45,622 bases of DNA, taken from contig JBBQYK010000001.1 in the NCBI GenBank assembly GCA_038208765.1, positions 1 through 45,622 of the forward strand, given 5' to 3'. Every line of letters starts with the position of its first letter. The stretch's first letter is position 1. This document shows positions 1 to 45,622 of the stretch, piece by piece. The position numbers and the translations under genes are program-made. Below the pieces are notes generated by a model that saw only the letters and a program-made list of their open reading frames with translations, was not told the DNA's origin and made no database searches. The DNA is from Verrucomicrobiota bacterium (GTDB taxonomy: Bacteria; Verrucomicrobiota; Verrucomicrobiia; Limisphaerales; SIBH01).

Positions 1-1
1 C

Positions 2-838
2 GGTTCTCAAATCCCGGTGCTCATCTCGGTCCGTCCCCTGGCCAAACATGGTTCCAAAATCGTGACCGTCGGCATGGTGGTGACGGACATGACCGAGGCG
101 CGGCGCACCGAGGAAATGCTGCGCGAGTTGTCGCACCGGCTGGTGAAGGCACAGGAAGCCGAGCGCGGGCGCGTGGCGCTGGAATTGCATGACCACATCA
201 CGCAGTTGCTCTGCGCCATCCTGGTCCGCAGCCAGGCGCTGGCTAATGAACTTCCGGCGCGCGCCGGAGCCTCGCGGGCCGGATTGATAAAGCTCCGCGA
301 GATGCTCGGCCAGACGGTGGATGAAGTACAGCGCATCGGAACCAATCTGCGGCCCAGCGTCCTGGACCATCTGGGTCTGGTGCCCGTCCTGCGCACGACG
401 TGCGCGGAGTTCGCGGAACGCACCGGCGTGTCGGCCACGGTGAGTTGCGTGGAGCTGACCGTGCGGCTGCCCGCCGAAGCCGAACTGGCCTTCTACCGCA
501 TCCTCCAGGAAGCCTTGAAAAATGTGGAGCGGCACGCCCTCGCCCGCCACGTCACCGTGGGCCTGACGCAGCGGCGTGGCCTCGTGCAGTTGGTGATCCA
601 CGACGATGGGGTTGGCTTCGACCCGGCGCGTCATCCGGCCGGACGAAAAGGGAAAGAAAATTTTGGCCTGCTTAACATGCGCGAGCGGGTGGCCTATGTG
701 GGCGGCGAACTGCGCCTCAAATCCCCGCCGGGCCAGGGCACCAGGATCGAAGTGGAGATTTCGTTCCGTGACGGCACGGTGAAGAGCAACCCGGCCCGCC
801 CGGCGGGCGGGACGCCCGCGCTCCACTTGAACCAATAA
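2..838 (+). CDS. Sensor histidine kinase, C-terminal part (HisKA_3 + HATPase_c, NarX/LiaS type); the 5' end lies upstream of the window
   Basis: The frame is open from nt 2. It shows the end of a PAS-like segment (VTDMTEARRTEE), the H-box ELHDHITQLL, and ATPase boxes (EALKNVERHA, DDGVGF, GLLNMRERV, PGQGT). The stop is at 836-838, 13 nt before a NarL-type regulator gene. Confidence 0.85.
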   Translation, partial: GSQIPVLISVRPLAKHGSKIVTVGMVVTDMTEARRTEEMLRELSHRLVKAQEAERGRVALELHDHITQLLCAILVRSQALANELPARAGASRAGLIKLREMLGQTVDEVQRIGTNLRPSVLDHLGLVPVLRTTCAEFAERTGVSATVSCVELTVRLPAEAELAFYRILQEALKNVERHALARHVTVGLTQRRGLVQLVIHDDGVGFDPARHPAGRKGKENFGLLNMRERVAYVGGELRLKSPPGQGTRIEVEISFRDGTVKSNPARPAGGTPALHLNQ

Positions 839-851
839 TCAACATACGAAC

Positions 852-1529
852 ATGAAAAAAATAACCGTCCTGATGGCTGAAGATCATTTGATCGTTCGCG
901 AAGGATTTCGCGGGCTGCTGAAAGGCGAGTCCGACCTTCAAATCGTCGGCGAAGCCGAGACCGGACGCCAGGCCGTGCAACTCGCGAAGAAGCTCCGCCC
1001 CAACGTGGTCGTCATGGACATCGCCATGCCGCAGCTCAACGGACTGGAAGCCGCGCGCCAGATCATGAAGGCCCTGCCCGCCACCCGCATCATCATGCTC
1101 TCCGCGCACAGCGACGACGCCTATGTCGAGCAGGCCACGGCGGCGGGGGCCGTGGGCTACCTGATCAAACAAACTTCCTCGCACGATCTCTGCCAGGCCA
1201 TCCGTGAAGTTCACCAGGGGAAAACTTTCTACAGCCCGGCCATTGGCAAACAGCTCAAGCATCAGTACGAGAAAACGCCGCAGCCGAACGGCCTGAGCAA
1301 GAAACGCAGCGCCAAACTCAGCGCGCGCGAGATGGAAGTGTGGCAGCTCATCGCCGAAGGCAAGGCCAACAAGGAGGCCGCCGTCGAACTCGGCATCAGC
1401 ATCAAGACCGTGGAGAAACACCGCCAGCACCTGATGGAGAAGCTGGACATCCACGACACCGCCGGACTGACTCGCCAGGCCATCGCCGCCGGCATCATCG
1501 AGAGCAGCGTGCAGTTGACCATTGTGTAA
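852..1529 (+). CDS. NarL/FixJ-family response regulator (receiver + LuxR-type HTH)
   Basis: Receiver residues are present: ED (AEDH), the phospho-acceptor in VVMDIAMP, MLSAH and LIKQ. The C-terminal LuxR HTH reads LSAREMEVWQLIAEGKANKEAAVELGISIKTVEKHRQHLMEKL. Confidence 0.92.
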   Translation: MKKITVLMAEDHLIVREGFRGLLKGESDLQIVGEAETGRQAVQLAKKLRPNVVVMDIAMPQLNGLEAARQIMKALPATRIIMLSAHSDDAYVEQATAAGAVGYLIKQTSSHDLCQAIREVHQGKTFYSPAIGKQLKHQYEKTPQPNGLSKKRSAKLSAREMEVWQLIAEGKANKEAAVELGISIKTVEKHRQHLMEKLDIHDTAGLTRQAIAAGIIESSVQLTIV

Positions 1530-1675
1530 GCGCGGGTCAGGCCGCTTCAACATCCCGTGAGGTCACGGGTGTGATTAGAAGAAGTGGCGGTCACTGACCA
1601 AACCCGCCGGCCCCCAGCGTGCGGATTTCGGTGTCCCGGCCTGATTCAATGCTGGAGTTGACGCTCGCCCCCATT

Positions 1676-1693
1676 GGGTGAACACCCCATAGC
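1676..1693 (+). promoter_or_regulatory. GGGTGAACACCCCATAGC box, copy 1 (function unproven)
   Basis: Intergenic. Ends 33 nt before ATG 1727. Same orientation as the downstream gene. Confidence 0.5.
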
Positions 1694-1726
1694 TCCCGCC
1701 CCGCGTTCCGGGCTATTTCTTGTGCC

Positions 1727-2209
1727 ATGAAGGAAAACATGATGGGGCCGGAGAGGGAATCATTCGACGCAACATTCGCCCACGAGGCGAGTCCACCGTT
1801 GCGCATTCTCGTGGTGGATGATGATGATGATATCCGCCGTCTCAACGCCGAAATGCTGCTGCGCTCCGGCTACGAAGTGGATGCCGCCGAGGATGGCGAT
1901 GCGGCCTGGGATGCGCTCAGCACCGACGGCTATGATCTGGTGATCACCGACAACAACATGCCGAAGGTGACCGGCGTGGAGTTGCTCCAGAAGCTGCGGG
2001 CCGCCCGCATGAACCTGCCGGTCATCATGGCGACAGGCTCCGTGCCCCAACCGGCCGTCAACCAAGCTCCCTGGCTCCAACCCACCGCCCTGTTGGTCAA
2101 GCCTTACACCGTGGATGAATTGCTGCGCACGGTGCAGCAGGTCTTGCGCGCCAATGCTGGGGCTGGCGAGACCGCGCCCACCCAACGAGCCGCCGCGGCA
2201 CGGGGGTGA
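1727..2209 (+). CDS. Single-domain CheY-like response regulator
   Basis: ILVVDDDDD, DLVITDNNMPKVTG, VIMATGS and LLVKPY give a canonical receiver with no output domain. ATGs at 1739/1742 are alternative starts. Confidence 0.85.
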   Translation: MKENMMGPERESFDATFAHEASPPLRILVVDDDDDIRRLNAEMLLRSGYEVDAAEDGDAAWDALSTDGYDLVITDNNMPKVTGVELLQKLRAARMNLPVIMATGSVPQPAVNQAPWLQPTALLVKPYTVDELLRTVQQVLRANAGAGETAPTQRAAAARG

Positions 2210-2221
2210 ACACCCCATAGC
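2203..2221 (+). promoter_or_regulatory. GGGGTGAACACCCCATAGC box, copy 2
   Basis: Contains the TGA stop (2207-2209) of the preceding receiver gene. Flanked by the inverted repeat CGGCACG/CGTGCCG. Ends 31 nt before ATG 2253. Confidence 0.5.
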
Positions 2222-2252
2222 GTGCCGCGCGGTCGTGAACCATTCTCGTGCG

Positions 2253-2456
2253 ATGAAGAAGGATCGCACGCCTTCCCCAAAGCTTGACCAGCCCGTCCGG
2301 CGTGAAACCTCCGCGCTCACGCCCGGGCAGATGGATGAGCTGGCCAGCCACATTTTTTGGGGCGACGGCCGCGAGGCCGAGAGCGTGAGCGAGCATTGGC
2401 CGGAGGCGCACGTGCGGTTGCTCGCCGGCCGGCCCGCCAATCGGACGGCCTTGTGA
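2253..2456 (+). CDS. Hypothetical small protein (67 aa)
   Basis: ATG-initiated ORF with high third-position GC like neighbouring genes, preceded by box copy 2. No recognisable domain. Confidence 0.35.
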   Translation: MKKDRTPSPKLDQPVRRETSALTPGQMDELASHIFWGDGREAESVSEHWPEAHVRLLAGRPANRTAL

Positions 2457-2638
2457 AGGACCGTCACAAAAAGAAACCACTGTTCTTCGGCGACTGCATG
2501 ATGCGGGTGGAGGACGTGTGCGGTGACCGGCTCGCGTCCATCGTGGTGCAGCTTGCGGTCCATCGCCGCGCCTTGACTTTTCGTGAACAACAACGCTTCA
2601 TCGTTCTGTAAGAACCGGGCATCGCCAGGGAAAAAATT

Positions 2639-3112
2639 ATGACCAAGCTATCTCAAACCTACCGCTTCACTCCGCCCGCCGCGTCGCCGCTCTGCCCCTT
2701 GAACCGCTCGGCGCGCATCCTCGTGTTGGACAAAAGCGAGGTTCTGCGGGGGATCTGCGTGGAGCTGCTGGCCGAGCGCGGCTACGAGGTGGACGCCGCC
2801 GCCGATGGCCAAGCGGGCTGGGAAGCGCTGCTGGCCCGGCCGTATGACCTGCTCATCACCGAGCACGACCTGCCGAGGCTGAACGGACTGGAGCTGATCA
2901 AGAAGGTGTGCGCTTCCAGCCTGACGCTCCCGATCATCATTGCGTCCGGCTCACTTTCGTCCGGCGAATTGCGAAGGCATCCGGCCATCCAGATTGCCGC
3001 CGCGCTGCCCAAGCCTTTCTCGCCGAGGGAATTTGTCCAAACCGTGCAGGAGGTGCTCGGCGACGAGAGCCGGCTGAGTTTGACGCACCACCAGGATCTG
3101 CTCAGCGCATGA
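2639..3112 (+). CDS. CheY-like receiver-domain protein with non-canonical active site (Glu at the phospho-acceptor position)
   Basis: Paralogous to 1727..2209 (GYEVDAAADGQAGWEAL vs GYEVDAAEDGDAAWDAL). It has LDKSE instead of the acidic pair, and DLLITEHDLP instead of DLVITDNNMP. The conserved S (IIASGS) and K (LPKPF) are kept. Confidence 0.8.
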   Translation: MTKLSQTYRFTPPAASPLCPLNRSARILVLDKSEVLRGICVELLAERGYEVDAAADGQAGWEALLARPYDLLITEHDLPRLNGLELIKKVCASSLTLPIIIASGSLSSGELRRHPAIQIAAALPKPFSPREFVQTVQEVLGDESRLSLTHHQDLLSA

Positions 3113-3285
3113 AACAAATATTTTCCGCCCTGCGCCGCGCCTTGAAAAAGCTCGGCGAACTGCCGCTCTCCAAATCCACGCTCGCCCGTCGCGCCTCGTT
3201 GCAAAGCGAGGCGCAGGCCCGCGAAACCAGCGCGGCCGAGCGTCTCGACCGCCTGCGCAACCCGCGCGACTATCAGGGCCGATGA
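3109..3285 (+). CDS. Hypothetical small basic protein (58 aa), start overlaps the stop of the receiver gene (ATGA)
   Basis: ATG 3109-3111 overlaps TGA 3110-3112. Third-position GC is high. No recognisable domain. Confidence 0.4.
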   Translation: MKQIFSALRRALKKLGELPLSKSTLARRASLQSEAQARETSAAERLDRLRNPRDYQGR

Positions 3286-3336
3286 ACGCGGCCGGCCGGC
3301 CAGCCGGAGGTCCGCCGGCCCATTCCCTCCCGCCGT

Positions 3337-3355
3337 GGGGTGACCACCCCATAGC
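3337..3355 (+). promoter_or_regulatory. GGGGTGACCACCCCATAGC box, copy 3
   Basis: Intergenic. Ends 36 nt before ATG 3392. Confidence 0.5.
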
Positions 3356-3391
3356 CTCGGCCCTTCCTCCGGCGCATGGTGCCGAGCCATC

Positions 3392-3925
3392 ATGGGCAAG
3401 AATGTTCAACCCACCGGCTTGAAGGAATGCAAGACGCGGCTGGCCCGGGCCGAAACCCGCACCGCGGAGGCCGAGACGCGTACCGAGCAGGCCAAGACCC
3501 GCGCCGAGTCGGCGGAGGCGCGGACCGAGCAGGCCGAAACCCGGACGGAGTCGGCGAAGCAACGCACGGAGCAGGCCGAAACGCGGACCGAACAAGCCGA
3601 GACGCGCACGGAGCGCGCCGAGGCGATGTTGCATCGCTTGCAGCACCATGAAATGGACGTGAGCGGGACCAACCTCAAGAACATCACCGATCCGCGTCTC
3701 GCCATTTCGAAAAGTTCGCTCGAACAACTGACCGGCCGGCAGCGGGAAATTCTCCAGTTGATTGCCGAGGGCCAGAATACCAAGAGCATCGCCGAGGTGC
3801 TCAAGGTCAGCCCCAAGACCGTGGAGTATCATCGCATGAAACTGATGGCGGGTTTGAACCTGCATGACATTCCCGGACTGGTGCGCTTCGCCCTGCGCGT
3901 CGGATTGATTCCGCAAGAAGGCTGA
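3392..3925 (+). CDS. LuxR-family HTH protein with an N-terminal heptad-repeat (coiled-coil-like) region and no receiver domain
   Basis: C-terminal LTGRQREILQLIAEGQNTKSIAEVLKVSPKTVEYHRMKLM is a LuxR/GerE-type HTH. The N-terminus holds nine AETRTEQ-like heptads. Confidence 0.8.
   Translation: MGKNVQPTGLKECKTRLARAETRTAEAETRTEQAKTRAESAEARTEQAETRTESAKQRTEQAETRTEQAETRTERAEAMLHRLQHHEMDVSGTNLKNITDPRLAISKSSLEQLTGRQREILQLIAEGQNTKSIAEVLKVSPKTVEYHRMKLMAGLNLHDIPGLVRFALRVGLIPQEG
3443..3631 (+). repeat. Nine tandem 21-nt (heptad) coding repeats
   Basis: The heptads are ARAETRT, AEAETRT, EQAKTRA, ESAEART, EQAETRT, ESAKQRT, EQAETRT, EQAETRT and ERAEAML. The DNA unit is approximately GAGCAGGCCGAAACGCGGACC. 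Confidence 0.8.
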
Positions 3926-3943
3926 TGGACGCAGCCTAAGCAG

Positions 3944-4663
3944 TCAGCGCAGGAATTCGCGCAGGCGGTAGAAACGCTTCGTGAAGTTCGCCGCGTTCGG
4001 ATCGGTCATTTCCAGCGCGTGGGCGGACCGAATGGGCACCACAGCAATAGCCGTCCAACCGAGCAAATCTTCTGACGCCTCGACGAAAAAGAACCGGCCC
4101 GCCGCCCCTTGCACGCTCAGGATCATCTGTCCGCCGGGCGTGAGACGGGTCTGTATCCTGGGGCCTCTGGGCACGCTGGGCACGTAACTCACCTCGGCGG
4201 AAAATCCGCTCTCCAGTCCACCCGCATCGTAGGCCGTGATGACAAAGAAATAGGCCACGCCTTCCGTCAGTCCCGTCATCGTCCGGCTCGTCACGAGGCC
4301 CGCCACCACGCTCCCGGAATAATTTCCGCTCGCGGTGCCGAAATAGACGCGGTAGCCGGCCACTGCATCGGAGACGGGGTTGCTGTCCCACATCAACGTC
4401 ACGCTGTGCGTGGCGGGCGGCGGCGCGCTGAACACCAACGTGGGCAGGAGGAGCAGCGGGAGGAACACGGTTCCGGCCAGTCCTTTCGTGAGCCTCGCGA
4501 GACGCGAAGAACGGCCGGACACTCCGTGGGCGGCAGCCTTTTCTGCTTGGGAATTTTGGGGCACCAGGAACGGTATGGCCCGCCCCGTGCGCCCGCGACT
4601 AGGGTGATCCTTGCCAAGGGCTGGGAGAAACCTTGGGGCCGGGTGCATGGAAAAAGTTTGCAA
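3944..4663 (-). CDS. Secreted fibronectin type III domain protein
   Basis: Hydrophobic signal-like segment GTVFLPLLLLPTLVFSAPPP. FN3 signature VTLMWDSNP...VAGYRVYFGT...LTEGVAYFFVITAYD. The C-terminal beta-rich domain ends in RFYRLREF. The true start is uncertain and may be internal. Confidence 0.75.
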   Translation of the reverse strand: MQTFSMHPAPRFLPALGKDHPSRGRTGRAIPFLVPQNSQAEKAAAHGVSGRSSRLARLTKGLAGTVFLPLLLLPTLVFSAPPPATHSVTLMWDSNPVSDAVAGYRVYFGTASGNYSGSVVAGLVTSRTMTGLTEGVAYFFVITAYDAGGLESGFSAEVSYVPSVPRGPRIQTRLTPGGQMILSVQGAAGRFFFVEASEDLLGWTAIAVVPIRSAHALEMTDPNAANFTKRFYRLREFLR

Positions 4664-4681
4664 CGGTTGAGTTCATCGGAT

Positions 4682-4699
4682 GGGGTGAGAACCCCATAT
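4682..4699 (+). promoter_or_regulatory. GGGGTGAGAACCCCATAT box, copy 4
   Basis: Lies in the divergent intergenic region, in + orientation, 129 nt before ATG 4829 of the giant gene. Confidence 0.45.
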
Positions 4700-4828
4700 C
4701 TCACGCTGAAAGTTGTGCCTATGGTCTCGCTGCTTAAAAACGACAACGGCTTTTAAGATCAGGGATCAACCAAATGCTCGACCCGACGTGCGTGTGGTGC
4801 GGTGCCGGATCACAAAGCCAACACAACC

Positions 4829-7800
4829 ATGAAAACTCCGACTCGAAATCAGAAATCAAACTCGCATCCTCAATCTTTCCACGCCCGCCGTCCCCATCGC
4901 TTCAGGTGTCTTCACGTGCCGATGCTGCTCCTGGCTTTGGCCCTCCTGATTTTTGGACCGACCCGGACCAACGCCCAGGGCATTCCGCCGGGCTGCTCGG
5001 GCAGCGCCATCGGCATCAGTCTGTTCACCTCCGCGCCGGACGTGCATATCGGCGACACGCTGACCTACAGCGTCAGCGTGTTCAACGGCATCATCGGCAA
5101 TCCCACCTCGTGCGACGCGTCGAACATCACGGCCTCCCTCACCACGCCCGATGGCGTCGTTCATCCCATCGTCTTGCGGCGGACCTATCTGATGCACGGC
5201 CAGTCTGATTTCTATTCCAACGTCGTCAGCTACGTGGCGCGCGCCCAGGATGTGCGCCCGGACGGCACGCTGCGCGCGACCGCCGAGGACACAGCCACGA
5301 TTTTCCAGAACGACACGCCGAGCACGGGCGGCGCGAACCAGGGTGTGAACACCGAGGTCAGCCTGCCCTGCATCCAGCTCTTCGTGCAGTGCGTCCCCAG
5401 CGTCGGAGAAAACGGAGCCATCGTTTTCAACGGCACGATCACGAATTGCGGCAACAACACGCTGGTCGGCGTTACGGTGACGAATTACGTCAACGGCGGC
5501 GCGTTCCCGGTTTTCTTCCCGACGAACCTCCTGCGCGGGCAGAGCGTGAGTTTCACCGGCAGTTATGTCCCTGACGATCCGTGCCAGCCCAGCACCGCGA
5601 CGCTCGTGGCCACCGGCCGCGATCAGTTCACCGCCAATCCGCGCACGGTCATTTCCACCAACCTCACCACCTGCTCCGCCGTGATCACGCGCGGCATCCG
5701 GGTCACCAAGACCTGTCCCGTCGGCCCGACCGCTCCGGGGGCCTTGCTTACTTTCTCCGGCAGCGTGAGCAACACCGGCAACATCACGATCTCGAACGTG
5801 GTCGTGGTCAACAATCAGCCCGCGCCCAACACGCCGGTCTTTACCCGTGCTTCGCTCGCGCCGGGTGAAGTGGCCAACTTCACCGGCAGTTACATCGCTC
5901 CGACCAATTGCTCGGTCACCGACACGCTGACCGCCACCGCCACCGGCTCTTGTGGCGTGCCGGTTTCAAGCACGGCCTCCGCGACTTGCGCCCTCACCAC
6001 CGCGCCCGCGATCACGGTCACCGAAGTTTGCCCGATCACGCCCGGCGTTTCCGGCGGCAGTTCGAGCTACGGCGGCGTGGTTCGCAATTCCGGCAACATC
6101 ACTTTGAACAACGTCGTGGTGGTCAGCGACCGCCCGGCTCCGAACACCGTCGTGCTGACGGTGGCGTCGCTCGCGCCCGGCGCGTCCGCCAATTACTCGG
6201 CGAACTTCACCGTGCCGCTCAATGTCTGCTCGGTCACGACGTCCGTGCGGGCCACGGGCAACGACAGTTGCACCGGCACCGCGGTCACCAACACCGCCAC
6301 GGCCACCTGCCCCATCACGACGGCTCCGGCGATTGCGGTCACGCTCGCCTGTCCCGCCACCCAATCGACCAACGGCGGCTTGATCACCTACACCGGCACG
6401 GTGCGGAACTCCGGCAATGTCACGCTGAACAACATCGTGGTGACGGCGCCGCAATCCTCGCCCTCCACGGTTTTCACCACGCCCAGTCTCGCTCCGGGAG
6501 CGTCCGCCAATTTCACGGCCAGCTTCACCGCGCCGACCAGCAATTGCTCGGTCAGCAGCACGGTGATCGCCACCGGCAGCGACAATTGCACGAGCGCGTC
6601 GGTGACCAACACCGCCTCGGCCACCTGCACGCTGGCCACGAATCCGCGCCTCATCGTCACGCAACTTTGCTCGGCCAGTCCCGTCAGCCCCGGCGGCGTG
6701 CTCGCCTACAGCGGCACGGTCAGCAACGCCGGCAACGTCACCGTGACGAACATCGTGGTGACGAATGATCGCACTGGAACCACGCCCGTCTTCACGACGG
6801 CGCAATTGCTCCCCGGCGCGACCACCAACTTCAACGGCAGCTACACCGTCCCCGCGAATGCCGACTGCTCCATCACTTCCACGCTGACCGCGCGCGGCAA
6901 CGACCTTTGCTCCGGCAGCGTCGTGACCCATGCCGCCTCCGCGACGTGCTCCATCACCGGCACGCCGTTGATCAACGTCACGTTGAACTGCCCGGCCAAC
7001 TCGGTCGTGACCGGCAATTCGATCACCTTCTCCGGCACGGTCAGCAATCCCGGCAACGTCACGCTCGTCAACGTGACGGTCGTGAACAACCAGGCCTCGC
7101 CGAGCACGGTCCTGACCGTGGCGACGCTCGCGCCGGGCGCGTCCGCTAATTTTAACGCCACCTTCTTCTCGCCGGCCAACGCCTGTTCCGTGAGCAGCAC
7201 GGTGACGGCCCGCGGCAGCAACACTTGCGCGGGTGTGTTCGCGACCGCGAGTGCGTCCGCGACCTGCACCCTCCTGACCTCGCCGGCGCTCGTCGTCCGG
7301 CAGAATTGTCCGGTGACTCCCGTGAGCGCGGGTGGCGTGCTCGCCTACAGCGGCAGCGTCAGCAACGCCGGCAACCTCACGCTCACCAACGTGAACGTGA
7401 TCAACAATCAGACGGGCACGAACATCATTTACACGGCGGTGACGTTGCTCCCCGGCGCGGTCAGCAATTTCACCGGCAGCTACACGGTTCCGGCCGGAAC
7501 GCTCTGCACCATCTCGTCCACGGCGACGGCGACCGGCCGGGAAATTTGCGCGGGCAACACGTTGACCAATACGGCGACGGCCACCTGCACCCTGGCCACG
7601 GCTCCGGCGATTGCGGTCACGTTGAACTGTCCGGTGAATCCGGTGGCACCCGGCGGAACGGTTTCTTACACGGGCAATGTTCTCAATTCCGGCAACGTCA
7701 CGCTGAACAACGTGACGGTCGTGAACAACCAGGCTTCACCCAGCACGGTCTTGACCGTGGCGAGTCTCGCGCCGGGCGCTTCCGCCAGTTTCACGGCGAG

Positions 7801-10744
7801 CTTCACCACTCCGCTGGATGCGTGCTCGGTCAGCAGCAGCGTCATCGCGCGCGGCACTGGTGCCTGCAACTCGGCGGTCGTGACGAACAGCGCGTCGGCG
7901 ACGTGCCTGCTCGTGACGACTCCGCTCCTCACCGTCACTCAAACCTGTCCCACGCTGTCGGGCGGCGTCCTGACTTATTCCGGCACGGTGAGCAACGCCG
8001 GCAACATCTCGTTGACGAACGTCATCGTGAGAAATGATCGCAGCGGAGGCACCGTGGTGTTCTCCGTCGCGACGCTCGCTCCGCGGGCCCGGGCCAGCTT
8101 CACCGGCAGCTACACCGCGCTGGCGGACGCCTGCTCCCTCACTTCCACCGTCACCGCGACGGCGGCGGACAAATGCACCGGCAGCAATGTCGTCGCGACG
8201 TTCACCGCCACCTGTTCGTTGCCGACCAATCCCCGCATCGTCGTCACGCAAACCTGTCCGACGGTGCAGGTCGCTCCGGGCGGCACGCTGGTTTACAGCG
8301 GCACGGTCAGCAACGCCGGCAACTCGACCCTGAACAACGTGGTCGTGACGAGCGACCGCACGGGCGCGACCAACGTGTTCTTCATCGCCTCGCTCGCCCC
8401 GCGCGCGACGGCGAACTTCACCGGGAGTTACGTGGTGCTGAGTGATTGCTGCGTGGACACGAGCACGCTCACGGCGAGCGGCCGCGATTGTAACAACACG
8501 CTGGCCCGCGACACCGCCACGCGCACTTGCACGCTGCTCACCTCCCCGGGCATTACCGTCACCAAGGTCTGTCCGCTCGAAATGTGGAAGCCGCTCGCGC
8601 CGGGTGATCGGCTCACCTACAGCGGCGTGGTCAGCAACTCCGGCAACATCACGTTGACCAACGTCACCATCACGAGCACCGCCCCGACGAACGGCGTGCG
8701 CATCTTCGGTCCCATGACCTTGGCGGCGGGTGAATACGCGAACTACACCGCGTCGTTCATCATTCCCGCGGACTTCTGCGGCACGGACACGGTCACGGCC
8801 CGCGGCGTGAACATCTGCACGCTGTTGCCGGTCACGAGCAGCGCCACCACCACCTGCCCGATCCAGACGGCCCCGAGCATCACGGTCGTCAAAAACTGTC
8901 CGTCACAGCCGACGCCGCACGGCGGCCTGTTCGTCTTCACCGGCTCGGTGAGCAACTCCGGCAATGTCACGCTCACGAATGTCTTCGTGGTCAACAGTCA
9001 GCCGGCAGCGAATACGCCGGTCATCGGCCCCATCACGCTCGCGCCCGGAGCCAGGACCACCTTCTCCGGCAGTTACACCGCGCCGCTCGATTGCTGCGAA
9101 GTGACCGACACCCTCACGGCGCGCGGGGAAGATCGCTGCGCGGGCACGCTCGTGACTCACACGGCGACGCAAGTCTGCCCGTTGTCCACCTCGCCGAGCA
9201 TCGGCGTCACGCTGTCTTGTCCGGCCACGCCGGTGGCGGTCGGCGGCTTGTTTGAGTTCAGCGGCCTGGTCACCAACACCAGCGCCGAAGTGCTGACGAA
9301 TGTGTACGTGGTCAGCAACCTGCCCGTTCCGGGCACCGTGGTCGCCGGACCGATTGAACTCGCGGCGGGCGAAACCGAGTTCTTCACGGGCAGCTACACG
9401 GTCGCCGGCAACAGCGGCCTCATCGTCACGGCCTCCGCTCAGGACACCTGCCTGGGCCGCACCGTGAACGCGGCCGCGAACTGCTCCGGTTCCGTCAACC
9501 CGCCGAACCAGCCGCGGGCCATTACCGTGGTCATCAATGGCAACGGCACCGTGAGCGGGGTTGCCAACGGCCAGCTCTTGAACATTGGTCAGAACTACAC
9601 GGCCACGGCGACGCCAGCGGCGGGATCCACCTTTGTGAACTGGTCGGGCGGCGTGTCGGCGACGACACCGTCCCTGACCTTCACCATGCGGTCGAACCTG
9701 ATCTTGACGGCCAACTTCGCCTTCACCGGGACCAACGGCTCGAATGTGTTCATCCCGGTGGCGGGAGTGTTCAACGGCCTGTTCTACGACACGAACGATG
9801 TCCAGAACAGCAGCGCCGGATGTTTCACCCTGACGATGACGGTCGCCGGCACTTACAAGGCGACGATCAAAAACCAGAACAAGAGTTACGCCGTGAGGGG
9901 CACGTTCGACGCCAACGGCCAGGCGGTGAACACCATCGCGCGTTTGGGCACCACCCCGCTCACCGTGAACTGGCAGGGGAACTTCAGTGATTCCGACTAC
10001 ATCTCCGGCACGGTCAGTGATGGGACGGCGGTCGCCCATCTGGAGGGCGGTCGGGATGTCTTCACCACGGTCAATCCCACGCCGCAGGCCGGACGCTACA
10101 CGATGCTCCTTCCCGGCGTGGACGAGACGAGTTCACCCGCCGGCGATGGCTACGGCACGGTCGTGGTGGATGCGGACGGTGATGTGCATCTCCGTGGCCG
10201 ATTGGCCGACGGCAGCGTCCTGACCCAGAACGCCGCGCTCTCGAAGAACGGCGAATGGCCCGTGTGCATCTCGCTCTATCGCGGCGGCGGCCTGTTGATC
10301 GGCTGGCTCCAGTTTGCGAACGACGGCACGAATGACTTGGCCGGCACGGTGCGCTGGATCAAGCCGAGCCAGCCCACGAGCCCGCTCTACAAACCGGGCT
10401 TCAACGTGAACAGCGACGTGATTGGTTCACGCTATGTCGCGCCGGTCGGCACGAACAAGATGCTTAACATCACGGACGGGGTGGTCGTGCTGGGCGGCGG
10501 CAACCTGCCGGACAGCACCAATCCCGTCACCTTCGGCCCGAGCAGCCGGCTCGTGAACAACGGCACGAACGTGCTTCGGCTGGTCTTCGCGCCCGCCACG
10601 GGCCTGTTCAGCGGCTCGTTCCGGGAAACGGGCACGGCCCGCACCTACGCCATTAAAGGCGCGGTGCTCCAGCGCCAAAACTACGGCGCGGGCTACGCGC
10701 CCGGCACTAACCAGAGTGGACGTGTGGTCTTTGCCGCTCCGTAA
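4829..10744 (+). CDS. Giant secreted Cys-rich repeat protein (~13 DUF11-like ~105-aa repeats, an InlB-B-repeat-like module and a ~340-aa C-terminal domain of unknown function)
   Basis: A single ORF runs 4802-10744, with GTG at 4802 and the first ATG at 4829. The signal-like segment is MLLLALALLIFGPTRTNAQG. Repeats follow the pattern CP..PGG.L.YSGTVSN.GN.TL.NV.V.N......V.....LAPGA.A.F...Y..P...C.V...T..G.D.C.G..VT..A.ATC. The module ITVVINGNGTVSG...YTATATPAAGSTFVNWSGG follows the repeats. Confidence 0.9.
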   Translation: MKTPTRNQKSNSHPQSFHARRPHRFRCLHVPMLLLALALLIFGPTRTNAQGIPPGCSGSAIGISLFTSAPDVHIGDTLTYSVSVFNGIIGNPTSCDASNITASLTTPDGVVHPIVLRRTYLMHGQSDFYSNVVSYVARAQDVRPDGTLRATAEDTATIFQNDTPSTGGANQGVNTEVSLPCIQLFVQCVPSVGENGAIVFNGTITNCGNNTLVGVTVTNYVNGGAFPVFFPTNLLRGQSVSFTGSYVPDDPCQPSTATLVATGRDQFTANPRTVISTNLTTCSAVITRGIRVTKTCPVGPTAPGALLTFSGSVSNTGNITISNVVVVNNQPAPNTPVFTRASLAPGEVANFTGSYIAPTNCSVTDTLTATATGSCGVPVSSTASATCALTTAPAITVTEVCPITPGVSGGSSSYGGVVRNSGNITLNNVVVVSDRPAPNTVVLTVASLAPGASANYSANFTVPLNVCSVTTSVRATGNDSCTGTAVTNTATATCPITTAPAIAVTLACPATQSTNGGLITYTGTVRNSGNVTLNNIVVTAPQSSPSTVFTTPSLAPGASANFTASFTAPTSNCSVSSTVIATGSDNCTSASVTNTASATCTLATNPRLIVTQLCSASPVSPGGVLAYSGTVSNAGNVTVTNIVVTNDRTGTTPVFTTAQLLPGATTNFNGSYTVPANADCSITSTLTARGNDLCSGSVVTHAASATCSITGTPLINVTLNCPANSVVTGNSITFSGTVSNPGNVTLVNVTVVNNQASPSTVLTVATLAPGASANFNATFFSPANACSVSSTVTARGSNTCAGVFATASASATCTLLTSPALVVRQNCPVTPVSAGGVLAYSGSVSNAGNLTLTNVNVINNQTGTNIIYTAVTLLPGAVSNFTGSYTVPAGTLCTISSTATATGREICAGNTLTNTATATCTLATAPAIAVTLNCPVNPVAPGGTVSYTGNVLNSGNVTLNNVTVVNNQASPSTVLTVASLAPGASASFTASFTTPLDACSVSSSVIARGTGACNSAVVTNSASATCLLVTTPLLTVTQTCPTLSGGVLTYSGTVSNAGNISLTNVIVRNDRSGGTVVFSVATLAPRARASFTGSYTALADACSLTSTVTATAADKCTGSNVVATFTATCSLPTNPRIVVTQTCPTVQVAPGGTLVYSGTVSNAGNSTLNNVVVTSDRTGATNVFFIASLAPRATANFTGSYVVLSDCCVDTSTLTASGRDCNNTLARDTATRTCTLLTSPGITVTKVCPLEMWKPLAPGDRLTYSGVVSNSGNITLTNVTITSTAPTNGVRIFGPMTLAAGEYANYTASFIIPADFCGTDTVTARGVNICTLLPVTSSATTTCPIQTAPSITVVKNCPSQPTPHGGLFVFTGSVSNSGNVTLTNVFVVNSQPAANTPVIGPITLAPGARTTFSGSYTAPLDCCEVTDTLTARGEDRCAGTLVTHTATQVCPLSTSPSIGVTLSCPATPVAVGGLFEFSGLVTNTSAEVLTNVYVVSNLPVPGTVVAGPIELAAGETEFFTGSYTVAGNSGLIVTASAQDTCLGRTVNAAANCSGSVNPPNQPRAITVVINGNGTVSGVANGQLLNIGQNYTATATPAAGSTFVNWSGGVSATTPSLTFTMRSNLILTANFAFTGTNGSNVFIPVAGVFNGLFYDTNDVQNSSAGCFTLTMTVAGTYKATIKNQNKSYAVRGTFDANGQAVNTIARLGTTPLTVNWQGNFSDSDYISGTVSDGTAVAHLEGGRDVFTTVNPTPQAGRYTMLLPGVDETSSPAGDGYGTVVVDADGDVHLRGRLADGSVLTQNAALSKNGEWPVCISLYRGGGLLIGWLQFANDGTNDLAGTVRWIKPSQPTSPLYKPGFNVNSDVIGSRYVAPVGTNKMLNITDGVVVLGGGNLPDSTNPVTFGPSSRLVNNGTNVLRLVFAPATGLFSGSFRETGTARTYAIKGAVLQRQNYGAGYAPGTNQSGRVVFAAP
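5380..9500 (+). repeat. Array of ~13 coding repeats with 309-327 nt period
   Basis: The first Cys codon of successive units falls at 5390, 5714, 6029, 6350, 6668, 6989, 7307, 7628, 7946, 8255, 8570, 8897 and 9218. Confidence 0.9.
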
Positions 10745-10758
10745 CTTCAGAAATCATG

Positions 10759-10793
10759 AAGGCCGGTGTCATCGGGACACCGGCCTTTTTTTT
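10759..10793 (+). terminator. Rho-independent terminator of the giant gene
   Basis: 12-bp stem AAGGCCGGTGTC/GACACCGGCCTT, 5-nt loop and an 8-T run, starting 15 nt after the stop codon. Confidence 0.75.
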
Positions 10794-10821
10794 ACCTTGG
10801 TTTAAGCCGGAACTATTCTTT

Positions 10822-10978
10822 AGCCACGGATGGAACACGGATGAAACACGGATCAGATCAGGCCGGCGTTTGTTTTGCAGGACGGCACCACCACGCACCG
10901 AGCAGTGGGTTTCTCCGGGCCATCCATTTAGCCATTCTCCTCCCTCCTCCGTGTTCCATCCGTGTTCCATCCGTGGCT
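10822..10978. repeat. Long inverted repeat built from an 11-nt tandem unit (CACGGATGGAA)
   Basis: The arms at 10822-10852 and 10948-10978 are reverse complements at 30 of 31 positions, with a 95-nt spacer. Each arm is an ~2.7x direct repeat. Confidence 0.8.
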
Positions 10979-11131
10979 CAACTGCATCGTTCCGGTTAAG
11001 GAGGCAGGGCCGGTCCGATCCGGCTGACGGGCGGGATCCTTGGATATCGGCCTAAAAATTGGCGCGGCTGGCCCGGCCGCGCTGCGGAGTATGATGCGCC
11101 GATGGATCGTTTGATTCCCTTCCGGGTCGGT

Positions 11132-11149
11132 GGGGTGGACACCCCAGAG
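11132..11149 (+). promoter_or_regulatory. GGGGTGGACACCCCAGAG box, copy 5
   Basis: Intergenic, upstream of the PRC/BON gene. Confidence 0.45.
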
Positions 11150-11153
11150 AATT

Positions 11154-11165
11154 ACACCCCATACC
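11154..11165 (+). promoter_or_regulatory. ACACCCCATACC half-box, copy 5b
   Basis: Right half-site plus the ATA tail, 4 nt after copy 5. Ends 73 nt before ATG 11239. Confidence 0.4.
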
Positions 11166-11238
11166 GCCTCCGCGCCTCCGGGCGCACCTTGTGGGCTGTG
11201 AAAAGCGAACGCGCTCCAATTAAAACAAAAAACTAATT

Positions 11239-12516
11239 ATGAAACGAACACTGCCCATTCTCTGCACCGCCACTGCGGCGTCACTTCTGACGTTCACGGC
11301 GCTGGCTCAAGACAACGACACGTCCAAATCAGTCCGCCCGGATTATGCCCGCGACCGCATGGTCCATCCCATGCACGGCGACCGGCTGCACAGCGCGGCC
11401 AAGGCCAGCGACGTGATCGGCATGACCGTGAAAAATTATCAGGGCGAAAAACTCGGCACCGTGGAAGACCTCGCGGTGGATGTGTCCTCCGGCCGCATCG
11501 TGCAGGTGATTCTCTCCACCGGCGGAATCATCGGCGTGGGCGATCGTCTCTCGGCCGTGCCGCCGGGCGCGTTGCACTATGATGTCACGAACAAGGTCCT
11601 GCACCTGGACGCGAACAAGGAGAAGCTCCGGAGTGCGCCGGAATTCAAGACCGCGAAGTGGGCGGAGCATTCCGACACCGAGCACCTTTCCGCCGTCTAT
11701 ACTTATTACGGCCAGGAACCCGCGTTTAAATTCATCCACAAGGGCGACCTCAACGACGGCTCGGCCAACACCAGCTCCACACGGAACGCGGATGGCACCT
11801 GGAACAAGGCCCGGATGACGGGCGAGCGCCAGTGGATGATTCCCGCCGCGCGCCTCGGCCAGACTCAGAAGGCCTCGAAAATCACGGGCCTGCCCGTGAA
11901 GAACATGCAGGACGAAAAACTCGGCGCCGTGGACAACTTGCTGGTGGACGTGCAGGCGGGCCGCATCGTGGCGGTGATTGTCTCCTCCGGCGGATTCCTC
12001 GGCCTCGGCGAGGAACTCAGCGCCGTGCCGCCGACCGCGCTGAACTTCAACGCGAGCCATGACACGCTCCAGCTCGACGCCACGAAGGACCGGATGAGCG
12101 CGGCGCCGCATTTCAAGGCCGACCAGTGGCCGGACTTCAGCCAGCCCATGTATTCGGACCGCGTGTATCGCGCCTATCAGCAGGAGCCGTATTTCACCAC
12201 CAACCGGATGACGGACGCGGACAACACGGCGCGCAATGTGCGCGACCGCAACGACCGCACGCTCACGCCGCTCGACCAGGGCCGGAGCCAGGCCGACACG
12301 GACACCACGGCGCAAATTCGCAAGGGCATCCTCGACGGCAAGGACATGTCGATTAAGGCGAGGAACGTGAAAATCATCACCAACAACGGCCGCGTCACCT
12401 TGCGCGGGCCGGTCAGCAGCGCCGAGGAGAAGCGGATGATTGGCGCCATTGCCAACACCATCGCGCGCTCCGAGAACGTGGACAACCAACTGGAAGTCAC
12501 CGTCAAGAACGACTGA
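11239..12516 (+). CDS. Periplasmic protein with two PRC-barrel domains and a C-terminal BON domain
   Basis: Signal peptide MKRTLPILCTATAASLLTFTALAQ. Two copies of the pattern ...V.N..GEKLG.V.DL.VD...GRIV.VI.S.GG..G.G..LSAVPP.AL. C-terminal NVKIITNNGRVTLRGPVSSAEEKRMIGAIA is BON-like. Confidence 0.88.
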   Translation: MKRTLPILCTATAASLLTFTALAQDNDTSKSVRPDYARDRMVHPMHGDRLHSAAKASDVIGMTVKNYQGEKLGTVEDLAVDVSSGRIVQVILSTGGIIGVGDRLSAVPPGALHYDVTNKVLHLDANKEKLRSAPEFKTAKWAEHSDTEHLSAVYTYYGQEPAFKFIHKGDLNDGSANTSSTRNADGTWNKARMTGERQWMIPAARLGQTQKASKITGLPVKNMQDEKLGAVDNLLVDVQAGRIVAVIVSSGGFLGLGEELSAVPPTALNFNASHDTLQLDATKDRMSAAPHFKADQWPDFSQPMYSDRVYRAYQQEPYFTTNRMTDADNTARNVRDRNDRTLTPLDQGRSQADTDTTAQIRKGILDGKDMSIKARNVKIITNNGRVTLRGPVSSAEEKRMIGAIANTIARSENVDNQLEVTVKND

Positions 12517-12549
12517 TTCAGCCCGTTCCCGAAACATAAAACCAATCAG

Positions 12550-12596
12550 CTCCTGCGGCCGGGACGGCCGGCCGCAGGAGAATTTGCACTTTCTTC
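12550..12596 (+). terminator. Rho-independent-type terminator
   Basis: Perfect 13-bp stem CTCCTGCGGCCGG/CCGGCCGCAGGAG with a 5-nt loop, followed by a T-rich tail (AATTTGCACTTTCTTC). Confidence 0.65.
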
Positions 12597-12616
12597 AATT
12601 CAGCCCGCAGACTGAT

Positions 12617-12856
12617 GTGAAGCTCGCGACGGTAAAAACTTTGCTCCTGTCCGGTGCCCTGGCGACCGGCACCGCGCTCCTCTGGATGAGGCAGAGTCCG
12701 CCGCCGCCCCGCCCCTCCCTACACCCGGACCCGGCCCCTGAGGCCGCCCATGAAAACAGCGGAGGGCCCAAGCCCAAGTCACAGGCGGTGGCCGGCGCCC
12801 GCCATTTCGAAGGGCGCACGAATTTTTCCAAAGCACCGGCGGACCCGCCGCAATAA
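12617..12856 (+). CDS. Hypothetical small membrane-anchored or secreted Pro-rich protein (GTG start)
   Basis: Hydrophobic N-terminus VKLATVKTLLLSGALATGTALLW, followed by a Pro-rich tail. Third-position GC is moderately high. No homology recognised. Confidence 0.3.
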   Translation: MKLATVKTLLLSGALATGTALLWMRQSPPPPRPSLHPDPAPEAAHENSGGPKPKSQAVAGARHFEGRTNFSKAPADPPQ

Positions 12857-12933
12857 AAAAAACTCGCCGTGCCCCGTGCGCGCCGCTAGTTAGAGGGACG
12901 CATTCTGCGCTGGGACGACATACAAACGGGAGA

Positions 12934-13119
12934 ATGATGCATCCAAAAATTTGCCGTTGCTGCGGCCAATCCATCCCGGATCCGAGATCATCCAATCCCA
13001 ACGTGTGCGGGGGCTGCGAAGAGTGGTCAGGCGAAGTCGAGTGCGGCCCTTTGGAAAATCCGGCCGAGATGGCAAGCATCGCGAGTCACTCTAACGTGGG
13101 TCTCCTCCCTGAGCATTAA
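12934..13119 (+). CDS. Hypothetical small Cys-rich protein (CxxC...CxxC zinc-ribbon-like)
   Basis: MMHPKICRCCGQ...VCGGCEEW. It sits in a lower-GC patch, and codon bias is weaker than in neighbouring genes. Confidence 0.25.
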   Translation: MMHPKICRCCGQSIPDPRSSNPNVCGGCEEWSGEVECGPLENPAEMASIASHSNVGLLPEH

Positions 13120-13360
13120 ACGACGCCCTTCCCGACTTCAGCTTTCAGCTTTGCTATTTGACCCGGATCACCCAGTGGAACTGAAAATGGGTTCCGGATC
13201 CGCCAGCACGCGGCTGCGCGTGCCGTCCTCGCGCTCGACGATGATTTCCTCGCCGCGGATCGCCCTGCCCTCCCGGATCGTCCGGTGCCATCGGGTGCCG
13301 TCAGGGTGAAAGTTTTCCACGAACCGCACCAGAGGTCATGGTTCAGTTCGGATGTGCGCC

Positions 13361-13379
13361 GGGGTCAACACCCCATAAT
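13361..13379 (+). promoter_or_regulatory. GGGGTCAACACCCCATAAT box, copy 6
   Basis: Intergenic, + orientation, upstream of the CBM48-led gene string. Confidence 0.45.
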
Positions 13380-13424
13380 TGTCAGTCCCAATCGTAGGAA
13401 GAACCAAGCTCCGCCTCTCTCGGT

Positions 13425-13442
13425 AGGGCAACACCCCATAAC
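13425..13442 (+). promoter_or_regulatory. AGGGCAACACCCCATAAC box, copy 7
   Basis: Intergenic. Ends 87 nt before ATG 13530. Confidence 0.45.
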
Positions 13443-13529
13443 CCACGCGAGATCTTTGCTGCATCATGGCGACGGGGAAATGGAATCGCCCTCCGAGTGC
13501 AAGGGCTTCCACCCTCAGAATTACTGGCT

Positions 13530-13895
13530 ATGAAACATAACAAGAACCACGACAACGCCCCGAACGCCGGCCCGCAACTGGTGCCCGTGCATTTTGAATT
13601 CACGCATCCCACCGCGCAGAGCGTCTGCGTCGCGGGGTGCTTCAACCACTGGAAACCCGAAGCCAAGGCGCTGCATCCCGCCGGTGACGGGCGCTGGGTG
13701 AAGGAGACGGTGCTGCCGCCGGGCACCTACGAATACTGCCTGGTCGTGGATGGCGAGTGGATGCCCGATCCGCTGGCGAAAGATCATGTCCCCAACCCGT
13801 ACGGTGGCCGGAACTCGCTGCTCACCGTGCCTTCGCCGGAAGTCACGCATCTCGTCAACGCGCAGAATGTGCCGCTGCCTGACATCTTGCGATGA
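13530..13895 (+). CDS. Small stand-alone CBM48 / AMPK-beta-type glycogen-binding-domain protein
   Basis: VPVHFEFTHPTAQSVCVAGCFNHWKPEA..L.....G.W.....LPPGTYEYCLVVDGEWMPDP matches the E-set/CBM48 pattern. Confidence 0.8.
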   Translation: MKHNKNHDNAPNAGPQLVPVHFEFTHPTAQSVCVAGCFNHWKPEAKALHPAGDGRWVKETVLPPGTYEYCLVVDGEWMPDPLAKDHVPNPYGGRNSLLTVPSPEVTHLVNAQNVPLPDILR

Positions 13896-14623
13896 TCCCC
13901 AACGATCGAACGACCCACTTTTTGTCCCGCCTGGAAACCGGTTTCCGCATGGATGCCGCGCGCCTGGAAACGCTGGAGCAGGATTTAACGGCGGCGTTGC
14001 AGCGCGCCCGGCATTTCGGCACGGAACAGGGCGGTGATTGGAACACGGGCTGGCAACAGCAGTGGGACCACGTGGAAGAACTGCTGCGCCGCATCCGCTG
14101 GCTGGTGGATGAGATGGAAAGTTCCATCGACAGCAGCGACCCCGGCCGGCTCAAAGCCTCGCTGGCGTCGTGGGAAACGATTCAAGCGGAGGACGCGAAA
14201 CTGGTGGCCGCGCTGGCCGCGCTGCGCACGCACGCCGTCGGCTTGAACCCGGACGTGCGGGACGACTGGAGCCTGCTGGCCCGCACGCTGGAGTCGCATG
14301 TGGAAACGATCCGTTCCTGTGCGCAGGCGTTGCGCATCAAGATCGAGCTGCTGCAAAAGCACTCCAAGGCCGAAGTGGATCAACTGGTGCTGGAGATTCT
14401 CGCCCGGCTCCCGGACCGCGCGCGGACAGAAGGAATGAGCGCCGAGATTTACGCGCAGGAATACGCCGCCGCCGCCCAGGAACTGGACAAAGAGCATCAC
14501 AAGTTTCTGGGCTTCGTGGACGCGGTCAAAGCCTTGCTGCTCTGGGTCGAATCGCCCGAGGAACGGACGGACAAGAACCTGTCGAAGCAGACGGCACCAG
14601 CCCTGCCCGTCCCGATTTTATGA
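13892..14623 (+). CDS. Hypothetical all-helical (coiled-coil-like) protein
   Basis: The ATG overlaps the previous stop (ATGA at 13892-13895). Codon bias is strong. No recognised domain. Confidence 0.7.
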   Translation: MIPNDRTTHFLSRLETGFRMDAARLETLEQDLTAALQRARHFGTEQGGDWNTGWQQQWDHVEELLRRIRWLVDEMESSIDSSDPGRLKASLASWETIQAEDAKLVAALAALRTHAVGLNPDVRDDWSLLARTLESHVETIRSCAQALRIKIELLQKHSKAEVDQLVLEILARLPDRARTEGMSAEIYAQEYAAAAQELDKEHHKFLGFVDAVKALLLWVESPEERTDKNLSKQTAPALPVPIL

Positions 14624-14889
14624 AACAAGATAAACATCCCCAGACTCCGAAACCGGCGGACGCCTCCCAGCCCACGGAGGCGGAGTGGAATCAAGAGCGC
14701 ATGGACTTCGCGCCCACAGCGGACGAAGTCGCCCGCCGCGCCTACTTCAGTTATCTGAATCACGGTGCGGGTCCCGGACACGATGTGCAGCACTGGCTCG
14801 TGGCCGAGGCGGAACTGCTCGCGGAACGCAACCTCACGCGCGTGCACGGATTTCCGAATCACACCCACAAACTCCCGCAACCAACATGA
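14620..14889 (+). CDS. DUF2934-family small protein
   Basis: ATGA overlap with the previous gene. The motif ARRAYFSYLNHGAGPGHDVQHWLVAEAEL matches the RAY..W...G...G...DW..AE signature as I remember it. Confidence 0.7.
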   Translation: MKQDKHPQTPKPADASQPTEAEWNQERMDFAPTADEVARRAYFSYLNHGAGPGHDVQHWLVAEAELLAERNLTRVHGFPNHTHKLPQPT

Positions 14890-15356
14890 AGAATCCATTT
14901 ATCAACCCCACCATCCAAGCCCGAGATCTGACGAAACAAGCCCCGCACCGTGCCCGCGACCGGCTTGCCGGCTTCGCCATTGCGCGCCGGACCATCGACA
15001 AATGCCGCGCCAGCGTGGCGGGCACCTTGGGCGAGTTTCACTACGACTGTCCGCTCGACAACCAGCTCTTCAGTTTCAAGGGCATCACGGCCGATCAATT
15101 CAAGGCGGTCGTGCAGGCCGCGAAAAGCGATGAAGAGATCGGCGCGTGGCTCCAGGCCAACGGCACGGCGAAAACGCCGGCGGAAATCCAGGCCTGGTCG
15201 GAGAAGATGGATGCCGGGAGCATGATGAAGAACCCGGAGAAGCGCGCCTATTTCATCGCCGAGTGTTCCAAGCTCGGACTGAATCCGGAGACGAACACCA
15301 CCTTCGACTGGCTGGATGCGGATGACCGCGAGTGCTTCCCTCATGCAACCGCGTGA
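14886..15356 (+). CDS. DUF5069-family protein
   Basis: ATGA overlap with the previous gene. The motifs LAGFAIARRTIDKCRASVAGTLGEFHYDCPLDNQLFSFKGI and SDEEIGAWL resemble DUF5069, recognised from memory. Confidence 0.7.
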   Translation: MKNPFINPTIQARDLTKQAPHRARDRLAGFAIARRTIDKCRASVAGTLGEFHYDCPLDNQLFSFKGITADQFKAVVQAAKSDEEIGAWLQANGTAKTPAEIQAWSEKMDAGSMMKNPEKRAYFIAECSKLGLNPETNTTFDWLDADDRECFPHATA

Positions 15357-15374
15357 CCCTTAAAATGGAAATTT

Positions 15375-15584
15375 ATGAAACCAGCCGCCACCAAATACTC
15401 GAAGCCACGTCCCCCCGCTTATACCACGGTCGTCCACACACCGGGGCCGCTCCTCAAGTCCGCCCCGCTCGCACCCCAGTCGTTAAAGCGGGAGAACATT
15501 TTCTCCCAGTCGCGCGACACCCGCGAAGATCGCAGCGCGCGCCAGATGAAGAACCACCCGCAAACTTTTTCACATGGACACTGA
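15375..15584 (+). CDS. Hypothetical small basic protein (69 aa)
   Basis: By hand count, about 72% of codons end in G/C, like real genes here. It starts 18 nt after the previous gene and ends 10 nt before the next. No homology recognised. Confidence 0.35.
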   Translation: MKPAATKYSKPRPPAYTTVVHTPGPLLKSAPLAPQSLKRENIFSQSRDTREDRSARQMKNHPQTFSHGH

Positions 15585-15594
15585 TCATTAACGC

Positions 15595-16005
15595 ATGAAA
15601 ACCAATCCTTTGAAGCAGGGTATCCTGATCGAGCATTCCGCCGGCGTGGGCACGGTGACGCGCACGATGGTCCGGGAGCGCGCGGTGGAACTGGCGGTCA
15701 TCGACGGACGCACGGCGCAGGACGTCACGAAATCCGACTTGGAACAGGCCAGGCGGGAACTGACCAGCGAACCGGGCAGCGACGGAAACGAGCTGCTGCT
15801 CGAAACTGTGCCCGAATCCGAACGCTGGGAAGTGGTGTCCGGCTCCACCGGATTCAAAGTGCCCGCCGCCGCCAGCGAAGACGAGGATGACGAGGGCCGC
15901 AGCGACAACGCCCGGCTCGTGGAAGAAGGCGTCGCCGGGGCGGATCATGAACAGAGACTCCAGGCGACCCGAGAAGCAGCCAAAAAGGAGGAAGGCGCGC
16001 CTTGA
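15595..16005 (+). CDS. Hypothetical acidic protein (136 aa)
   Basis: Strong codon bias. Contains VRERAVELAVIDGRTAQDVTKSDLEQARREL and an acidic tail. No recognised domain. Confidence 0.65.
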   Translation: MKTNPLKQGILIEHSAGVGTVTRTMVRERAVELAVIDGRTAQDVTKSDLEQARRELTSEPGSDGNELLLETVPESERWEVVSGSTGFKVPAAASEDEDDEGRSDNARLVEEGVAGADHEQRLQATREAAKKEEGAP

Positions 16006-16051
16006 GCCAACCTCGTCACCTTGAAGAATACCCCGTTCGGTGCCATGCCAT

Positions 16052-16477
16052 ATGAGCCGATCCACACCACTCATGCGTGATTTCGCCGGGCGCCTCATCA
16101 GCCATGAGGCACGGGAGAAAAAGCCTGCCAAGAGCCAGGATCCGAGGGTCTTTCAAAGTTGTGAGAAGCTGCGTTTGCATCTGACGACCATCATGGGAAG
16201 CCCCGGTTTTCGCACCCTGCTGTTGCGCACGCTCGCGCTCGCCACCCGGGAAGTTCCCTGGCTGCGCGCGGTGCGGGTCAAGGCGGACGGGTCTTTGGAA
16301 GGTCTGGAGGAACTTCAAGCGCAGCACGACCGGGACACCTTCCTCGAAGGCGGAGTGGTCCTGCTCGCCCACTTGCTCGGACTGCTGGTGGCTTTCATCG
16401 GAGGCAATTTAACGGTGCGGCTGGTGCGCGAGATCTGGCCGAAGATTTCGCTCCACGATTTGAAACTAGAAAACTGA
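16052..16477 (+). CDS. Hypothetical protein immediately upstream of the kaiC-like gene
   Basis: ORF in coding-type composition, with an alternative GTG start at 16040. Ends 7 nt before the kaiC-like ATG. Hydrophobic segment VVLLAHLLGLLVAFIGG. Confidence 0.6.
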   Translation: MSRSTPLMRDFAGRLISHEAREKKPAKSQDPRVFQSCEKLRLHLTTIMGSPGFRTLLLRTLALATREVPWLRAVRVKADGSLEGLEELQAQHDRDTFLEGGVVLLAHLLGLLVAFIGGNLTVRLVREIWPKISLHDLKLEN

Positions 16478-16484
16478 GGAATCC

Positions 16485-18056
16485 ATGAAAAAACAAAAAC
16501 CTGCGGCCAAACCCGCTGCGCCGGGAAAAGGCGTGAGCAAGGAGTCCAAGGTCAAGATCCGCAAGCTGCCGACCGGCGTGCGCGGGCTGGACGAAATTCT
16601 CGGCGGCGGCATCCCGGAATTTTCTTTCAACATCATCGCCGGCACGCCGGGCTGCGGCAAAACCACGCTGGCGCACCAGATCCTTTTTGCCAACGCCACG
16701 GTGAAGAAACCCGCGCTCTATTTCACCGTCCTGGGCGAACCCGCCCTGAAGATGCTGCGCTATCAGCAACAGCATTCTTTCTTCGACGAATCCAAGCTGG
16801 GCCGGGCCGTCCGCTTCGTCAACTTGAGCGATGTGCTCATGGAGGGGGACTTGAGCGCGGTGCTGGATGAGGTCATCAGGCAGGTCACGGCGGCCAGCCC
16901 GGGCATCGTGGTGGTGGACTCGTTTCGCAACGTCGTGCGCCAGGCCATCGCCACCCCGAGCGAGGCGGACATGCAATGGTTCATCCAGAGCCTCGCCCAG
17001 TTCCTCACCAGTTGGGAAGCTACGACGTTTCTGGTCGGTGAATATGTCCCGGAAGAGATGCGCGACAATCCAGTGTTCACCGTCGCCGACGGACTGTTCT
17101 GGCTGTCGCAATTGACGGAGCGGAATTCCGTGGTGCGCAAATTGCAAATCATCAAATTGCGCGGGCAGGCTTCGGTGCCGGGTTTGCACACCTTCCGCAT
17201 CAACGACGACGGGTTGCAGGCCTTCTCGCGCACGTTGGGATTGGGCGGCAAAAGTATGAACCCGTCGCGGAGACGGCGGCGGCTGTCCCTGGGCATTCCC
17301 GAAATGGACAAGATGCTGAACGGCGGCCTGCGGGAAGGCGACAGCCTCCTCGTGGCCGGACCTTCCGGCACGGGAAAGTCGGCGCTGGCCACGCACTTTA
17401 TTGCCGAAGGATTGCGGCGAGGGGAAGCGGCCATCATGGCGCTCTTTGAAGAACGCCCGGAAGGCTACGCGGATCGCGCGGCCAGTCTGGGTTTGCATTT
17501 CAAAACGCCGCAGGAGCAGGGAAAACTCGAACTGCTTTACCTGCGGCCGCTTGATCTTTCGGTGGATGAAATCACGCAGCAGATTCTCGATGCCGTCAAA
17601 CGGGTCGGCGCCAAACGGCTGGCGATTGATTCGCTGGTCGGTTTTGAAATGGCGTTGGCACCCGGTTTCCGCGAGGACTTTCGCGAATCGCTCTACCGCT
17701 TGATCGTGGCGTTGACTGGTGCGGGGGTCACAATTCTGACCACGGTGGAAGTGGAAGACAACTTCACCGCGCTGCAGTTCAGTCACTACGCAATTTCGTT
17801 TCTCACGGATGACATCATCCGGCTGCGCTATGTGGAAATTGACGGCCAGCTTCGCAAAGTGATGGTCGTGATCAAAATGCGCGGCGGCAATCACAGCAAG
17901 GACATCCGCGAATACATCATCACGGACAAGGGCGTGGTAATCATCCTCCCGCGGATGAAGGATTACGAGGGGTTGACCACCGGGATACCCCATCGCACCG
18001 GCCCGCGCCCGGCGCAGGCCGACGAGGCCGCGCCGGAACCCAAGGCGAAAAAGTAG
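16485..18056 (+). CDS. kaiC: KaiC-family double RecA-like ATPase
   Basis: Two KaiC/RecA-type halves are present. Their Walker A motifs are GTPGCGKTT and GPSGTGKS, and each half carries GVRGLDEILGGGIP or GIPEMDKMLNGGL. The C-terminal YVEIDGQLRKVMVVIKMRGGNHSKDIREY aligns with the cyanobacterial KaiC CII region. Confidence 0.92.
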   Translation: MKKQKPAAKPAAPGKGVSKESKVKIRKLPTGVRGLDEILGGGIPEFSFNIIAGTPGCGKTTLAHQILFANATVKKPALYFTVLGEPALKMLRYQQQHSFFDESKLGRAVRFVNLSDVLMEGDLSAVLDEVIRQVTAASPGIVVVDSFRNVVRQAIATPSEADMQWFIQSLAQFLTSWEATTFLVGEYVPEEMRDNPVFTVADGLFWLSQLTERNSVVRKLQIIKLRGQASVPGLHTFRINDDGLQAFSRTLGLGGKSMNPSRRRRRLSLGIPEMDKMLNGGLREGDSLLVAGPSGTGKSALATHFIAEGLRRGEAAIMALFEERPEGYADRAASLGLHFKTPQEQGKLELLYLRPLDLSVDEITQQILDAVKRVGAKRLAIDSLVGFEMALAPGFREDFRESLYRLIVALTGAGVTILTTVEVEDNFTALQFSHYAISFLTDDIIRLRYVEIDGQLRKVMVVIKMRGGNHSKDIREYIITDKGVVIILPRMKDYEGLTTGIPHRTGPRPAQADEAAPEPKAKK

Positions 18057-18065
18057 AGGGGATTT

Positions 18066-19073
18066 ATGGTTGCGAAACTCACACCAGGCATTTCTGAAGA
18101 GGCCGAAGCCTCGCCGGTCCATGAAAGGATGCTCGCGATGAACGAGGCGTTAATTCGTGGATCCGTGCAGCAGCATGAACTCACCGAGGCGGCTGAGATA
18201 TTGAACGAACAACTGCGTTTGGAAATCGCCGAGCGCCTGCGGGCCGAGGAGGCGCTGCACCGGGCGCAAGGGCTACTGGCCGACCGGGCTGTGCGGCTGG
18301 AAGAAGCCGTCTCAGCACGCACCCTGGAACTGACCGCGACCAACCAGCAACTGGAAGCCTTCGTCTATTCCATCGCGCATGACCTGCGCGCGCCCCTGCG
18401 GGCCATGCAGGGTTTTTCGACGCTGCTGGTCGCGGAGGCGGGCGCAGCCTTGAGCGCCCAGAGCCAGGACTATGCCGCGCGCATCAGCAAATCGGCGCAA
18501 TTCATGGATGCGCTGTTGATTGATCTGCTGGACTTCAGCCGCGTCAGCGAGCAGCGCGTGGAACTGACGGCGGTGAACCTGGAGACGGTCGTGGCATCCG
18601 TGCTGGCCCGTTTGCCACACGACCTCCAGGGAAAACCCGCGCGCGTGGAAAGTTCCGGGCCGTGGCCGGTCGTGCTGGCCCATGAGGCCACCCTGGCCCA
18701 GGTGTTGTTCAACTTGGTGAGCAATGCGGTAAAATTTATCCGGCCGGACGTGTCCCCCGTGGTGCGGCTGCGCGCGGAAGAACGAATGTCGGGCGAAGGC
18801 GCGATGGCCCTCGACTTTGGCCCCTCGACTCCCGACCGCCGCGTGGTCCGCGTGTGGGTGGAAGACAACGGCTCGGGCATCGCTCCCCGGCATCAAGAGC
18901 AAATCTTCCGGATCTTCACCCGCCTGAACGGGGACAAGTATGAGGGGACGGGCATCGGTCTGGCGATTGTCCAGAAAGGCGTCGAACGCATGGGAGGACG
19001 CGTGGGCGTGGAATCCGTGCCCGGCCAGGGCAGCCGTTTTTGGTTTGAGTTGCGACCTTCTCCCACCAGCTGA
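18066..19073 (+). CDS. Histidine kinase (coiled coil + HisKA + HATPase_c) with no recognisable sensor or TM domain
   Basis: H-box FVYSIAHDLRAPLRAMQGF, N-box LFNLVSNAVKF, and EDNGSGI and GTGIGLAIV boxes. The first ~95 aa are helical only. Confidence 0.9.
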   Translation: MVAKLTPGISEEAEASPVHERMLAMNEALIRGSVQQHELTEAAEILNEQLRLEIAERLRAEEALHRAQGLLADRAVRLEEAVSARTLELTATNQQLEAFVYSIAHDLRAPLRAMQGFSTLLVAEAGAALSAQSQDYAARISKSAQFMDALLIDLLDFSRVSEQRVELTAVNLETVVASVLARLPHDLQGKPARVESSGPWPVVLAHEATLAQVLFNLVSNAVKFIRPDVSPVVRLRAEERMSGEGAMALDFGPSTPDRRVVRVWVEDNGSGIAPRHQEQIFRIFTRLNGDKYEGTGIGLAIVQKGVERMGGRVGVESVPGQGSRFWFELRPSPTS

Positions 19074-19552
19074 TGAACGAACCACAAACATTCCTCCTGG
19101 TGGACGACAGCGTGGACAATCTCTTCCTCATGCGCGCGGCCTTTAAAATGGCCAAGTGCCACCACCCGCTGCAAGAAGTCCATGATGGCGAAGAAGCGAT
19201 TGCCTACCTGAACGGCGAAGGTCCGTACGGTGACCGGAAGATATTTCCGCTGCCGACGGTCATGCTGCTGGATCTGAATATGCCCAAGAAGGGCGGCTTC
19301 GAGGTCCTGGAGTGGGTGCGCGCGCAGCCGGTGCTCAAACGCCTGACGGTCATCATCCTGACCGCCTCCACGCGCCGCGAAGACGTCGCGCAGTCCTTCG
19401 ATCTGGGCGCGAACTCGGTCTTGGTCAAACCGACCAGCCTGGCCACCTTGGCGGCGATGATGCGATGTCTGTGTGCCTGGGTGGAGATCAGTCAATTTCC
19501 GCCGCTTATTGAGGCGGGAGGAAATGAGAAGCACACGCAGCAGGTGAAATGA
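19073..19552 (+). CDS. Single-domain CheY-like response regulator
   Basis: The start shares one base with the kinase stop (TGATG). Receiver residues: LLVDDS, MLLDLNMPKKGG, IILTAS and VLVKP. Confidence 0.9.
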   Translation: MNEPQTFLLVDDSVDNLFLMRAAFKMAKCHHPLQEVHDGEEAIAYLNGEGPYGDRKIFPLPTVMLLDLNMPKKGGFEVLEWVRAQPVLKRLTVIILTASTRREDVAQSFDLGANSVLVKPTSLATLAAMMRCLCAWVEISQFPPLIEAGGNEKHTQQVK

Positions 19553-19621
19553 TCTTAGTCCGATAGTAACCTTCCAGCCGAGGCGTTGAACTCCGATATT
19601 TGGCACTGATGGGATTTACCT

Positions 19622-21043
19622 GTGAACGAAACACCCGAGCGATTTGACTGGGATGTCGCCATCCTCGGCGGCGGCAGCGCCGGCTACGCGGCGGCACGGA
19701 CGGCGGCGGCGGATGGTTTGCGAACGGTCGTAATCGAGGACGCCGAGGAAGTGGGCGGCCTGTGCATCCTGCGCGGCTGCATGCCTACGAAGGCGCTGCT
19801 CTACGCCGCTGAAGTTCTGCATCACACCCGTCATGCGGAGCCGTGGGGACTGCGCGTGGAGAAGGTGAGTTTCGACTTCGCGAAAGTCATGGCCCGCAAG
19901 GACGCGCTCATCCAGGAATTCGCCGACGAGCGCCGCGCGCAACTGGCGGGTGGCAAGTTCCAATTCATCCGCGCTCGCGCGAGTTTTCTCGATCCGCACA
20001 CGGTCGCGCTGAACCACGGAGGTTCGCTCACCGCCGCGCATTTCGTCATCACCACCGGCTCCACGGTCGGCCCGGCTCCCCTGCCCCAGCTTCGCGACGT
20101 GGGCTATCTCACGAGCGATGAGGTGATGAAGCTGACGCAACTCCCGAAATCTCTGATTGTGCTCGGCGGCGGCGCGGTAGCGGTGGAACTGGCGCAGTTC
20201 CTCGCGCGCTTCGGCGTCCACGTCACGCTGCTCCAGCGCGGCGCGCACCTCCTGGGTGAGTTCGACACTGATGCGGCGCTGGAACTGGAGAAGGTCTTCC
20301 GCCGCGAAGGCATCAATCTTTTCACCAACACGGAACTGACCGGTGCGCAGCGCGACGGGGCGCGCAAAACCGTTTCGTTTCGGCAGCACGACCAGCCCGC
20401 GTCCGTCACGGCGGAGGAAATTCTCTTCGCCCTCGGTCGGGTGCCGAACACCGCGTCGCTAAATCTCGCGAAGGCCGGCGTGGCCACCGAACGCGGGCGC
20501 ATTGTGGCGAACGACTTCATGCAGACGAGCACGCCGCACATTTACGCCGCCGGCGATTGCACCGGGCCGCACGCCATCGTGCATCTCGCCGTGCGGCAGG
20601 GCGAAGTGGCGGCCCACAACCTCGCGCAACCGAAGGCGCGGCGGCGGATGGATGACCGGCTGCTGCTCGCGGTGATTTTTACCGAGCCGCAAGTCGCGTG
20701 CGTCGGACTCACCGAAAAGACGGCGGCGGCGCGCAACATTCCCTGCCTCACCGCGCGCCATCCGTTCCGTGACCACGGCAAATCGCTGATCATGGAAGCA
20801 CGGGACGGCTTCGTAAAACTTCTCGCTGATCCGCAGACTGGGGAAATTCTCGGCGGCGCTTGCGTCGGGCCGTCCGGCGGCGAACTGATTCACGAGATCG
20901 TCGTGGCGATGTCGGAACGGATGACCGTCCACAAACTCGCGGCGGTGCCGCACTACCATCCCACCCTGGCCGAAATCTGGACGTATCCGGCGGAAGAACT
21001 GGCGGCGCGCATCCCGGTCGCGCGGCAGGGTAACACCCCATAG
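19622..21043 (+). CDS. FAD-dependent pyridine nucleotide-disulfide oxidoreductase (dihydrolipoyl dehydrogenase / mercuric reductase-like class I)
   Basis: GTG start. FAD fold VAILGGGSAGYAAA, redox-active CILRGC, a second Rossmann LIVLGGGAVAVE, and a dimerisation-domain tail HYHPTLAEIW. Confidence 0.88.
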   Translation: MNETPERFDWDVAILGGGSAGYAAARTAAADGLRTVVIEDAEEVGGLCILRGCMPTKALLYAAEVLHHTRHAEPWGLRVEKVSFDFAKVMARKDALIQEFADERRAQLAGGKFQFIRARASFLDPHTVALNHGGSLTAAHFVITTGSTVGPAPLPQLRDVGYLTSDEVMKLTQLPKSLIVLGGGAVAVELAQFLARFGVHVTLLQRGAHLLGEFDTDAALELEKVFRREGINLFTNTELTGAQRDGARKTVSFRQHDQPASVTAEEILFALGRVPNTASLNLAKAGVATERGRIVANDFMQTSTPHIYAAGDCTGPHAIVHLAVRQGEVAAHNLAQPKARRRMDDRLLLAVIFTEPQVACVGLTEKTAAARNIPCLTARHPFRDHGKSLIMEARDGFVKLLADPQTGEILGGACVGPSGGELIHEIVVAMSERMTVHKLAAVPHYHPTLAEIWTYPAEELAARIPVARQGNTP

Positions 21044-21044
21044 C
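21028..21044 (+). promoter_or_regulatory. GGGTAACACCCCATAGC box, copy 8
   Basis: Its TAG (21041-21043) is the stop codon of the oxidoreductase gene. Ends 74 nt before ATG 21119. Confidence 0.45.
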
Positions 21045-21118
21045 GGGGACGGGCCGCTCGCGTAGCCTTGCTCCAGTTCACGAGGGCAAAAACTGCCTTC
21101 CAACACGAAAGAAACTTT

Positions 21119-21226
21119 ATGCACCTATTGCTCACGCCGGTTCTCGCCGACATCTACTGGATTGGCGGCGGCTCCATCGGCCTCATTCTGCTTATCGTGG
21201 TCATCGTTCTCTTGGTGCGTCGTTAA
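21119..21226 (+). CDS. Possible 35-aa single-TM peptide
   Basis: MHLLLTPVLADIYWIGGGSIGLILLIVVIVLLVRR is below the ORF-track cutoff. It has a Gly-rich turn followed by a hydrophobic helix and an RR anchor. Preceded by box copy 8. Confidence 0.3.
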   Translation: MHLLLTPVLADIYWIGGGSIGLILLIVVIVLLVRR

Positions 21227-21281
21227 ACCCACGCCGTTCCCCGCAGGCTTCAGGCGGGCGTGGAACGGATGACTCAATTCC

Positions 21282-21698
21282 ATGATGAAAACTTTGTTCA
21301 CTGCAGAGGCCATTTCCAAGGGCGCACGTTCGGGGATCGTTCATTCACCGGATCATTTGTTGAATGTCAGCTTGGGCAATCCGTTGGAGCCGGGCCTCGA
21401 GAAGCGCGGCCCCAATCCCGAACTGCTGTTCGCGGGAGCCTATTCCGCCTGCTACCACGGCGCACTCGTCAACGCCGCCAAGAAGCTCGGCACGCCCGTC
21501 GTGGATTCCACGGTGCGCGCCTTGGTGAGCTTGGTGGAAGACGATCAGGGCGGCTATCGCCTGGCGGTGGAACTTCATGCCCAGCTTCCGGGCCTCGAAA
21601 CTGCCCAGGCCCAGCGCATCATGGAAGCAGCGCATCAAACCTGCCCCTACTCCAAGGCGCTGCGCGGCGACACGGACGTGAAGCTGGTCGTGGACTAA
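21282..21698 (+). CDS. ohr: Organic hydroperoxide resistance protein (OsmC/Ohr family)
   Basis: NPELLFAGAYSACYHGAL and AHQTCPYSKALRG carry the two conserved Ohr cysteines. The ~138-aa length fits the family. Confidence 0.88.
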   Translation: MMKTLFTAEAISKGARSGIVHSPDHLLNVSLGNPLEPGLEKRGPNPELLFAGAYSACYHGALVNAAKKLGTPVVDSTVRALVSLVEDDQGGYRLAVELHAQLPGLETAQAQRIMEAAHQTCPYSKALRGDTDVKLVVD

Positions 21699-21716
21699 TT
21701 CGCCGCAAACTAGGGC

Positions 21717-22037
21717 ATGGAGAAAAAATTTATGAAAAACAAAACACTGATGGTTTTCACACTCGCCGCCGCCGCCTTCGTCGTGGGTTGCGACAAACAG
21801 AAAGCGGCCATCGACGAAAACAAGGAAGCCACGATCAACGCGATTGACAGTCGCAAGGACGCCGTGGACGCCGCCGCCAAGAGCGCGAAAAAAGAGGCGG
21901 AAATTAGCGCGACGCTCGACAAGTCGAGGATTGAAGCAGAAAAGGACGCCGCCCAGGCGCGGCTCGACGCGGCCAAACAGAAAGCCGAGGCCGAAGCTAA
22001 GGCCGAGAAGGCCCGGGTGGACGCCGCGCAGAAGTAA
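21717..22037 (+). CDS. Lys/Ala/Glu-rich lipoprotein
   Basis: Signal peptide with lipobox FVVGC. The mature part is low-complexity and helical (AKKEAE...[10 protein letters not shown]). ATG 21732 is an alternative start. Confidence 0.65.
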
Positions 22038-22063
22038 GGGCGCGCCGCCTGGAAGCATCCACC

Positions 22064-22273
22064 ATGAAAGATCCGGTCTATAAACTCATCGAACTCACGG
22101 GCACCTCGACCGCTTCCATCGAGGACGCCGTGGGGAAGGCCATCAAGCGGGCGCACAAAACGGTCAAGAACCTGCGCTGGTTTGAGGTCGTGGAAACGCG
22201 TGGCAACATTGACAAGGGCCAGGTTCAGCACTGGCAGGTAACCATCAAAGTCGGTTTCTCCGTGGAGAACTGA
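22064..22273 (+). CDS. Dodecin-family flavin-binding protein
   Basis: [47 protein letters not shown] is the typical dodecin sequence pattern, and the 69-aa length fits. Confidence 0.88.
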
Positions 22274-22413
22274 GAGAATCCGCCACGAGCTTCGCCACGG
22301 TTTCGCCAAAGTTTCTGTGGAGAGCGATGAAATGAGACGGCCAGGGAGGGCACGGGAGTTCACCGCCGTTCCATGCTTCGCACCCATTGGCCATTCCGCC
22401 AGCTCAACCCGGT

Positions 22414-22545
22414 TCAGAACTGCCCGTGCTTGGTGTAAACACCGAGTAGCGTGAGCCAGATGCTGTCCGCCTTCTCGGTGCGCAGGATGAGTTTCTTCTT
22501 CAGAAACTCGGCGATTCGTTCCTCGGTGATTGAAGCCCAGCTCAT
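22414..22545 (-). CDS. Hypothetical 43-aa ORF abutting the M48 peptidase stop
   Basis: ATG (22543-22545) directly follows the TGA (22546-22548) of the upstream gene on the minus strand. MSWASITEERIAEFLKKKLILRTEKADSIWLTLLGVYTKHGQF could be a gene fragment. Confidence 0.25.
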   Translation of the reverse strand: MSWASITEERIAEFLKKKLILRTEKADSIWLTLLGVYTKHGQF

Positions 22546-23346
22546 TCAGCGGGCGCTTTCAAATTCGGCCATGGCCTTGGGCATGAATGCACGGAGTTGC
22601 TCAATGCGGGTAGCGTGCGATGGATGGGTCGAGGCGAACTCTGGCGGCTGCTGCCCGCCGGCTGTGCTCATGCGTTCCCAGAAAGCAATCGCTGCTCGCG
22701 GATCGTATCCCGCGCGAGCCATATAGAGGAGACCCATCTGGTCGGCTTCCACCTCATGTTCCCGGCTGAAGGGAAGGAGCACGCCGTATTGTGCCCCGGC
22801 CCCGATGGCAGCCATGACCGCCTGACGTTGACCCGGTTCCATGTCGCTCAAGGAGAATTGTGCGCCCGCCATGAGGGTCTGTGCCAGGGTGGTGCGCAAG
22901 AGGCGTTGGGAGCCGTGGCGGGCCACCGCATGCGCCATTTCGTGGCCCATGACCGCCGCCAGACCAGCCTCCGTTTTAGTGTGGGGCAGGATGCCGGTGT
23001 AAACGGCGATTTTTCCACCGGGGAGACAGAACGCGTTCGCCTGCGGGCTGCGGATGAGGCTGACCTGCCACTTGAAATCTCGAGCGGCACTGCCGGTGGC
23101 ACGGGCCAGACGCTCGGCGACGCGCACGACACTGTCATGTTCAGGGCCGCTCTCGATGGTCTGGGACTGGGAAAGGATCTCGCGATAACTCTGGAGACCA
23201 AGCGTTTCTTCCTGCTGTGACGACAGTGCCACCCGAACGCTTTTGCCGGTTTCAGGATTGGTGACTTTGTCCGCGCCAAAGTATTGAAACAGCATAAAGC
23301 CAACCGCGATGAGCAGGGGAATGATGGCGAACTTTTTATGGCGCAT
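22546..23346 (-). CDS. M48-family zinc metallopeptidase (membrane-anchored or periplasmic)
   Basis: HEMAHAVARHG is an HExxH motif. N-terminal anchor MRHKKFAIIPLLIAVGFMLF. Downstream EADQMGL. I chose the start at the Met preceding the TM segment. Confidence 0.88.
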   Translation of the reverse strand: MRHKKFAIIPLLIAVGFMLFQYFGADKVTNPETGKSVRVALSSQQEETLGLQSYREILSQSQTIESGPEHDSVVRVAERLARATGSAARDFKWQVSLIRSPQANAFCLPGGKIAVYTGILPHTKTEAGLAAVMGHEMAHAVARHGSQRLLRTTLAQTLMAGAQFSLSDMEPGQRQAVMAAIGAGAQYGVLLPFSREHEVEADQMGLLYMARAGYDPRAAIAFWERMSTAGGQQPPEFASTHPSHATRIEQLRAFMPKAMAEFESAR

Positions 23347-23459
23347 GTGACCTTCCTTTATCCGGGCGGAGGGTAGCGTCGGATTGAGGCGCGTCAAATG
23401 GCCACCCTGCGACCGTGATTGATTCTTTAAGGTTGCGGCACGAGAGCGGGTGCGCCTAC

Positions 23460-25064
23460 ATGCGGCAGCCCATGCACCCTGCTCCACATCCGAACTGTTC
23501 TGCAAAGGTGCGGTGCCTCGCGCTGCTCGCCGTGGTCGGGATGCTGGTCGCAGGAGCCGGCCATGCGCTGGCACAACGGGTGAAAAAACCGGAAAAGGGC
23601 GCGGCGTTCTTCAACGAGCCAGAACTCCGCACTTTTCAATTTGAACTGCCCGAGGCCGCTCTGCTCCAGCTCCGGCAATCGCCCCGTTCCTACGTGATGG
23701 GCTCGGTGCTCGAAGGCGGGCAGCGGCTCACCAACGTGGCCTTCCGGCTGCGGGGCCACGGGAGTTTCCGCAGCCTGGAGGAAAAGCCGAACTTCGCCGT
23801 CCACTTCCAGGAGTTCGCGACAAACCAGACGTATCGCGGCCTCCACAAGCTGATGTTCAACAACTCGGTGCAGGACGAGACGCGCCTGGCCGAGTTTCTG
23901 TCCACCCAGCTTTTTCGCGATGCGGGGCTACCCGCCGCGCGCGTCACGCATGCCCGGGTGCTGCTGAACGGGCGCGACCTGGGACTCTACGTGGTCATCG
24001 AGGCGATGGGCCGTGACTTCTTGAAACATCATTTCAAAAATTCCAACGGCAATCTCTACGAGGGCGGGCCGGATATCGACAGCCCGTTGGAGCAGGACAG
24101 CGGCGTGCGCGCGGAGCAGCAGGACCGGGCCAAGCTCGCGCAGGTCTGTGCGCTGACCAACCGGGCGGAGCGGTGGCGTGCCCTGGGCGAAGTGCTCGAG
24201 GTGGACCGGTTTGTTTCTTTTGCCGCGATGGAGATGCTGACCTCGCACTGGGACGGCTATGTCCTGCACTTGAACAACTACCGTCTCTATCACAGCCCGA
24301 CGACGGGACGATTCGAATTCATCCCGCACGGGATGGACTGGGCCTTCCAGAGGCCGAACCTTTCCATTCAGGTGCCGCAACGGACGGTCTTGGCGCGTGC
24401 CCTGTTTGACAGCTCCGAAGGACAAAAACTTTATCGCGAGCGGCTCGGCACTCTGTTCACGAACGTGTTTCAGATCGCGACGATCACGAACCGCATCGAG
24501 CGGGAGCTGGCCAAAATACGCACGGGCCGCTTTGGTTCCAACGAGCTGGCCGTCATCGAACGCGGCGCGGACGTGATGCGCGAGCGACTCGGATTGCGCC
24601 TGGCCCGGGTGGCCCACGAACTGGCCGGCTCCGGCCCGGCTTTCTTCAAGTTGGACACGAACGGCGTCGCGCCCTTGACCGCCTGGCGGGCCTACCATGA
24701 CGGGGGCACCGGAGTGGTGGACCGCCTCACCGTGGAAGGCAGGCCGACACTCCACATCGGGGCCGCCGGATCGAATTACCGTCCTTCCTGGCGTTCGCTT
24801 GTTTATCTGCCGCGCGGTTCGTATCGCTACGAGGCTGCCGTGAAAATCGCGGCCCGCGAACCCATCGCGGCCGTGCTTCGCACCTCGGGTCCATGGGGCG
24901 GAACAACCATCAACAGCGCCACGGACTGGCGTCCGCTGACCTTTGATTTCGAAGTGCGAGAGGAAGCCGGCCACGATGTGGAGTTCGTCTGTGATTTCAG
25001 CGGCGCGGAAGGCGAGGCGTGGTTTGACTTGAACAACTTGCTCCTGCGCCGGCTTGGGCCGTGA
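23460..25064 (+). CDS. CotH-family (spore-coat-protein-H-like kinase fold) secreted protein
   Basis: Signal-like LALLAVVGMLVAGAGHALAQ. The CotH pattern is KPNFAVHF...HKLMFNNSVQDETRLAEFLSTQLFRDAGLPAARVTHARVLLNGRDLGLYVVIE, followed by NGNLYEG. Confidence 0.85.
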   Translation: MRQPMHPAPHPNCSAKVRCLALLAVVGMLVAGAGHALAQRVKKPEKGAAFFNEPELRTFQFELPEAALLQLRQSPRSYVMGSVLEGGQRLTNVAFRLRGHGSFRSLEEKPNFAVHFQEFATNQTYRGLHKLMFNNSVQDETRLAEFLSTQLFRDAGLPAARVTHARVLLNGRDLGLYVVIEAMGRDFLKHHFKNSNGNLYEGGPDIDSPLEQDSGVRAEQQDRAKLAQVCALTNRAERWRALGEVLEVDRFVSFAAMEMLTSHWDGYVLHLNNYRLYHSPTTGRFEFIPHGMDWAFQRPNLSIQVPQRTVLARALFDSSEGQKLYRERLGTLFTNVFQIATITNRIERELAKIRTGRFGSNELAVIERGADVMRERLGLRLARVAHELAGSGPAFFKLDTNGVAPLTAWRAYHDGGTGVVDRLTVEGRPTLHIGAAGSNYRPSWRSLVYLPRGSYRYEAAVKIAAREPIAAVLRTSGPWGGTTINSATDWRPLTFDFEVREEAGHDVEFVCDFSGAEGEAWFDLNNLLLRRLGP

Positions 25065-25265
25065 ACGATCCTCTGCCGTGGGAATTGAACACGGACGACA
25101 GCCTGAATGCTTCGGACCATCTGCCGGTTCAAGTGGTGTTCAAAAATCCATTCGTCCAGCCGTTCACCGAGCACACCCATCACCCAGTTGACGATGCGAA
25201 GGGGAACGCTGAGGCCAGGTTGGCAGTGATCCAGGAGTTCGATTTGAAGATCAGGTTCTGAAAGA

Positions 25266-25340
25266 TGGTGGACGCTGCAGGTTTCGAACCTGCGACCCCT
25301 ACCGTGTGAAGGTAATGCTCTACCACTGAGCTAAGCGTCC
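25266..25340 (-). tRNA. tRNA-Val (anticodon CAC), CCA encoded
   Basis: The reverse complement GGACGCTTAGCTCAGTGGTAGAGCATTACCTTCACACGGTAGGGGTCGCAGGTTCGAAACCTGCAGCGTCCACCA folds by hand into a cloverleaf. It has a 7-bp acceptor, a GCTC/GAGC D stem, the anticodon loop TTCACAC, and a GCAGG/CCTGC T stem with a TTCGAAA loop. Confidence 0.9.
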
Positions 25341-25465
25341 ACTGCGGCGCGGAAAATAGTCACGACCGGCGGGATTTCAAGAACTTCCTTTGGCGGTTCC
25401 AAGAGTTGAGAGATGAAAGCGGAGAACTCCGTCGCAGGCTCTCCACCCTCGACCTCCACTCCCCT

Positions 25466-27346
25466 TCACTTGAGGCCCAGGCTCGCGCGAATTTTTTCCA
25501 GCATGTCACGGGCAATTTGATCCTGCGGGTTGAGTTGCAAGGCGAGTTCAAACTGCTGCACCGCAGCGGGCAGGTTGTTCATCTCCACGAACACGAGGCC
25601 GAGGTTGCCGCGCGCCCGAGCGTGGCGCGGATTCAGGCGCAGGGCCGTTTCAAATTCGCGCGCCGATTCCTCCAACTGTTTTCCAATGCGCAGGGCCAGC
25701 CCGAGGAAATAATGCGACTCGTCGTAATTCGGATCGAGTTCGATAGCGCGGCGCAGAAACGGCAGGGCCTCGGCGGCCTGACCGGACATCGTAAGCACGG
25801 AGCCGATCTCCGCATGGGCGCGGGCGTTGCCGGGATCACGCCGGATCAGCGCCTGGTTGGCGAGCAGCGCATCGCGCACCACGCGCGGCTGGAGATGCTG
25901 CATCAGCGTCGCATGGTCCGCCTGGCTCTTCATCACCACCTGGAGCCACATCTCAGCCATTTCATCGGTGGTGTCGGAACCGTAGATCACGCGGCGCGGC
26001 GGATGGTGCGGGTTGCGCGGATTGTTCGTCGAATTGTCGAAGGTCCATTCCATCGTCACTTTGGTTCCCTTGGGCAGGTGGATGGGTGACGGGTATTGGT
26101 ATTCGCCCTGCCAGTTGAAGTCCCAGTTGGGAATCGACATCAACCATCGGCGCGAGCCGTCCGGCAGATCGGCGTAACCCTTCAGTTCCTTCGCCAGATA
26201 GTGGGCGTGCGGAAGAATCTGGCGCACCTCCAAGTCCACGGGGGCGACAAACAGGTCCGTGACGGTGTGACGGCTCGCGCCGGGCGGGATGTCGATGGTG
26301 TAGGAATCCAGGGGAAACTTGAATGCGATGGCCCCGCCCGGCTGATCGGTGAAATAGAAGGCGACTTCCGGCGCAATCGTTTCCACCTTGCCAATCGGCT
26401 GAAGATGCATCTGCAGGATCAGGTCGGTCTCCGGCTCCAACGGCCAGGCCAGATCGGGCGGGTAAAAGCGCGGCGTCTTGCCCGGCTGCCAACTGGCAAA
26501 CGTGATCGGATTTTCAGCCGAACGCGGCCCGTGAAGCCCGGCGAAACCCGGCTGACCGTCCTTGCCGTCGAGCGCGCGAGATTGCGGAGTCTTGTCGAAA
26601 CGCAGGAAGACATGATGCACGGCCCGCGAATTCGGACGGAACTCGATGCCCCGCACATGACGGCGCACCGTCGTGGGAATCCGCACGATGAGATTGCGAT
26701 AGTTGTCGCGGCCCTCGGCGGCCAGCGTGTAGGCGACCGTCGGCTTCACCACGAGATCCGGTTCACCCAACTGCCACCCGACATTCCATTTCGGCAACGG
26801 CGGCAGGTCCAACGGATTTCCCTCGCCGGCACCCTCTTCCGTCCATTGCCGGATGAGGCCGATTTGCTGAACCGACAAACGGCGCTCACCCAGCAACGGC
26901 ACCACGCGGGGATCGGGCAACCAGGGGGGCATGGTGCGCGCGTGCGTCACGTCCGCGATCTGTCCTGCGCGCTTTTTCACGTCGTCGTAGGCCAGCAACG
27001 GAAACGGCGCGGAGCCGCCTGGGTGATGACAACCCGTGCAGTTCTGAAAAACGATGGGCGCGATGTCCTTGTTGAAGGTGACGCTGCCCTTGGGCTTGGG
27101 AACGTAGGTGTCTTGGGACGGGCCGCCCGACGGACCGCAACCGCTCCCGAGCAGCGCGCCCAAAATGACAAAAGTTGACGCGAGAAATTTCAGAGCGCGC
27201 AACGTAGCGAGTCCGGGCGGGCGAAGCAATCCGGCGGTGCGGAACAATGCCGGACAGGAGCGCGGACCGCTGCGTCCGCGTGTTTCAATCCGAACGCACT
27301 TTCGCCGGGGATTCGAGCCTGATGCTTTCGGCGTGTTGGAAGGCAC
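25466..27346 (-). CDS. Lipoprotein fusion of a c-type cytochrome motif domain, a copper type II (PHM/DBH-like) monooxygenase-like domain and C-terminal TPR repeats
   Basis: Lipobox LLGSGC. Heme motif NCTGCHH. A His pattern resembling the PHM/DBH copper sites (AVHHVFL, LQMHLQP, LPHAHYLAKEL, NWDFNWQ). The C-terminal TPR-like segments are ...AEIGSVL...ALPFLRRAIELDPNY... and LRLNPRHARARGNLG. The start is uncertain. Confidence 0.8.
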   Translation of the reverse strand: MPSNTPKASGSNPRRKCVRIETRGRSGPRSCPALFRTAGLLRPPGLATLRALKFLASTFVILGALLGSGCGPSGGPSQDTYVPKPKGSVTFNKDIAPIVFQNCTGCHHPGGSAPFPLLAYDDVKKRAGQIADVTHARTMPPWLPDPRVVPLLGERRLSVQQIGLIRQWTEEGAGEGNPLDLPPLPKWNVGWQLGEPDLVVKPTVAYTLAAEGRDNYRNLIVRIPTTVRRHVRGIEFRPNSRAVHHVFLRFDKTPQSRALDGKDGQPGFAGLHGPRSAENPITFASWQPGKTPRFYPPDLAWPLEPETDLILQMHLQPIGKVETIAPEVAFYFTDQPGGAIAFKFPLDSYTIDIPPGASRHTVTDLFVAPVDLEVRQILPHAHYLAKELKGYADLPDGSRRWLMSIPNWDFNWQGEYQYPSPIHLPKGTKVTMEWTFDNSTNNPRNPHHPPRRVIYGSDTTDEMAEMWLQVVMKSQADHATLMQHLQPRVVRDALLANQALIRRDPGNARAHAEIGSVLTMSGQAAEALPFLRRAIELDPNYDESHYFLGLALRIGKQLEESAREFETALRLNPRHARARGNLGLVFVEMNNLPAAVQQFELALQLNPQDQIARDMLEKIRASLGLK

Positions 27347-27373
27347 GCGGAGCCGGCGATCCGCGCTCCTCGC

Positions 27374-27413
27374 AAAAATAAAAAAGCGGGACTCAGTTGG
27401 CCGAGTCCCGCTT
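27374..27413 (-). terminator. Rho-independent terminator (minus strand)
   Basis: 11-bp stem AAGCGGGACTC/GAGTCCCGCTT with an 8-nt loop. On the minus strand it is followed by TTTTTTATTTTT. Confidence 0.6.
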
Positions 27414-27431
27414 GATCAGTTTGGCTGCGCC

Positions 27432-27548
27432 TTAGTAGCGATCACGGCCACCGCCGCCGCTGCGTCCGCCACCGCCACCGCCGCCACCCGGGCGATCTTC
27501 GCGCGGGCGGGCGACATTGATCGTCAGAGCGCGGCCATCGATTTCCTT
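27432..27548 (-). pseudogene. 3' remnant of a glycine-rich RRM (RNP-1) RNA-binding protein gene
   Basis: Minus-strand translation gives KEIDGRALTINVARPREDRPGGGGGGGGRSGGGGRDRY*. This is the last strand of an RRM plus a Gly/Arg tail. Only ~70 nt remain upstream before the rpsT stop, so the N-terminal two thirds are absent. Confidence 0.5.
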
Positions 27549-27560
27549 CCTGAATCGGGG

Positions 27561-27597
27561 CAACAAAATCGCCACGCTCCGTTTCCGGGGCGTGGCG
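27561..27597 (-). terminator. Probable rpsT terminator
   Basis: 8-bp stem CGCCACGC/GCGTGGCG with a 12-nt loop. On the minus strand it is followed by ATTTTGTTG and begins ~20 nt after the rpsT stop. Confidence 0.5.
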
Positions 27598-27617
27598 TGT
27601 CGAAAAAACCGTCCGCT

Positions 27618-27881
27618 CTACTTGAGCTTGGCGAGCCGCAGCGTCAGGCGCGACTTCTTGCGGTTGGCCGTGGCGCGGTGAATCACGCCGGCCTTCACGG
27701 CCTTGTCGAAGGTGGAGATGGCCTCGCGCAATGCGGTGGTGGACTCGTCCTTCTTGCCGGTTCCGAGGGCGGCGACGTAGCGCTTCTCAAAAGTTTTCAG
27801 GCGGCTCTTCACACTGCGGTTGCGCAACTGTTTGCGGGCGCTGTTGCGCATCCGGCGTTCGGCTGATTTCGTATTCGGCAT
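27618..27881 (-). CDS. rpsT: 30S ribosomal protein S20
   Basis: MPNTKSAERRMRNSARKQLRNRSVKSRLKTF...AVKAGVIHRATANRKKSRL is the classic S20 sequence pattern at 87 aa. Confidence 0.93.
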   Translation of the reverse strand: MPNTKSAERRMRNSARKQLRNRSVKSRLKTFEKRYVAALGTGKKDESTTALREAISTFDKAVKAGVIHRATANRKKSRLTLRLAKLK

Positions 27882-27975
27882 AATTCTTAAATTAAGGGCG
27901 CAGAAACTAGCGGAATGAGTCCCCTTGTCAACGCCGCTTTGACACTCCGGCACGCCCTCGCTAGCTTCGCGCCGC

Positions 27976-28476
27976 ATGGAAATTCTTCACGCCCCGTGGC
28001 GCATCGAATACATCCTCGGCCCGAAAACGCCGCCGGGGGGCGGCGGTTCCATTTTCACGCGCATCGCCCAGTCGAGCGACGACGAGGCGAATCTCGTCAT
28101 CGCGCGCGGACGTTCCTGCTTCGCGATGCTGAACAATTATCCCTACAACGGCGGACACCTGATGGTGATCCCCTACCGCGAAGTGCCGGATTTCAACGAC
28201 CTGCTCGACGACGAGTTGCTGGAACTGATGAAACTCACGCGCCGCTGCCAGCACGCATTGACGAAGGCGATGCAACCGCACGGCTTCAACATCGGCGTGA
28301 ATCTCGGCAAGGTCGCGGGCGCGGGCATCCAAGAGCATCTCCACATTCACATCGTTCCACGTTGGACCGGTGACACCAACTTCATGCCGGTGATCGCAGG
28401 CACGAATGTGGTGCCGGAAGCATTGAAGGAAACTGCGGCGAAACTGCGCGCGGCACTGGCAGAACAACAGAATTAA
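27976..28476 (+). CDS. HIT-family nucleotide hydrolase/transferase
   Basis: Histidine triad EHLHIHIVPRW, with N-terminal APWR..Y. Confidence 0.9.
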   Translation: MEILHAPWRIEYILGPKTPPGGGGSIFTRIAQSSDDEANLVIARGRSCFAMLNNYPYNGGHLMVIPYREVPDFNDLLDDELLELMKLTRRCQHALTKAMQPHGFNIGVNLGKVAGAGIQEHLHIHIVPRWTGDTNFMPVIAGTNVVPEALKETAAKLRAALAEQQN

Positions 28477-28477
28477 C

Positions 28478-29449
28478 ATGGCTACCGAGACTCTTCACTT
28501 TGAAAACGCCCGCGTCGCGCAACAGCTCTTCGCCAACGATCCGCACAACCTCGACACCCTGGAATCCGCGCTCGGCGTGAAGGCCACCTCGCGCGAAGGC
28601 TGGATTAAACTCGACGGCACGGCCGAGGACGTGGCGCGCGCGAAGAACCTCTTTCAACTGCTCGAAAATTCCCTGCGCACCGGCGGCACGATCCGCGGAC
28701 GCGATTTCGCCCAGGCCGTGAACGTGGTGAAGAGCGAAGGCACCGACGCGCTGCGGGACATTTACGCCGAGCGCATCAACACCTCGCCGCGCAAGCCGAG
28801 CGTCACGCCCAAAACCACCGGCCAGCGCAAATACGTGCAGGCCATTCGCGCGCACGATGTCACGTTCGGCATCGGGCCCGCCGGCACGGGCAAAACGTAT
28901 CTCGCCATGGCGATGGCCGTGTCCGCGCTGCGGGAAGAGAAAGTCTCGCGCATCGTTCTCACGCGCCCCGCCGTCGAGGCGGGCGAGGCGCTCGGCTTTT
29001 TGCCCGGTGATCTCTACGAAAAAATCACGCCGTACCTCCGCCCGCTGCACGACGCGCTGCACGACATGATGCCCGCCGAGGACATCCAGAAGAACATGGA
29101 GAAAGCCGTCATCGAAATCGCGCCGCTCGCCTACATGCGCGGGCGCACGCTGAACAATGCCTTCATCATTCTCGACGAGGCACAGAACTCGACGGCGGAG
29201 CAGATGTTCATGTTTCTCACCCGCCTCGGCCACGGCTCGAAAGCCGTCATCACCGGCGACCCGACGCAGATTGATCTGCCGCACCACAAAATTTCCGGGC
29301 TCGTGGAATCCGTCCGCGCGCTGCGCCAGACCAGCGGCATCTCCATCGTGGAGTTCAGCCGCAAGGACATCGTGCGGCATCCGCTCGTGCAGCGGATCAT
29401 CGAGGCCTACGAGGAGCACCGGCAGTTAGTGAAGCAAAGCAAAGAATGA
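28478..29449 (+). CDS. phoH: PhoH-family ATPase
   Basis: Walker A GPAGTGKTYLAMAMAV, then ILTRPAVEAGE.LGFLPGDL..K..PYLRPL.DAL and FIILDEAQN. It sits in the canonical position upstream of ybeY. Confidence 0.93.
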   Translation: MATETLHFENARVAQQLFANDPHNLDTLESALGVKATSREGWIKLDGTAEDVARAKNLFQLLENSLRTGGTIRGRDFAQAVNVVKSEGTDALRDIYAERINTSPRKPSVTPKTTGQRKYVQAIRAHDVTFGIGPAGTGKTYLAMAMAVSALREEKVSRIVLTRPAVEAGEALGFLPGDLYEKITPYLRPLHDALHDMMPAEDIQKNMEKAVIEIAPLAYMRGRTLNNAFIILDEAQNSTAEQMFMFLTRLGHGSKAVITGDPTQIDLPHHKISGLVESVRALRQTSGISIVEFSRKDIVRHPLVQRIIEAYEEHRQLVKQSKE

Positions 29450-29542
29450 ACACCGATCATCGAACACTGAACACTGAACACCGAACGGGGCCGCGCGCCG
29501 TCCACTTCGATGTTCGATGTTCGATGTTCGACGTTCAGTGTT
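29448..29542. repeat. Imperfect inverted repeat made of heptamer tandem arrays
   Basis: The left arm holds GAACAC[T/C] units (29461-29483). The right arm holds CGATGTT x4 (29508-29535), which is roughly the complement. A GC-rich spacer separates them. The element fills the phoH-ybeY intergenic region. Confidence 0.55.
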
Positions 29543-29555
29543 TTCCCTTGCCGCG

Positions 29556-30112
<557 letters not shown>

Positions 30113-30113
<1 letters not shown>

Positions 30114-30757
30114 TGGACGAACGAACCACCGGCCTCATCCTCCGCACCCGGCCGCTCACCGAGACGAGCCTGATCGTCCAGTGGCTCACTCCGGATCTCG
30201 GTCGCGTCGCCACCGTGGCCAAGGGCGCACGCCGGCCCAAGTCGCCCTTCCGCGGCAAACTGGATTTGTTTTACGAGGCCGAGTTCAGTTTCGCGCGCAG
30301 CCGCAAATCTGATTTGCACAACCTCCGCGAAGTCGTCTTGCGAGAAACACATCCGACGCTGCGCGAAAATCTGGGCTGGATTCAGCAGGCCAGCTACTTC
30401 ACCGCGCTCGTCGAACAGACGACCGAAACCGAGACCCCGATTCCGGCAGTGCATCAACTGGTGCGCGCCGCGCTCGCTGAACTGCCGACCATGAAACCGA
30501 CGGCCCGCACCATTCTCGCCTTCGAGTTCAAGCTGCTGGAAGAGCTCGGTCTCACGCCCGACCTCGCCGACTCGTCCTTGAGCGAAGGTTCCCGGCATCT
30601 GGCGCAGACGATGACGAAGGGCGAGTGGAGTCTGATCGGGCGGCTGAAACTGAGCGAAGCGCAGACGCGCGAACTCCGGCAGTTCCTGCACGGGTTCATG
30701 ATTTATCATCTGGAAAAAATTCCCGCATCACGCAGCGCGGCACTGAATGCGGAGTGA
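30113..30757 (+). CDS. recO: DNA repair protein RecO
   Basis: GLILRTRPLTETSLIVQWLTPDLGRVATVAKGARRPKSPFRGKLDLFY is the RecO N-terminal OB-fold pattern. The ~214-aa length fits. A TTG at 30110 is an alternative start. Confidence 0.88.
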
Positions 30758-30809
30758 AGGTGGCAAGGGTCGCGCTGCGACCCTTGCCTCGCAGCGCGAG
30801 GCAAGCCAC

Positions 30810-32192
30810 CTATTCTCCCTTCTTCGCCGCGAGCAAAAGTCTGACCGCCACTTCCACCAGCTTCTCACCGGAGCCGACGGCACAGCGCGCGCTGATGGGT
30901 TCGTAGTTGCCTTCCGCGTAAGCCCGCCGCGTCGGGATGTAACCAATGGATCCATTCGCCAGTTCTGCAATCATCGTGTGGGCAAATGGAGAGCGGTTCT
31001 TAATGGCCATGCCGAGTTCCACGAAAATTTCTCCCGGCAGACTCACCCACGCCACGTTGTCGCCCAGCGCGATGACCTGCACTTCCACTTCCTGAGGGCG
31101 TCCCTCGCGCGCGACCACATCGAGGACTTTGAAGGCGTGAACTTGCTCCAAAAACTTTGGCGCGTTCGTGGAGCCGAGGCGGGCGACCATCGCGCGAGCG
31201 GCTTCGATCTCGCCCGGTTTCAATTCCGGCAAGTCCAGCTTCACCATTTCACTTCGCACCCGCAGCGCGACCGGCTGCAATGAATCCAAGCGCGTGTAAG
31301 CCTTGAGGACATTGCCCGCGAGCACGGTGCCCAGGCGCGCGGCTTCGACGTGGCCCTTCTGCGGACCGGCCCATTTCACGTCCACATGATTGATGTCGCC
31401 GCACGCGCCATTCGCGAACACCGTGACCATGTTCGTGCCGTGATAATCGCCGAGCAGTCTCGCGAGCGTGAAGGCGTAATCCGCCGAGTATTCCAATCCG
31501 CCCACGGTGTCGGGGTGCATCGCGAAGTTCACATAGCTCGCGATGGGCGCGCGACGCGGCGACTCGAAGAGCACCACCGCCACATCCGGATCAATCGGCC
31601 CGGCGACGCGCACGATGTTCGTGTTCAGCTTGCCGGGATTCCAACCCACCGTGCCGTCGCGCATGTGAAATCGGCGATTAAAAGCCAGATGCTCCTCATG
31701 CTCGTGCCCGACGGAAACGCGCGCCGTCTCCAGCCTCGCCTCGGCCCGCCGCACGGACTCGGCAATCATCGCGGGCAACTGCGCGGTGTATTCACTCACC
31801 ACGGCGGAGGAAGAGGAGTCCGTGATGTTGCGCGAAGATTTGCTGTCGAGCAGCGGCCCGGTGTGCGTGTGCGTGGCGCTGATCATCACGTTCGCGGCGG
31901 GGACGCCAGTGGTGCGCGCAATGATCTCGCGCGTCCGCTCAATCACCGGTCGCGGCAGCGAAAGCAAATCACACACGACCAGCGCGGCTTTCGTTCCGCC
32001 CTGCTCGATCACGATGGCCTTCGCGTGCAACTCGTCATGCGTGTTCGTGGCGAGGCGCAAGTTGTAATAACCGGCGAGCGGCGTGGGTTGGTCCGGCGTA
32101 ATGCGCACGGCTGCGGCCCCGGCGCGCAACTGAGCGTGCGCGGTGACCGCCCAGAGCCAGGTGCCAAAGACGGCGATAAGAATGCGGGCCAT
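30810..32192 (-). CDS. Neutral/alkaline ceramidase-like N-terminal domain hydrolase (secreted)
   Basis: Signal peptide MARILIAVFGTWLWAVTAHAQ. ITPDQPTPLAGYY......THDELHAKAIVIEQGGTKAALVVCDLL resembles the ceramidase_alk family as I remember it. Confidence 0.7.
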   Translation of the reverse strand: MARILIAVFGTWLWAVTAHAQLRAGAAAVRITPDQPTPLAGYYNLRLATNTHDELHAKAIVIEQGGTKAALVVCDLLSLPRPVIERTREIIARTTGVPAANVMISATHTHTGPLLDSKSSRNITDSSSSAVVSEYTAQLPAMIAESVRRAEARLETARVSVGHEHEEHLAFNRRFHMRDGTVGWNPGKLNTNIVRVAGPIDPDVAVVLFESPRRAPIASYVNFAMHPDTVGGLEYSADYAFTLARLLGDYHGTNMVTVFANGACGDINHVDVKWAGPQKGHVEAARLGTVLAGNVLKAYTRLDSLQPVALRVRSEMVKLDLPELKPGEIEAARAMVARLGSTNAPKFLEQVHAFKVLDVVAREGRPQEVEVQVIALGDNVAWVSLPGEIFVELGMAIKNRSPFAHTMIAELANGSIGYIPTRRAYAEGNYEPISARCAVGSGEKLVEVAVRLLLAAKKGE

Positions 32193-32388
32193 GCGCGGAG
32201 TGTGGCGGGGAACCGCTCGCGGGTGCAACAACGGAGCCGCGTTCCGAATCAAGTCGCCACGTTGATAAAAGAGCGGCCCGGAAAATCCCGCAGCTTCCGC
32301 CGGGACTCACGAGGCCCTACCGATGGGAACGGAGATGCACTTCATGGGCAAACTTTTGCCCAAGGCTCACGAAGCATTCCAGGAGGAG

Positions 32389-32880
32389 TCACGGCTGCGC
32401 GCGGGGCAGCGGGGCCGACAACTGATCCTTCAACGGCGCAAAATTCCCGTGCTCGCAGCAGGCGACAAACGTTTCCGTCACGGACTTCAAGTCCTCCCAA
32501 CGCGCACGGATGGTCTTGGATTCCTTGGGGCTGATCTGGTTGTCGGCGGCGGCGGCGGCAATGACGGCGAGGAGGTCGGCGAACTCCTGCACGATCTGGT
32601 TCGTGGCGGGAATGAGGAAGTCGGGATGTGCGTGGTGCGTCTGGGGATTGCGGATGAAGAAGCCTCCGCCCTGCTGGCAAAGCCACTGGAGCAGGCGCTC
32701 GTCCTGCGTCGCGCGGTAGAGCGCGGCGACGCGTTCGAGCGGATTGCCCGTGGGCGGGCCGTCGGCCACGGGCGACTCGGCCCATTTATAGACCAGCGAG
32801 AGGGACAAATCCAAATCAGCGGCGATCTGCTTGGGGCTGGTCTTGTCAAAAACTTCGCGCAGGACTTCGTGCGATTGCAT
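32389..32880 (-). CDS. HTH DNA-binding protein of unknown function (possibly phage CII/CP76-like)
   Basis: The N-terminal HTH is SPKQIAADLDLSLSLVYKWAE. The start is at MQSHEV, because the upstream part of the ORF crosses a repeat element. The family assignment is tentative. Confidence 0.6.
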   Translation of the reverse strand: MQSHEVLREVFDKTSPKQIAADLDLSLSLVYKWAESPVADGPPTGNPLERVAALYRATQDERLLQWLCQQGGGFFIRNPQTHHAHPDFLIPATNQIVQEFADLLAVIAAAAADNQISPKESKTIRARWEDLKSVTETFVACCEHGNFAPLKDQLSAPLPRAQP

Positions 32881-32949
32881 GGCCGTGATTTCAACAGGAC
32901 GGCGCACGGAGACAAACAAAAACTCCACCGCATTACGGCTCCACCACAC

Positions 32950-33044
32950 GGAACCACGGAAGACACCGAAAACATGGAAGGGAACAAGGACAGAACTTCG
33001 CCTTCGGATTCCTTTTCCGTGTTTTCCGTGTCTTCCGTAGTTCC
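32950..33044. repeat. Imperfect inverted repeat of ACGGAAGAC/ACGGAAAAC-type short tandem units
   Basis: The arms at 32950-32984 and 33009-33044 match at ~31 of 35 positions as reverse complements. The element lies in the divergent region between the HTH gene and recF. Confidence 0.7.
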
Positions 33045-33103
33045 ACCTTCCCCGCCGCCACGCCGCCCTTCCCTTGCGCTGCGAATCCCGGTACGAGTTG
33101 CCG

Positions 33104-34180
33104 ATGCACGTCGGCCATCTGCGTCTCCGCGACTTCCGCAATTATGCGCGGATGGACGTGGAATTCACGCCAGGCTTTCACGTCCTCATCGGGGACAACG
33201 CGCAGGGCAAGACGAACATTCTCGAAGCCATTTATCTTCTCGCCACGCTGCGCTCGTTTCGCGGCGTGGGCGGCGCGCAGATGATTCAACACGGGAAGAA
33301 GGGCTACTTCCTCGGCGCGAAAGTCGTGGCCCAGGGCGAGAGCGAAATCAAAATGTATTGGGCCGTGGCCGAGCGGAAAATTTCCCTGAACGGCCAGCCG
33401 GTGAAGAAGCTCACCGATTATTTGGGCACGCTCCGCGCGGTCGTCTTCTGCACGGAAGATTTGCAGCTCGTGAAAGGCACGGCGCGCGGGCGGCGGCGCT
33501 TCCTAGACTTGCTGCTCGCGCAAACTTTTCCCACTTACATCCCGATCTTGCAGCGGTACGCGCAGGCGCTGCGCTCACGCAACGCGCTCTTGAAACAGCG
33601 GACGTTTGATCCGGTGGCGCTGGAAAGTTTCTCGCGCGAACTGGTTTCACTCGGCGAGGAAATCACCCGGTTGCGACGCGAGCTAATTCCCAAGCTCTCG
33701 CCTCTGACGCGCCTTGCGTATCGCCGCATCTCGAATGACGCCGAGGAACTCCGCCTGGAATACCAGCCCAGCATCAAGCGCGACTTCGCGCTGGAACTCG
33801 CGCAGTCCCGCGCGCGCGAGCAGTCGTATCGCATGACCATGGTCGGCCCGCACCGCGACGAAGTGCAGTTGCTCCTGAACGACAAATCCGCCGCGGCCTA
33901 CGGCAGCGAAGGCCAGAAGCGCACACTCGCCATCGCGCTGAAAATGGCGCAGGCGGAATACGTCACGGGCATTCACGGCTCGCCGCCGGTCTTGCTCATC
34001 GATGACGTGATGGGCGAGCTGGATGTGAAGCGCCGCGCCGGACTGCTGCCGCTGCTGGAACGAGCGCATCATGCGCGCGGCCAGGTGTTCATGACTTGCA
34101 CGGAGGAAAACTGGCCGCGCGAGCTGGGGCGCGAGTTGCAAAGGTGGACGGTGGAAGGCGGCGCGCTGAAAAAAGAATGA
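33104..34180 (+). CDS. recF: DNA replication and repair protein RecF
   Basis: LRLRDFRNY......F.PG..VL.G.NAQGKTNILEAIYLLA gives Walker A. GPHRDE is present. The signature/Walker B region is SEGQKRTLAIALKMA...LLIDDV. Confidence 0.92.
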   Translation: MHVGHLRLRDFRNYARMDVEFTPGFHVLIGDNAQGKTNILEAIYLLATLRSFRGVGGAQMIQHGKKGYFLGAKVVAQGESEIKMYWAVAERKISLNGQPVKKLTDYLGTLRAVVFCTEDLQLVKGTARGRRRFLDLLLAQTFPTYIPILQRYAQALRSRNALLKQRTFDPVALESFSRELVSLGEEITRLRRELIPKLSPLTRLAYRRISNDAEELRLEYQPSIKRDFALELAQSRAREQSYRMTMVGPHRDEVQLLLNDKSAAAYGSEGQKRTLAIALKMAQAEYVTGIHGSPPVLLIDDVMGELDVKRRAGLLPLLERAHHARGQVFMTCTEENWPRELGRELQRWTVEGGALKKE

Positions 34181-34273
34181 AGGAGCGCGGGCGTCTCCCC
34201 CGCCTGCGCGCGCTGCGGCCCAACGGCGGGCGGGACGCCCGCGCTCCACCGCCGGGCCGCGCGTCCACTGGAA

Positions 34274-34891
34274 ATGGAGCGTGCAAGGTGCGGAAAAATT
34301 CTTATACAAATCCCAATCCCCCGGTGTCTATCGGGTGAAAACGCCGTGGACTGGCAACGACAACTTTACGAGGCAAAGGCCGCGCAGCTCATTTTGTATG
34401 GGCGCGCGCTGGGGCTGGGCCACAGCGAGGCGGAGGACGTGTTGCAGGAACTGTTCGTGGCGCTGCTCCAGATGGAGCGCGAGCCGGAGCACGCGGCGCA
34501 CTACGCCATCCGGGGCTTTCGGAACCGGGCGCTGAATTACCGGCGCGGTTTCCTGCGGCGCGTGGTGCGCGAACTGGAGTCGAAGCAGTGGTTCGAGCAG
34601 GACGCCGGCGAATCTCCCCAGGAACAGGCCGCGATGCGCTGTCTCCAGAAGCTGCCGCCTGAGCAGCGCGAGGTCATCGTGCTAAAAATCTGGCACGAGC
34701 ACACGTTCGAGGAGATTGGCGAATTGCTGGAGACTTCGCCGAACACCGTCGCCGGGCGCTGGCGGTACGGGATGGAAAAACTCCGCGCGTGCCTGAGTGG
34801 GAGTGAGAGCGGTGAGTTGCGAGGTGAGAAGGCAGACCAGGCGGAGCCGCCCATCGGCTCACATTTCTCCCCGCTCACGTCGCACCTCTAA
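34274..34891 (+). CDS. ECF-type RNA polymerase sigma factor
   Basis: Region 2-like AEDVLQELFVALL...RGFRNRALNYRR. Region 4 reads LPPEQREVIVLKIWHEHTFEEIGELLETSPNTVAGRWRYGMEKLR. The start is uncertain, and GTG 34346 is plausible. Confidence 0.85.
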   Translation: MERARCGKILIQIPIPRCLSGENAVDWQRQLYEAKAAQLILYGRALGLGHSEAEDVLQELFVALLQMEREPEHAAHYAIRGFRNRALNYRRGFLRRVVRELESKQWFEQDAGESPQEQAAMRCLQKLPPEQREVIVLKIWHEHTFEEIGELLETSPNTVAGRWRYGMEKLRACLSGSESGELRGEKADQAEPPIGSHFSPLTSHL

Positions 34892-34912
34892 ACAGCCGGA
34901 GGAGAAAAATTT

Positions 34913-35311
34913 ATGAAGACACCGAATTCTTTGGAGGACCAGATGCGGTCGTGGGCGCCCCGGCGACCCGGGGCGCAACTCGAACAGCAACTCTTCGGAA
35001 CGCGAAATGCGAAGCCCGAAACCCGAAACTCCCCACGCCCGATCAGCCTGCCGTGGTTCCAGACTTTGGGCGCGAGCGTCGTCGGCTGCGCGGTCGTCCT
35101 GTTCACGATTCTGAATTTCCTGCACCTTGACGCGACGCAGAACTTTTCCGCCACGCTGACCTCCCTGAGCAACCATCCCTCGTCCCTGGCCTTTGCCAAT
35201 GCGCCCGCGAGCACTTTCCCCGCTCCGATTTTGGGTTGGACAAACGACGGCACGGTCAGTTCTCCTACCCGGCCTTTTAACGTGCTGAACACAAACTCGA
35301 CTTTGCCCTGA
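34913..35311 (+). CDS. Single-pass membrane protein in the anti-sigma-factor position
   Basis: Starts 21 nt after the sigma gene and ends 1 nt before the next ATG. One TM segment (LGASVVGCAVVLFTILNF). No zinc anti-sigma motif was seen, so the assignment rests on position only. Confidence 0.5.
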   Translation: MKTPNSLEDQMRSWAPRRPGAQLEQQLFGTRNAKPETRNSPRPISLPWFQTLGASVVGCAVVLFTILNFLHLDATQNFSATLTSLSNHPSSLAFANAPASTFPAPILGWTNDGTVSSPTRPFNVLNTNSTLP

Positions 35312-35312
35312 T

Positions 35313-38300
35313 ATGGCTTCTGAAAACCCGAAAGCGCCGAACCTCAAACGTCCGGCTGCGGCAACGTCCGCCTCTGAAACTCCGGTGCCGCCCACGGCGC
35401 CCCCGGCCAAAATGCCGCCGCTCTTCCGCCCGATTGACTGGCTGGCCTTTGGCCTCACGTTCATCGTGTCGCTCGTCGGCTATCTATGGACGCTGGCCCC
35501 GGACCTGACGCTGCAAGACTCCGGCGAACTGGCCGTCGCCTCGATGTACGCCGGCGTGCCGCATCCGCCGGGCTACCCGGTGTGGACGATCTACACCTGG
35601 ATTTTCACGAAGATCATTCCGTTCGGGAACATGGCCTTCCGCGTCGGCGTGTCGTCGGCCTTCGCCAGCGCGCTGGCCTGCGGCATTCTCACGCTCATTG
35701 TTTCGCGCGGCAGCAGCATGTTCATGGAGAGCATCGCGGAGTTCAAAACCATCGCGCGCAAGACCGAGAATTCCATCTGCCTGATCGCCGGTGTGGTGGC
35801 CGGACTCATCATCGCCTTCAACGCCTTCATGTGGAGCCAGGCGCTCATCGTGGAAGTGTACGCGCTGAGCAGCCTCTCGCTCATCGGCGGCGTGGCGTGT
35901 CTGCTGCACTGGACGTACGCGCCCAATCAATATCGCTACCTCTACTTCTCGTGGTTCCTCTGCGGCATCTCGTTCAACAACCATCAATCGCTCTTCGTGA
36001 TCACGGTCGCGATGGAGATTCTGATGATCGCGGTGCAGCCGCGCATCGGGCGCGCGATGCTGTTGTGGAACAGCATCTTCTACGGCGTGGGCCTGATCCT
36101 CACCGGCAAGAGCAGCACGCTCATGTCGGGGAACACGCCGTTGCTGCTCATCTTCAACGCCATCGGCTTCGGCTCGATCATCGGCTACGTCTGGTTGTCC
36201 GTGCGCACGAAAGCCACGGCCACGGAGATTCTGCGCGACGTGGTTCTGATTGTCGTGGCGCTCGGCGCGATGGCGGCGGGCGGCGTGCGCGCCATGCTCG
36301 TGTGCGTGAGCCTGGTGCTGCTGGTCTTCGTGGGCCTCGACATCTATCTGACCTCGCAACGGCGCGCGATGGACTGGGCGCCGCAGTGGCGCAAGGCCAT
36401 CGCCTGCGGCATCGCGTTCGTGATGGGCGCGGCATTCTATCTCTACATGCCGCTGGCCTCGATGAGCAACCCGCCGCTGAACTGGGGCTACCCGCGCACC
36501 GTCGGCGGTTTCATCCACGCCTTCACACGCGGGCAGTATGAAAAAATCCGTCCGACCACCGGACATGGCGCGAACATCGTGGAGCAGACCTGGTCGTGGG
36601 TGACGACCTATGCCAAGCAGGTGCAGTTCATCCTGATCGAGGGACCCATCGAGGAATTCAGCCTCGGGTATCTGATCATTGGCTTGATTCCGCTGTTCTT
36701 CTTCCGACGATTGCAACCGCGAGAGCGAGCGTGGCTGCTGGGGTTGGTCGCCTTCTACATTGTGCTGGGACCGTTCCTGCTCGAACTGTTCAATCCCGCG
36801 CCGGATCGACAAAGCATTTCGCTGAACAAGCCGTTCTTCATCGCGTCGCATCTGTTCATCGCTATCGCCATCGGGTACGGCATTGCCCTGGCCGTGGCGG
36901 CGCTGGTCACGAACTACCATCGCTTCCGCCTGCCCGCGCTGGTCGGCTGCGGCCTGCTGGCGCTGGCCGCGCTGTGGTTTGGCGTGGCCGACGCGTATCG
37001 GACGGAGACGCCCTACTGGATTCCGCGTTTCGCCGCAGTGTGGAGCTTCTCGCTGGCCGTGCTGGCGACGCTGGTCTTGGCCTTCTGGAGAAAGACTGCG
37101 CCGGTGGTGGCCTTGCTCGGCATCTGCTTCCTCATGCCCGTGTGGACGGTCGCCTCGCACTGGTCGGACGTGGAACAGCGCGGGCACATGTTCGGCTTCT
37201 GGTTCGGCCACGACATGTTCACGCCGCCGTTCAAGGGCAAGGACGGCCAGCTCACTTACAAACGCGCCGAGCGGGAGGAACTGCTCAAGACGCCGGCCGG
37301 TCAGAAGAACATTTATCCCGAGATGGCGCGCGACACGATTCTGTTCGGCGGCACGGACCCCGGACGCTTCTGCCCGACCTACATGATTTTCTGCGAGAGC
37401 TTCACCAAGCCCGAAGACAAGGAGGATCCCGAGTTTGACCGCCGCGACGTGTACCTCATCACGCAGAATGCGCTGGCCGACGCAACGTATCTGCAATACA
37501 TCCGCGCGCACTACAACCGAAGCACGGAGAAGGACATTCCGTTCTTCGCCGAATGGATGCGCAGCGACAAGGAGCGGGAGCTGAATTTCAAGACCAACCT
37601 CCTCGCGCGGATGATCGCGGTGCCGCTGGACAATTTCTTCCTCGGCAACGGCGCGCGCATCGAGAAGGAACGGCGCGTGGGCAGCTCGTTCTTCCAGCCC
37701 GAGCATTTTCTCCAGCTCAATGACTTCGCGAAAAAGATCGAGCAAGGCTCCGGCCCCACCGAGGTCGCGAAATACCTGCGCGACAATCTCTCTGAAGAAA
37801 CGCGCAAGCAGTTGAGCAGCGGCGGCAGCGGCCTCGCGAGCGCGCTGACCAAGGACCTGAACCGCATCCTCGACGACGAGTGGATGGGCAATCTCGAACT
37901 GCCCGGCCTGCGCAACGAACTCGCCACTGTGGAGCAGCAGCTCTCCTCCGGCGCGGGCAAGGCCAGCAAGCTCACCGCGCGCAAGGAAGAGCTGACGAAG
38001 AAGATCGCCTACTACACGAAGCTCGTGCCGTTCTACACGCCGGGACGTTTCGAGGGGCTGCCGCTCTCCACGCATTTGCAAAGGTTCGCCAAGGAGAACC
38101 CGACCAACCACACGCGCATCCGCTTCAGCCGGCAGTTGATCGAATCCGTTTTCCCCAAGGAACTCGCGGTCAGCGAGGGCGGTGTGTATCCCGACCGGGA
38201 AATCCGCACGCCGTCGAACGAGGATTCGCAGCGCTCCTTCCAAGAATACATGAACGACGCGCAGGCCCGCATGGCGAAAGGCCAGCTCCGGCCCGGCGAA

Positions 38301-39545
38301 GACGTAAAGGTCGTGGACAACCGGGTGCTGGTTTCCGGCCAGGTCGCGGTCATGGCCATCAACGCCCTGCTCTGCAAAGTCATCTTCGAGCAGAACCCGG
38401 ACAACGAGTTCTACGTCGAGGAAAGTTTCCCGCTCGAATGGATGTATCCGCACCTGACGCCGTTCGGCATCATCATGAAGATCAACCGCGAGCAGTTGCC
38501 CGAACTCTCGCAGGAGATCGTGGACAAGGATCATCTCTTCTGGAGCGATTATTCCGAGCGGCTCATCGGCAACTGGATCACCTACGACACGCCGGTCTCG
38601 AACATCACGGCCTTCGCCGAGCGCGTTTATGTGAACAAGGATTATCGCGGCTTCAAGGGCGACCCGCGCTTCGTGCGCGATGAGGACGGGCAGAAGGCGT
38701 TCTCGAAACTCCGCAGTTCCATCGCCGGCGTCTATGCCTGGCGCGTGGCGAACCAGACGGCCGGCCGCGCGGCGGACATCGAGATGCGCCAGGCCCGCCA
38801 GCCCGGCGTGCCGCTCACGCCCGACGACCGCCGCGCGCTGGAGGTTCACAACCGCATGTTCCGCGAGGCGGAATTCTCGTTCAAACAAGCCTACGCCTTC
38901 TGCCCCTACAGCCCGGAGGCGCTCTATCGCTACGTGCAGTTGCTCGCGGGCGCGCGCCGTTTCGACGACGCCATCCTGCTCGCGAAAACTTCCCGCAAGC
39001 TCGACCCCGCGAATGGCGGTCTGGAAAATCTCGTGCGCGAACTGGAGAAGATGAAAGCCCAGGTCGGCGGCATGAGCACCGACGCGATGCAGCAGGCTGA
39101 GTCTGCCTTCCGCCTGAATCCCACGGACCTCGCCAACGCGGGCGCGCTCGCGCAAATGTACGCGCAGCAAGGCCGCACCAACGACGTCCTCCGCATCGCC
39201 GACACCCTGATCGCCATTCCGAACGCGAATGCGCAGATGATCAGCTTCGCCGCGCAGGTCTATCAGCAGTTGCCCGATTACGTGCGCCTCGAACGCGCTC
39301 TGGAGCGCTGGACGAAAGTCACGCCCACGCCCGAAGCCTGGCTCGACTACGCCGCCTCGCAGGCCGTCCTCGGCAAACGCCCCCAGGCCATCGCTTCCTT
39401 GCAACAGGCCCTGACCATGAGCGCGGACCGTCGGAAGACCAATCCGGCAGCGGAGAATCTCGCCACGTCCTTGGTCAACGACGCGCGCTTCGCCGCGCTC
39501 AAGGCCACGCCGGAGTTCCAGCAGTTGCTCGCGACGAACAAGTAG
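35313..39545 (+). CDS. 1410-aa polytopic membrane protein with a DUF2723 (GT-C fold, TMEM260/PMT-like glycosyltransferase) N-terminal region, a large soluble middle region and C-terminal TPR repeats
   Basis: The DUF2723 hallmark near the N-terminus is APDLTLQDSGELAVASMYAGVPHPPGYPVWT. More than 10 hydrophobic segments occur up to ~aa 640. TPR-like helices lie in the last ~300 aa (FKQAYAFCPYSPEALYRYVQLL..., AESAFRLNPTDLANAGALAQMYAQQG...). Confidence 0.88.
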   Translation: MASENPKAPNLKRPAAATSASETPVPPTAPPAKMPPLFRPIDWLAFGLTFIVSLVGYLWTLAPDLTLQDSGELAVASMYAGVPHPPGYPVWTIYTWIFTKIIPFGNMAFRVGVSSAFASALACGILTLIVSRGSSMFMESIAEFKTIARKTENSICLIAGVVAGLIIAFNAFMWSQALIVEVYALSSLSLIGGVACLLHWTYAPNQYRYLYFSWFLCGISFNNHQSLFVITVAMEILMIAVQPRIGRAMLLWNSIFYGVGLILTGKSSTLMSGNTPLLLIFNAIGFGSIIGYVWLSVRTKATATEILRDVVLIVVALGAMAAGGVRAMLVCVSLVLLVFVGLDIYLTSQRRAMDWAPQWRKAIACGIAFVMGAAFYLYMPLASMSNPPLNWGYPRTVGGFIHAFTRGQYEKIRPTTGHGANIVEQTWSWVTTYAKQVQFILIEGPIEEFSLGYLIIGLIPLFFFRRLQPRERAWLLGLVAFYIVLGPFLLELFNPAPDRQSISLNKPFFIASHLFIAIAIGYGIALAVAALVTNYHRFRLPALVGCGLLALAALWFGVADAYRTETPYWIPRFAAVWSFSLAVLATLVLAFWRKTAPVVALLGICFLMPVWTVASHWSDVEQRGHMFGFWFGHDMFTPPFKGKDGQLTYKRAEREELLKTPAGQKNIYPEMARDTILFGGTDPGRFCPTYMIFCESFTKPEDKEDPEFDRRDVYLITQNALADATYLQYIRAHYNRSTEKDIPFFAEWMRSDKERELNFKTNLLARMIAVPLDNFFLGNGARIEKERRVGSSFFQPEHFLQLNDFAKKIEQGSGPTEVAKYLRDNLSEETRKQLSSGGSGLASALTKDLNRILDDEWMGNLELPGLRNELATVEQQLSSGAGKASKLTARKEELTKKIAYYTKLVPFYTPGRFEGLPLSTHLQRFAKENPTNHTRIRFSRQLIESVFPKELAVSEGGVYPDREIRTPSNEDSQRSFQEYMNDAQARMAKGQLRPGEDVKVVDNRVLVSGQVAVMAINALLCKVIFEQNPDNEFYVEESFPLEWMYPHLTPFGIIMKINREQLPELSQEIVDKDHLFWSDYSERLIGNWITYDTPVSNITAFAERVYVNKDYRGFKGDPRFVRDEDGQKAFSKLRSSIAGVYAWRVANQTAGRAADIEMRQARQPGVPLTPDDRRALEVHNRMFREAEFSFKQAYAFCPYSPEALYRYVQLLAGARRFDDAILLAKTSRKLDPANGGLENLVRELEKMKAQVGGMSTDAMQQAESAFRLNPTDLANAGALAQMYAQQGRTNDVLRIADTLIAIPNANAQMISFAAQVYQQLPDYVRLERALERWTKVTPTPEAWLDYAASQAVLGKRPQAIASLQQALTMSADRRKTNPAAENLATSLVNDARFAALKATPEFQQLLATNK

Positions 39546-39557
39546 TCGTTCCAGAGT

Positions 39558-39585
39558 GCCGGTTGCAAAACCGGCGCTTTCAGTT
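39558..39585 (+). terminator. Possible terminator hairpin
   Basis: 7-bp stem GCCGGTT/AACCGGC with a 4-nt loop, followed by GCTTTCAGTT, 13 nt after the stop. The T-tract is weak. Confidence 0.4.
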
Positions 39586-39612
39586 CGGGGGGGGCGTGCA
39601 AGTCCCGCCATC

Positions 39613-39718
39613 GGAAAGCGGCGCTAAAGCGACCGCACTCCAAACGCTCCGCGAGTGAAAAGACACGTGGTGCTGCGCGCCTGCATTTGGAGTGCGGTCG
39701 CTTTAGCGCCGCTTTTCC
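39613..39718. repeat. REP-like palindromic element (about 32-bp arms, 41-nt spacer)
   Basis: GGAAAGCGGCGCTAAAGCGACCGCACTCCAAA (39613-39644) faces TTTGGAGTGCGGTCGCTTTAGCGCCGCTTTTCC (39686-39718). The arms are identical apart from one extra A. Confidence 0.8.
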
Positions 39719-39766
39719 CAAGCCCCAAAAACCGGACGTGTTGGCTAATTTTAAGATGGGCTTGGT

Positions 39767-41047
39767 TCACGGCTTCAACCAGTTCAAAAACACCGTGATG
39801 TTCAGCGCGTTCAGGAAATCAATCAGGAACCCGCCGACCACCGGCACCACGAGGAACGCGCGCGGCGACGGGCCATATTTCTCCACGATGGCCTTCATGT
39901 TCGCCACCGCGTTCGGCGTCGCTCCGAGACTGAAGCCCACCTGCCCCGCCGACATCACCGCCGCGTCGTAAGTCCGGCCCATCAGCGGAAACGTCACCAG
40001 CCAGGCGAAGAGGCCCATGAGGATCACTTGCGCGGTGAGGATGACCAGCATCGGCAGCGCGGTGTTCGCGAGGTCGGCGAGATTCAGACCCATCATGGTG
40101 ATGGCGAGAAACAGGCCGAGCGTGACCGCCGCCAGCGCGTCCACAATTTCTGTCTTGATGGCACCGTCTAAAAAAATGTCCGCCCCGTTCCGCACCACCA
40201 CGCCGAGCATCAGCGCGCCCATATAGACCGGGAAGGTCACGCCCGTCTGCTGGATGAAGTAGCTGATCCACGCGCCGGCCTTCAGGCAGATCAGCAGCAC
40301 CAGCAGATGCCCGAGGAAAGTCTTGCGGAAACCAATCAGTTCCTTGAGGTCGGAAAGAATTCCCGATGCACCGGACGCGCCGGACTCCAGATGCACTTCC
40401 TTCGCCGCGTCGGATTTCAAATGATGCTTGCGAATCAGCCAGCCGCCGAGCGGCCCGCCCATCAGTCCGCCCGCCACCAGCCCGAACGTCGCCGCCGCCA
40501 CGCTGACCGCGCCGGCATTCGTGAAGCCCGCCTTGGTCAATTCCGACTCAAAACCGAGCGCGGTGCCGAGGCCGCCCGCCAGCGTGAGACTGCCGCAGAC
40601 CAGTCCGAGCACCGGCGATTCCCCGAGCAGTTTCGCCAGCGGCACGCCGATGAGATTTTGCGCCACGGCGAGAAAGGTCGAGAGCGCGAGAAAGATCAGC
40701 ATCGGCCAGCTTCCTTGCCGCAGAAAACGCCAGCTCGCGTTCAGCCCGATGCAGGTGAAGAAGGCGACGAGGAACGGTTGGTTCACCTTGCCCGCCGGAT
40801 TTTTCCACCATACCGGGTCCACCGCCGTGATCCACGTCCACCACGGCGCGGTCACGGTGTTGTCGAATTTCACCGTTGCTCCGCGCGCGAAGCTCACGCC
40901 GAGCAGGATCAGCGCGACCAGCAATCCGCCCACGACCGGCGCGGGAATGTTGAAACGCGAGAGGAACGCGACGCGCCGCACCAGCCATTCGCCAAGCAGC
41001 AAAACCGGAATCGCCAGCGCGACGGTGAACCACGCGGAAATCGTCAT
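39767..41047 (-). CDS. gltS: Sodium/glutamate symporter (GltS/ESS family)
   Basis: MTISAWFTVALAIPVLLLGEWLVRRVAFLSRFNIPAPVVGGLLVALIL is the typical GltS N-terminus. The protein is polytopic throughout. The start was chosen at this Met rather than at the ORF start. Confidence 0.9.
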   Translation of the reverse strand: MTISAWFTVALAIPVLLLGEWLVRRVAFLSRFNIPAPVVGGLLVALILLGVSFARGATVKFDNTVTAPWWTWITAVDPVWWKNPAGKVNQPFLVAFFTCIGLNASWRFLRQGSWPMLIFLALSTFLAVAQNLIGVPLAKLLGESPVLGLVCGSLTLAGGLGTALGFESELTKAGFTNAGAVSVAAATFGLVAGGLMGGPLGGWLIRKHHLKSDAAKEVHLESGASGASGILSDLKELIGFRKTFLGHLLVLLICLKAGAWISYFIQQTGVTFPVYMGALMLGVVVRNGADIFLDGAIKTEIVDALAAVTLGLFLAITMMGLNLADLANTALPMLVILTAQVILMGLFAWLVTFPLMGRTYDAAVMSAGQVGFSLGATPNAVANMKAIVEKYGPSPRAFLVVPVVGGFLIDFLNALNITVFLNWLKP

Positions 41048-41108
41048 GCGCCAAGCAAGCCCGCCGGGCTTGGCAAAAGTCAAACCCTGCGTAGCATCCC
41101 GCCCCGGA

Positions 41109-42104
41109 ATGACGACGATCAAAATTGCCCAGTTCGGCCTCGGCCCCATCGGACTCGAAACGCTCAAGCTCGCCGCGACCAAACCGTGGGCGCACATCAT
41201 CGGCGGGATCGACATCGATCCAGCGCTGGCCGGACGCAGCCTGGCTGACCTCACCGGTTTGCCCGCGCTGCGCGACGCGAAAGTCTTTCGCTCCCTCGAT
41301 GAACTTCTCGCCCACGCGAAGCCCGACGTGATTTTCCACACCGCCGTCTCGAAGATTCGCGCTGCGGTGGCACAGGTTGAACCGATGGCGCGCGCCGGCA
41401 TCAGCGTCGTCTCTTCGTGCGAGGAATTGCTCTACCCTGCCCTGCGCGAACCCGAACTGGCGCAACAACTCGACGACACTTGCAAGAAGTTCGGCGCGCG
41501 CGTGCTCGGCACGGGCGTGAACCCCGGCTTCGTCATGGACGTGCTGCCCGTCTGCCTCACCGGCGTCTGCCGCAACGTGAGCGCGATTCACATCCAGCGC
41601 GTCGTCAATGCCGCGACGCGACGCGGCCCGTTGCAAAGGAAGATTGGCAGCGGACTCGCGCCCGCCGAGTTCGAGCGCCTCTTCGCCGAAGGCAAGGCCG
41701 GCCACGCCGGACTAAAAGATTCCGCCGCGCTCATCGCGCATTGTCTCGGCTGGAACATTTCCGAACTCACCGAGACCTGCCACGCCATGGTCGCGGATCA
41801 CGACATCAAAACACCGCACGTCGAAGTGCAGCGCGGCCAGTGCTGCGGCCTGCATCAACGCGGCGAGGCAAAAGTGGATGGCGTGCTGCGCCTCACGCTG
41901 GATTTGAAAATGTATCTCGACGCGCCGAATCCGCACGACGCCTGCCAGATCGAAGGCGAGCCTGCGCTCAAGATGATGATCGAGGGCGGCGTGGCCGGCG
42001 ACGCCGCGACGGTCGCTTCGCTCGTGAACGCCGCGCCGCGCGTGCTCAAGGCTCCGCCCGGCCTGTTGCTGATGACCGACATCGGCGTGCCGAGTTGGCG
42101 GTAA
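41109..42104 (+). CDS. DapB-like NAD(P)-dependent dehydrogenase (amine dehydrogenase / 2,4-diaminopentanoate dehydrogenase-like family)
   Basis: N-terminal Rossmann IKIAQFGLGPIGLE, then GTGVNPGFVMDVLP. The start is at MTTIKIA. The upstream part of the ORF is antisense to gltS. Confidence 0.78.
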   Translation: MTTIKIAQFGLGPIGLETLKLAATKPWAHIIGGIDIDPALAGRSLADLTGLPALRDAKVFRSLDELLAHAKPDVIFHTAVSKIRAAVAQVEPMARAGISVVSSCEELLYPALREPELAQQLDDTCKKFGARVLGTGVNPGFVMDVLPVCLTGVCRNVSAIHIQRVVNAATRRGPLQRKIGSGLAPAEFERLFAEGKAGHAGLKDSAALIAHCLGWNISELTETCHAMVADHDIKTPHVEVQRGQCCGLHQRGEAKVDGVLRLTLDLKMYLDAPNPHDACQIEGEPALKMMIEGGVAGDAATVASLVNAAPRVLKAPPGLLLMTDIGVPSWR

Positions 42105-42246
42105 TCTGGAGCGAGGGGCGCGGCCTGCAGGCCGATTCAACGTGCGCCCGCAGGAGAAGTGAAAATTTTCCAGCCTGCCTGAACGAAGTGCGGTGAAGCG
42201 GCATGAATGCCGCGCTCCTTGGCACAAGCGGCTCCGCGAAATGTCC

Positions 42247-43656
42247 CTACCGAATTTCCGGCAAACTCGCTGCCGCCACGGCCTGGCCGTGGCGTTTGTC
42301 TTTTTCGTCCGGCATGTGGAAGTTCACGCGCGCCGCAAGTTCAGGAAACTCGGCGCGCATCACTTCTTTCGCGCCTTCAATCATCACGTTGCCGCCCTCG
42401 CCCGTCGTCACGCGTCCGAGAATCAGGACGTGATCGAAGTCGTAGAAGTCCGCGTAGTGCGCGATGGCGTAGCCGAGATACGTGCCGATGGTCTGGTAAA
42501 TCTTCCGCGCGCGCCCGTCGCCCTGCGCCATGAGCGCCTGCACGAGTTTCAACTTCTCCGGCAGCGGCAGCTTCGCGTCGCACTCGATGCCGGCGACAGG
42601 CATGAGGCGGCCCACGGCTTGTTGCGAGAAGTATTGCGCGCCCACGCCGTAGTCGCCGCTCCACTCGTCGCGCGGCGCGTCTGGATTGAAATCCACCGGC
42701 GCAAAGGCCAGTTCGTTCAGCCAGCTTGTGATGTTGCCTTCGCGCGTCACGTAGCCGGCGGCGAGGCTCGTGCCGAAGGCGAGGCCGAGCACGGCGTTCG
42801 CACCGAGTGCCATGGAGCCGGCGAGCGCGGTCACTTCGCCATCGTTCACCACTTCGAGCGGCACGCCGCCCATCGTGCGCTGCACGTCGAGGAACATGTT
42901 CTTCACGCGCTGCTCGAAATCATCCGGCGCGACGCCGCGAAACAGCGAGGCCACCTTCACGCGGTTGTTCACGTAACAGCCCGCCGCGCTACCGCCGATG
43001 GCGTCCACGCGCGGCAGATGGGACGCGGCGTGGCGCAGCGAATCGAGAAGGCCGTCGAGATGATACTGCGGATCGGCCTGAAAATATGGGTCCCAAACTG
43101 TCTCCTCGCTGAAGACCACCTTACCGTCGATCACCGCCGCGACCTTGCGATCACTGCCGCCGAGATCGAAGCCGATGCGGCAGCCGTTCAGATGACGTCC
43201 CAACGGTTTCGTAGCCGAGCGCGCGGCTGGAAGCTCGCGCGTGGAAACCACTTCGATGGCGTGGTCGTAAATTTTTTCGCCAATGATTTGTGAATCGAAT
43301 TTTCCCGGCGCGGTTTCACGAAAATGTTTCTGCAACCGCGCAGCGAGCGCGGAGGGGCCGTCGAGGTGGATGCGCCAGCCGCCCCAGCCCCAGAGCAGGA
43401 ACTTCACGAGCCGCTCGACATGGGTGAAATTCGCCTCCGCGCCCGCCGCTCCTTCTGTGAACACTTCCGTCTCGCAGTGGAAGACCGAGCCATCCGTCTG
43501 CTCCAGCGCGAGACGCACGGGCTGCGCCTGCCCGGCGGCTCGCACGGCGGCACGGAAGGCACGATTCGCCAGCGCCGCCGGACGAAACGCCGCATCCAGC
43601 ACGGGCGCAAAGCGAGGTGCAGGCCGCAGGAAACTGGGATCAGAAATCATGGACAC
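42247..43656 (-). CDS. ASKHA-superfamily sugar kinase (ROK-like) with a ~150-aa N-terminal extension
   Basis: Contains IGFDLGGSDRKVA, VVNDGEVTALAG and LGLAFGTSLAAGYV. The ROK Cys motif was not seen, so the subfamily is uncertain. Confidence 0.75.
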   Translation of the reverse strand: MSMISDPSFLRPAPRFAPVLDAAFRPAALANRAFRAAVRAAGQAQPVRLALEQTDGSVFHCETEVFTEGAAGAEANFTHVERLVKFLLWGWGGWRIHLDGPSALAARLQKHFRETAPGKFDSQIIGEKIYDHAIEVVSTRELPAARSATKPLGRHLNGCRIGFDLGGSDRKVAAVIDGKVVFSEETVWDPYFQADPQYHLDGLLDSLRHAASHLPRVDAIGGSAAGCYVNNRVKVASLFRGVAPDDFEQRVKNMFLDVQRTMGGVPLEVVNDGEVTALAGSMALGANAVLGLAFGTSLAAGYVTREGNITSWLNELAFAPVDFNPDAPRDEWSGDYGVGAQYFSQQAVGRLMPVAGIECDAKLPLPEKLKLVQALMAQGDGRARKIYQTIGTYLGYAIAHYADFYDFDHVLILGRVTTGEGGNVMIEGAKEVMRAEFPELAARVNFHMPDEKDKRHGQAVAAASLPEIR

Positions 43657-43792
43657 GCCGCAATTTCGCCTGACCGCCGCGCCGGAGGGAATCAGAAAAA
43701 TTTGCGGCAGACGGTGGAAAAGATTTTCGCGAGGTCGCGTGCTGGTGTCGGGGGAATGTCGCTGCGGGACGGAAAGCCTGCGTCCGGGGAAA

Positions 43793-44341
43793 TCAAAGCG
43801 CCAGCACGCCGAGGATGCTCGCGCGCGTCACCGGCCCGAAGGCGCGGCTGTCCACGCTGCGGTTGCGGTTGTCGCCGAGGACGAAGTAGCAGGCGTGCGG
43901 CACGACGGTGGCCTTGCCGAGCGGCGAAACGTCGTTGTGAACAAAGCGGGAGGCGTACGGCTCGAAGATGCGCCGGCCATTCACGTAGGCGGCGTCGTTG
44001 CGCATGATGACGGTTTCGTACGGCAGGCCCACGATGCGTTTCACGATCAGATCGCCAGTTTCGGGGTCTTTCAGCACGACCATTTCGCCGCGCTGCGGTT
44101 CGCGCGTGAGGTAGGCAAAGCGATTGAGGATGCAACGGTCGCCGGCGCGCAGCGTGGGCGCCATGCTCGCGCCCTTGACTTCCACCGCCGTCACGATCAC
44201 CCGGCTGAAAAAGAAATAGCTGGCCACGGACAGGGCGATGAGGAGTCCAAACTTGAGCACGCGGTGCTGTCCGGCGGAGACGACGGTCCTCCGGGTGGTC
44301 GAGGTGTTCCACCGCTTCATTGAAGCCAGCAAGCGTTTCAT
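43793..44341 (-). CDS. lepB: Signal peptidase I
   Basis: TM anchor FGLLIALSVASYFFF, catalytic GASMAPTL, KRIVGLPYE and GDNRNRSVDSR. The start is at MKRLLAS. Confidence 0.9.
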   Translation of the reverse strand: MKRLLASMKRWNTSTTRRTVVSAGQHRVLKFGLLIALSVASYFFFSRVIVTAVEVKGASMAPTLRAGDRCILNRFAYLTREPQRGEMVVLKDPETGDLIVKRIVGLPYETVIMRNDAAYVNGRRIFEPYASRFVHNDVSPLGKATVVPHACYFVLGDNRNRSVDSRAFGPVTRASILGVLAL

Positions 44342-44430
44342 GTTCGTTGCGATACCGTCGCCGCCATCGTGGGCCACGCCGGACCTCCCGACAATGAGCA
44401 CGGTTACGGCGGAGAAGGCCGGGGAAATTA

Positions 44431-45501
44431 CTACTCCCCCGCCTTCACTTCGCGCAAATCGATTTTGTGCGCGTCGGCGGAGCCGAGCTCGAGCAGCGCG
44501 GCATTGCGGTAAAGGTCCAGGCGGTTGGTGCGCGACGCGAGCGCCTCGGCGGCACGGACGCGCTGGGCGTTGATTTCCTGCACGGAAAGCACGTCGAGCG
44601 CGACCGGGTCGGTGCTGAAACGCAACTGGTTCAACGCGATGGAATCGTGCAGCCGCAACGACTGTTCGCCCTGATACTGGCAGACCAGCGCGTCCGTGAT
44701 GTTCAGCACCACGCGCTCGCCCACGCCGGGCAGGGCGAAGATTTCCGGCACGGCCTGCGCGAGTTTGGCCGGGTCGCCCTCGAAACGAATCGTGTTGTCC
44801 ACGCTGCCGAGCGCGAGGCTGTAGAGATGTCCGCACACGCCAATGGAGTTGTGATTCAACAGCGGCGCGATGCTGATGATCTTGGTGATGTTGGTGGTGA
44901 GCAATTTTGTGACGAAAGATTTTCGTCCCACACCGTCCTCCTTCTTCAGAAATTCCAAATCGCCGAAGACCAACTGGCCGAGGAGCGGGAACTCGTAGAA
45001 CTGCGTTGCATCCCAGCCGGTGTCGAGCGCGCCCGCGACGCGCACGCCGTGTTCGCGCGCGAGTTCCACAAAGCCCGCCGCGCGCAGATCCGAAAGTTGC
45101 CGGTCCCAGATGATGATGCGCTGCGCCGGAATTTTCGCTGCGAGCAACCCGTCCACCACGCCCGCGACGACAGACAGCCGCGTGCCGATCTGCGGTCCGG
45201 GCGTGGAAAAAACTTTGATGCCCACCACGTCCTGCGTGCCCACGAGCGAGCGCCAGGCGGCGGCCGTGTCGGCGCGCCTGGTGAAATTGGTGATGCCCCG
45301 CTGCACGAGGGCGCGGACGGCGTCGGGCTGTGGCTTGAACGCTTCCGTGGCGCGCGCGTCCTCGACCACGACCACGCGGGGAAACGACGTCGCGGCCTGG
45401 CCGGGCGCAGGCGTTTCCGCGCCGGCGAGCATTGGAAAAATGCCGGCCAGCAAACACGCCAACCACGGACTTGCGGTGGGAAAAAGTGCGTTCCTTGACA
45501 C
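44431..45501 (-). CDS. DUF362-domain protein with signal peptide
   Basis: VVGIKVF, IIIWDR, ISIAPLLNHNSIGVCG and LNITDALVCQY match the DUF362 pattern as I remember it. I prefer the GTG start at 45501 because the longer ORF (to 45612) overlaps a divergent lipoprotein gene start. Confidence 0.72.
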   Translation of the reverse strand: MSRNALFPTASPWLACLLAGIFPMLAGAETPAPGQAATSFPRVVVVEDARATEAFKPQPDAVRALVQRGITNFTRRADTAAAWRSLVGTQDVVGIKVFSTPGPQIGTRLSVVAGVVDGLLAAKIPAQRIIIWDRQLSDLRAAGFVELAREHGVRVAGALDTGWDATQFYEFPLLGQLVFGDLEFLKKEDGVGRKSFVTKLLTTNITKIISIAPLLNHNSIGVCGHLYSLALGSVDNTIRFEGDPAKLAQAVPEIFALPGVGERVVLNITDALVCQYQGEQSLRLHDSIALNQLRFSTDPVALDVLSVQEINAQRVRAAEALASRTNRLDLYRNAALLELGSADAHKIDLREVKAGE

Positions 45502-45532
45502 GTTCAACACGCGAATGCTACCACGGGCCGAA

Positions 45533-45622
45533 ATGGTGGCGACGAAAAATTCCCCGCAGAAACTCCTGTTCACGCTCGCTCTGGCGCTACTGCTGGGACT
45601 GGCCGGTTGCACGCCGCCCGGC
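45533..45622 (+). CDS. Lipoprotein, N-terminal 30 codons only (runs off the window)
   Basis: MVATKNSPQKLLFTLALALLLGLAGCTPPG is a textbook signal peptide with lipobox LAGC. The frame stays open to the last base. Confidence 0.55.
   Translation, partial: MVATKNSPQKLLFTLALALLLGLAGCTPPG

Follow-up and report, generated by a model that had tools for sequence, protein, structure and literature searches.

A phylum-wide 20-bp palindromic box as candidate operator of a NarL-family response regulator and its stress and signalling regulon in Verrucomicrobiota

The window, a 45,622-nt stretch of a Verrucomicrobiota genome, opens on the + strand with a HisKA_3 histidine kinase gene (1-838; Pfam HisKA_3 and HATPase_c) that is cut by the left edge, no in-frame stop lying ahead of position 17, so that the kinase-regulator operon's own promoter falls outside the window. 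It is followed by the gene of its presumed partner, a NarL-family response regulator with receiver and GerE helix-turn-helix (HTH) domains (852-1529, +; Pfam Response_reg 5.7e-28, GerE 1.1e-16). Further along the + strand lie a receiver gene (1727-2209), a 67-aa ORF (2253-2456), a second receiver gene (2639-3112) and the gene of a heptad-repeat (coiled-coil) protein with AETRTEQ-type repeats and a GerE HTH (3392-3925; Pfam GerE 1.6e-16); Pfam confirmed GerE in both proteins that an initial annotation had described as LuxR-type. An fn3-domain ORF (3944-4663, - strand) is divergent to a giant repeat protein gene (4829-10744; Pfam matches of the two, fn3 and DUF7507/CARDB), and an intrinsic terminator (10758-10788, +; 13-bp stem with 8 GC pairs, then T8) closes the giant-protein unit. 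The ORF at 10756-11055 is probably not a gene, because this strong terminator lies within it. There follow a PRC-barrel/BON gene (11239-12516), a co-directional + strand string assigned by Pfam (13530-21043; CBM48, an unknown, DUF5069, two unknowns, KaiC, a HisKA kinase, a receiver and a pyridine-nucleotide disulphide oxidoreductase), a 35-aa TM peptide (21119-21226) and OsmC/Ohr (21282-21698).

A box recurs among these genes, which the initial annotation had described as about nine co-oriented copies between 1.67 and 21.04 kb. A position weight matrix (PWM) made from 178 related sites and used at a score of at least 16 recovered precisely the nine listed + strand sites, with 20-mer starts at 1672, 2200, 3334, 4679, 11129, 11144, 13358, 13421 and 21023; the site at 11144 had been taken for a half-site at 11154. 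Counting both strands, the window held 12 matches at this score versus 0.03 in shuffles, and the sole weak additional match, 34327(-), lies within the ECF sigma gene, in keeping with the reported absence of copies past 21.1 kb. The unit itself proved different from the 6-2-6 repeat plus ATAG first proposed: it is a 9-2-9, 20-bp dyad, TATGGGGTG-WW-CACCCCATA, usually with GC next. The conserved portion of the box is the right half with its ATA. Exact CACCCCATA occurs seven times, always on the + strand and within 1683-21042 (0.04 expected from 100 dinucleotide shuffles), and ACACCCCATA with at most one mismatch eight times versus 0.77 expected, whereas GGGGTG-N2-CACCCC with at most two mismatches (six versus 3.2 expected) is alone the weaker evidence. 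Seven of the nine sites are wholly intergenic, in a window of which 11.4% is intergenic. That the sites avoid coding sequence save for two stop codons was correct as to the codons, TGA 2207-2209 and TAG 21041-21043 both lying inside sites, but the overlaps with upstream gene 3' ends reach the last 10 nt (site 2200) and about 20 nt (site 21023). The repeated box is real, and we predict it to be a 20-bp palindromic protein-binding site.

Candidate operator site 1 (1672-1691, +; CATTGGGTGAACACCCCATA then GC; PWM 31.9) is proximal to the first receiver gene and has a -10-like TATTTC at 1714-1719; receiver orthologues in three other loci (L068, L087, L018) carry the same site 32-34 nt ahead of the ATG. 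Site 2 (2200-2219, +; ACGGGGGTGAACACCCCATA then GC; PWM 27.8), with the TGA of that receiver inside it, is followed by CATTCT at 2241-2246, and ATG 2253 comes 7 nt on as a predicted leaderless start. Both receivers had been named as genes downstream of boxes; the second is present, but site 2 first meets the 67-aa ORF. Site 3 (3334-3353, +; CGTGGGGTGACCACCCCATA then GC; PWM 26.4) precedes the coiled-coil gene 3392-3925, with CATGGT at 3375-3380 and a predicted leader of about 4-5 nt. Site 4 (4679-4698, +; GATGGGGTGAGAACCCCATA; PWM 22.3) lies within the divergent gap between the fn3-domain ORF and the giant-protein gene, with TATGGT at 4720-4725. Downstream of the terminator, site 5a (11129-11148, +; GGTGGGGTGGACACCCCAGA; PWM 19.5) is the distal auxiliary dyad of a composite two-site promoter and site 5b (11144-11163, +; strong right half CACCCCATA, degenerate left half; PWM 16.5; CACCTT at 11185-11190) the dyad proximal to the PRC-barrel/BON gene. 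The same composite, its two dyads offset by 15 bp, was seen in 8 independent loci. L111 encodes a PRC/BON homologue close to a site, and in 5 loci sites are followed by BON proteins. Site 6a (13358-13377, +; GCCGGGGTCAACACCCCATA; PWM 18.3) is again distal, 63 bp upstream of site 6b (13421-13440, +; CGGTAGGGCAACACCCCATA; PWM 19.7; CATCAT at 13462-13467), which is promoter-proximal to the CBM48-to-KaiC string; neither 5a nor 6a has a -10-like box at the fixed spacing. The 'TAGGG' left-half variant of site 6b also occurs in L013, L069, L085 and L111, and CBM48 homologues lie downstream of a site in L042, L130, L137 and L191. Site 7 (21023-21042, +; CGGCAGGGTAACACCCCATA then GC; PWM 21.8; TAGCCT at 21063-21068), at the end of the Pyr_redox gene, precedes the TM peptide and OsmC/Ohr. 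L003 and L070 have OsmC homologues (75-81% identity) behind sites, and such homologues also occur near the regulator in L169, a locus in which no site was found.

Taken over the 178 sites, which are non-redundant, the spacing from ATA to a -10-like TAnnnT box is exactly 21 nt, often with an ATG 7 nt further, and information is limited to the dyad with its GC and to T, A and T at +22, +23 and +27 from ATA (frequencies 0.50, 0.60 and 0.63). The distance to the ATG, a check suggested at the outset, peaks at 32-36 nt. Within the window, xAxxxT occurs at +21 to +23 in six of the nine sites (about 10% expected) and a seventh is that with TATTTC, the two sites lacking a -10-like box being the upstream members of two-site promoters. 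As originally noted, the ATGs at 1727, 2253 and 3392 are the near ones, 36, 34 and 39 nt from the last A of ATA versus 76-153 nt for the others. Thus, from the fixed spacing of -10-like box and ATG, the dyad would be centred at about -43.5, and the mRNAs made from these promoters would often lack a leader; in Akkermansia muciniphila, about 10% of the mapped transcription starts are leaderless (PMC4782308). No sigma-70 -35/-10 pair was found in the motif-bearing regions, a scan of 1450-21400 returning a single sigma-70-type pair, on the - strand away from the sites, where 3.3 were expected. Conservation is stronger in the promoter-proximal half, and the G and C after ATA (0.68 and 0.61, at about -33/-32) break the symmetry, as would suit a right half CACCCCATAGC that served as the -35-region element of an alternative sigma factor rather than as an activator site. 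We consider this very improbable: most sites retain the left half in mirrored form, many are perfect 20-bp palindromes serving divergent genes, and CACCCC, at least 24 nt from the -10 box, is too distant for a sigma-70-family -35 element. Furthermore, no sigma gene accompanies the island; the window's single sigma gene (ECF, 34274-34891) lies 13 kb beyond the last site.

We compared mirrored positions in 253 distinct sites and found changes to be nearly always one-sided, with 0-1 compensatory double changes at each of the seven central pairs. The near lack of compensatory half-site changes makes a hairpin or a REP element improbable and points to recognition by a protein rather than to nucleic-acid structure. 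A hairpin had been dismissed before, and this judgement holds, but the argument from the 2-nt centre was invalid, since a 7-bp stem with a 4-nt loop can form, at -10 to -13.6 kcal/mol in the fuller copies. A structural or mobile palindromic repeat, whether REP-like or an RNA hairpin for termination or mRNA stability, would also accord with the mainly intergenic palindrome, the two copies at gene 3' ends and the GTAG start of some variant copies; REPs are present in Verrucomicrobia, and GTAG-tagged REPs are abundant in Opitutus terrae (PMC3733652). However, shuffles fold as well as three of six window copies, the palindrome has no T-run after it, flanks outside the dyad are unrelated between copies, and no Rfam family matched. 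The box moreover keeps a fixed position upstream of a -10-like box and ATG instead of lying downstream of genes, and its sequence is identical across orders of the phylum, whereas REP families are species-specific (PMC3733652). We regard such a repeat as the least probable of all readings.

Many Verrucomicrobiota genomes carry the dyad before homologous genes. The box recurs in dozens of genomes of the phylum, including Akkermansia, Prosthecobacter, Opitutaceae and Methylacidiphilales, and also in one Victivallales genome. In a scan of 185,579 species genomes, 46 of the 120 matches listed were Verrucomicrobiota or Verrucomicrobiota-like by motif form, a figure that takes in one Victivallales MAG (L053) and three MAGs labelled only 'bacterium' or Bacteroidetes (L025, L095, L109). 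Among the matches listed, an AA/TT spacer was found in 60/66 sites of Verrucomicrobiota type versus 17/74 from other phyla, and close homologues of window proteins occurred only in Verrucomicrobiota matches. The site is conserved across the phylum Verrucomicrobiota at a fixed position ahead of stress and signalling genes.

Coupling between motif and regulator was measured in 80 metagenomic loci picked solely for encoding an orthologue of 852-1529 (67-87% identity). These loci contain 180 sites in 565 kb, or 0.32 per kb versus about 0.0007 per kb in shuffles, an enrichment of about 400-fold. A + strand site lies within 900 nt past the regulator's stop codon in 36 of 53 loci, and the kinase orthologues, of about 385 aa, are preceded by an operator site and a HisKA_3 protein of about 240 aa, this three-gene operon having a site upstream in at least 16 of 32 loci; about a third of the loci with enough flank lack a site at the expected place. 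An RsbU_N domain at the kinase N-terminus is marginal (26.4 bits versus a cut-off of 25.5 in one protein, below it in another). From the motif side, the kinase-regulator pair was recovered in L085 and L053, and a kinase homologue only in L009 (59% identity) and L069 (36%). Conservation, -10 spacing and enrichment together support the original proposal of a regulon signal for a dimeric NarL/LuxR-type protein encoded nearby, and the reader of the box is most likely the two-component regulator 852-1529. It is a REC plus GerE regulator whose nearest solved structures are VraR, DesR, NarL and DevR, and the recognition helix, KTVEKHR, does not vary among 84 orthologues.

The coupling is one of neighbourhood, however, and as the island travels as a whole, its members being inseparable by such evidence, another conserved island protein could bind. 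The operator might be read by 3392-3925, by a second NarL-type regulator, or by both proteins, for example as activator and antagonist; 3392-3925 has its GerE HTH and a site before its own gene, and in L129, L130 and L141 the same neighbourhood encodes a second NarL-type regulator, kinase-linked, whose HTH shares 68-89% identity with that of 3392-3925. We think this unlikely, though worth weighing, as an HTH of the 3392 type was absent from the 46 motif-derived loci (318 kb), where the 852-1529 type appears in L085 and L053, and was present in only 4 of the 80 orthologue loci. The recognition helices are also unlike (KTVEYHR in 3392-3925 versus KTVEKHR), and the autoregulatory placement of a site upstream of the kinase-regulator operon favours 852-1529, which we judge the better binder candidate. 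The heptad-repeat protein, with a full-length homologue in L191, has the look of a regulon member that may also act as a second regulator.

We consider it probable that, through the dyad, a NarL-family response regulator under its own control switches on a conserved regulon of stress and signalling genes. The regulator, phosphorylated by the HisKA_3 kinase, would bind as a dimer centred about 43.5 bp ahead of the predicted transcription start, with the better-conserved half-site towards the promoter and overlapping the -35 position, and would recruit RNA polymerase where a -10-like TAnnnT is present but a -35 consensus is not, in a class II-type activation. A second distal or overlapping site may aid cooperative binding at some promoters, the units at 1727, 2253 and 3392 would give leaderless or nearly leaderless mRNAs, and in related genomes the regulator's own operon would also be under its control. 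We infer the binder, its activating role, the transcription starts and the physiological signal from sequence. The resemblance to NarL 7-2-7 sites noted initially holds for geometry only; in architecture, the DosR/DevR box comes nearest. There, DevR occupies a palindrome of 20 bp whose halves are rich in G, at -42.5, with a second box at -63.5, and contacts sigma region 4 (PMC3177182; PMC13486717). Class II-type activation of this kind is what we propose for the window. The overlap with the -35 position could also allow repression: with the proximal half-site spanning about -42 to -34, either this NarL-type regulator or some other factor would keep sigma region 4 out, and the genes would be on when it is released. 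This appears distinctly unlikely, since the promoters have no recognisable -35 hexamer, as is typical of activator-dependent promoters, and repressor sites usually vary in position. Class II activation, as by DevR, is instead typically marked by one strict phase to the -10 box and by auxiliary sites further upstream (PMC3177182).

Of 125 proteins encoded directly after sites, 21 have receiver domains, more than for any other family, and homologues of CBM48, DUF5069, orf15595, orf16040 and KaiC sit in operator-containing loci. Conserved members of the predicted regulon are single-domain receivers, kinases, KaiC/KaiB modules and stress or envelope proteins (BON, PRC, OsmC/Ohr, CBM48 and ice-binding-like surface proteins). 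Its gene content makes the envelope or stress programme first suggested plausible, and both the motif and the regulon, which this regulator would control across Verrucomicrobiota, appear undescribed so far.

The exact right half-site, CACCCCATA, occurs seven times in the window, in every case on the + strand between 1683 and 21042, where dinucleotide shuffles give 0.04 copies, and ACACCCCATA with at most one mismatch gives eight matches against 0.77 expected. The initial annotation had taken a 6-2-6 core plus ATAG as the unit of the repeat; however, with up to two mismatches this core alone gave six matches where 3.2 were expected, which is not significant, and the full unit is a 20-bp dyad in which the right half, with its terminal ATA, is the informative portion. 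Scanning the window with a weight matrix (PWM) made from 178 related sites returned nine + strand sites, starting at 1672, 2200, 3334, 4679, 11129, 11144, 13358, 13421 and 21023, and all nine copies first picked out by eye were thereby recovered. At a score of at least 16 there were 12 window matches, both strands of palindromes counted, compared to 0.03 in shuffles. A search with the palindrome consensus at up to six mismatches was at the level of noise (22 matches versus 23 in shuffles), and the meaningful cut-off is at most four mismatches to this consensus or a PWM score of at least 14. The PWM scan found no sites in the right half of the window, which encodes CotH, TPR, PhoH, YbeY and a TMEM260-like protein; the only match outside the island, CACGGCGTTTTCACCCGATAGA at 34327-34348 on the - strand, is weak (score 15.1), falls in the 5' portion of an ORF for an ECF sigma factor (34274-34891) and was set aside as probably due to chance. 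Seven of the nine sites are wholly intergenic, and intergenic DNA makes up 11.4% of the first 21.7 kb. The remaining two overlap the last 10 nt or ~20 nt of the preceding gene, stop codon included; thus stop codons do lie inside two sites, as had been noted, but the overlap with coding sequence is larger than the stop codon.

By Pfam, the left part of the window encodes a HisKA_3 kinase running off the left edge (1-838), a NarL-type response regulator (852-1529), two receivers (1727-2209 and 2639-3112), a coiled-coil protein with a GerE domain (3392-3925), an fn3 ORF on the - strand (3944-4663), a 1,971-aa DUF7507/CARDB repeat protein (4829-10744), a PRC and BON protein (11239-12516), a string comprising CBM48, DUF5069, KaiC, a HisKA kinase, a receiver and a pyridine-nucleotide disulphide oxidoreductase (13530-21043), and OsmC/Ohr (21282-21698). 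In two cases the first gene behind an operator site is a very short ORF: a 67-aa ORF of no family, predicted to be leaderless (2253-2456), and a 35-aa single-pass membrane peptide (21119-21226). Related loci found by motif scan or regulator-orthologue search (L005, L013, L018, L155, L187) also commonly have an ORF of 60-85 aa immediately behind a site. The giant repeat protein, a regulon member with a long predicted 5' leader of ~95 nt, carries ~11 DUF7507 repeats together with CARDB, DUF11 and InlB B-repeat-like domains, and a homologue of the N-terminal part lies at the edge of locus L113, ~300 nt 3' of an operator site. Its transcription unit is closed by a strong intrinsic terminator with a 13-bp stem and T8 (10758-10788), the exception among terminator-like matches that are otherwise mostly at chance level. 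Because this terminator lies at its very start, the 99-aa ORF that follows the giant gene (10756-11055) is probably not a gene. The sole Rfam match in the window is a tRNA gene on the - strand (25269-25340).

A scan of 185,579 species genomes with GGGTGNNCACCCCATA yielded at least 120 matches; of the 120 listed, 46 are Verrucomicrobiota or Verrucomicrobiota-like by motif form, including one Victivallales MAG and three MAGs labelled only 'bacterium' or Bacteroidetes. The other groups represented among these 46 are Limisphaerales, 'subdivision 3', Opitutaceae, Prosthecobacter, Akkermansia muciniphila and Methylacidiphilales. The spacer was AA or TT in 60 of 66 Verrucomicrobiota-type matches versus 17 of 74 in other phyla, among the matches listed, and the left flank of the Verrucomicrobiota-type matches was (T)AT. 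The full unit is thus a 20-bp dyad, TATGGGGTG-WW-CACCCCATA, and many copies are perfect 20-bp palindromes. Many of the matches in other phyla sit in coding sequence, and as a group these look like chance matches. Homologues (40-77% identity) of the window's kinase, regulator, receivers, CBM48 and DUF5069 proteins, orf15595, PRC/BON and OsmC were present in the Verrucomicrobiota loci and absent from 542 kb around the other-phyla matches listed. Judged by this homology, the motif appears to adjoin the same kinds of genes beyond this genome as it does in the window, and a verrucomicrobial origin of the window is most likely. Neither the motif nor such a regulon in Verrucomicrobia is described in the papers of the literature library that was searched, whether by motif string or by regulon.

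The initial annotation had held a hairpin implausible on account of the 2-nt centre. This argument is unsound because the more complete palindromes are able to form a hairpin of 7 bp in the stem and 4 nt in the loop (-10 to -13.6 kcal/mol), and a role of the box as an RNA or DNA hairpin or as a REP element has to be weighed on other grounds. Folding of three of the six window copies was no better than that of shuffles. Among 253 distinct sites mirrored positions change one-sidedly, with zero to one compensatory double changes at seven central pairs; furthermore, no T-run follows the palindrome, which speaks against an intrinsic terminator, and an Rfam gathering search gave no match to the box. 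Short intergenic palindromes, among them REP and GTAG-tagged repeats, are present in Verrucomicrobia, and REP families, in which Opitutus terrae is rich, are confined to single species and sit mainly 3' of genes (PMC3733652). In contrast, the box has the same sequence across orders and lies upstream of genes, phase-locked to a -10 box. REPs are, moreover, high-copy, stem-maintaining and linked to RAYT transposases, whereas the box is conserved across the phylum without compensation, and no RAYT transposase was found among the window ORFs scanned, which were a part of all ORFs. Together these observations make a hairpin or REP element unlikely.

We then aligned on CACCCCATA 178 non-redundant sites from the Verrucomicrobiota loci, the regulator-orthologue loci and the window. 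The resulting profile, aTGGGGTG-WW-CACCCCATA, has the two-fold symmetry expected of a NarL/FixJ-family operator (16-20 bp with a short centre). Outside the dyad, information content was confined to two places: the pair of positions that follow ATA, occupied by G and C (frequencies 0.68 and 0.61), and +22, +23 and +27 counted from ATA, occupied by T, A and T (0.50, 0.60 and 0.63); the latter make up a -10-like hexamer, TAnnnT, set off from ATA by 21 nt. ATGs of the first long ORF, whose distance was another of the checks first suggested, cluster sharply 32-36 nt after ATA, and the A of the ATG accordingly falls ~7 nt past the hexamer, at the expected transcription start. If the -10 box is placed at -12 to -7, the right half-site would occupy -42 to -34 and the dyad centre would lie at about -43.5 relative to the predicted start, and given a 17-nt spacer the conserved G after ATA takes the place of the G in the -35 TTG. 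In the window itself, six of the nine sites carry xAxxxT at +21 to +23, where ~10% is expected by chance; the -10-like boxes are CATTCT at 2241, CATGGT at 3375, TATGGT at 4720, CACCTT at 11185, CATCAT at 13462 and TAGCCT at 21063. A seventh site has TATTTC at 1714, and the two box-less sites (11129 and 13358) are the upstream members of two-site promoters. The ATGs at 1727 and 2253 lie at the predicted start and that at 3392 lies 4-5 nt beyond it. Leaderless starts make up ~10% of transcription start sites in Akkermansia muciniphila (PMC4782308).

A consensus scan detected no sigma-70 -35/-10 pair at any window site. A fixed site over the -35 region (about -41.5 to -43.5), a -10 box and a missing -35 consensus, which the sites show relative to the predicted start, are the features of a class II-type, activator-dependent promoter. 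Reading of the right half by an alternative sigma factor would leave the mirrored left half unaccounted for, as well as the 24 nt that separate CACCCC from the -10 box. Repression through occlusion of the -35 region is a less probable reading, as it fits poorly with sites at which the -35 consensus is missing, with their strict phasing to the -10 box and with the auxiliary sites found upstream. Composite promoters were seen in eight independent loci (for example L128, L131, L152 and L158), in which a 'TAGGG-AA-CACCCCATAG' variant (left half TAGGG(N)AA) overlaps a full palindrome at an offset of 15 bp downstream, giving an operator of three half-sites inside 35 bp. The window pair 11129/11144 (11129-11163) is a degenerate example of this arrangement, and the Victivallales locus L053 has an offset of 23 bp, not 15 bp.

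We also sought orthologues of the regulator at 852-1529 in metagenomic contigs without use of the motif, and obtained 80 loci with regulators of 67-87% identity. These loci, 565 kb in all, contained 96 exact CACCCCATA copies and 180 PWM sites, or 0.32 per kb. Of the 180 sites, 130 share the orientation of the regulator gene. Furthermore, a + strand site followed within 900 nt of the regulator stop codon, as it does in the window, in 36 of 53 loci with enough flank, and a site lay upstream of the kinase-regulator operon in at least 16 of 32 loci. Within this conserved operon a ~240-aa HisKA_3 protein that lacks the ATPase domain is followed by a ~385-aa HisKA_3 kinase and then by the regulator; from its placement, the site ahead of the operon would fit the classical pattern of autoregulation. 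Conversely, among the loci derived from the motif, the kinase-regulator pair was found in L085 and in the Victivallales L053. The receiver-GerE regulator, the HisKA_3 kinase and the sites are thus linked in the genome, the regulator's own operon included, and the recognition helix KTVEKHR is invariant in 84 orthologues. In the closest relatives, L185 and L123 (regulator 83-87% identical), a site is followed by a ~190-aa ORF in the kinase's place; left-end alignment with these loci showed no synteny upstream of the regulator, so the window's own autoregulatory promoter cannot be inferred by that alignment.

With a conserved dyad, a fixed promoter phase and linkage to a regulator, the first reading of the box as a candidate regulon signal bound by a dimeric NarL/LuxR-type protein was essentially right. 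We consider it very probable that the box is the protein-binding operator of a conserved regulon, as predicted here, and the regulator at 852-1529 is, with rather less assurance, the likely binder and a predicted activator. The main alternative binder is the coiled-coil protein at 3392-3925, whose HTH shares 68-89% identity with the one in a second NarL-type regulator, itself linked to a kinase, that is found in L129, L130 and L141. Its recognition helix, however, reads KTVEYHR in place of KTVEKHR, and a full-length homologue was seen in L191 only; on these two grounds we treat the protein as a regulon member, and the regulator at 852-1529 as the leading candidate. The N-terminus of the 3392-3925 protein consists of AETRTEQ-like heptad repeats where a receiver domain would be.

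The ~240-aa protein that opens the autoregulated operon (L155:8143-10004; also in L130, L149, L150, L152, L174 and others) is a paralogue of the kinase that retains its N-terminal domain and HisKA_3 and lacks the ATPase domain; this composition suggests that it may be a kinase inhibitor or a phosphotransfer partner. The N-terminal domain of kinase and paralogue matches RsbU_N marginally (26.4 bits against a cut-off of 25.5). Because of this match stressosome genes were sought, and no RsbR/S/T was present upstream of the kinase operon, where the ORFs encode BON-domain or unassigned proteins. In addition, stand-alone receivers of ~142 aa (L110:3730-4155 and L056:3746-4168) are 58-60% identical to the receiver domain of the regulator, the former directly behind an operator site and the latter ~1.1 kb downstream of a site, after another ORF. 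These may be decoys or phosphate sinks derived from the regulator.

The closest analogue that we find, though the system is not a member of that group, is DosR/DevR of the Mycobacterium tuberculosis dormancy regulon, together with OsdR of Streptomyces. The Dev box has the consensus GGGACT-WW-AGTCCC. DevR is a NarL-family regulator that binds a 20-bp palindrome by contacting the G-rich halves G4G5G6A7C8T9 (PMC3177182); its boxes, the proximal one at -42.5 and the second at -63.5, are bound cooperatively and with a dependence on helical phase, and the activation complex includes contacts to sigma region 4 and alpha-CTD (PMC3177182, PMC13486717). The two systems share a NarL-family regulator with a HisKA_3-type kinase, a 20-bp palindrome with G-rich half-sites and a central WW, a proximal box overlapping the -35 region (~-42.5 for DevR) with extra boxes upstream in some cases, a kinase-regulator operon that is autoregulated, here as judged from site placement, and a regulon of stress and survival genes, here as judged from gene content. 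In contrast to DosR/DevR, the half-site is GGGGTG/CACCCCATA rather than GGGACT, most promoters have one site where every DevR promoter has at least two, the offset in two-site promoters is often 15 bp (overlapping dyads) versus ~21 bp, many transcripts are predicted to be leaderless, and the kinases lack GAF/haem domains, with a PAS or at most a marginal RsbU_N at the N-terminus. The regulator at 852-1529 is, moreover, at least as close to VraR, DesR or NarL as it is to DevR (E 7e-24). Identity of the box with the DosR/DevR box (TTSGGGACTWWAGTCCCSAA) was rejected, as its half-site is GGGGTG/CACCCC with the ATA extension and not G4G5G6A7C8T9.

NarL of E. coli, which also has a HisKA_3 kinase, binds 7-2-7 heptamer pairs (TACYYMT-N2-AKRRGTA) as a GerE-type HTH dimer, and its sites occur in many positions and arrangements, both activating and repressing. 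The resemblance to such sites that was first pointed out holds for the 2-bp centre of the inverted repeat, the C/G-rich half-sites and the GerE-type response-regulator family; it fails for the half-sites, which here are 9 bp long and of other sequence, with the G-run and C-run reversed about the dyad centre, and the position here is fixed. The box was accordingly rejected as a NarL 7-2-7 site. Lux-boxes, the 20-bp or 18-bp palindromes near -42.5 that serve LuxR/TraR in small quorum-sensing regulons, likewise combine a 20-bp dyad over the -35 region with a GerE-type HTH dimer and class II-type activation, the last predicted here. However, their sequences are unrelated and LuxR/TraR bind ligands, whereas phosphorylated receivers would operate here.

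Among 125 proteins encoded directly downstream of sites and scanned against Pfam, Response_reg was found in 21, HisKA_3 in 10, PAS in eight, BON, HATPase_c and HisKA in five each, and Ice_binding, CBM48-type domains and marginal RsbU_N in four each; DUF3300, DUF3568, DUF2934, KaiC and Hsp70 also occurred. The Ice_binding proteins include one from an Akkermansia muciniphila MAG (L014:843-1748), in which a secreted ice-binding-like (PF11999) protein has a perfect palindrome 83 nt ahead of it; in Prosthecobacter (L061) sites precede ice-binding-like homologues that carry a fused autotransporter domain, and in L159 a site precedes a related protein of 817 aa. The envelope or stress programme proposed at the outset fits this gene content, which is also its sole basis, and on the same footing the regulon may be described as a stress, envelope and signalling programme. 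KaiC homologues also lie within the predicted regulon: in an Opitutaceae MAG (L009:593-4213) an operator site precedes an operon of KaiC, KaiB, KaiB and a PAS-HisKA_3 kinase, the last being the best kinase homologue (59% identity to the window's kinase), and the window (16485-19552) has a HisKA kinase and a receiver after its KaiC. These arrangements suggest that a non-cyanobacterial Kai module feeds this two-component circuit.

Altogether, the box is predicted to be a previously undescribed operator, with its regulon, at which a NarL-family response regulator acts as a class II-type activator of a well-known kind; what stands out is its near invariance across the phylum, its association with promoters predicted to be leaderless and the link to KaiC/KaiB. 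More tentatively, and with the balance somewhat against it, the operator and the autoregulated HisKA_3 kinase/NarL-type regulator could form the master switch of a phylum-wide programme of general-stress or dormancy type, extending from Verrucomicrobiota into Lentisphaerota. Such a switch would work by class II activation of largely leaderless transcripts, with connections to KaiC/KaiB modules and to a set of single-domain receivers, the latter feeding back on the phosphorelay. Verrucomicrobiota are abundant in soil, peat and fresh water and include the gut bacterium Akkermansia muciniphila; to our knowledge almost nothing has been reported on their transcriptional regulation, and we know of no RpoS/SigB-like system described in Verrucomicrobiota or Lentisphaerota. 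A near-invariant, phase-locked 20-bp operator tied to one two-component system would make the regulon predictable in any genome of the group, and it supplies a concrete candidate regulator that is open to simple experiments. The defined and probably inducible promoter architecture may be of use in genetic tools for Verrucomicrobiota, and KaiC/KaiB homologues outside cyanobacteria would be tied to a specific transcriptional circuit. If the master-switch reading is true, these bacteria would have arrived at an independent, DosR-like solution to global stress control, for which Akkermansia muciniphila would be a tractable test case.

Follow-up and report, generated by a model that had tools for sequence, protein, structure and literature searches.

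KaiC homologues occur commonly in clock-less bacteria, which raises the question of how such proteins are controlled in the absence of KaiA and KaiB. The closest described systems are the KaiC-kinase-receiver trios of Pseudomonas (Terrettaz et al., bioRxiv 10.1101/2022.01.26.477890). The Pseudomonas KaiC homologues bind the neighboring kinase and receiver and influence stress resistance; their levels and phosphorylation rise in stationary phase, and the PAS domain of the kinase is sufficient for KaiC binding in P. putida (10.1101/2022.01.26.477890). In the cyanobacterial KaiC-SasA-RpaA pathway, the state of the KaiC hexamer controls a kinase, which in turn phosphorylates a regulator. Rhodopseudomonas and Rhodobacter provide noncyanobacterial double-domain KaiC proteins, which operate in KaiBC hourglasses that depend on KaiB (PDB 8dba, 8fwi).

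We analyzed a 45,622-nucleotide stretch of a Verrucomicrobiota genome (the window), in which an earlier note had read ten consecutive genes as a candidate operon and suggested a signaling device centered on KaiC, with the small upstream proteins as its inputs or adaptors. We consider it probable that this string is instead a mosaic of two functional units made adjacent by insertion: unit 1, comprising g1 to g6, and unit 2, a cassette of g7, KaiC, kinase, and receiver that would work by the mechanism proposed below (Table 1).

Table 1. Features of the ten-gene string and its flanks (positions in the window)
Feature	Position	Strand	Basis or remark
Box copy 1, GGTCAACACCCCATAA	13363..13378	+	Promoter-associated palindrome, motif GGGGTGAACACCCCATAG
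Box copy 2	13426..13441	+	~100 nt upstream of g1 start
g1, stand-alone CBM48 / AMPK-beta-type glycogen-binding module, 121 aa	13530..13895	+	Pfam AMPK1_CBM, 4e-11
g2, helical-bundle protein, 243 aa, lineage-restricted	13892..14623	+	42 homologues, no Pfam domain
g3, DUF2934 protein, 89 aa	14620..14889	+	Pfam, 2.8e-9
g4, DUF5069 protein, 156 aa	14886..15356	+	Pfam, 2e-34
g5, conserved protein, 69 aa	15375..15584	+	Called gene in public record
g6, conserved acidic protein, 136 aa, end of DUF2934-DUF5069-g5-g6 module	15595..16005	+	Synteny
Inserted KaiC cassette (g7-KaiC-kinase-receiver), 3.7 kb	15953..19641	+	Missing from syntenic relative L162
g7, helical protein, ~141 aa	16052..16477	+	Alternative starts GTG 16040 (145 aa), ATG 16073
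Double-domain KaiC-like ATPase, 523 aa	16485..18056	+	Pfam KaiC x2, 2.7e-67
KaiC Walker A motifs	16641-16667 and 17358-17384	+	GTPGCGKTT, GPSGTGKSA
KaiC FEERP catalytic pair	17445-17459	+	Alignment to solved KaiCs
KaiC Ser438 (S431 equivalent) in ISFLTDD	17793-17813	+	Alignment to solved KaiCs
HisKA/HATPase_c kinase without PAS domain	18066..19073	+	Pfam
Kinase KaiC-cassette signature helix, residues 19-57	18120-18236	+	Conserved motif, helical by sequence reading
Kinase H-box	18369-18398	+	Motif
Single-domain response regulator, 159 aa, no output domain	19073..19552	+	Pfam Response_reg, 1.5e-17
Receiver DD	19094-19111	+	Motif; T/K motifs also present
Receiver phospho-acceptor Asp in MLLDLNMP	19262-19285	+	Motif
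Pyridine-nucleotide disulfide oxidoreductase	19622..21043	+	Pfam; synteny with L162, L163

The layout given in the earlier note was borne out. All ten open reading frames lie on the + strand (13530-19552), with three ATGA start/stop overlaps (13892, 14620, and 14886), later gaps of 18, 10, 34 or 46 (depending on the start of g7), 7, and 9 nt, and a 1-nt overlap of kinase and receiver in TGATG at 19073. The public record contains gene calls that match nine of the proteins exactly and calls g7 from a later ATG (16073, 134 aa). Pfam confirmed every suggested domain (CBM48, DUF2934, DUF5069, KaiC, kinase, and receiver) and returned no family for g2, g5, g6, or g7. A consensus scan for terminators gave two weak + strand sites, both within the kinase gene, and its total of 6 was below the 8.6 expected from shuffles, so that, as had been claimed, the string holds no meaningful terminator-like hairpin. 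Neither a box nor a terminator was found between 13426 and 21028. All ten genes may be cotranscribed in the source species, given that the sequence carries no signal against read-through. Tight same-strand packing can come from insertion of a cassette into an existing operon, which means that a functional system cannot be recognized by its spacing alone.

The evidence for two units comes from relatives of either half, namely, 80 genome loci from many phyla whose KaiC is 71 to 86% identical to that of the window and 80 metagenome loci with a relative of the DUF5069 protein. Neither g7 nor KaiC occurred at any of the 80 DUF5069 loci, 37 of which have at least 600 nt available past g6. Of the 67 KaiC loci in which g7 is preceded by at least 600 nt of sequence, 1 had DUF2934 and DUF5069 genes nearby, on the opposite strand. 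The KaiC loci are essentially without g1 to g6, the exceptions being one case on the opposite strand and two at a distance. CBM48, DUF2934, and DUF5069 do not travel with KaiC. In the syntenic locus L162 (83 to 85% DNA identity), g6 is followed directly by the oxidoreductase gene that in the window comes after the receiver, the stop codon of g6 overlapping the oxidoreductase start. By blastn, L162 positions 2300-4374 match 13901-15952 of the window and positions 4489-7075 match 19642-22273. Because L162 is colinear on both sides and lacks the segment in between, that segment is an insertion, and given the overlap of g6 and the oxidoreductase gene in L162, the cassette entered within an operon. 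No repeats flanking the segment were found. KaiC is likewise missing after g6 in L161. On this synteny, the oxidoreductase is the original downstream neighbor of g6, displaced by the cassette. In a conspecific contig (L168), the cassette is present and the ten-gene arrangement is kept; DUF5069 is mostly deleted there (window positions 14974-15309), and KaiC is 99.6% identical. The same four-gene cassette, with a KaiC of 61% identity, sits between IS110/IS5 and IS21 on a Paracoccus plasmid. Judged by these sequences, the cassette is a self-contained, horizontally mobile, and widespread unit.

The boundary between the modules is at 16005/16040 and not at 15356/15595, as g5 and g6 go with DUF5069. 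Among the 80 DUF5069 loci, DUF2934 precedes DUF5069 in 62, g5 lies between DUF5069 and g6 in 52, g6 is present in 53, and Dps stands between DUF2934 and DUF5069 in 38. CBM48 is a looser member, found near the DUF5069 cluster in just 11 of these loci, and L162 has no g1 upstream of g2. The g1 protein, a predicted glycan binder, scores 43.4 bits against AMPK1_CBM (Pfam gathering cutoff, 26.8), and its PDB sequence matches are AMPK beta CBMs. An AF2 model of g2 consists entirely of helices (pLDDT 79.8) and had no fold match in the PDB, and g4 matches a PDB entry titled "uncharacterized protein" (3omd, 1e-23). In relatives, the neighbors of unit 1 include PRC-barrel/BON, OsmC, Usp, Dodecin, DUF883, and CsbD, and the g1-g6-type unit is followed without a break by the oxidoreductase, a gene for a 35-aa peptide, and OsmC. 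We propose that unit 1 belongs to an array of small stationary-phase/stress-type genes that is fluid and lineage-specific and would be transcribed from promoters marked by the GGGGTGAACACCCCATAG box. Unit 1 and its relatives resemble the general-stress/stationary-phase gene islands (Dps, OsmC, CsbD, Usp, PRC-barrel, BON, and DUF883/ElaB-type), being arrays of these small families behind a common promoter motif; unlike for the known members of such islands, the stress role of CBM48, DUF2934, DUF5069, g2, g5, and g6 is predicted from their neighbors.

Both GGGGTG..CACCCC boxes that had been noticed ahead of the string were found, and within the region of the ten genes boxes occur only upstream of g1. 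The motif is directional and has seven copies in the window under relaxed matching; close copies number five against 0.26 expected, which is far above chance. The box is kept upstream of unit 1-type stress genes in relatives, and at seven loci it stands 100 to 103 nt upstream of a CBM48 homologue. Copy 2 is likely a promoter or operator of the g1-led transcript. To our knowledge, the box matches no described stress sigma-factor consensus.

There is somewhat less than an even chance that the string is an accidental operon, in which functionally separate units are read through from the g1 box promoter and KaiC signaling comes on with the stress regulon. The gap of 34 to 46 nt between g6 and g7, the box- and terminator-free stretch that follows copy 2, and the position of the insertion site inside an operon are all consistent with such read-through, as are the boxes upstream of g7 at two other KaiC loci (316 nt in L001 and 634 nt in L004) and the stationary-phase peak of kaiC expression in Pseudomonas. 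The varied sequence upstream of g7 in relatives argues the other way, suggesting that the cassette comes with a promoter of its own or gains one. Read-through of this kind is compatible with, rather than opposed to, the insertion of one unit into another.

Turning to the inserted cassette, g7 was the only protein encoded beside KaiC that was always present in the 80-genome set, being directly upstream of KaiC at all 76 loci with room for it, at a median spacing of -4 nt. It is an obligate partner of this KaiC subfamily. Its more than 550 homologues and 3,483 representative clusters are all stand-alone proteins, and it matched no Pfam, NCBIfam, or PADLOC model. The AF2 model (pLDDT 84.7, pTM 0.81) had no PDB match by fold, nor was there one by profile, and the family is apparently undescribed. 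A hydrophobic helix at residues 106 to 124 (Kyte-Doolittle, 2.22 over 19 residues) could make g7 a membrane anchor instead of a soluble regulator. The earlier idea of a KaiC-centered device with small proteins thus stands for the KaiC signaling unit and its g7 companion and fails for the other small proteins.

The KaiC-like ATPase has two tandem PF06745 domains with a Walker A motif in each. These two motifs, together with the Glu-Glu pair of CII and the Ser at position 431, are invariant across the 80 loci, and CI has just one of its two catalytic glutamates (VLGEPA). Like the Pseudomonas network, the cassette combines a KaiB-less double-domain KaiC with a kinase and a receiver-only regulator encoded adjacently on the same strand in a predicted operon and has a stationary-phase/stress context; as in the P. 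putida type, a single phosphorylatable Ser is predicted at the S431 position. The site pair is Ser-Phe here compared to SS, TY, or SY in Pseudomonas, and a g7-family gene always precedes kaiC, whereas no such partner appears in 10.1101/2022.01.26.477890. The earlier statement that no described system has this composition holds for the ten-gene mix because insertion brought that mix together by accident; the core of KaiC, kinase, and receiver had already been described.

We regard it as highly improbable that the cassette is a true clock or hourglass for daily cycles like the Rhodopseudomonas and Rhodobacter KaiBC systems. The double-domain architecture, the conserved ATPase and kinase motifs, and the Ser at the S431 position would fit such a role, and the best PDB sequence matches are KaiC proteins, cyanobacterial ones ranking above those of Rhodopseudomonas/Rhodobacter (4e-43). 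However, the T432 position is an invariant Phe, the scores against the clock-KaiC equivalogs NF006799/TIGR02655 stay below the cutoffs (249.5 bits against a cutoff of 408; 165.8 against 546), and the hosts in the 80-locus set are heterotrophic soil and peat lineages. KaiA was not found in the window, nor was KaiB by tblastn with a KaiB query, the same search placing KaiB at 1 of the 80 KaiC loci (L011). The cassette has g7 in the place of the KaiB on which the hourglasses depend. It would follow the same logic as KaiC-SasA-RpaA but differs in having no KaiA or KaiB, a short predicted helix at the kinase N terminus where SasA has a KaiB-like domain, a regulator without a DNA-binding domain, and the Phe at T432.

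The kinase had been described as having no input domain. No Pfam domain precedes HisKA, and the KaiB-like thioredoxin fold of SasA is not present, but a strongly conserved N-terminal motif of about 40 residues, predicted to be helical, means that the protein is not without input. This motif was found downstream of KaiC at 66 of 80 loci and had no other occurrence in 1.76 Mb. It occurs on HisKA and HWE kinases (HWE in Paracoccus), after zero to two PAS domains. As a shared mark of the kinases beside KaiC in two families, such an N-terminal helix is apparently undescribed. A receiver lies downstream of KaiC at 41 of 54 loci, as a protein of its own or in fusion with the kinase. In P. putida the PAS domain was the KaiC-binding part, whereas the kinase described here has no PAS domain, which counts against the mechanism proposed below and leaves docking through the helix hypothetical.

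We propose that the KaiC-like hexamer hydrolyzes ATP and autophosphorylates on Ser438, and that g7, translationally coupled to KaiC, would bind KaiC and set or read its state, taking the place that KaiA and KaiB have in the clock. The state of KaiC would be relayed to the kinase through its conserved N-terminal helix, and the kinase would phosphorylate the stand-alone receiver, which could act by contacting other proteins or by serving as a phosphate sink. The output would be a slow timer or stress switch and not a circadian clock. The linkage of the genes, the insertion, and the conservation of the catalytic motifs are observed; we infer the contacts from gene linkage, and the timer function likewise is an expectation.

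It is very unlikely that all ten genes make up one KaiC-centered device, with KaiC informed of carbohydrate or energy status through CBM48, DUF2934, DUF5069, and the small proteins. The shared strand, overlaps, short gaps, lack of a convincing terminator, restriction of boxes to the region upstream of g1, and preservation of the arrangement in L168 would all be expected of such a device. Moreover, stress-type genes lie near the KaiC cassette at 9 of 80 loci, plus L165 and L166, a count with no background rate for comparison, and in L166 genes for a CBM48 protein, DUF883, and a GlgB-like protein lie directly upstream of g7-KaiC, so there may be a looser functional tie between KaiC cassettes and stress-type genes. 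The neighborhood comparison nevertheless contradicts the single ten-gene device, as the two halves are not neighbors in relatives (the outcome that the earlier note had itself named as refuting), L162 lacks the cassette at exactly the same site, KaiC persisted in L168 despite the loss of DUF5069, and the cassette stands alone between insertion elements on a plasmid. Proteins g1 to g6 would therefore be neighbors of KaiC and not its inputs or adaptors.

An anti-phage defense system or other mobile-element cargo using a KaiC-like ATPase is extremely unlikely, since spread across phyla, IS flanks on the plasmid, and weak PADLOC matches of KaiC to the mad8 and IetA ATPase models are outweighed by the generic P-loop nature of those matches, the lack of any defense-family match among the other nine proteins, a canonical kinase and receiver as partners with no nuclease or effector, and a KaiC identity across phyla that indicates strong purifying selection.

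In summary, our study suggests that the string joins a stress-type gene array to an inserted KaiC cassette. It is possible, though we hold it doubtful, that g7 founds an undescribed family of thousands of members that is the obligatory regulator of KaiC proteins without KaiA or KaiB, that KaiC addresses kinases of different families through a portable docking helix, and that the whole is a horizontally mobile timer for stationary phase, able to join stress regulons across many phyla. For the regulation of KaiC in clock-less bacteria, the locus offers two concrete parts, a protein found in every related locus with room upstream and a short helix common to KaiC-adjacent kinases of two families, which may represent the missing regulator and the coupling interface.

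The string of ten plus-strand genes described in the earlier note, running from a stand-alone CBM48 protein (g1) to a receiver, was observed accurately. The ORF list places the ten ORFs as given in the table, the three claimed ATGA overlaps are present at 13892, 14620, and 14886, the subsequent gaps measure 18, 10, 34 (GTG 16040) or 46 (ATG 16052), 7, and 9 nt, and the 1-nt kinase-receiver overlap is a TGATG at 19073. For nine of the ten proteins, the exact sequence also appears as a gene call in the public record for the 45,622-bp contig; g7 starts there at a later ATG than in the ORF list. The proposed domains all matched Pfam (AMPK1_CBM/CBM48, DUF2934, DUF5069, two KaiC domains, HisKA plus HATPase_c, and Response_reg), which has no family for g2, g5, g6, or g7; NCBIfam and PADLOC gave nothing further for the small proteins, and the PADLOC defense-system scan was negative. 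The reported lack of a terminator-like hairpin inside the string also held, with a terminator scan returning 6 sites, none intergenic, versus 8.6 in shuffled sequence. A sigma-70 promoter scan returned no sites, and Rfam detected no RNA families in window positions 12500 to 20000.

We reached close relatives through homologues of g2, a helical protein. In locus L162, which is 83 to 85% identical to the window in DNA, the order is g2-DUF2934-DUF5069-g5-g6-oxidoreductase-35-aa peptide-OsmC-Dodecin-Usp, and the stop of g6 overlaps the start of the oxidoreductase gene. Two blastn alignments joined the loci: L162 2300-4374 to window 13901-15952, and L162 4489-7075 to window 19642-22273. The window thus has 3.7 kb more than L162 (15953-19641), a segment made up of g7, KaiC, kinase, and receiver genes and nothing else. 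On these alignments, the four-gene cassette is an insertion in the window. A second relative (L161, 88% identity) has no KaiC past g6 either, and a third (L163) has a different order, CBM48-DUF883-g2-PRC...oxidoreductase-OsmC-Dodecin-Dps. Around both ends of the cassette, we looked for target-site duplications and terminal repeats and found nothing beyond chance-level repeats. The cassette is present in the conspecific metagenome contig L168 (~96.5% DNA identity), where KaiC is 99.6% identical; at L168 7125-7523 (window 14974-15309), a 336-nt deletion has removed most of the DUF5069 gene and left the other genes of the string intact.

The conservation of the cassette was assessed by scanning one genome per species, which yielded 80 loci with a KaiC 71 to 86% identical, from Verrucomicrobiota, Burkholderiales, Caulobacterales, Planctomycetota, Myxococcales, and others, and by comparing all window proteins with these loci by tblastn. 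A g7 homologue lies directly upstream of KaiC in 76/76 loci with room for it, at a median spacing of -4 nt. The N-terminal part of the kinase follows KaiC in 66 of the 80 loci, and a receiver domain follows it in 41 of the 54 with enough sequence, as a separate gene in 21 and otherwise joined to the kinase. The genes g1 to g6 are essentially missing from this set: in one locus (L052), DUF2934 and DUF5069 are encoded on the opposite strand, and two others (L024 and L005) have single g1-g6 genes 6 to 9 kb away. The only other case of a CBM48 protein adjoining the cassette is the metagenome contig L166, where CsbD, CBM48, DUF883, and a GlgB-like CBM48 enzyme are immediately upstream of g7. The KaiC gene of this contig (6434-8005) is broken into three gene calls, probably by assembly frameshifts. 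Stress-type genes occur near the cassette in 9/80 loci, and in L165 and L166, a raw count that may agree with a common physiological theme.

Seen from the other side, a metagenome scan gave 80 loci with a DUF5069 protein 61 to 77% identical. DUF2934 is upstream of DUF5069 in 62/80, g5 is present in 52/80, g6 in 53/80, and CBM48 in 11/80; on these co-occurrence counts, the conserved module is DUF2934-DUF5069-g5-g6. A Dps/ferritin gene sits between DUF2934 and DUF5069 in 38 of the 80 loci. None of the 80 contains g2, and none contains g7 or KaiC, with at least 600 nt available past g6 in 37 loci and at least 2.5 kb in 24. The idea that g6 might be a hidden DUF2934 protein was rejected, as BLASTP of g3 against g6 gave no alignment. 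No functional study of DUF2934 or DUF5069 turned up in literature searches, and a fold search with the g2 model returned generic helical bundles only. The proposal of a single ten-part KaiC device with the small proteins as inputs is not supported, given the inserted cassette and the near absence of g1 to g6 from KaiC loci. The proposed division of the string into 13530-15356 and 15595-19552 was also misplaced, since the boundary with the KaiC unit falls at 16005/16040.

The upstream genes are tied together by a directional palindromic box, GGGGTGAACACCCCATAG, whose seven window copies all lie upstream of plus-strand genes, including the two that had been noted ahead of the string.

Coordinates of string genes, palindromic boxes, and the plasmid-borne cassette
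Feature	Position	Strand	Remark
g1	13530-13895	+	CBM48
g2	13892-14623	+	243 aa, helical
g3	14620-14889	+	DUF2934
g4	14886-15356	+	DUF5069
g5	15375-15584	+	69 aa
g6	15595-16005	+	136 aa, acidic
g7	16052-16477	+	~141 aa, helical
KaiC	16485-18056	+	
Kinase	18066-19073	+	
Receiver	19073-19552	+	
Box	1677-1692	+	before receiver-only regulator
Box	2205-2220	+	before short ORF, then second receiver-only gene
Box	3339-3354	+	before ORF at 3392
Box	11134-11149	+	before PRC-BON
Box	13363-13378	+	before g1
Box	13426-13441	+	before g1
Box	21028-21043	+	before 35-aa peptide/OsmC pair
L170 g7 homologue			38% identical
L170 KaiC			523 aa, "ATPase domain-containing protein", 61% identical to window KaiC
L170 kinase			248 aa, HWE family
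L170 receiver			fourth cassette gene

The exact box 11-mer occurs in 28/80 DUF5069 loci versus only 4/80 KaiC loci, and in seven relatives the box precedes a CBM48 gene by 100 to 103 nt. Its typical layout (box, ~20 nt, a TAnnnT element, and ATG ~7 nt on) suggests leaderless or near-leaderless transcripts, and the small stress-type genes that it marks would form a putative regulon. Such neighbors in the window are PRC-barrel/BON upstream and the oxidoreductase and OsmC downstream; in relatives, they also include Dps, Usp, DUF883, Dodecin, and CsbD. There is no box between 13426 and 21028; therefore, transcription from the g1 promoter may extend through the cassette here, a plausible "operon by accident."

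Several other features were observed around these genes. Two further receiver-only response regulators of 160 and 157 aa are encoded at 1727-2209 and 2639-3112, the first with a putative box promoter 34 nt before its ATG, and a similar regulator occurs in 11 DUF5069 loci. OsmC is preceded by a conserved gene for a 35-aa hydrophobic peptide (window ~21116-21223; L162 5967-6074; L168 13046-13153), which lies shortly after the box located where the oxidoreductase gene ends; in L031 and L096, too, very small hydrophobic ORFs of a similar kind come after boxes. A giant 1,980-aa ORF (4802-10744) upstream of the stress-gene cluster contains internally repeated DNA segments, and its L168 counterpart has CLIPPER, CARDB, and Flg_new_2 domains. 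Between PRC-BON and the g1 boxes, a 61-aa ORF (12934-13119) has two Cys pairs (CRCCG...CGGCEEW) and is zinc-ribbon-like, with no Pfam match.

The four-gene cassette also occurs on a Paracoccus liaowanqingii plasmid (NZ_CP040765.1, L170; 4109-7227), between IS110/IS5 and IS21 transposase genes, where PGAP names its products only "hypothetical protein" or "ATPase domain-containing protein." The HWE kinase of the plasmid and the HisKA kinase of the window have only their first ~40 residues in common (HDQLLRDMNAALLESSIRQHEMAEQAQ versus HERMLAMNEALIRGSVQQHELTEAAE). This motif, with the consensus AMNEAL-LGSLRQHELTEAAE-LNAQL-EI-ERK, was found only downstream of KaiC in the 1.76 Mb collected, preceded by 0, 1, or 2 PAS domains, and we infer that it may be the element coupling these kinases to KaiC. 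A search of a large protein database with the 51-aa motif gave no candidates. In L043, L022, and L039, the signature helix appears twice downstream of KaiC, with copies ~1.8 kb apart, in either one long multi-PAS kinase or two successive kinases.

The g7 family is large (>550 close homologues; 3,483 representative clusters), and its members are all stand-alone proteins of ~140 to 150 aa; a profile search of 1.84 billion representative proteins found no fusions hinting at function, and no description of the family turned up in literature searches. In the AF2 model, which is confident (pLDDT 84.7, pTM 0.81), the protein is helical with a small hairpin, and one helix (residues 106-124) is hydrophobic enough to span a membrane. 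The best match of this model in the PDB had an E value of 0.97, and a profile search of PDB sequences returned Talin and BzdN at chance level only; because these searches gave nothing, g7 is neither a detectable KaiA nor a detectable KaiB relative. The first g7 codons are nearly identical in DNA across loci. Upstream of g7 (65 loci compared; window 16006-16051), a search for a common promoter gave only a weak GCGYNTTTCC(N2)ATG pattern, found even across phyla, and most of the 65 loci have no Shine-Dalgarno sequence. The near-identical starts and shared upstream pattern would fit recent horizontal spread.

The window KaiC has both Walker A motifs and the CII Glu-Glu pair, keeps one of the two CI glutamates, and scores below the NCBIfam clock-KaiC cutoff. 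An invariant ISF replaces the IST of the clock protein, with Ser438 equivalent to S431 and Phe in place of T432. KaiB is absent, and the receiver has a complete acid pocket without an output domain. Among described systems, the one nearest to this cassette is a network of KaiC, kinase, and receiver in environmental Pseudomonas, for which its authors propose a timer (Terrettaz et al., bioRxiv 10.1101/2022.01.26.477890). In that network, KaiC binds the neighboring kinase and receiver, accumulates and is phosphorylated over the course of stationary phase, and influences resistance to osmotic and oxidative stress. By analogy, the phosphorylation state of the KaiC hexamer would change slowly, g7 would set or read that state, the kinase would sense it via its N-terminal helix, and the receiver would hand the signal on by protein contact.

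In summary, the cassette belongs to a type of KaiC two-component module that is already known, as a variant with two constant features, the undescribed g7 and a signature kinase helix. Comparison with related loci shows that it was inserted into a cluster of stress-type genes specific to this lineage. The interest of the locus lies mainly in g7 and the putative coupling helix, which suggest testable explanations for the regulation of KaiC proteins that lack KaiB.
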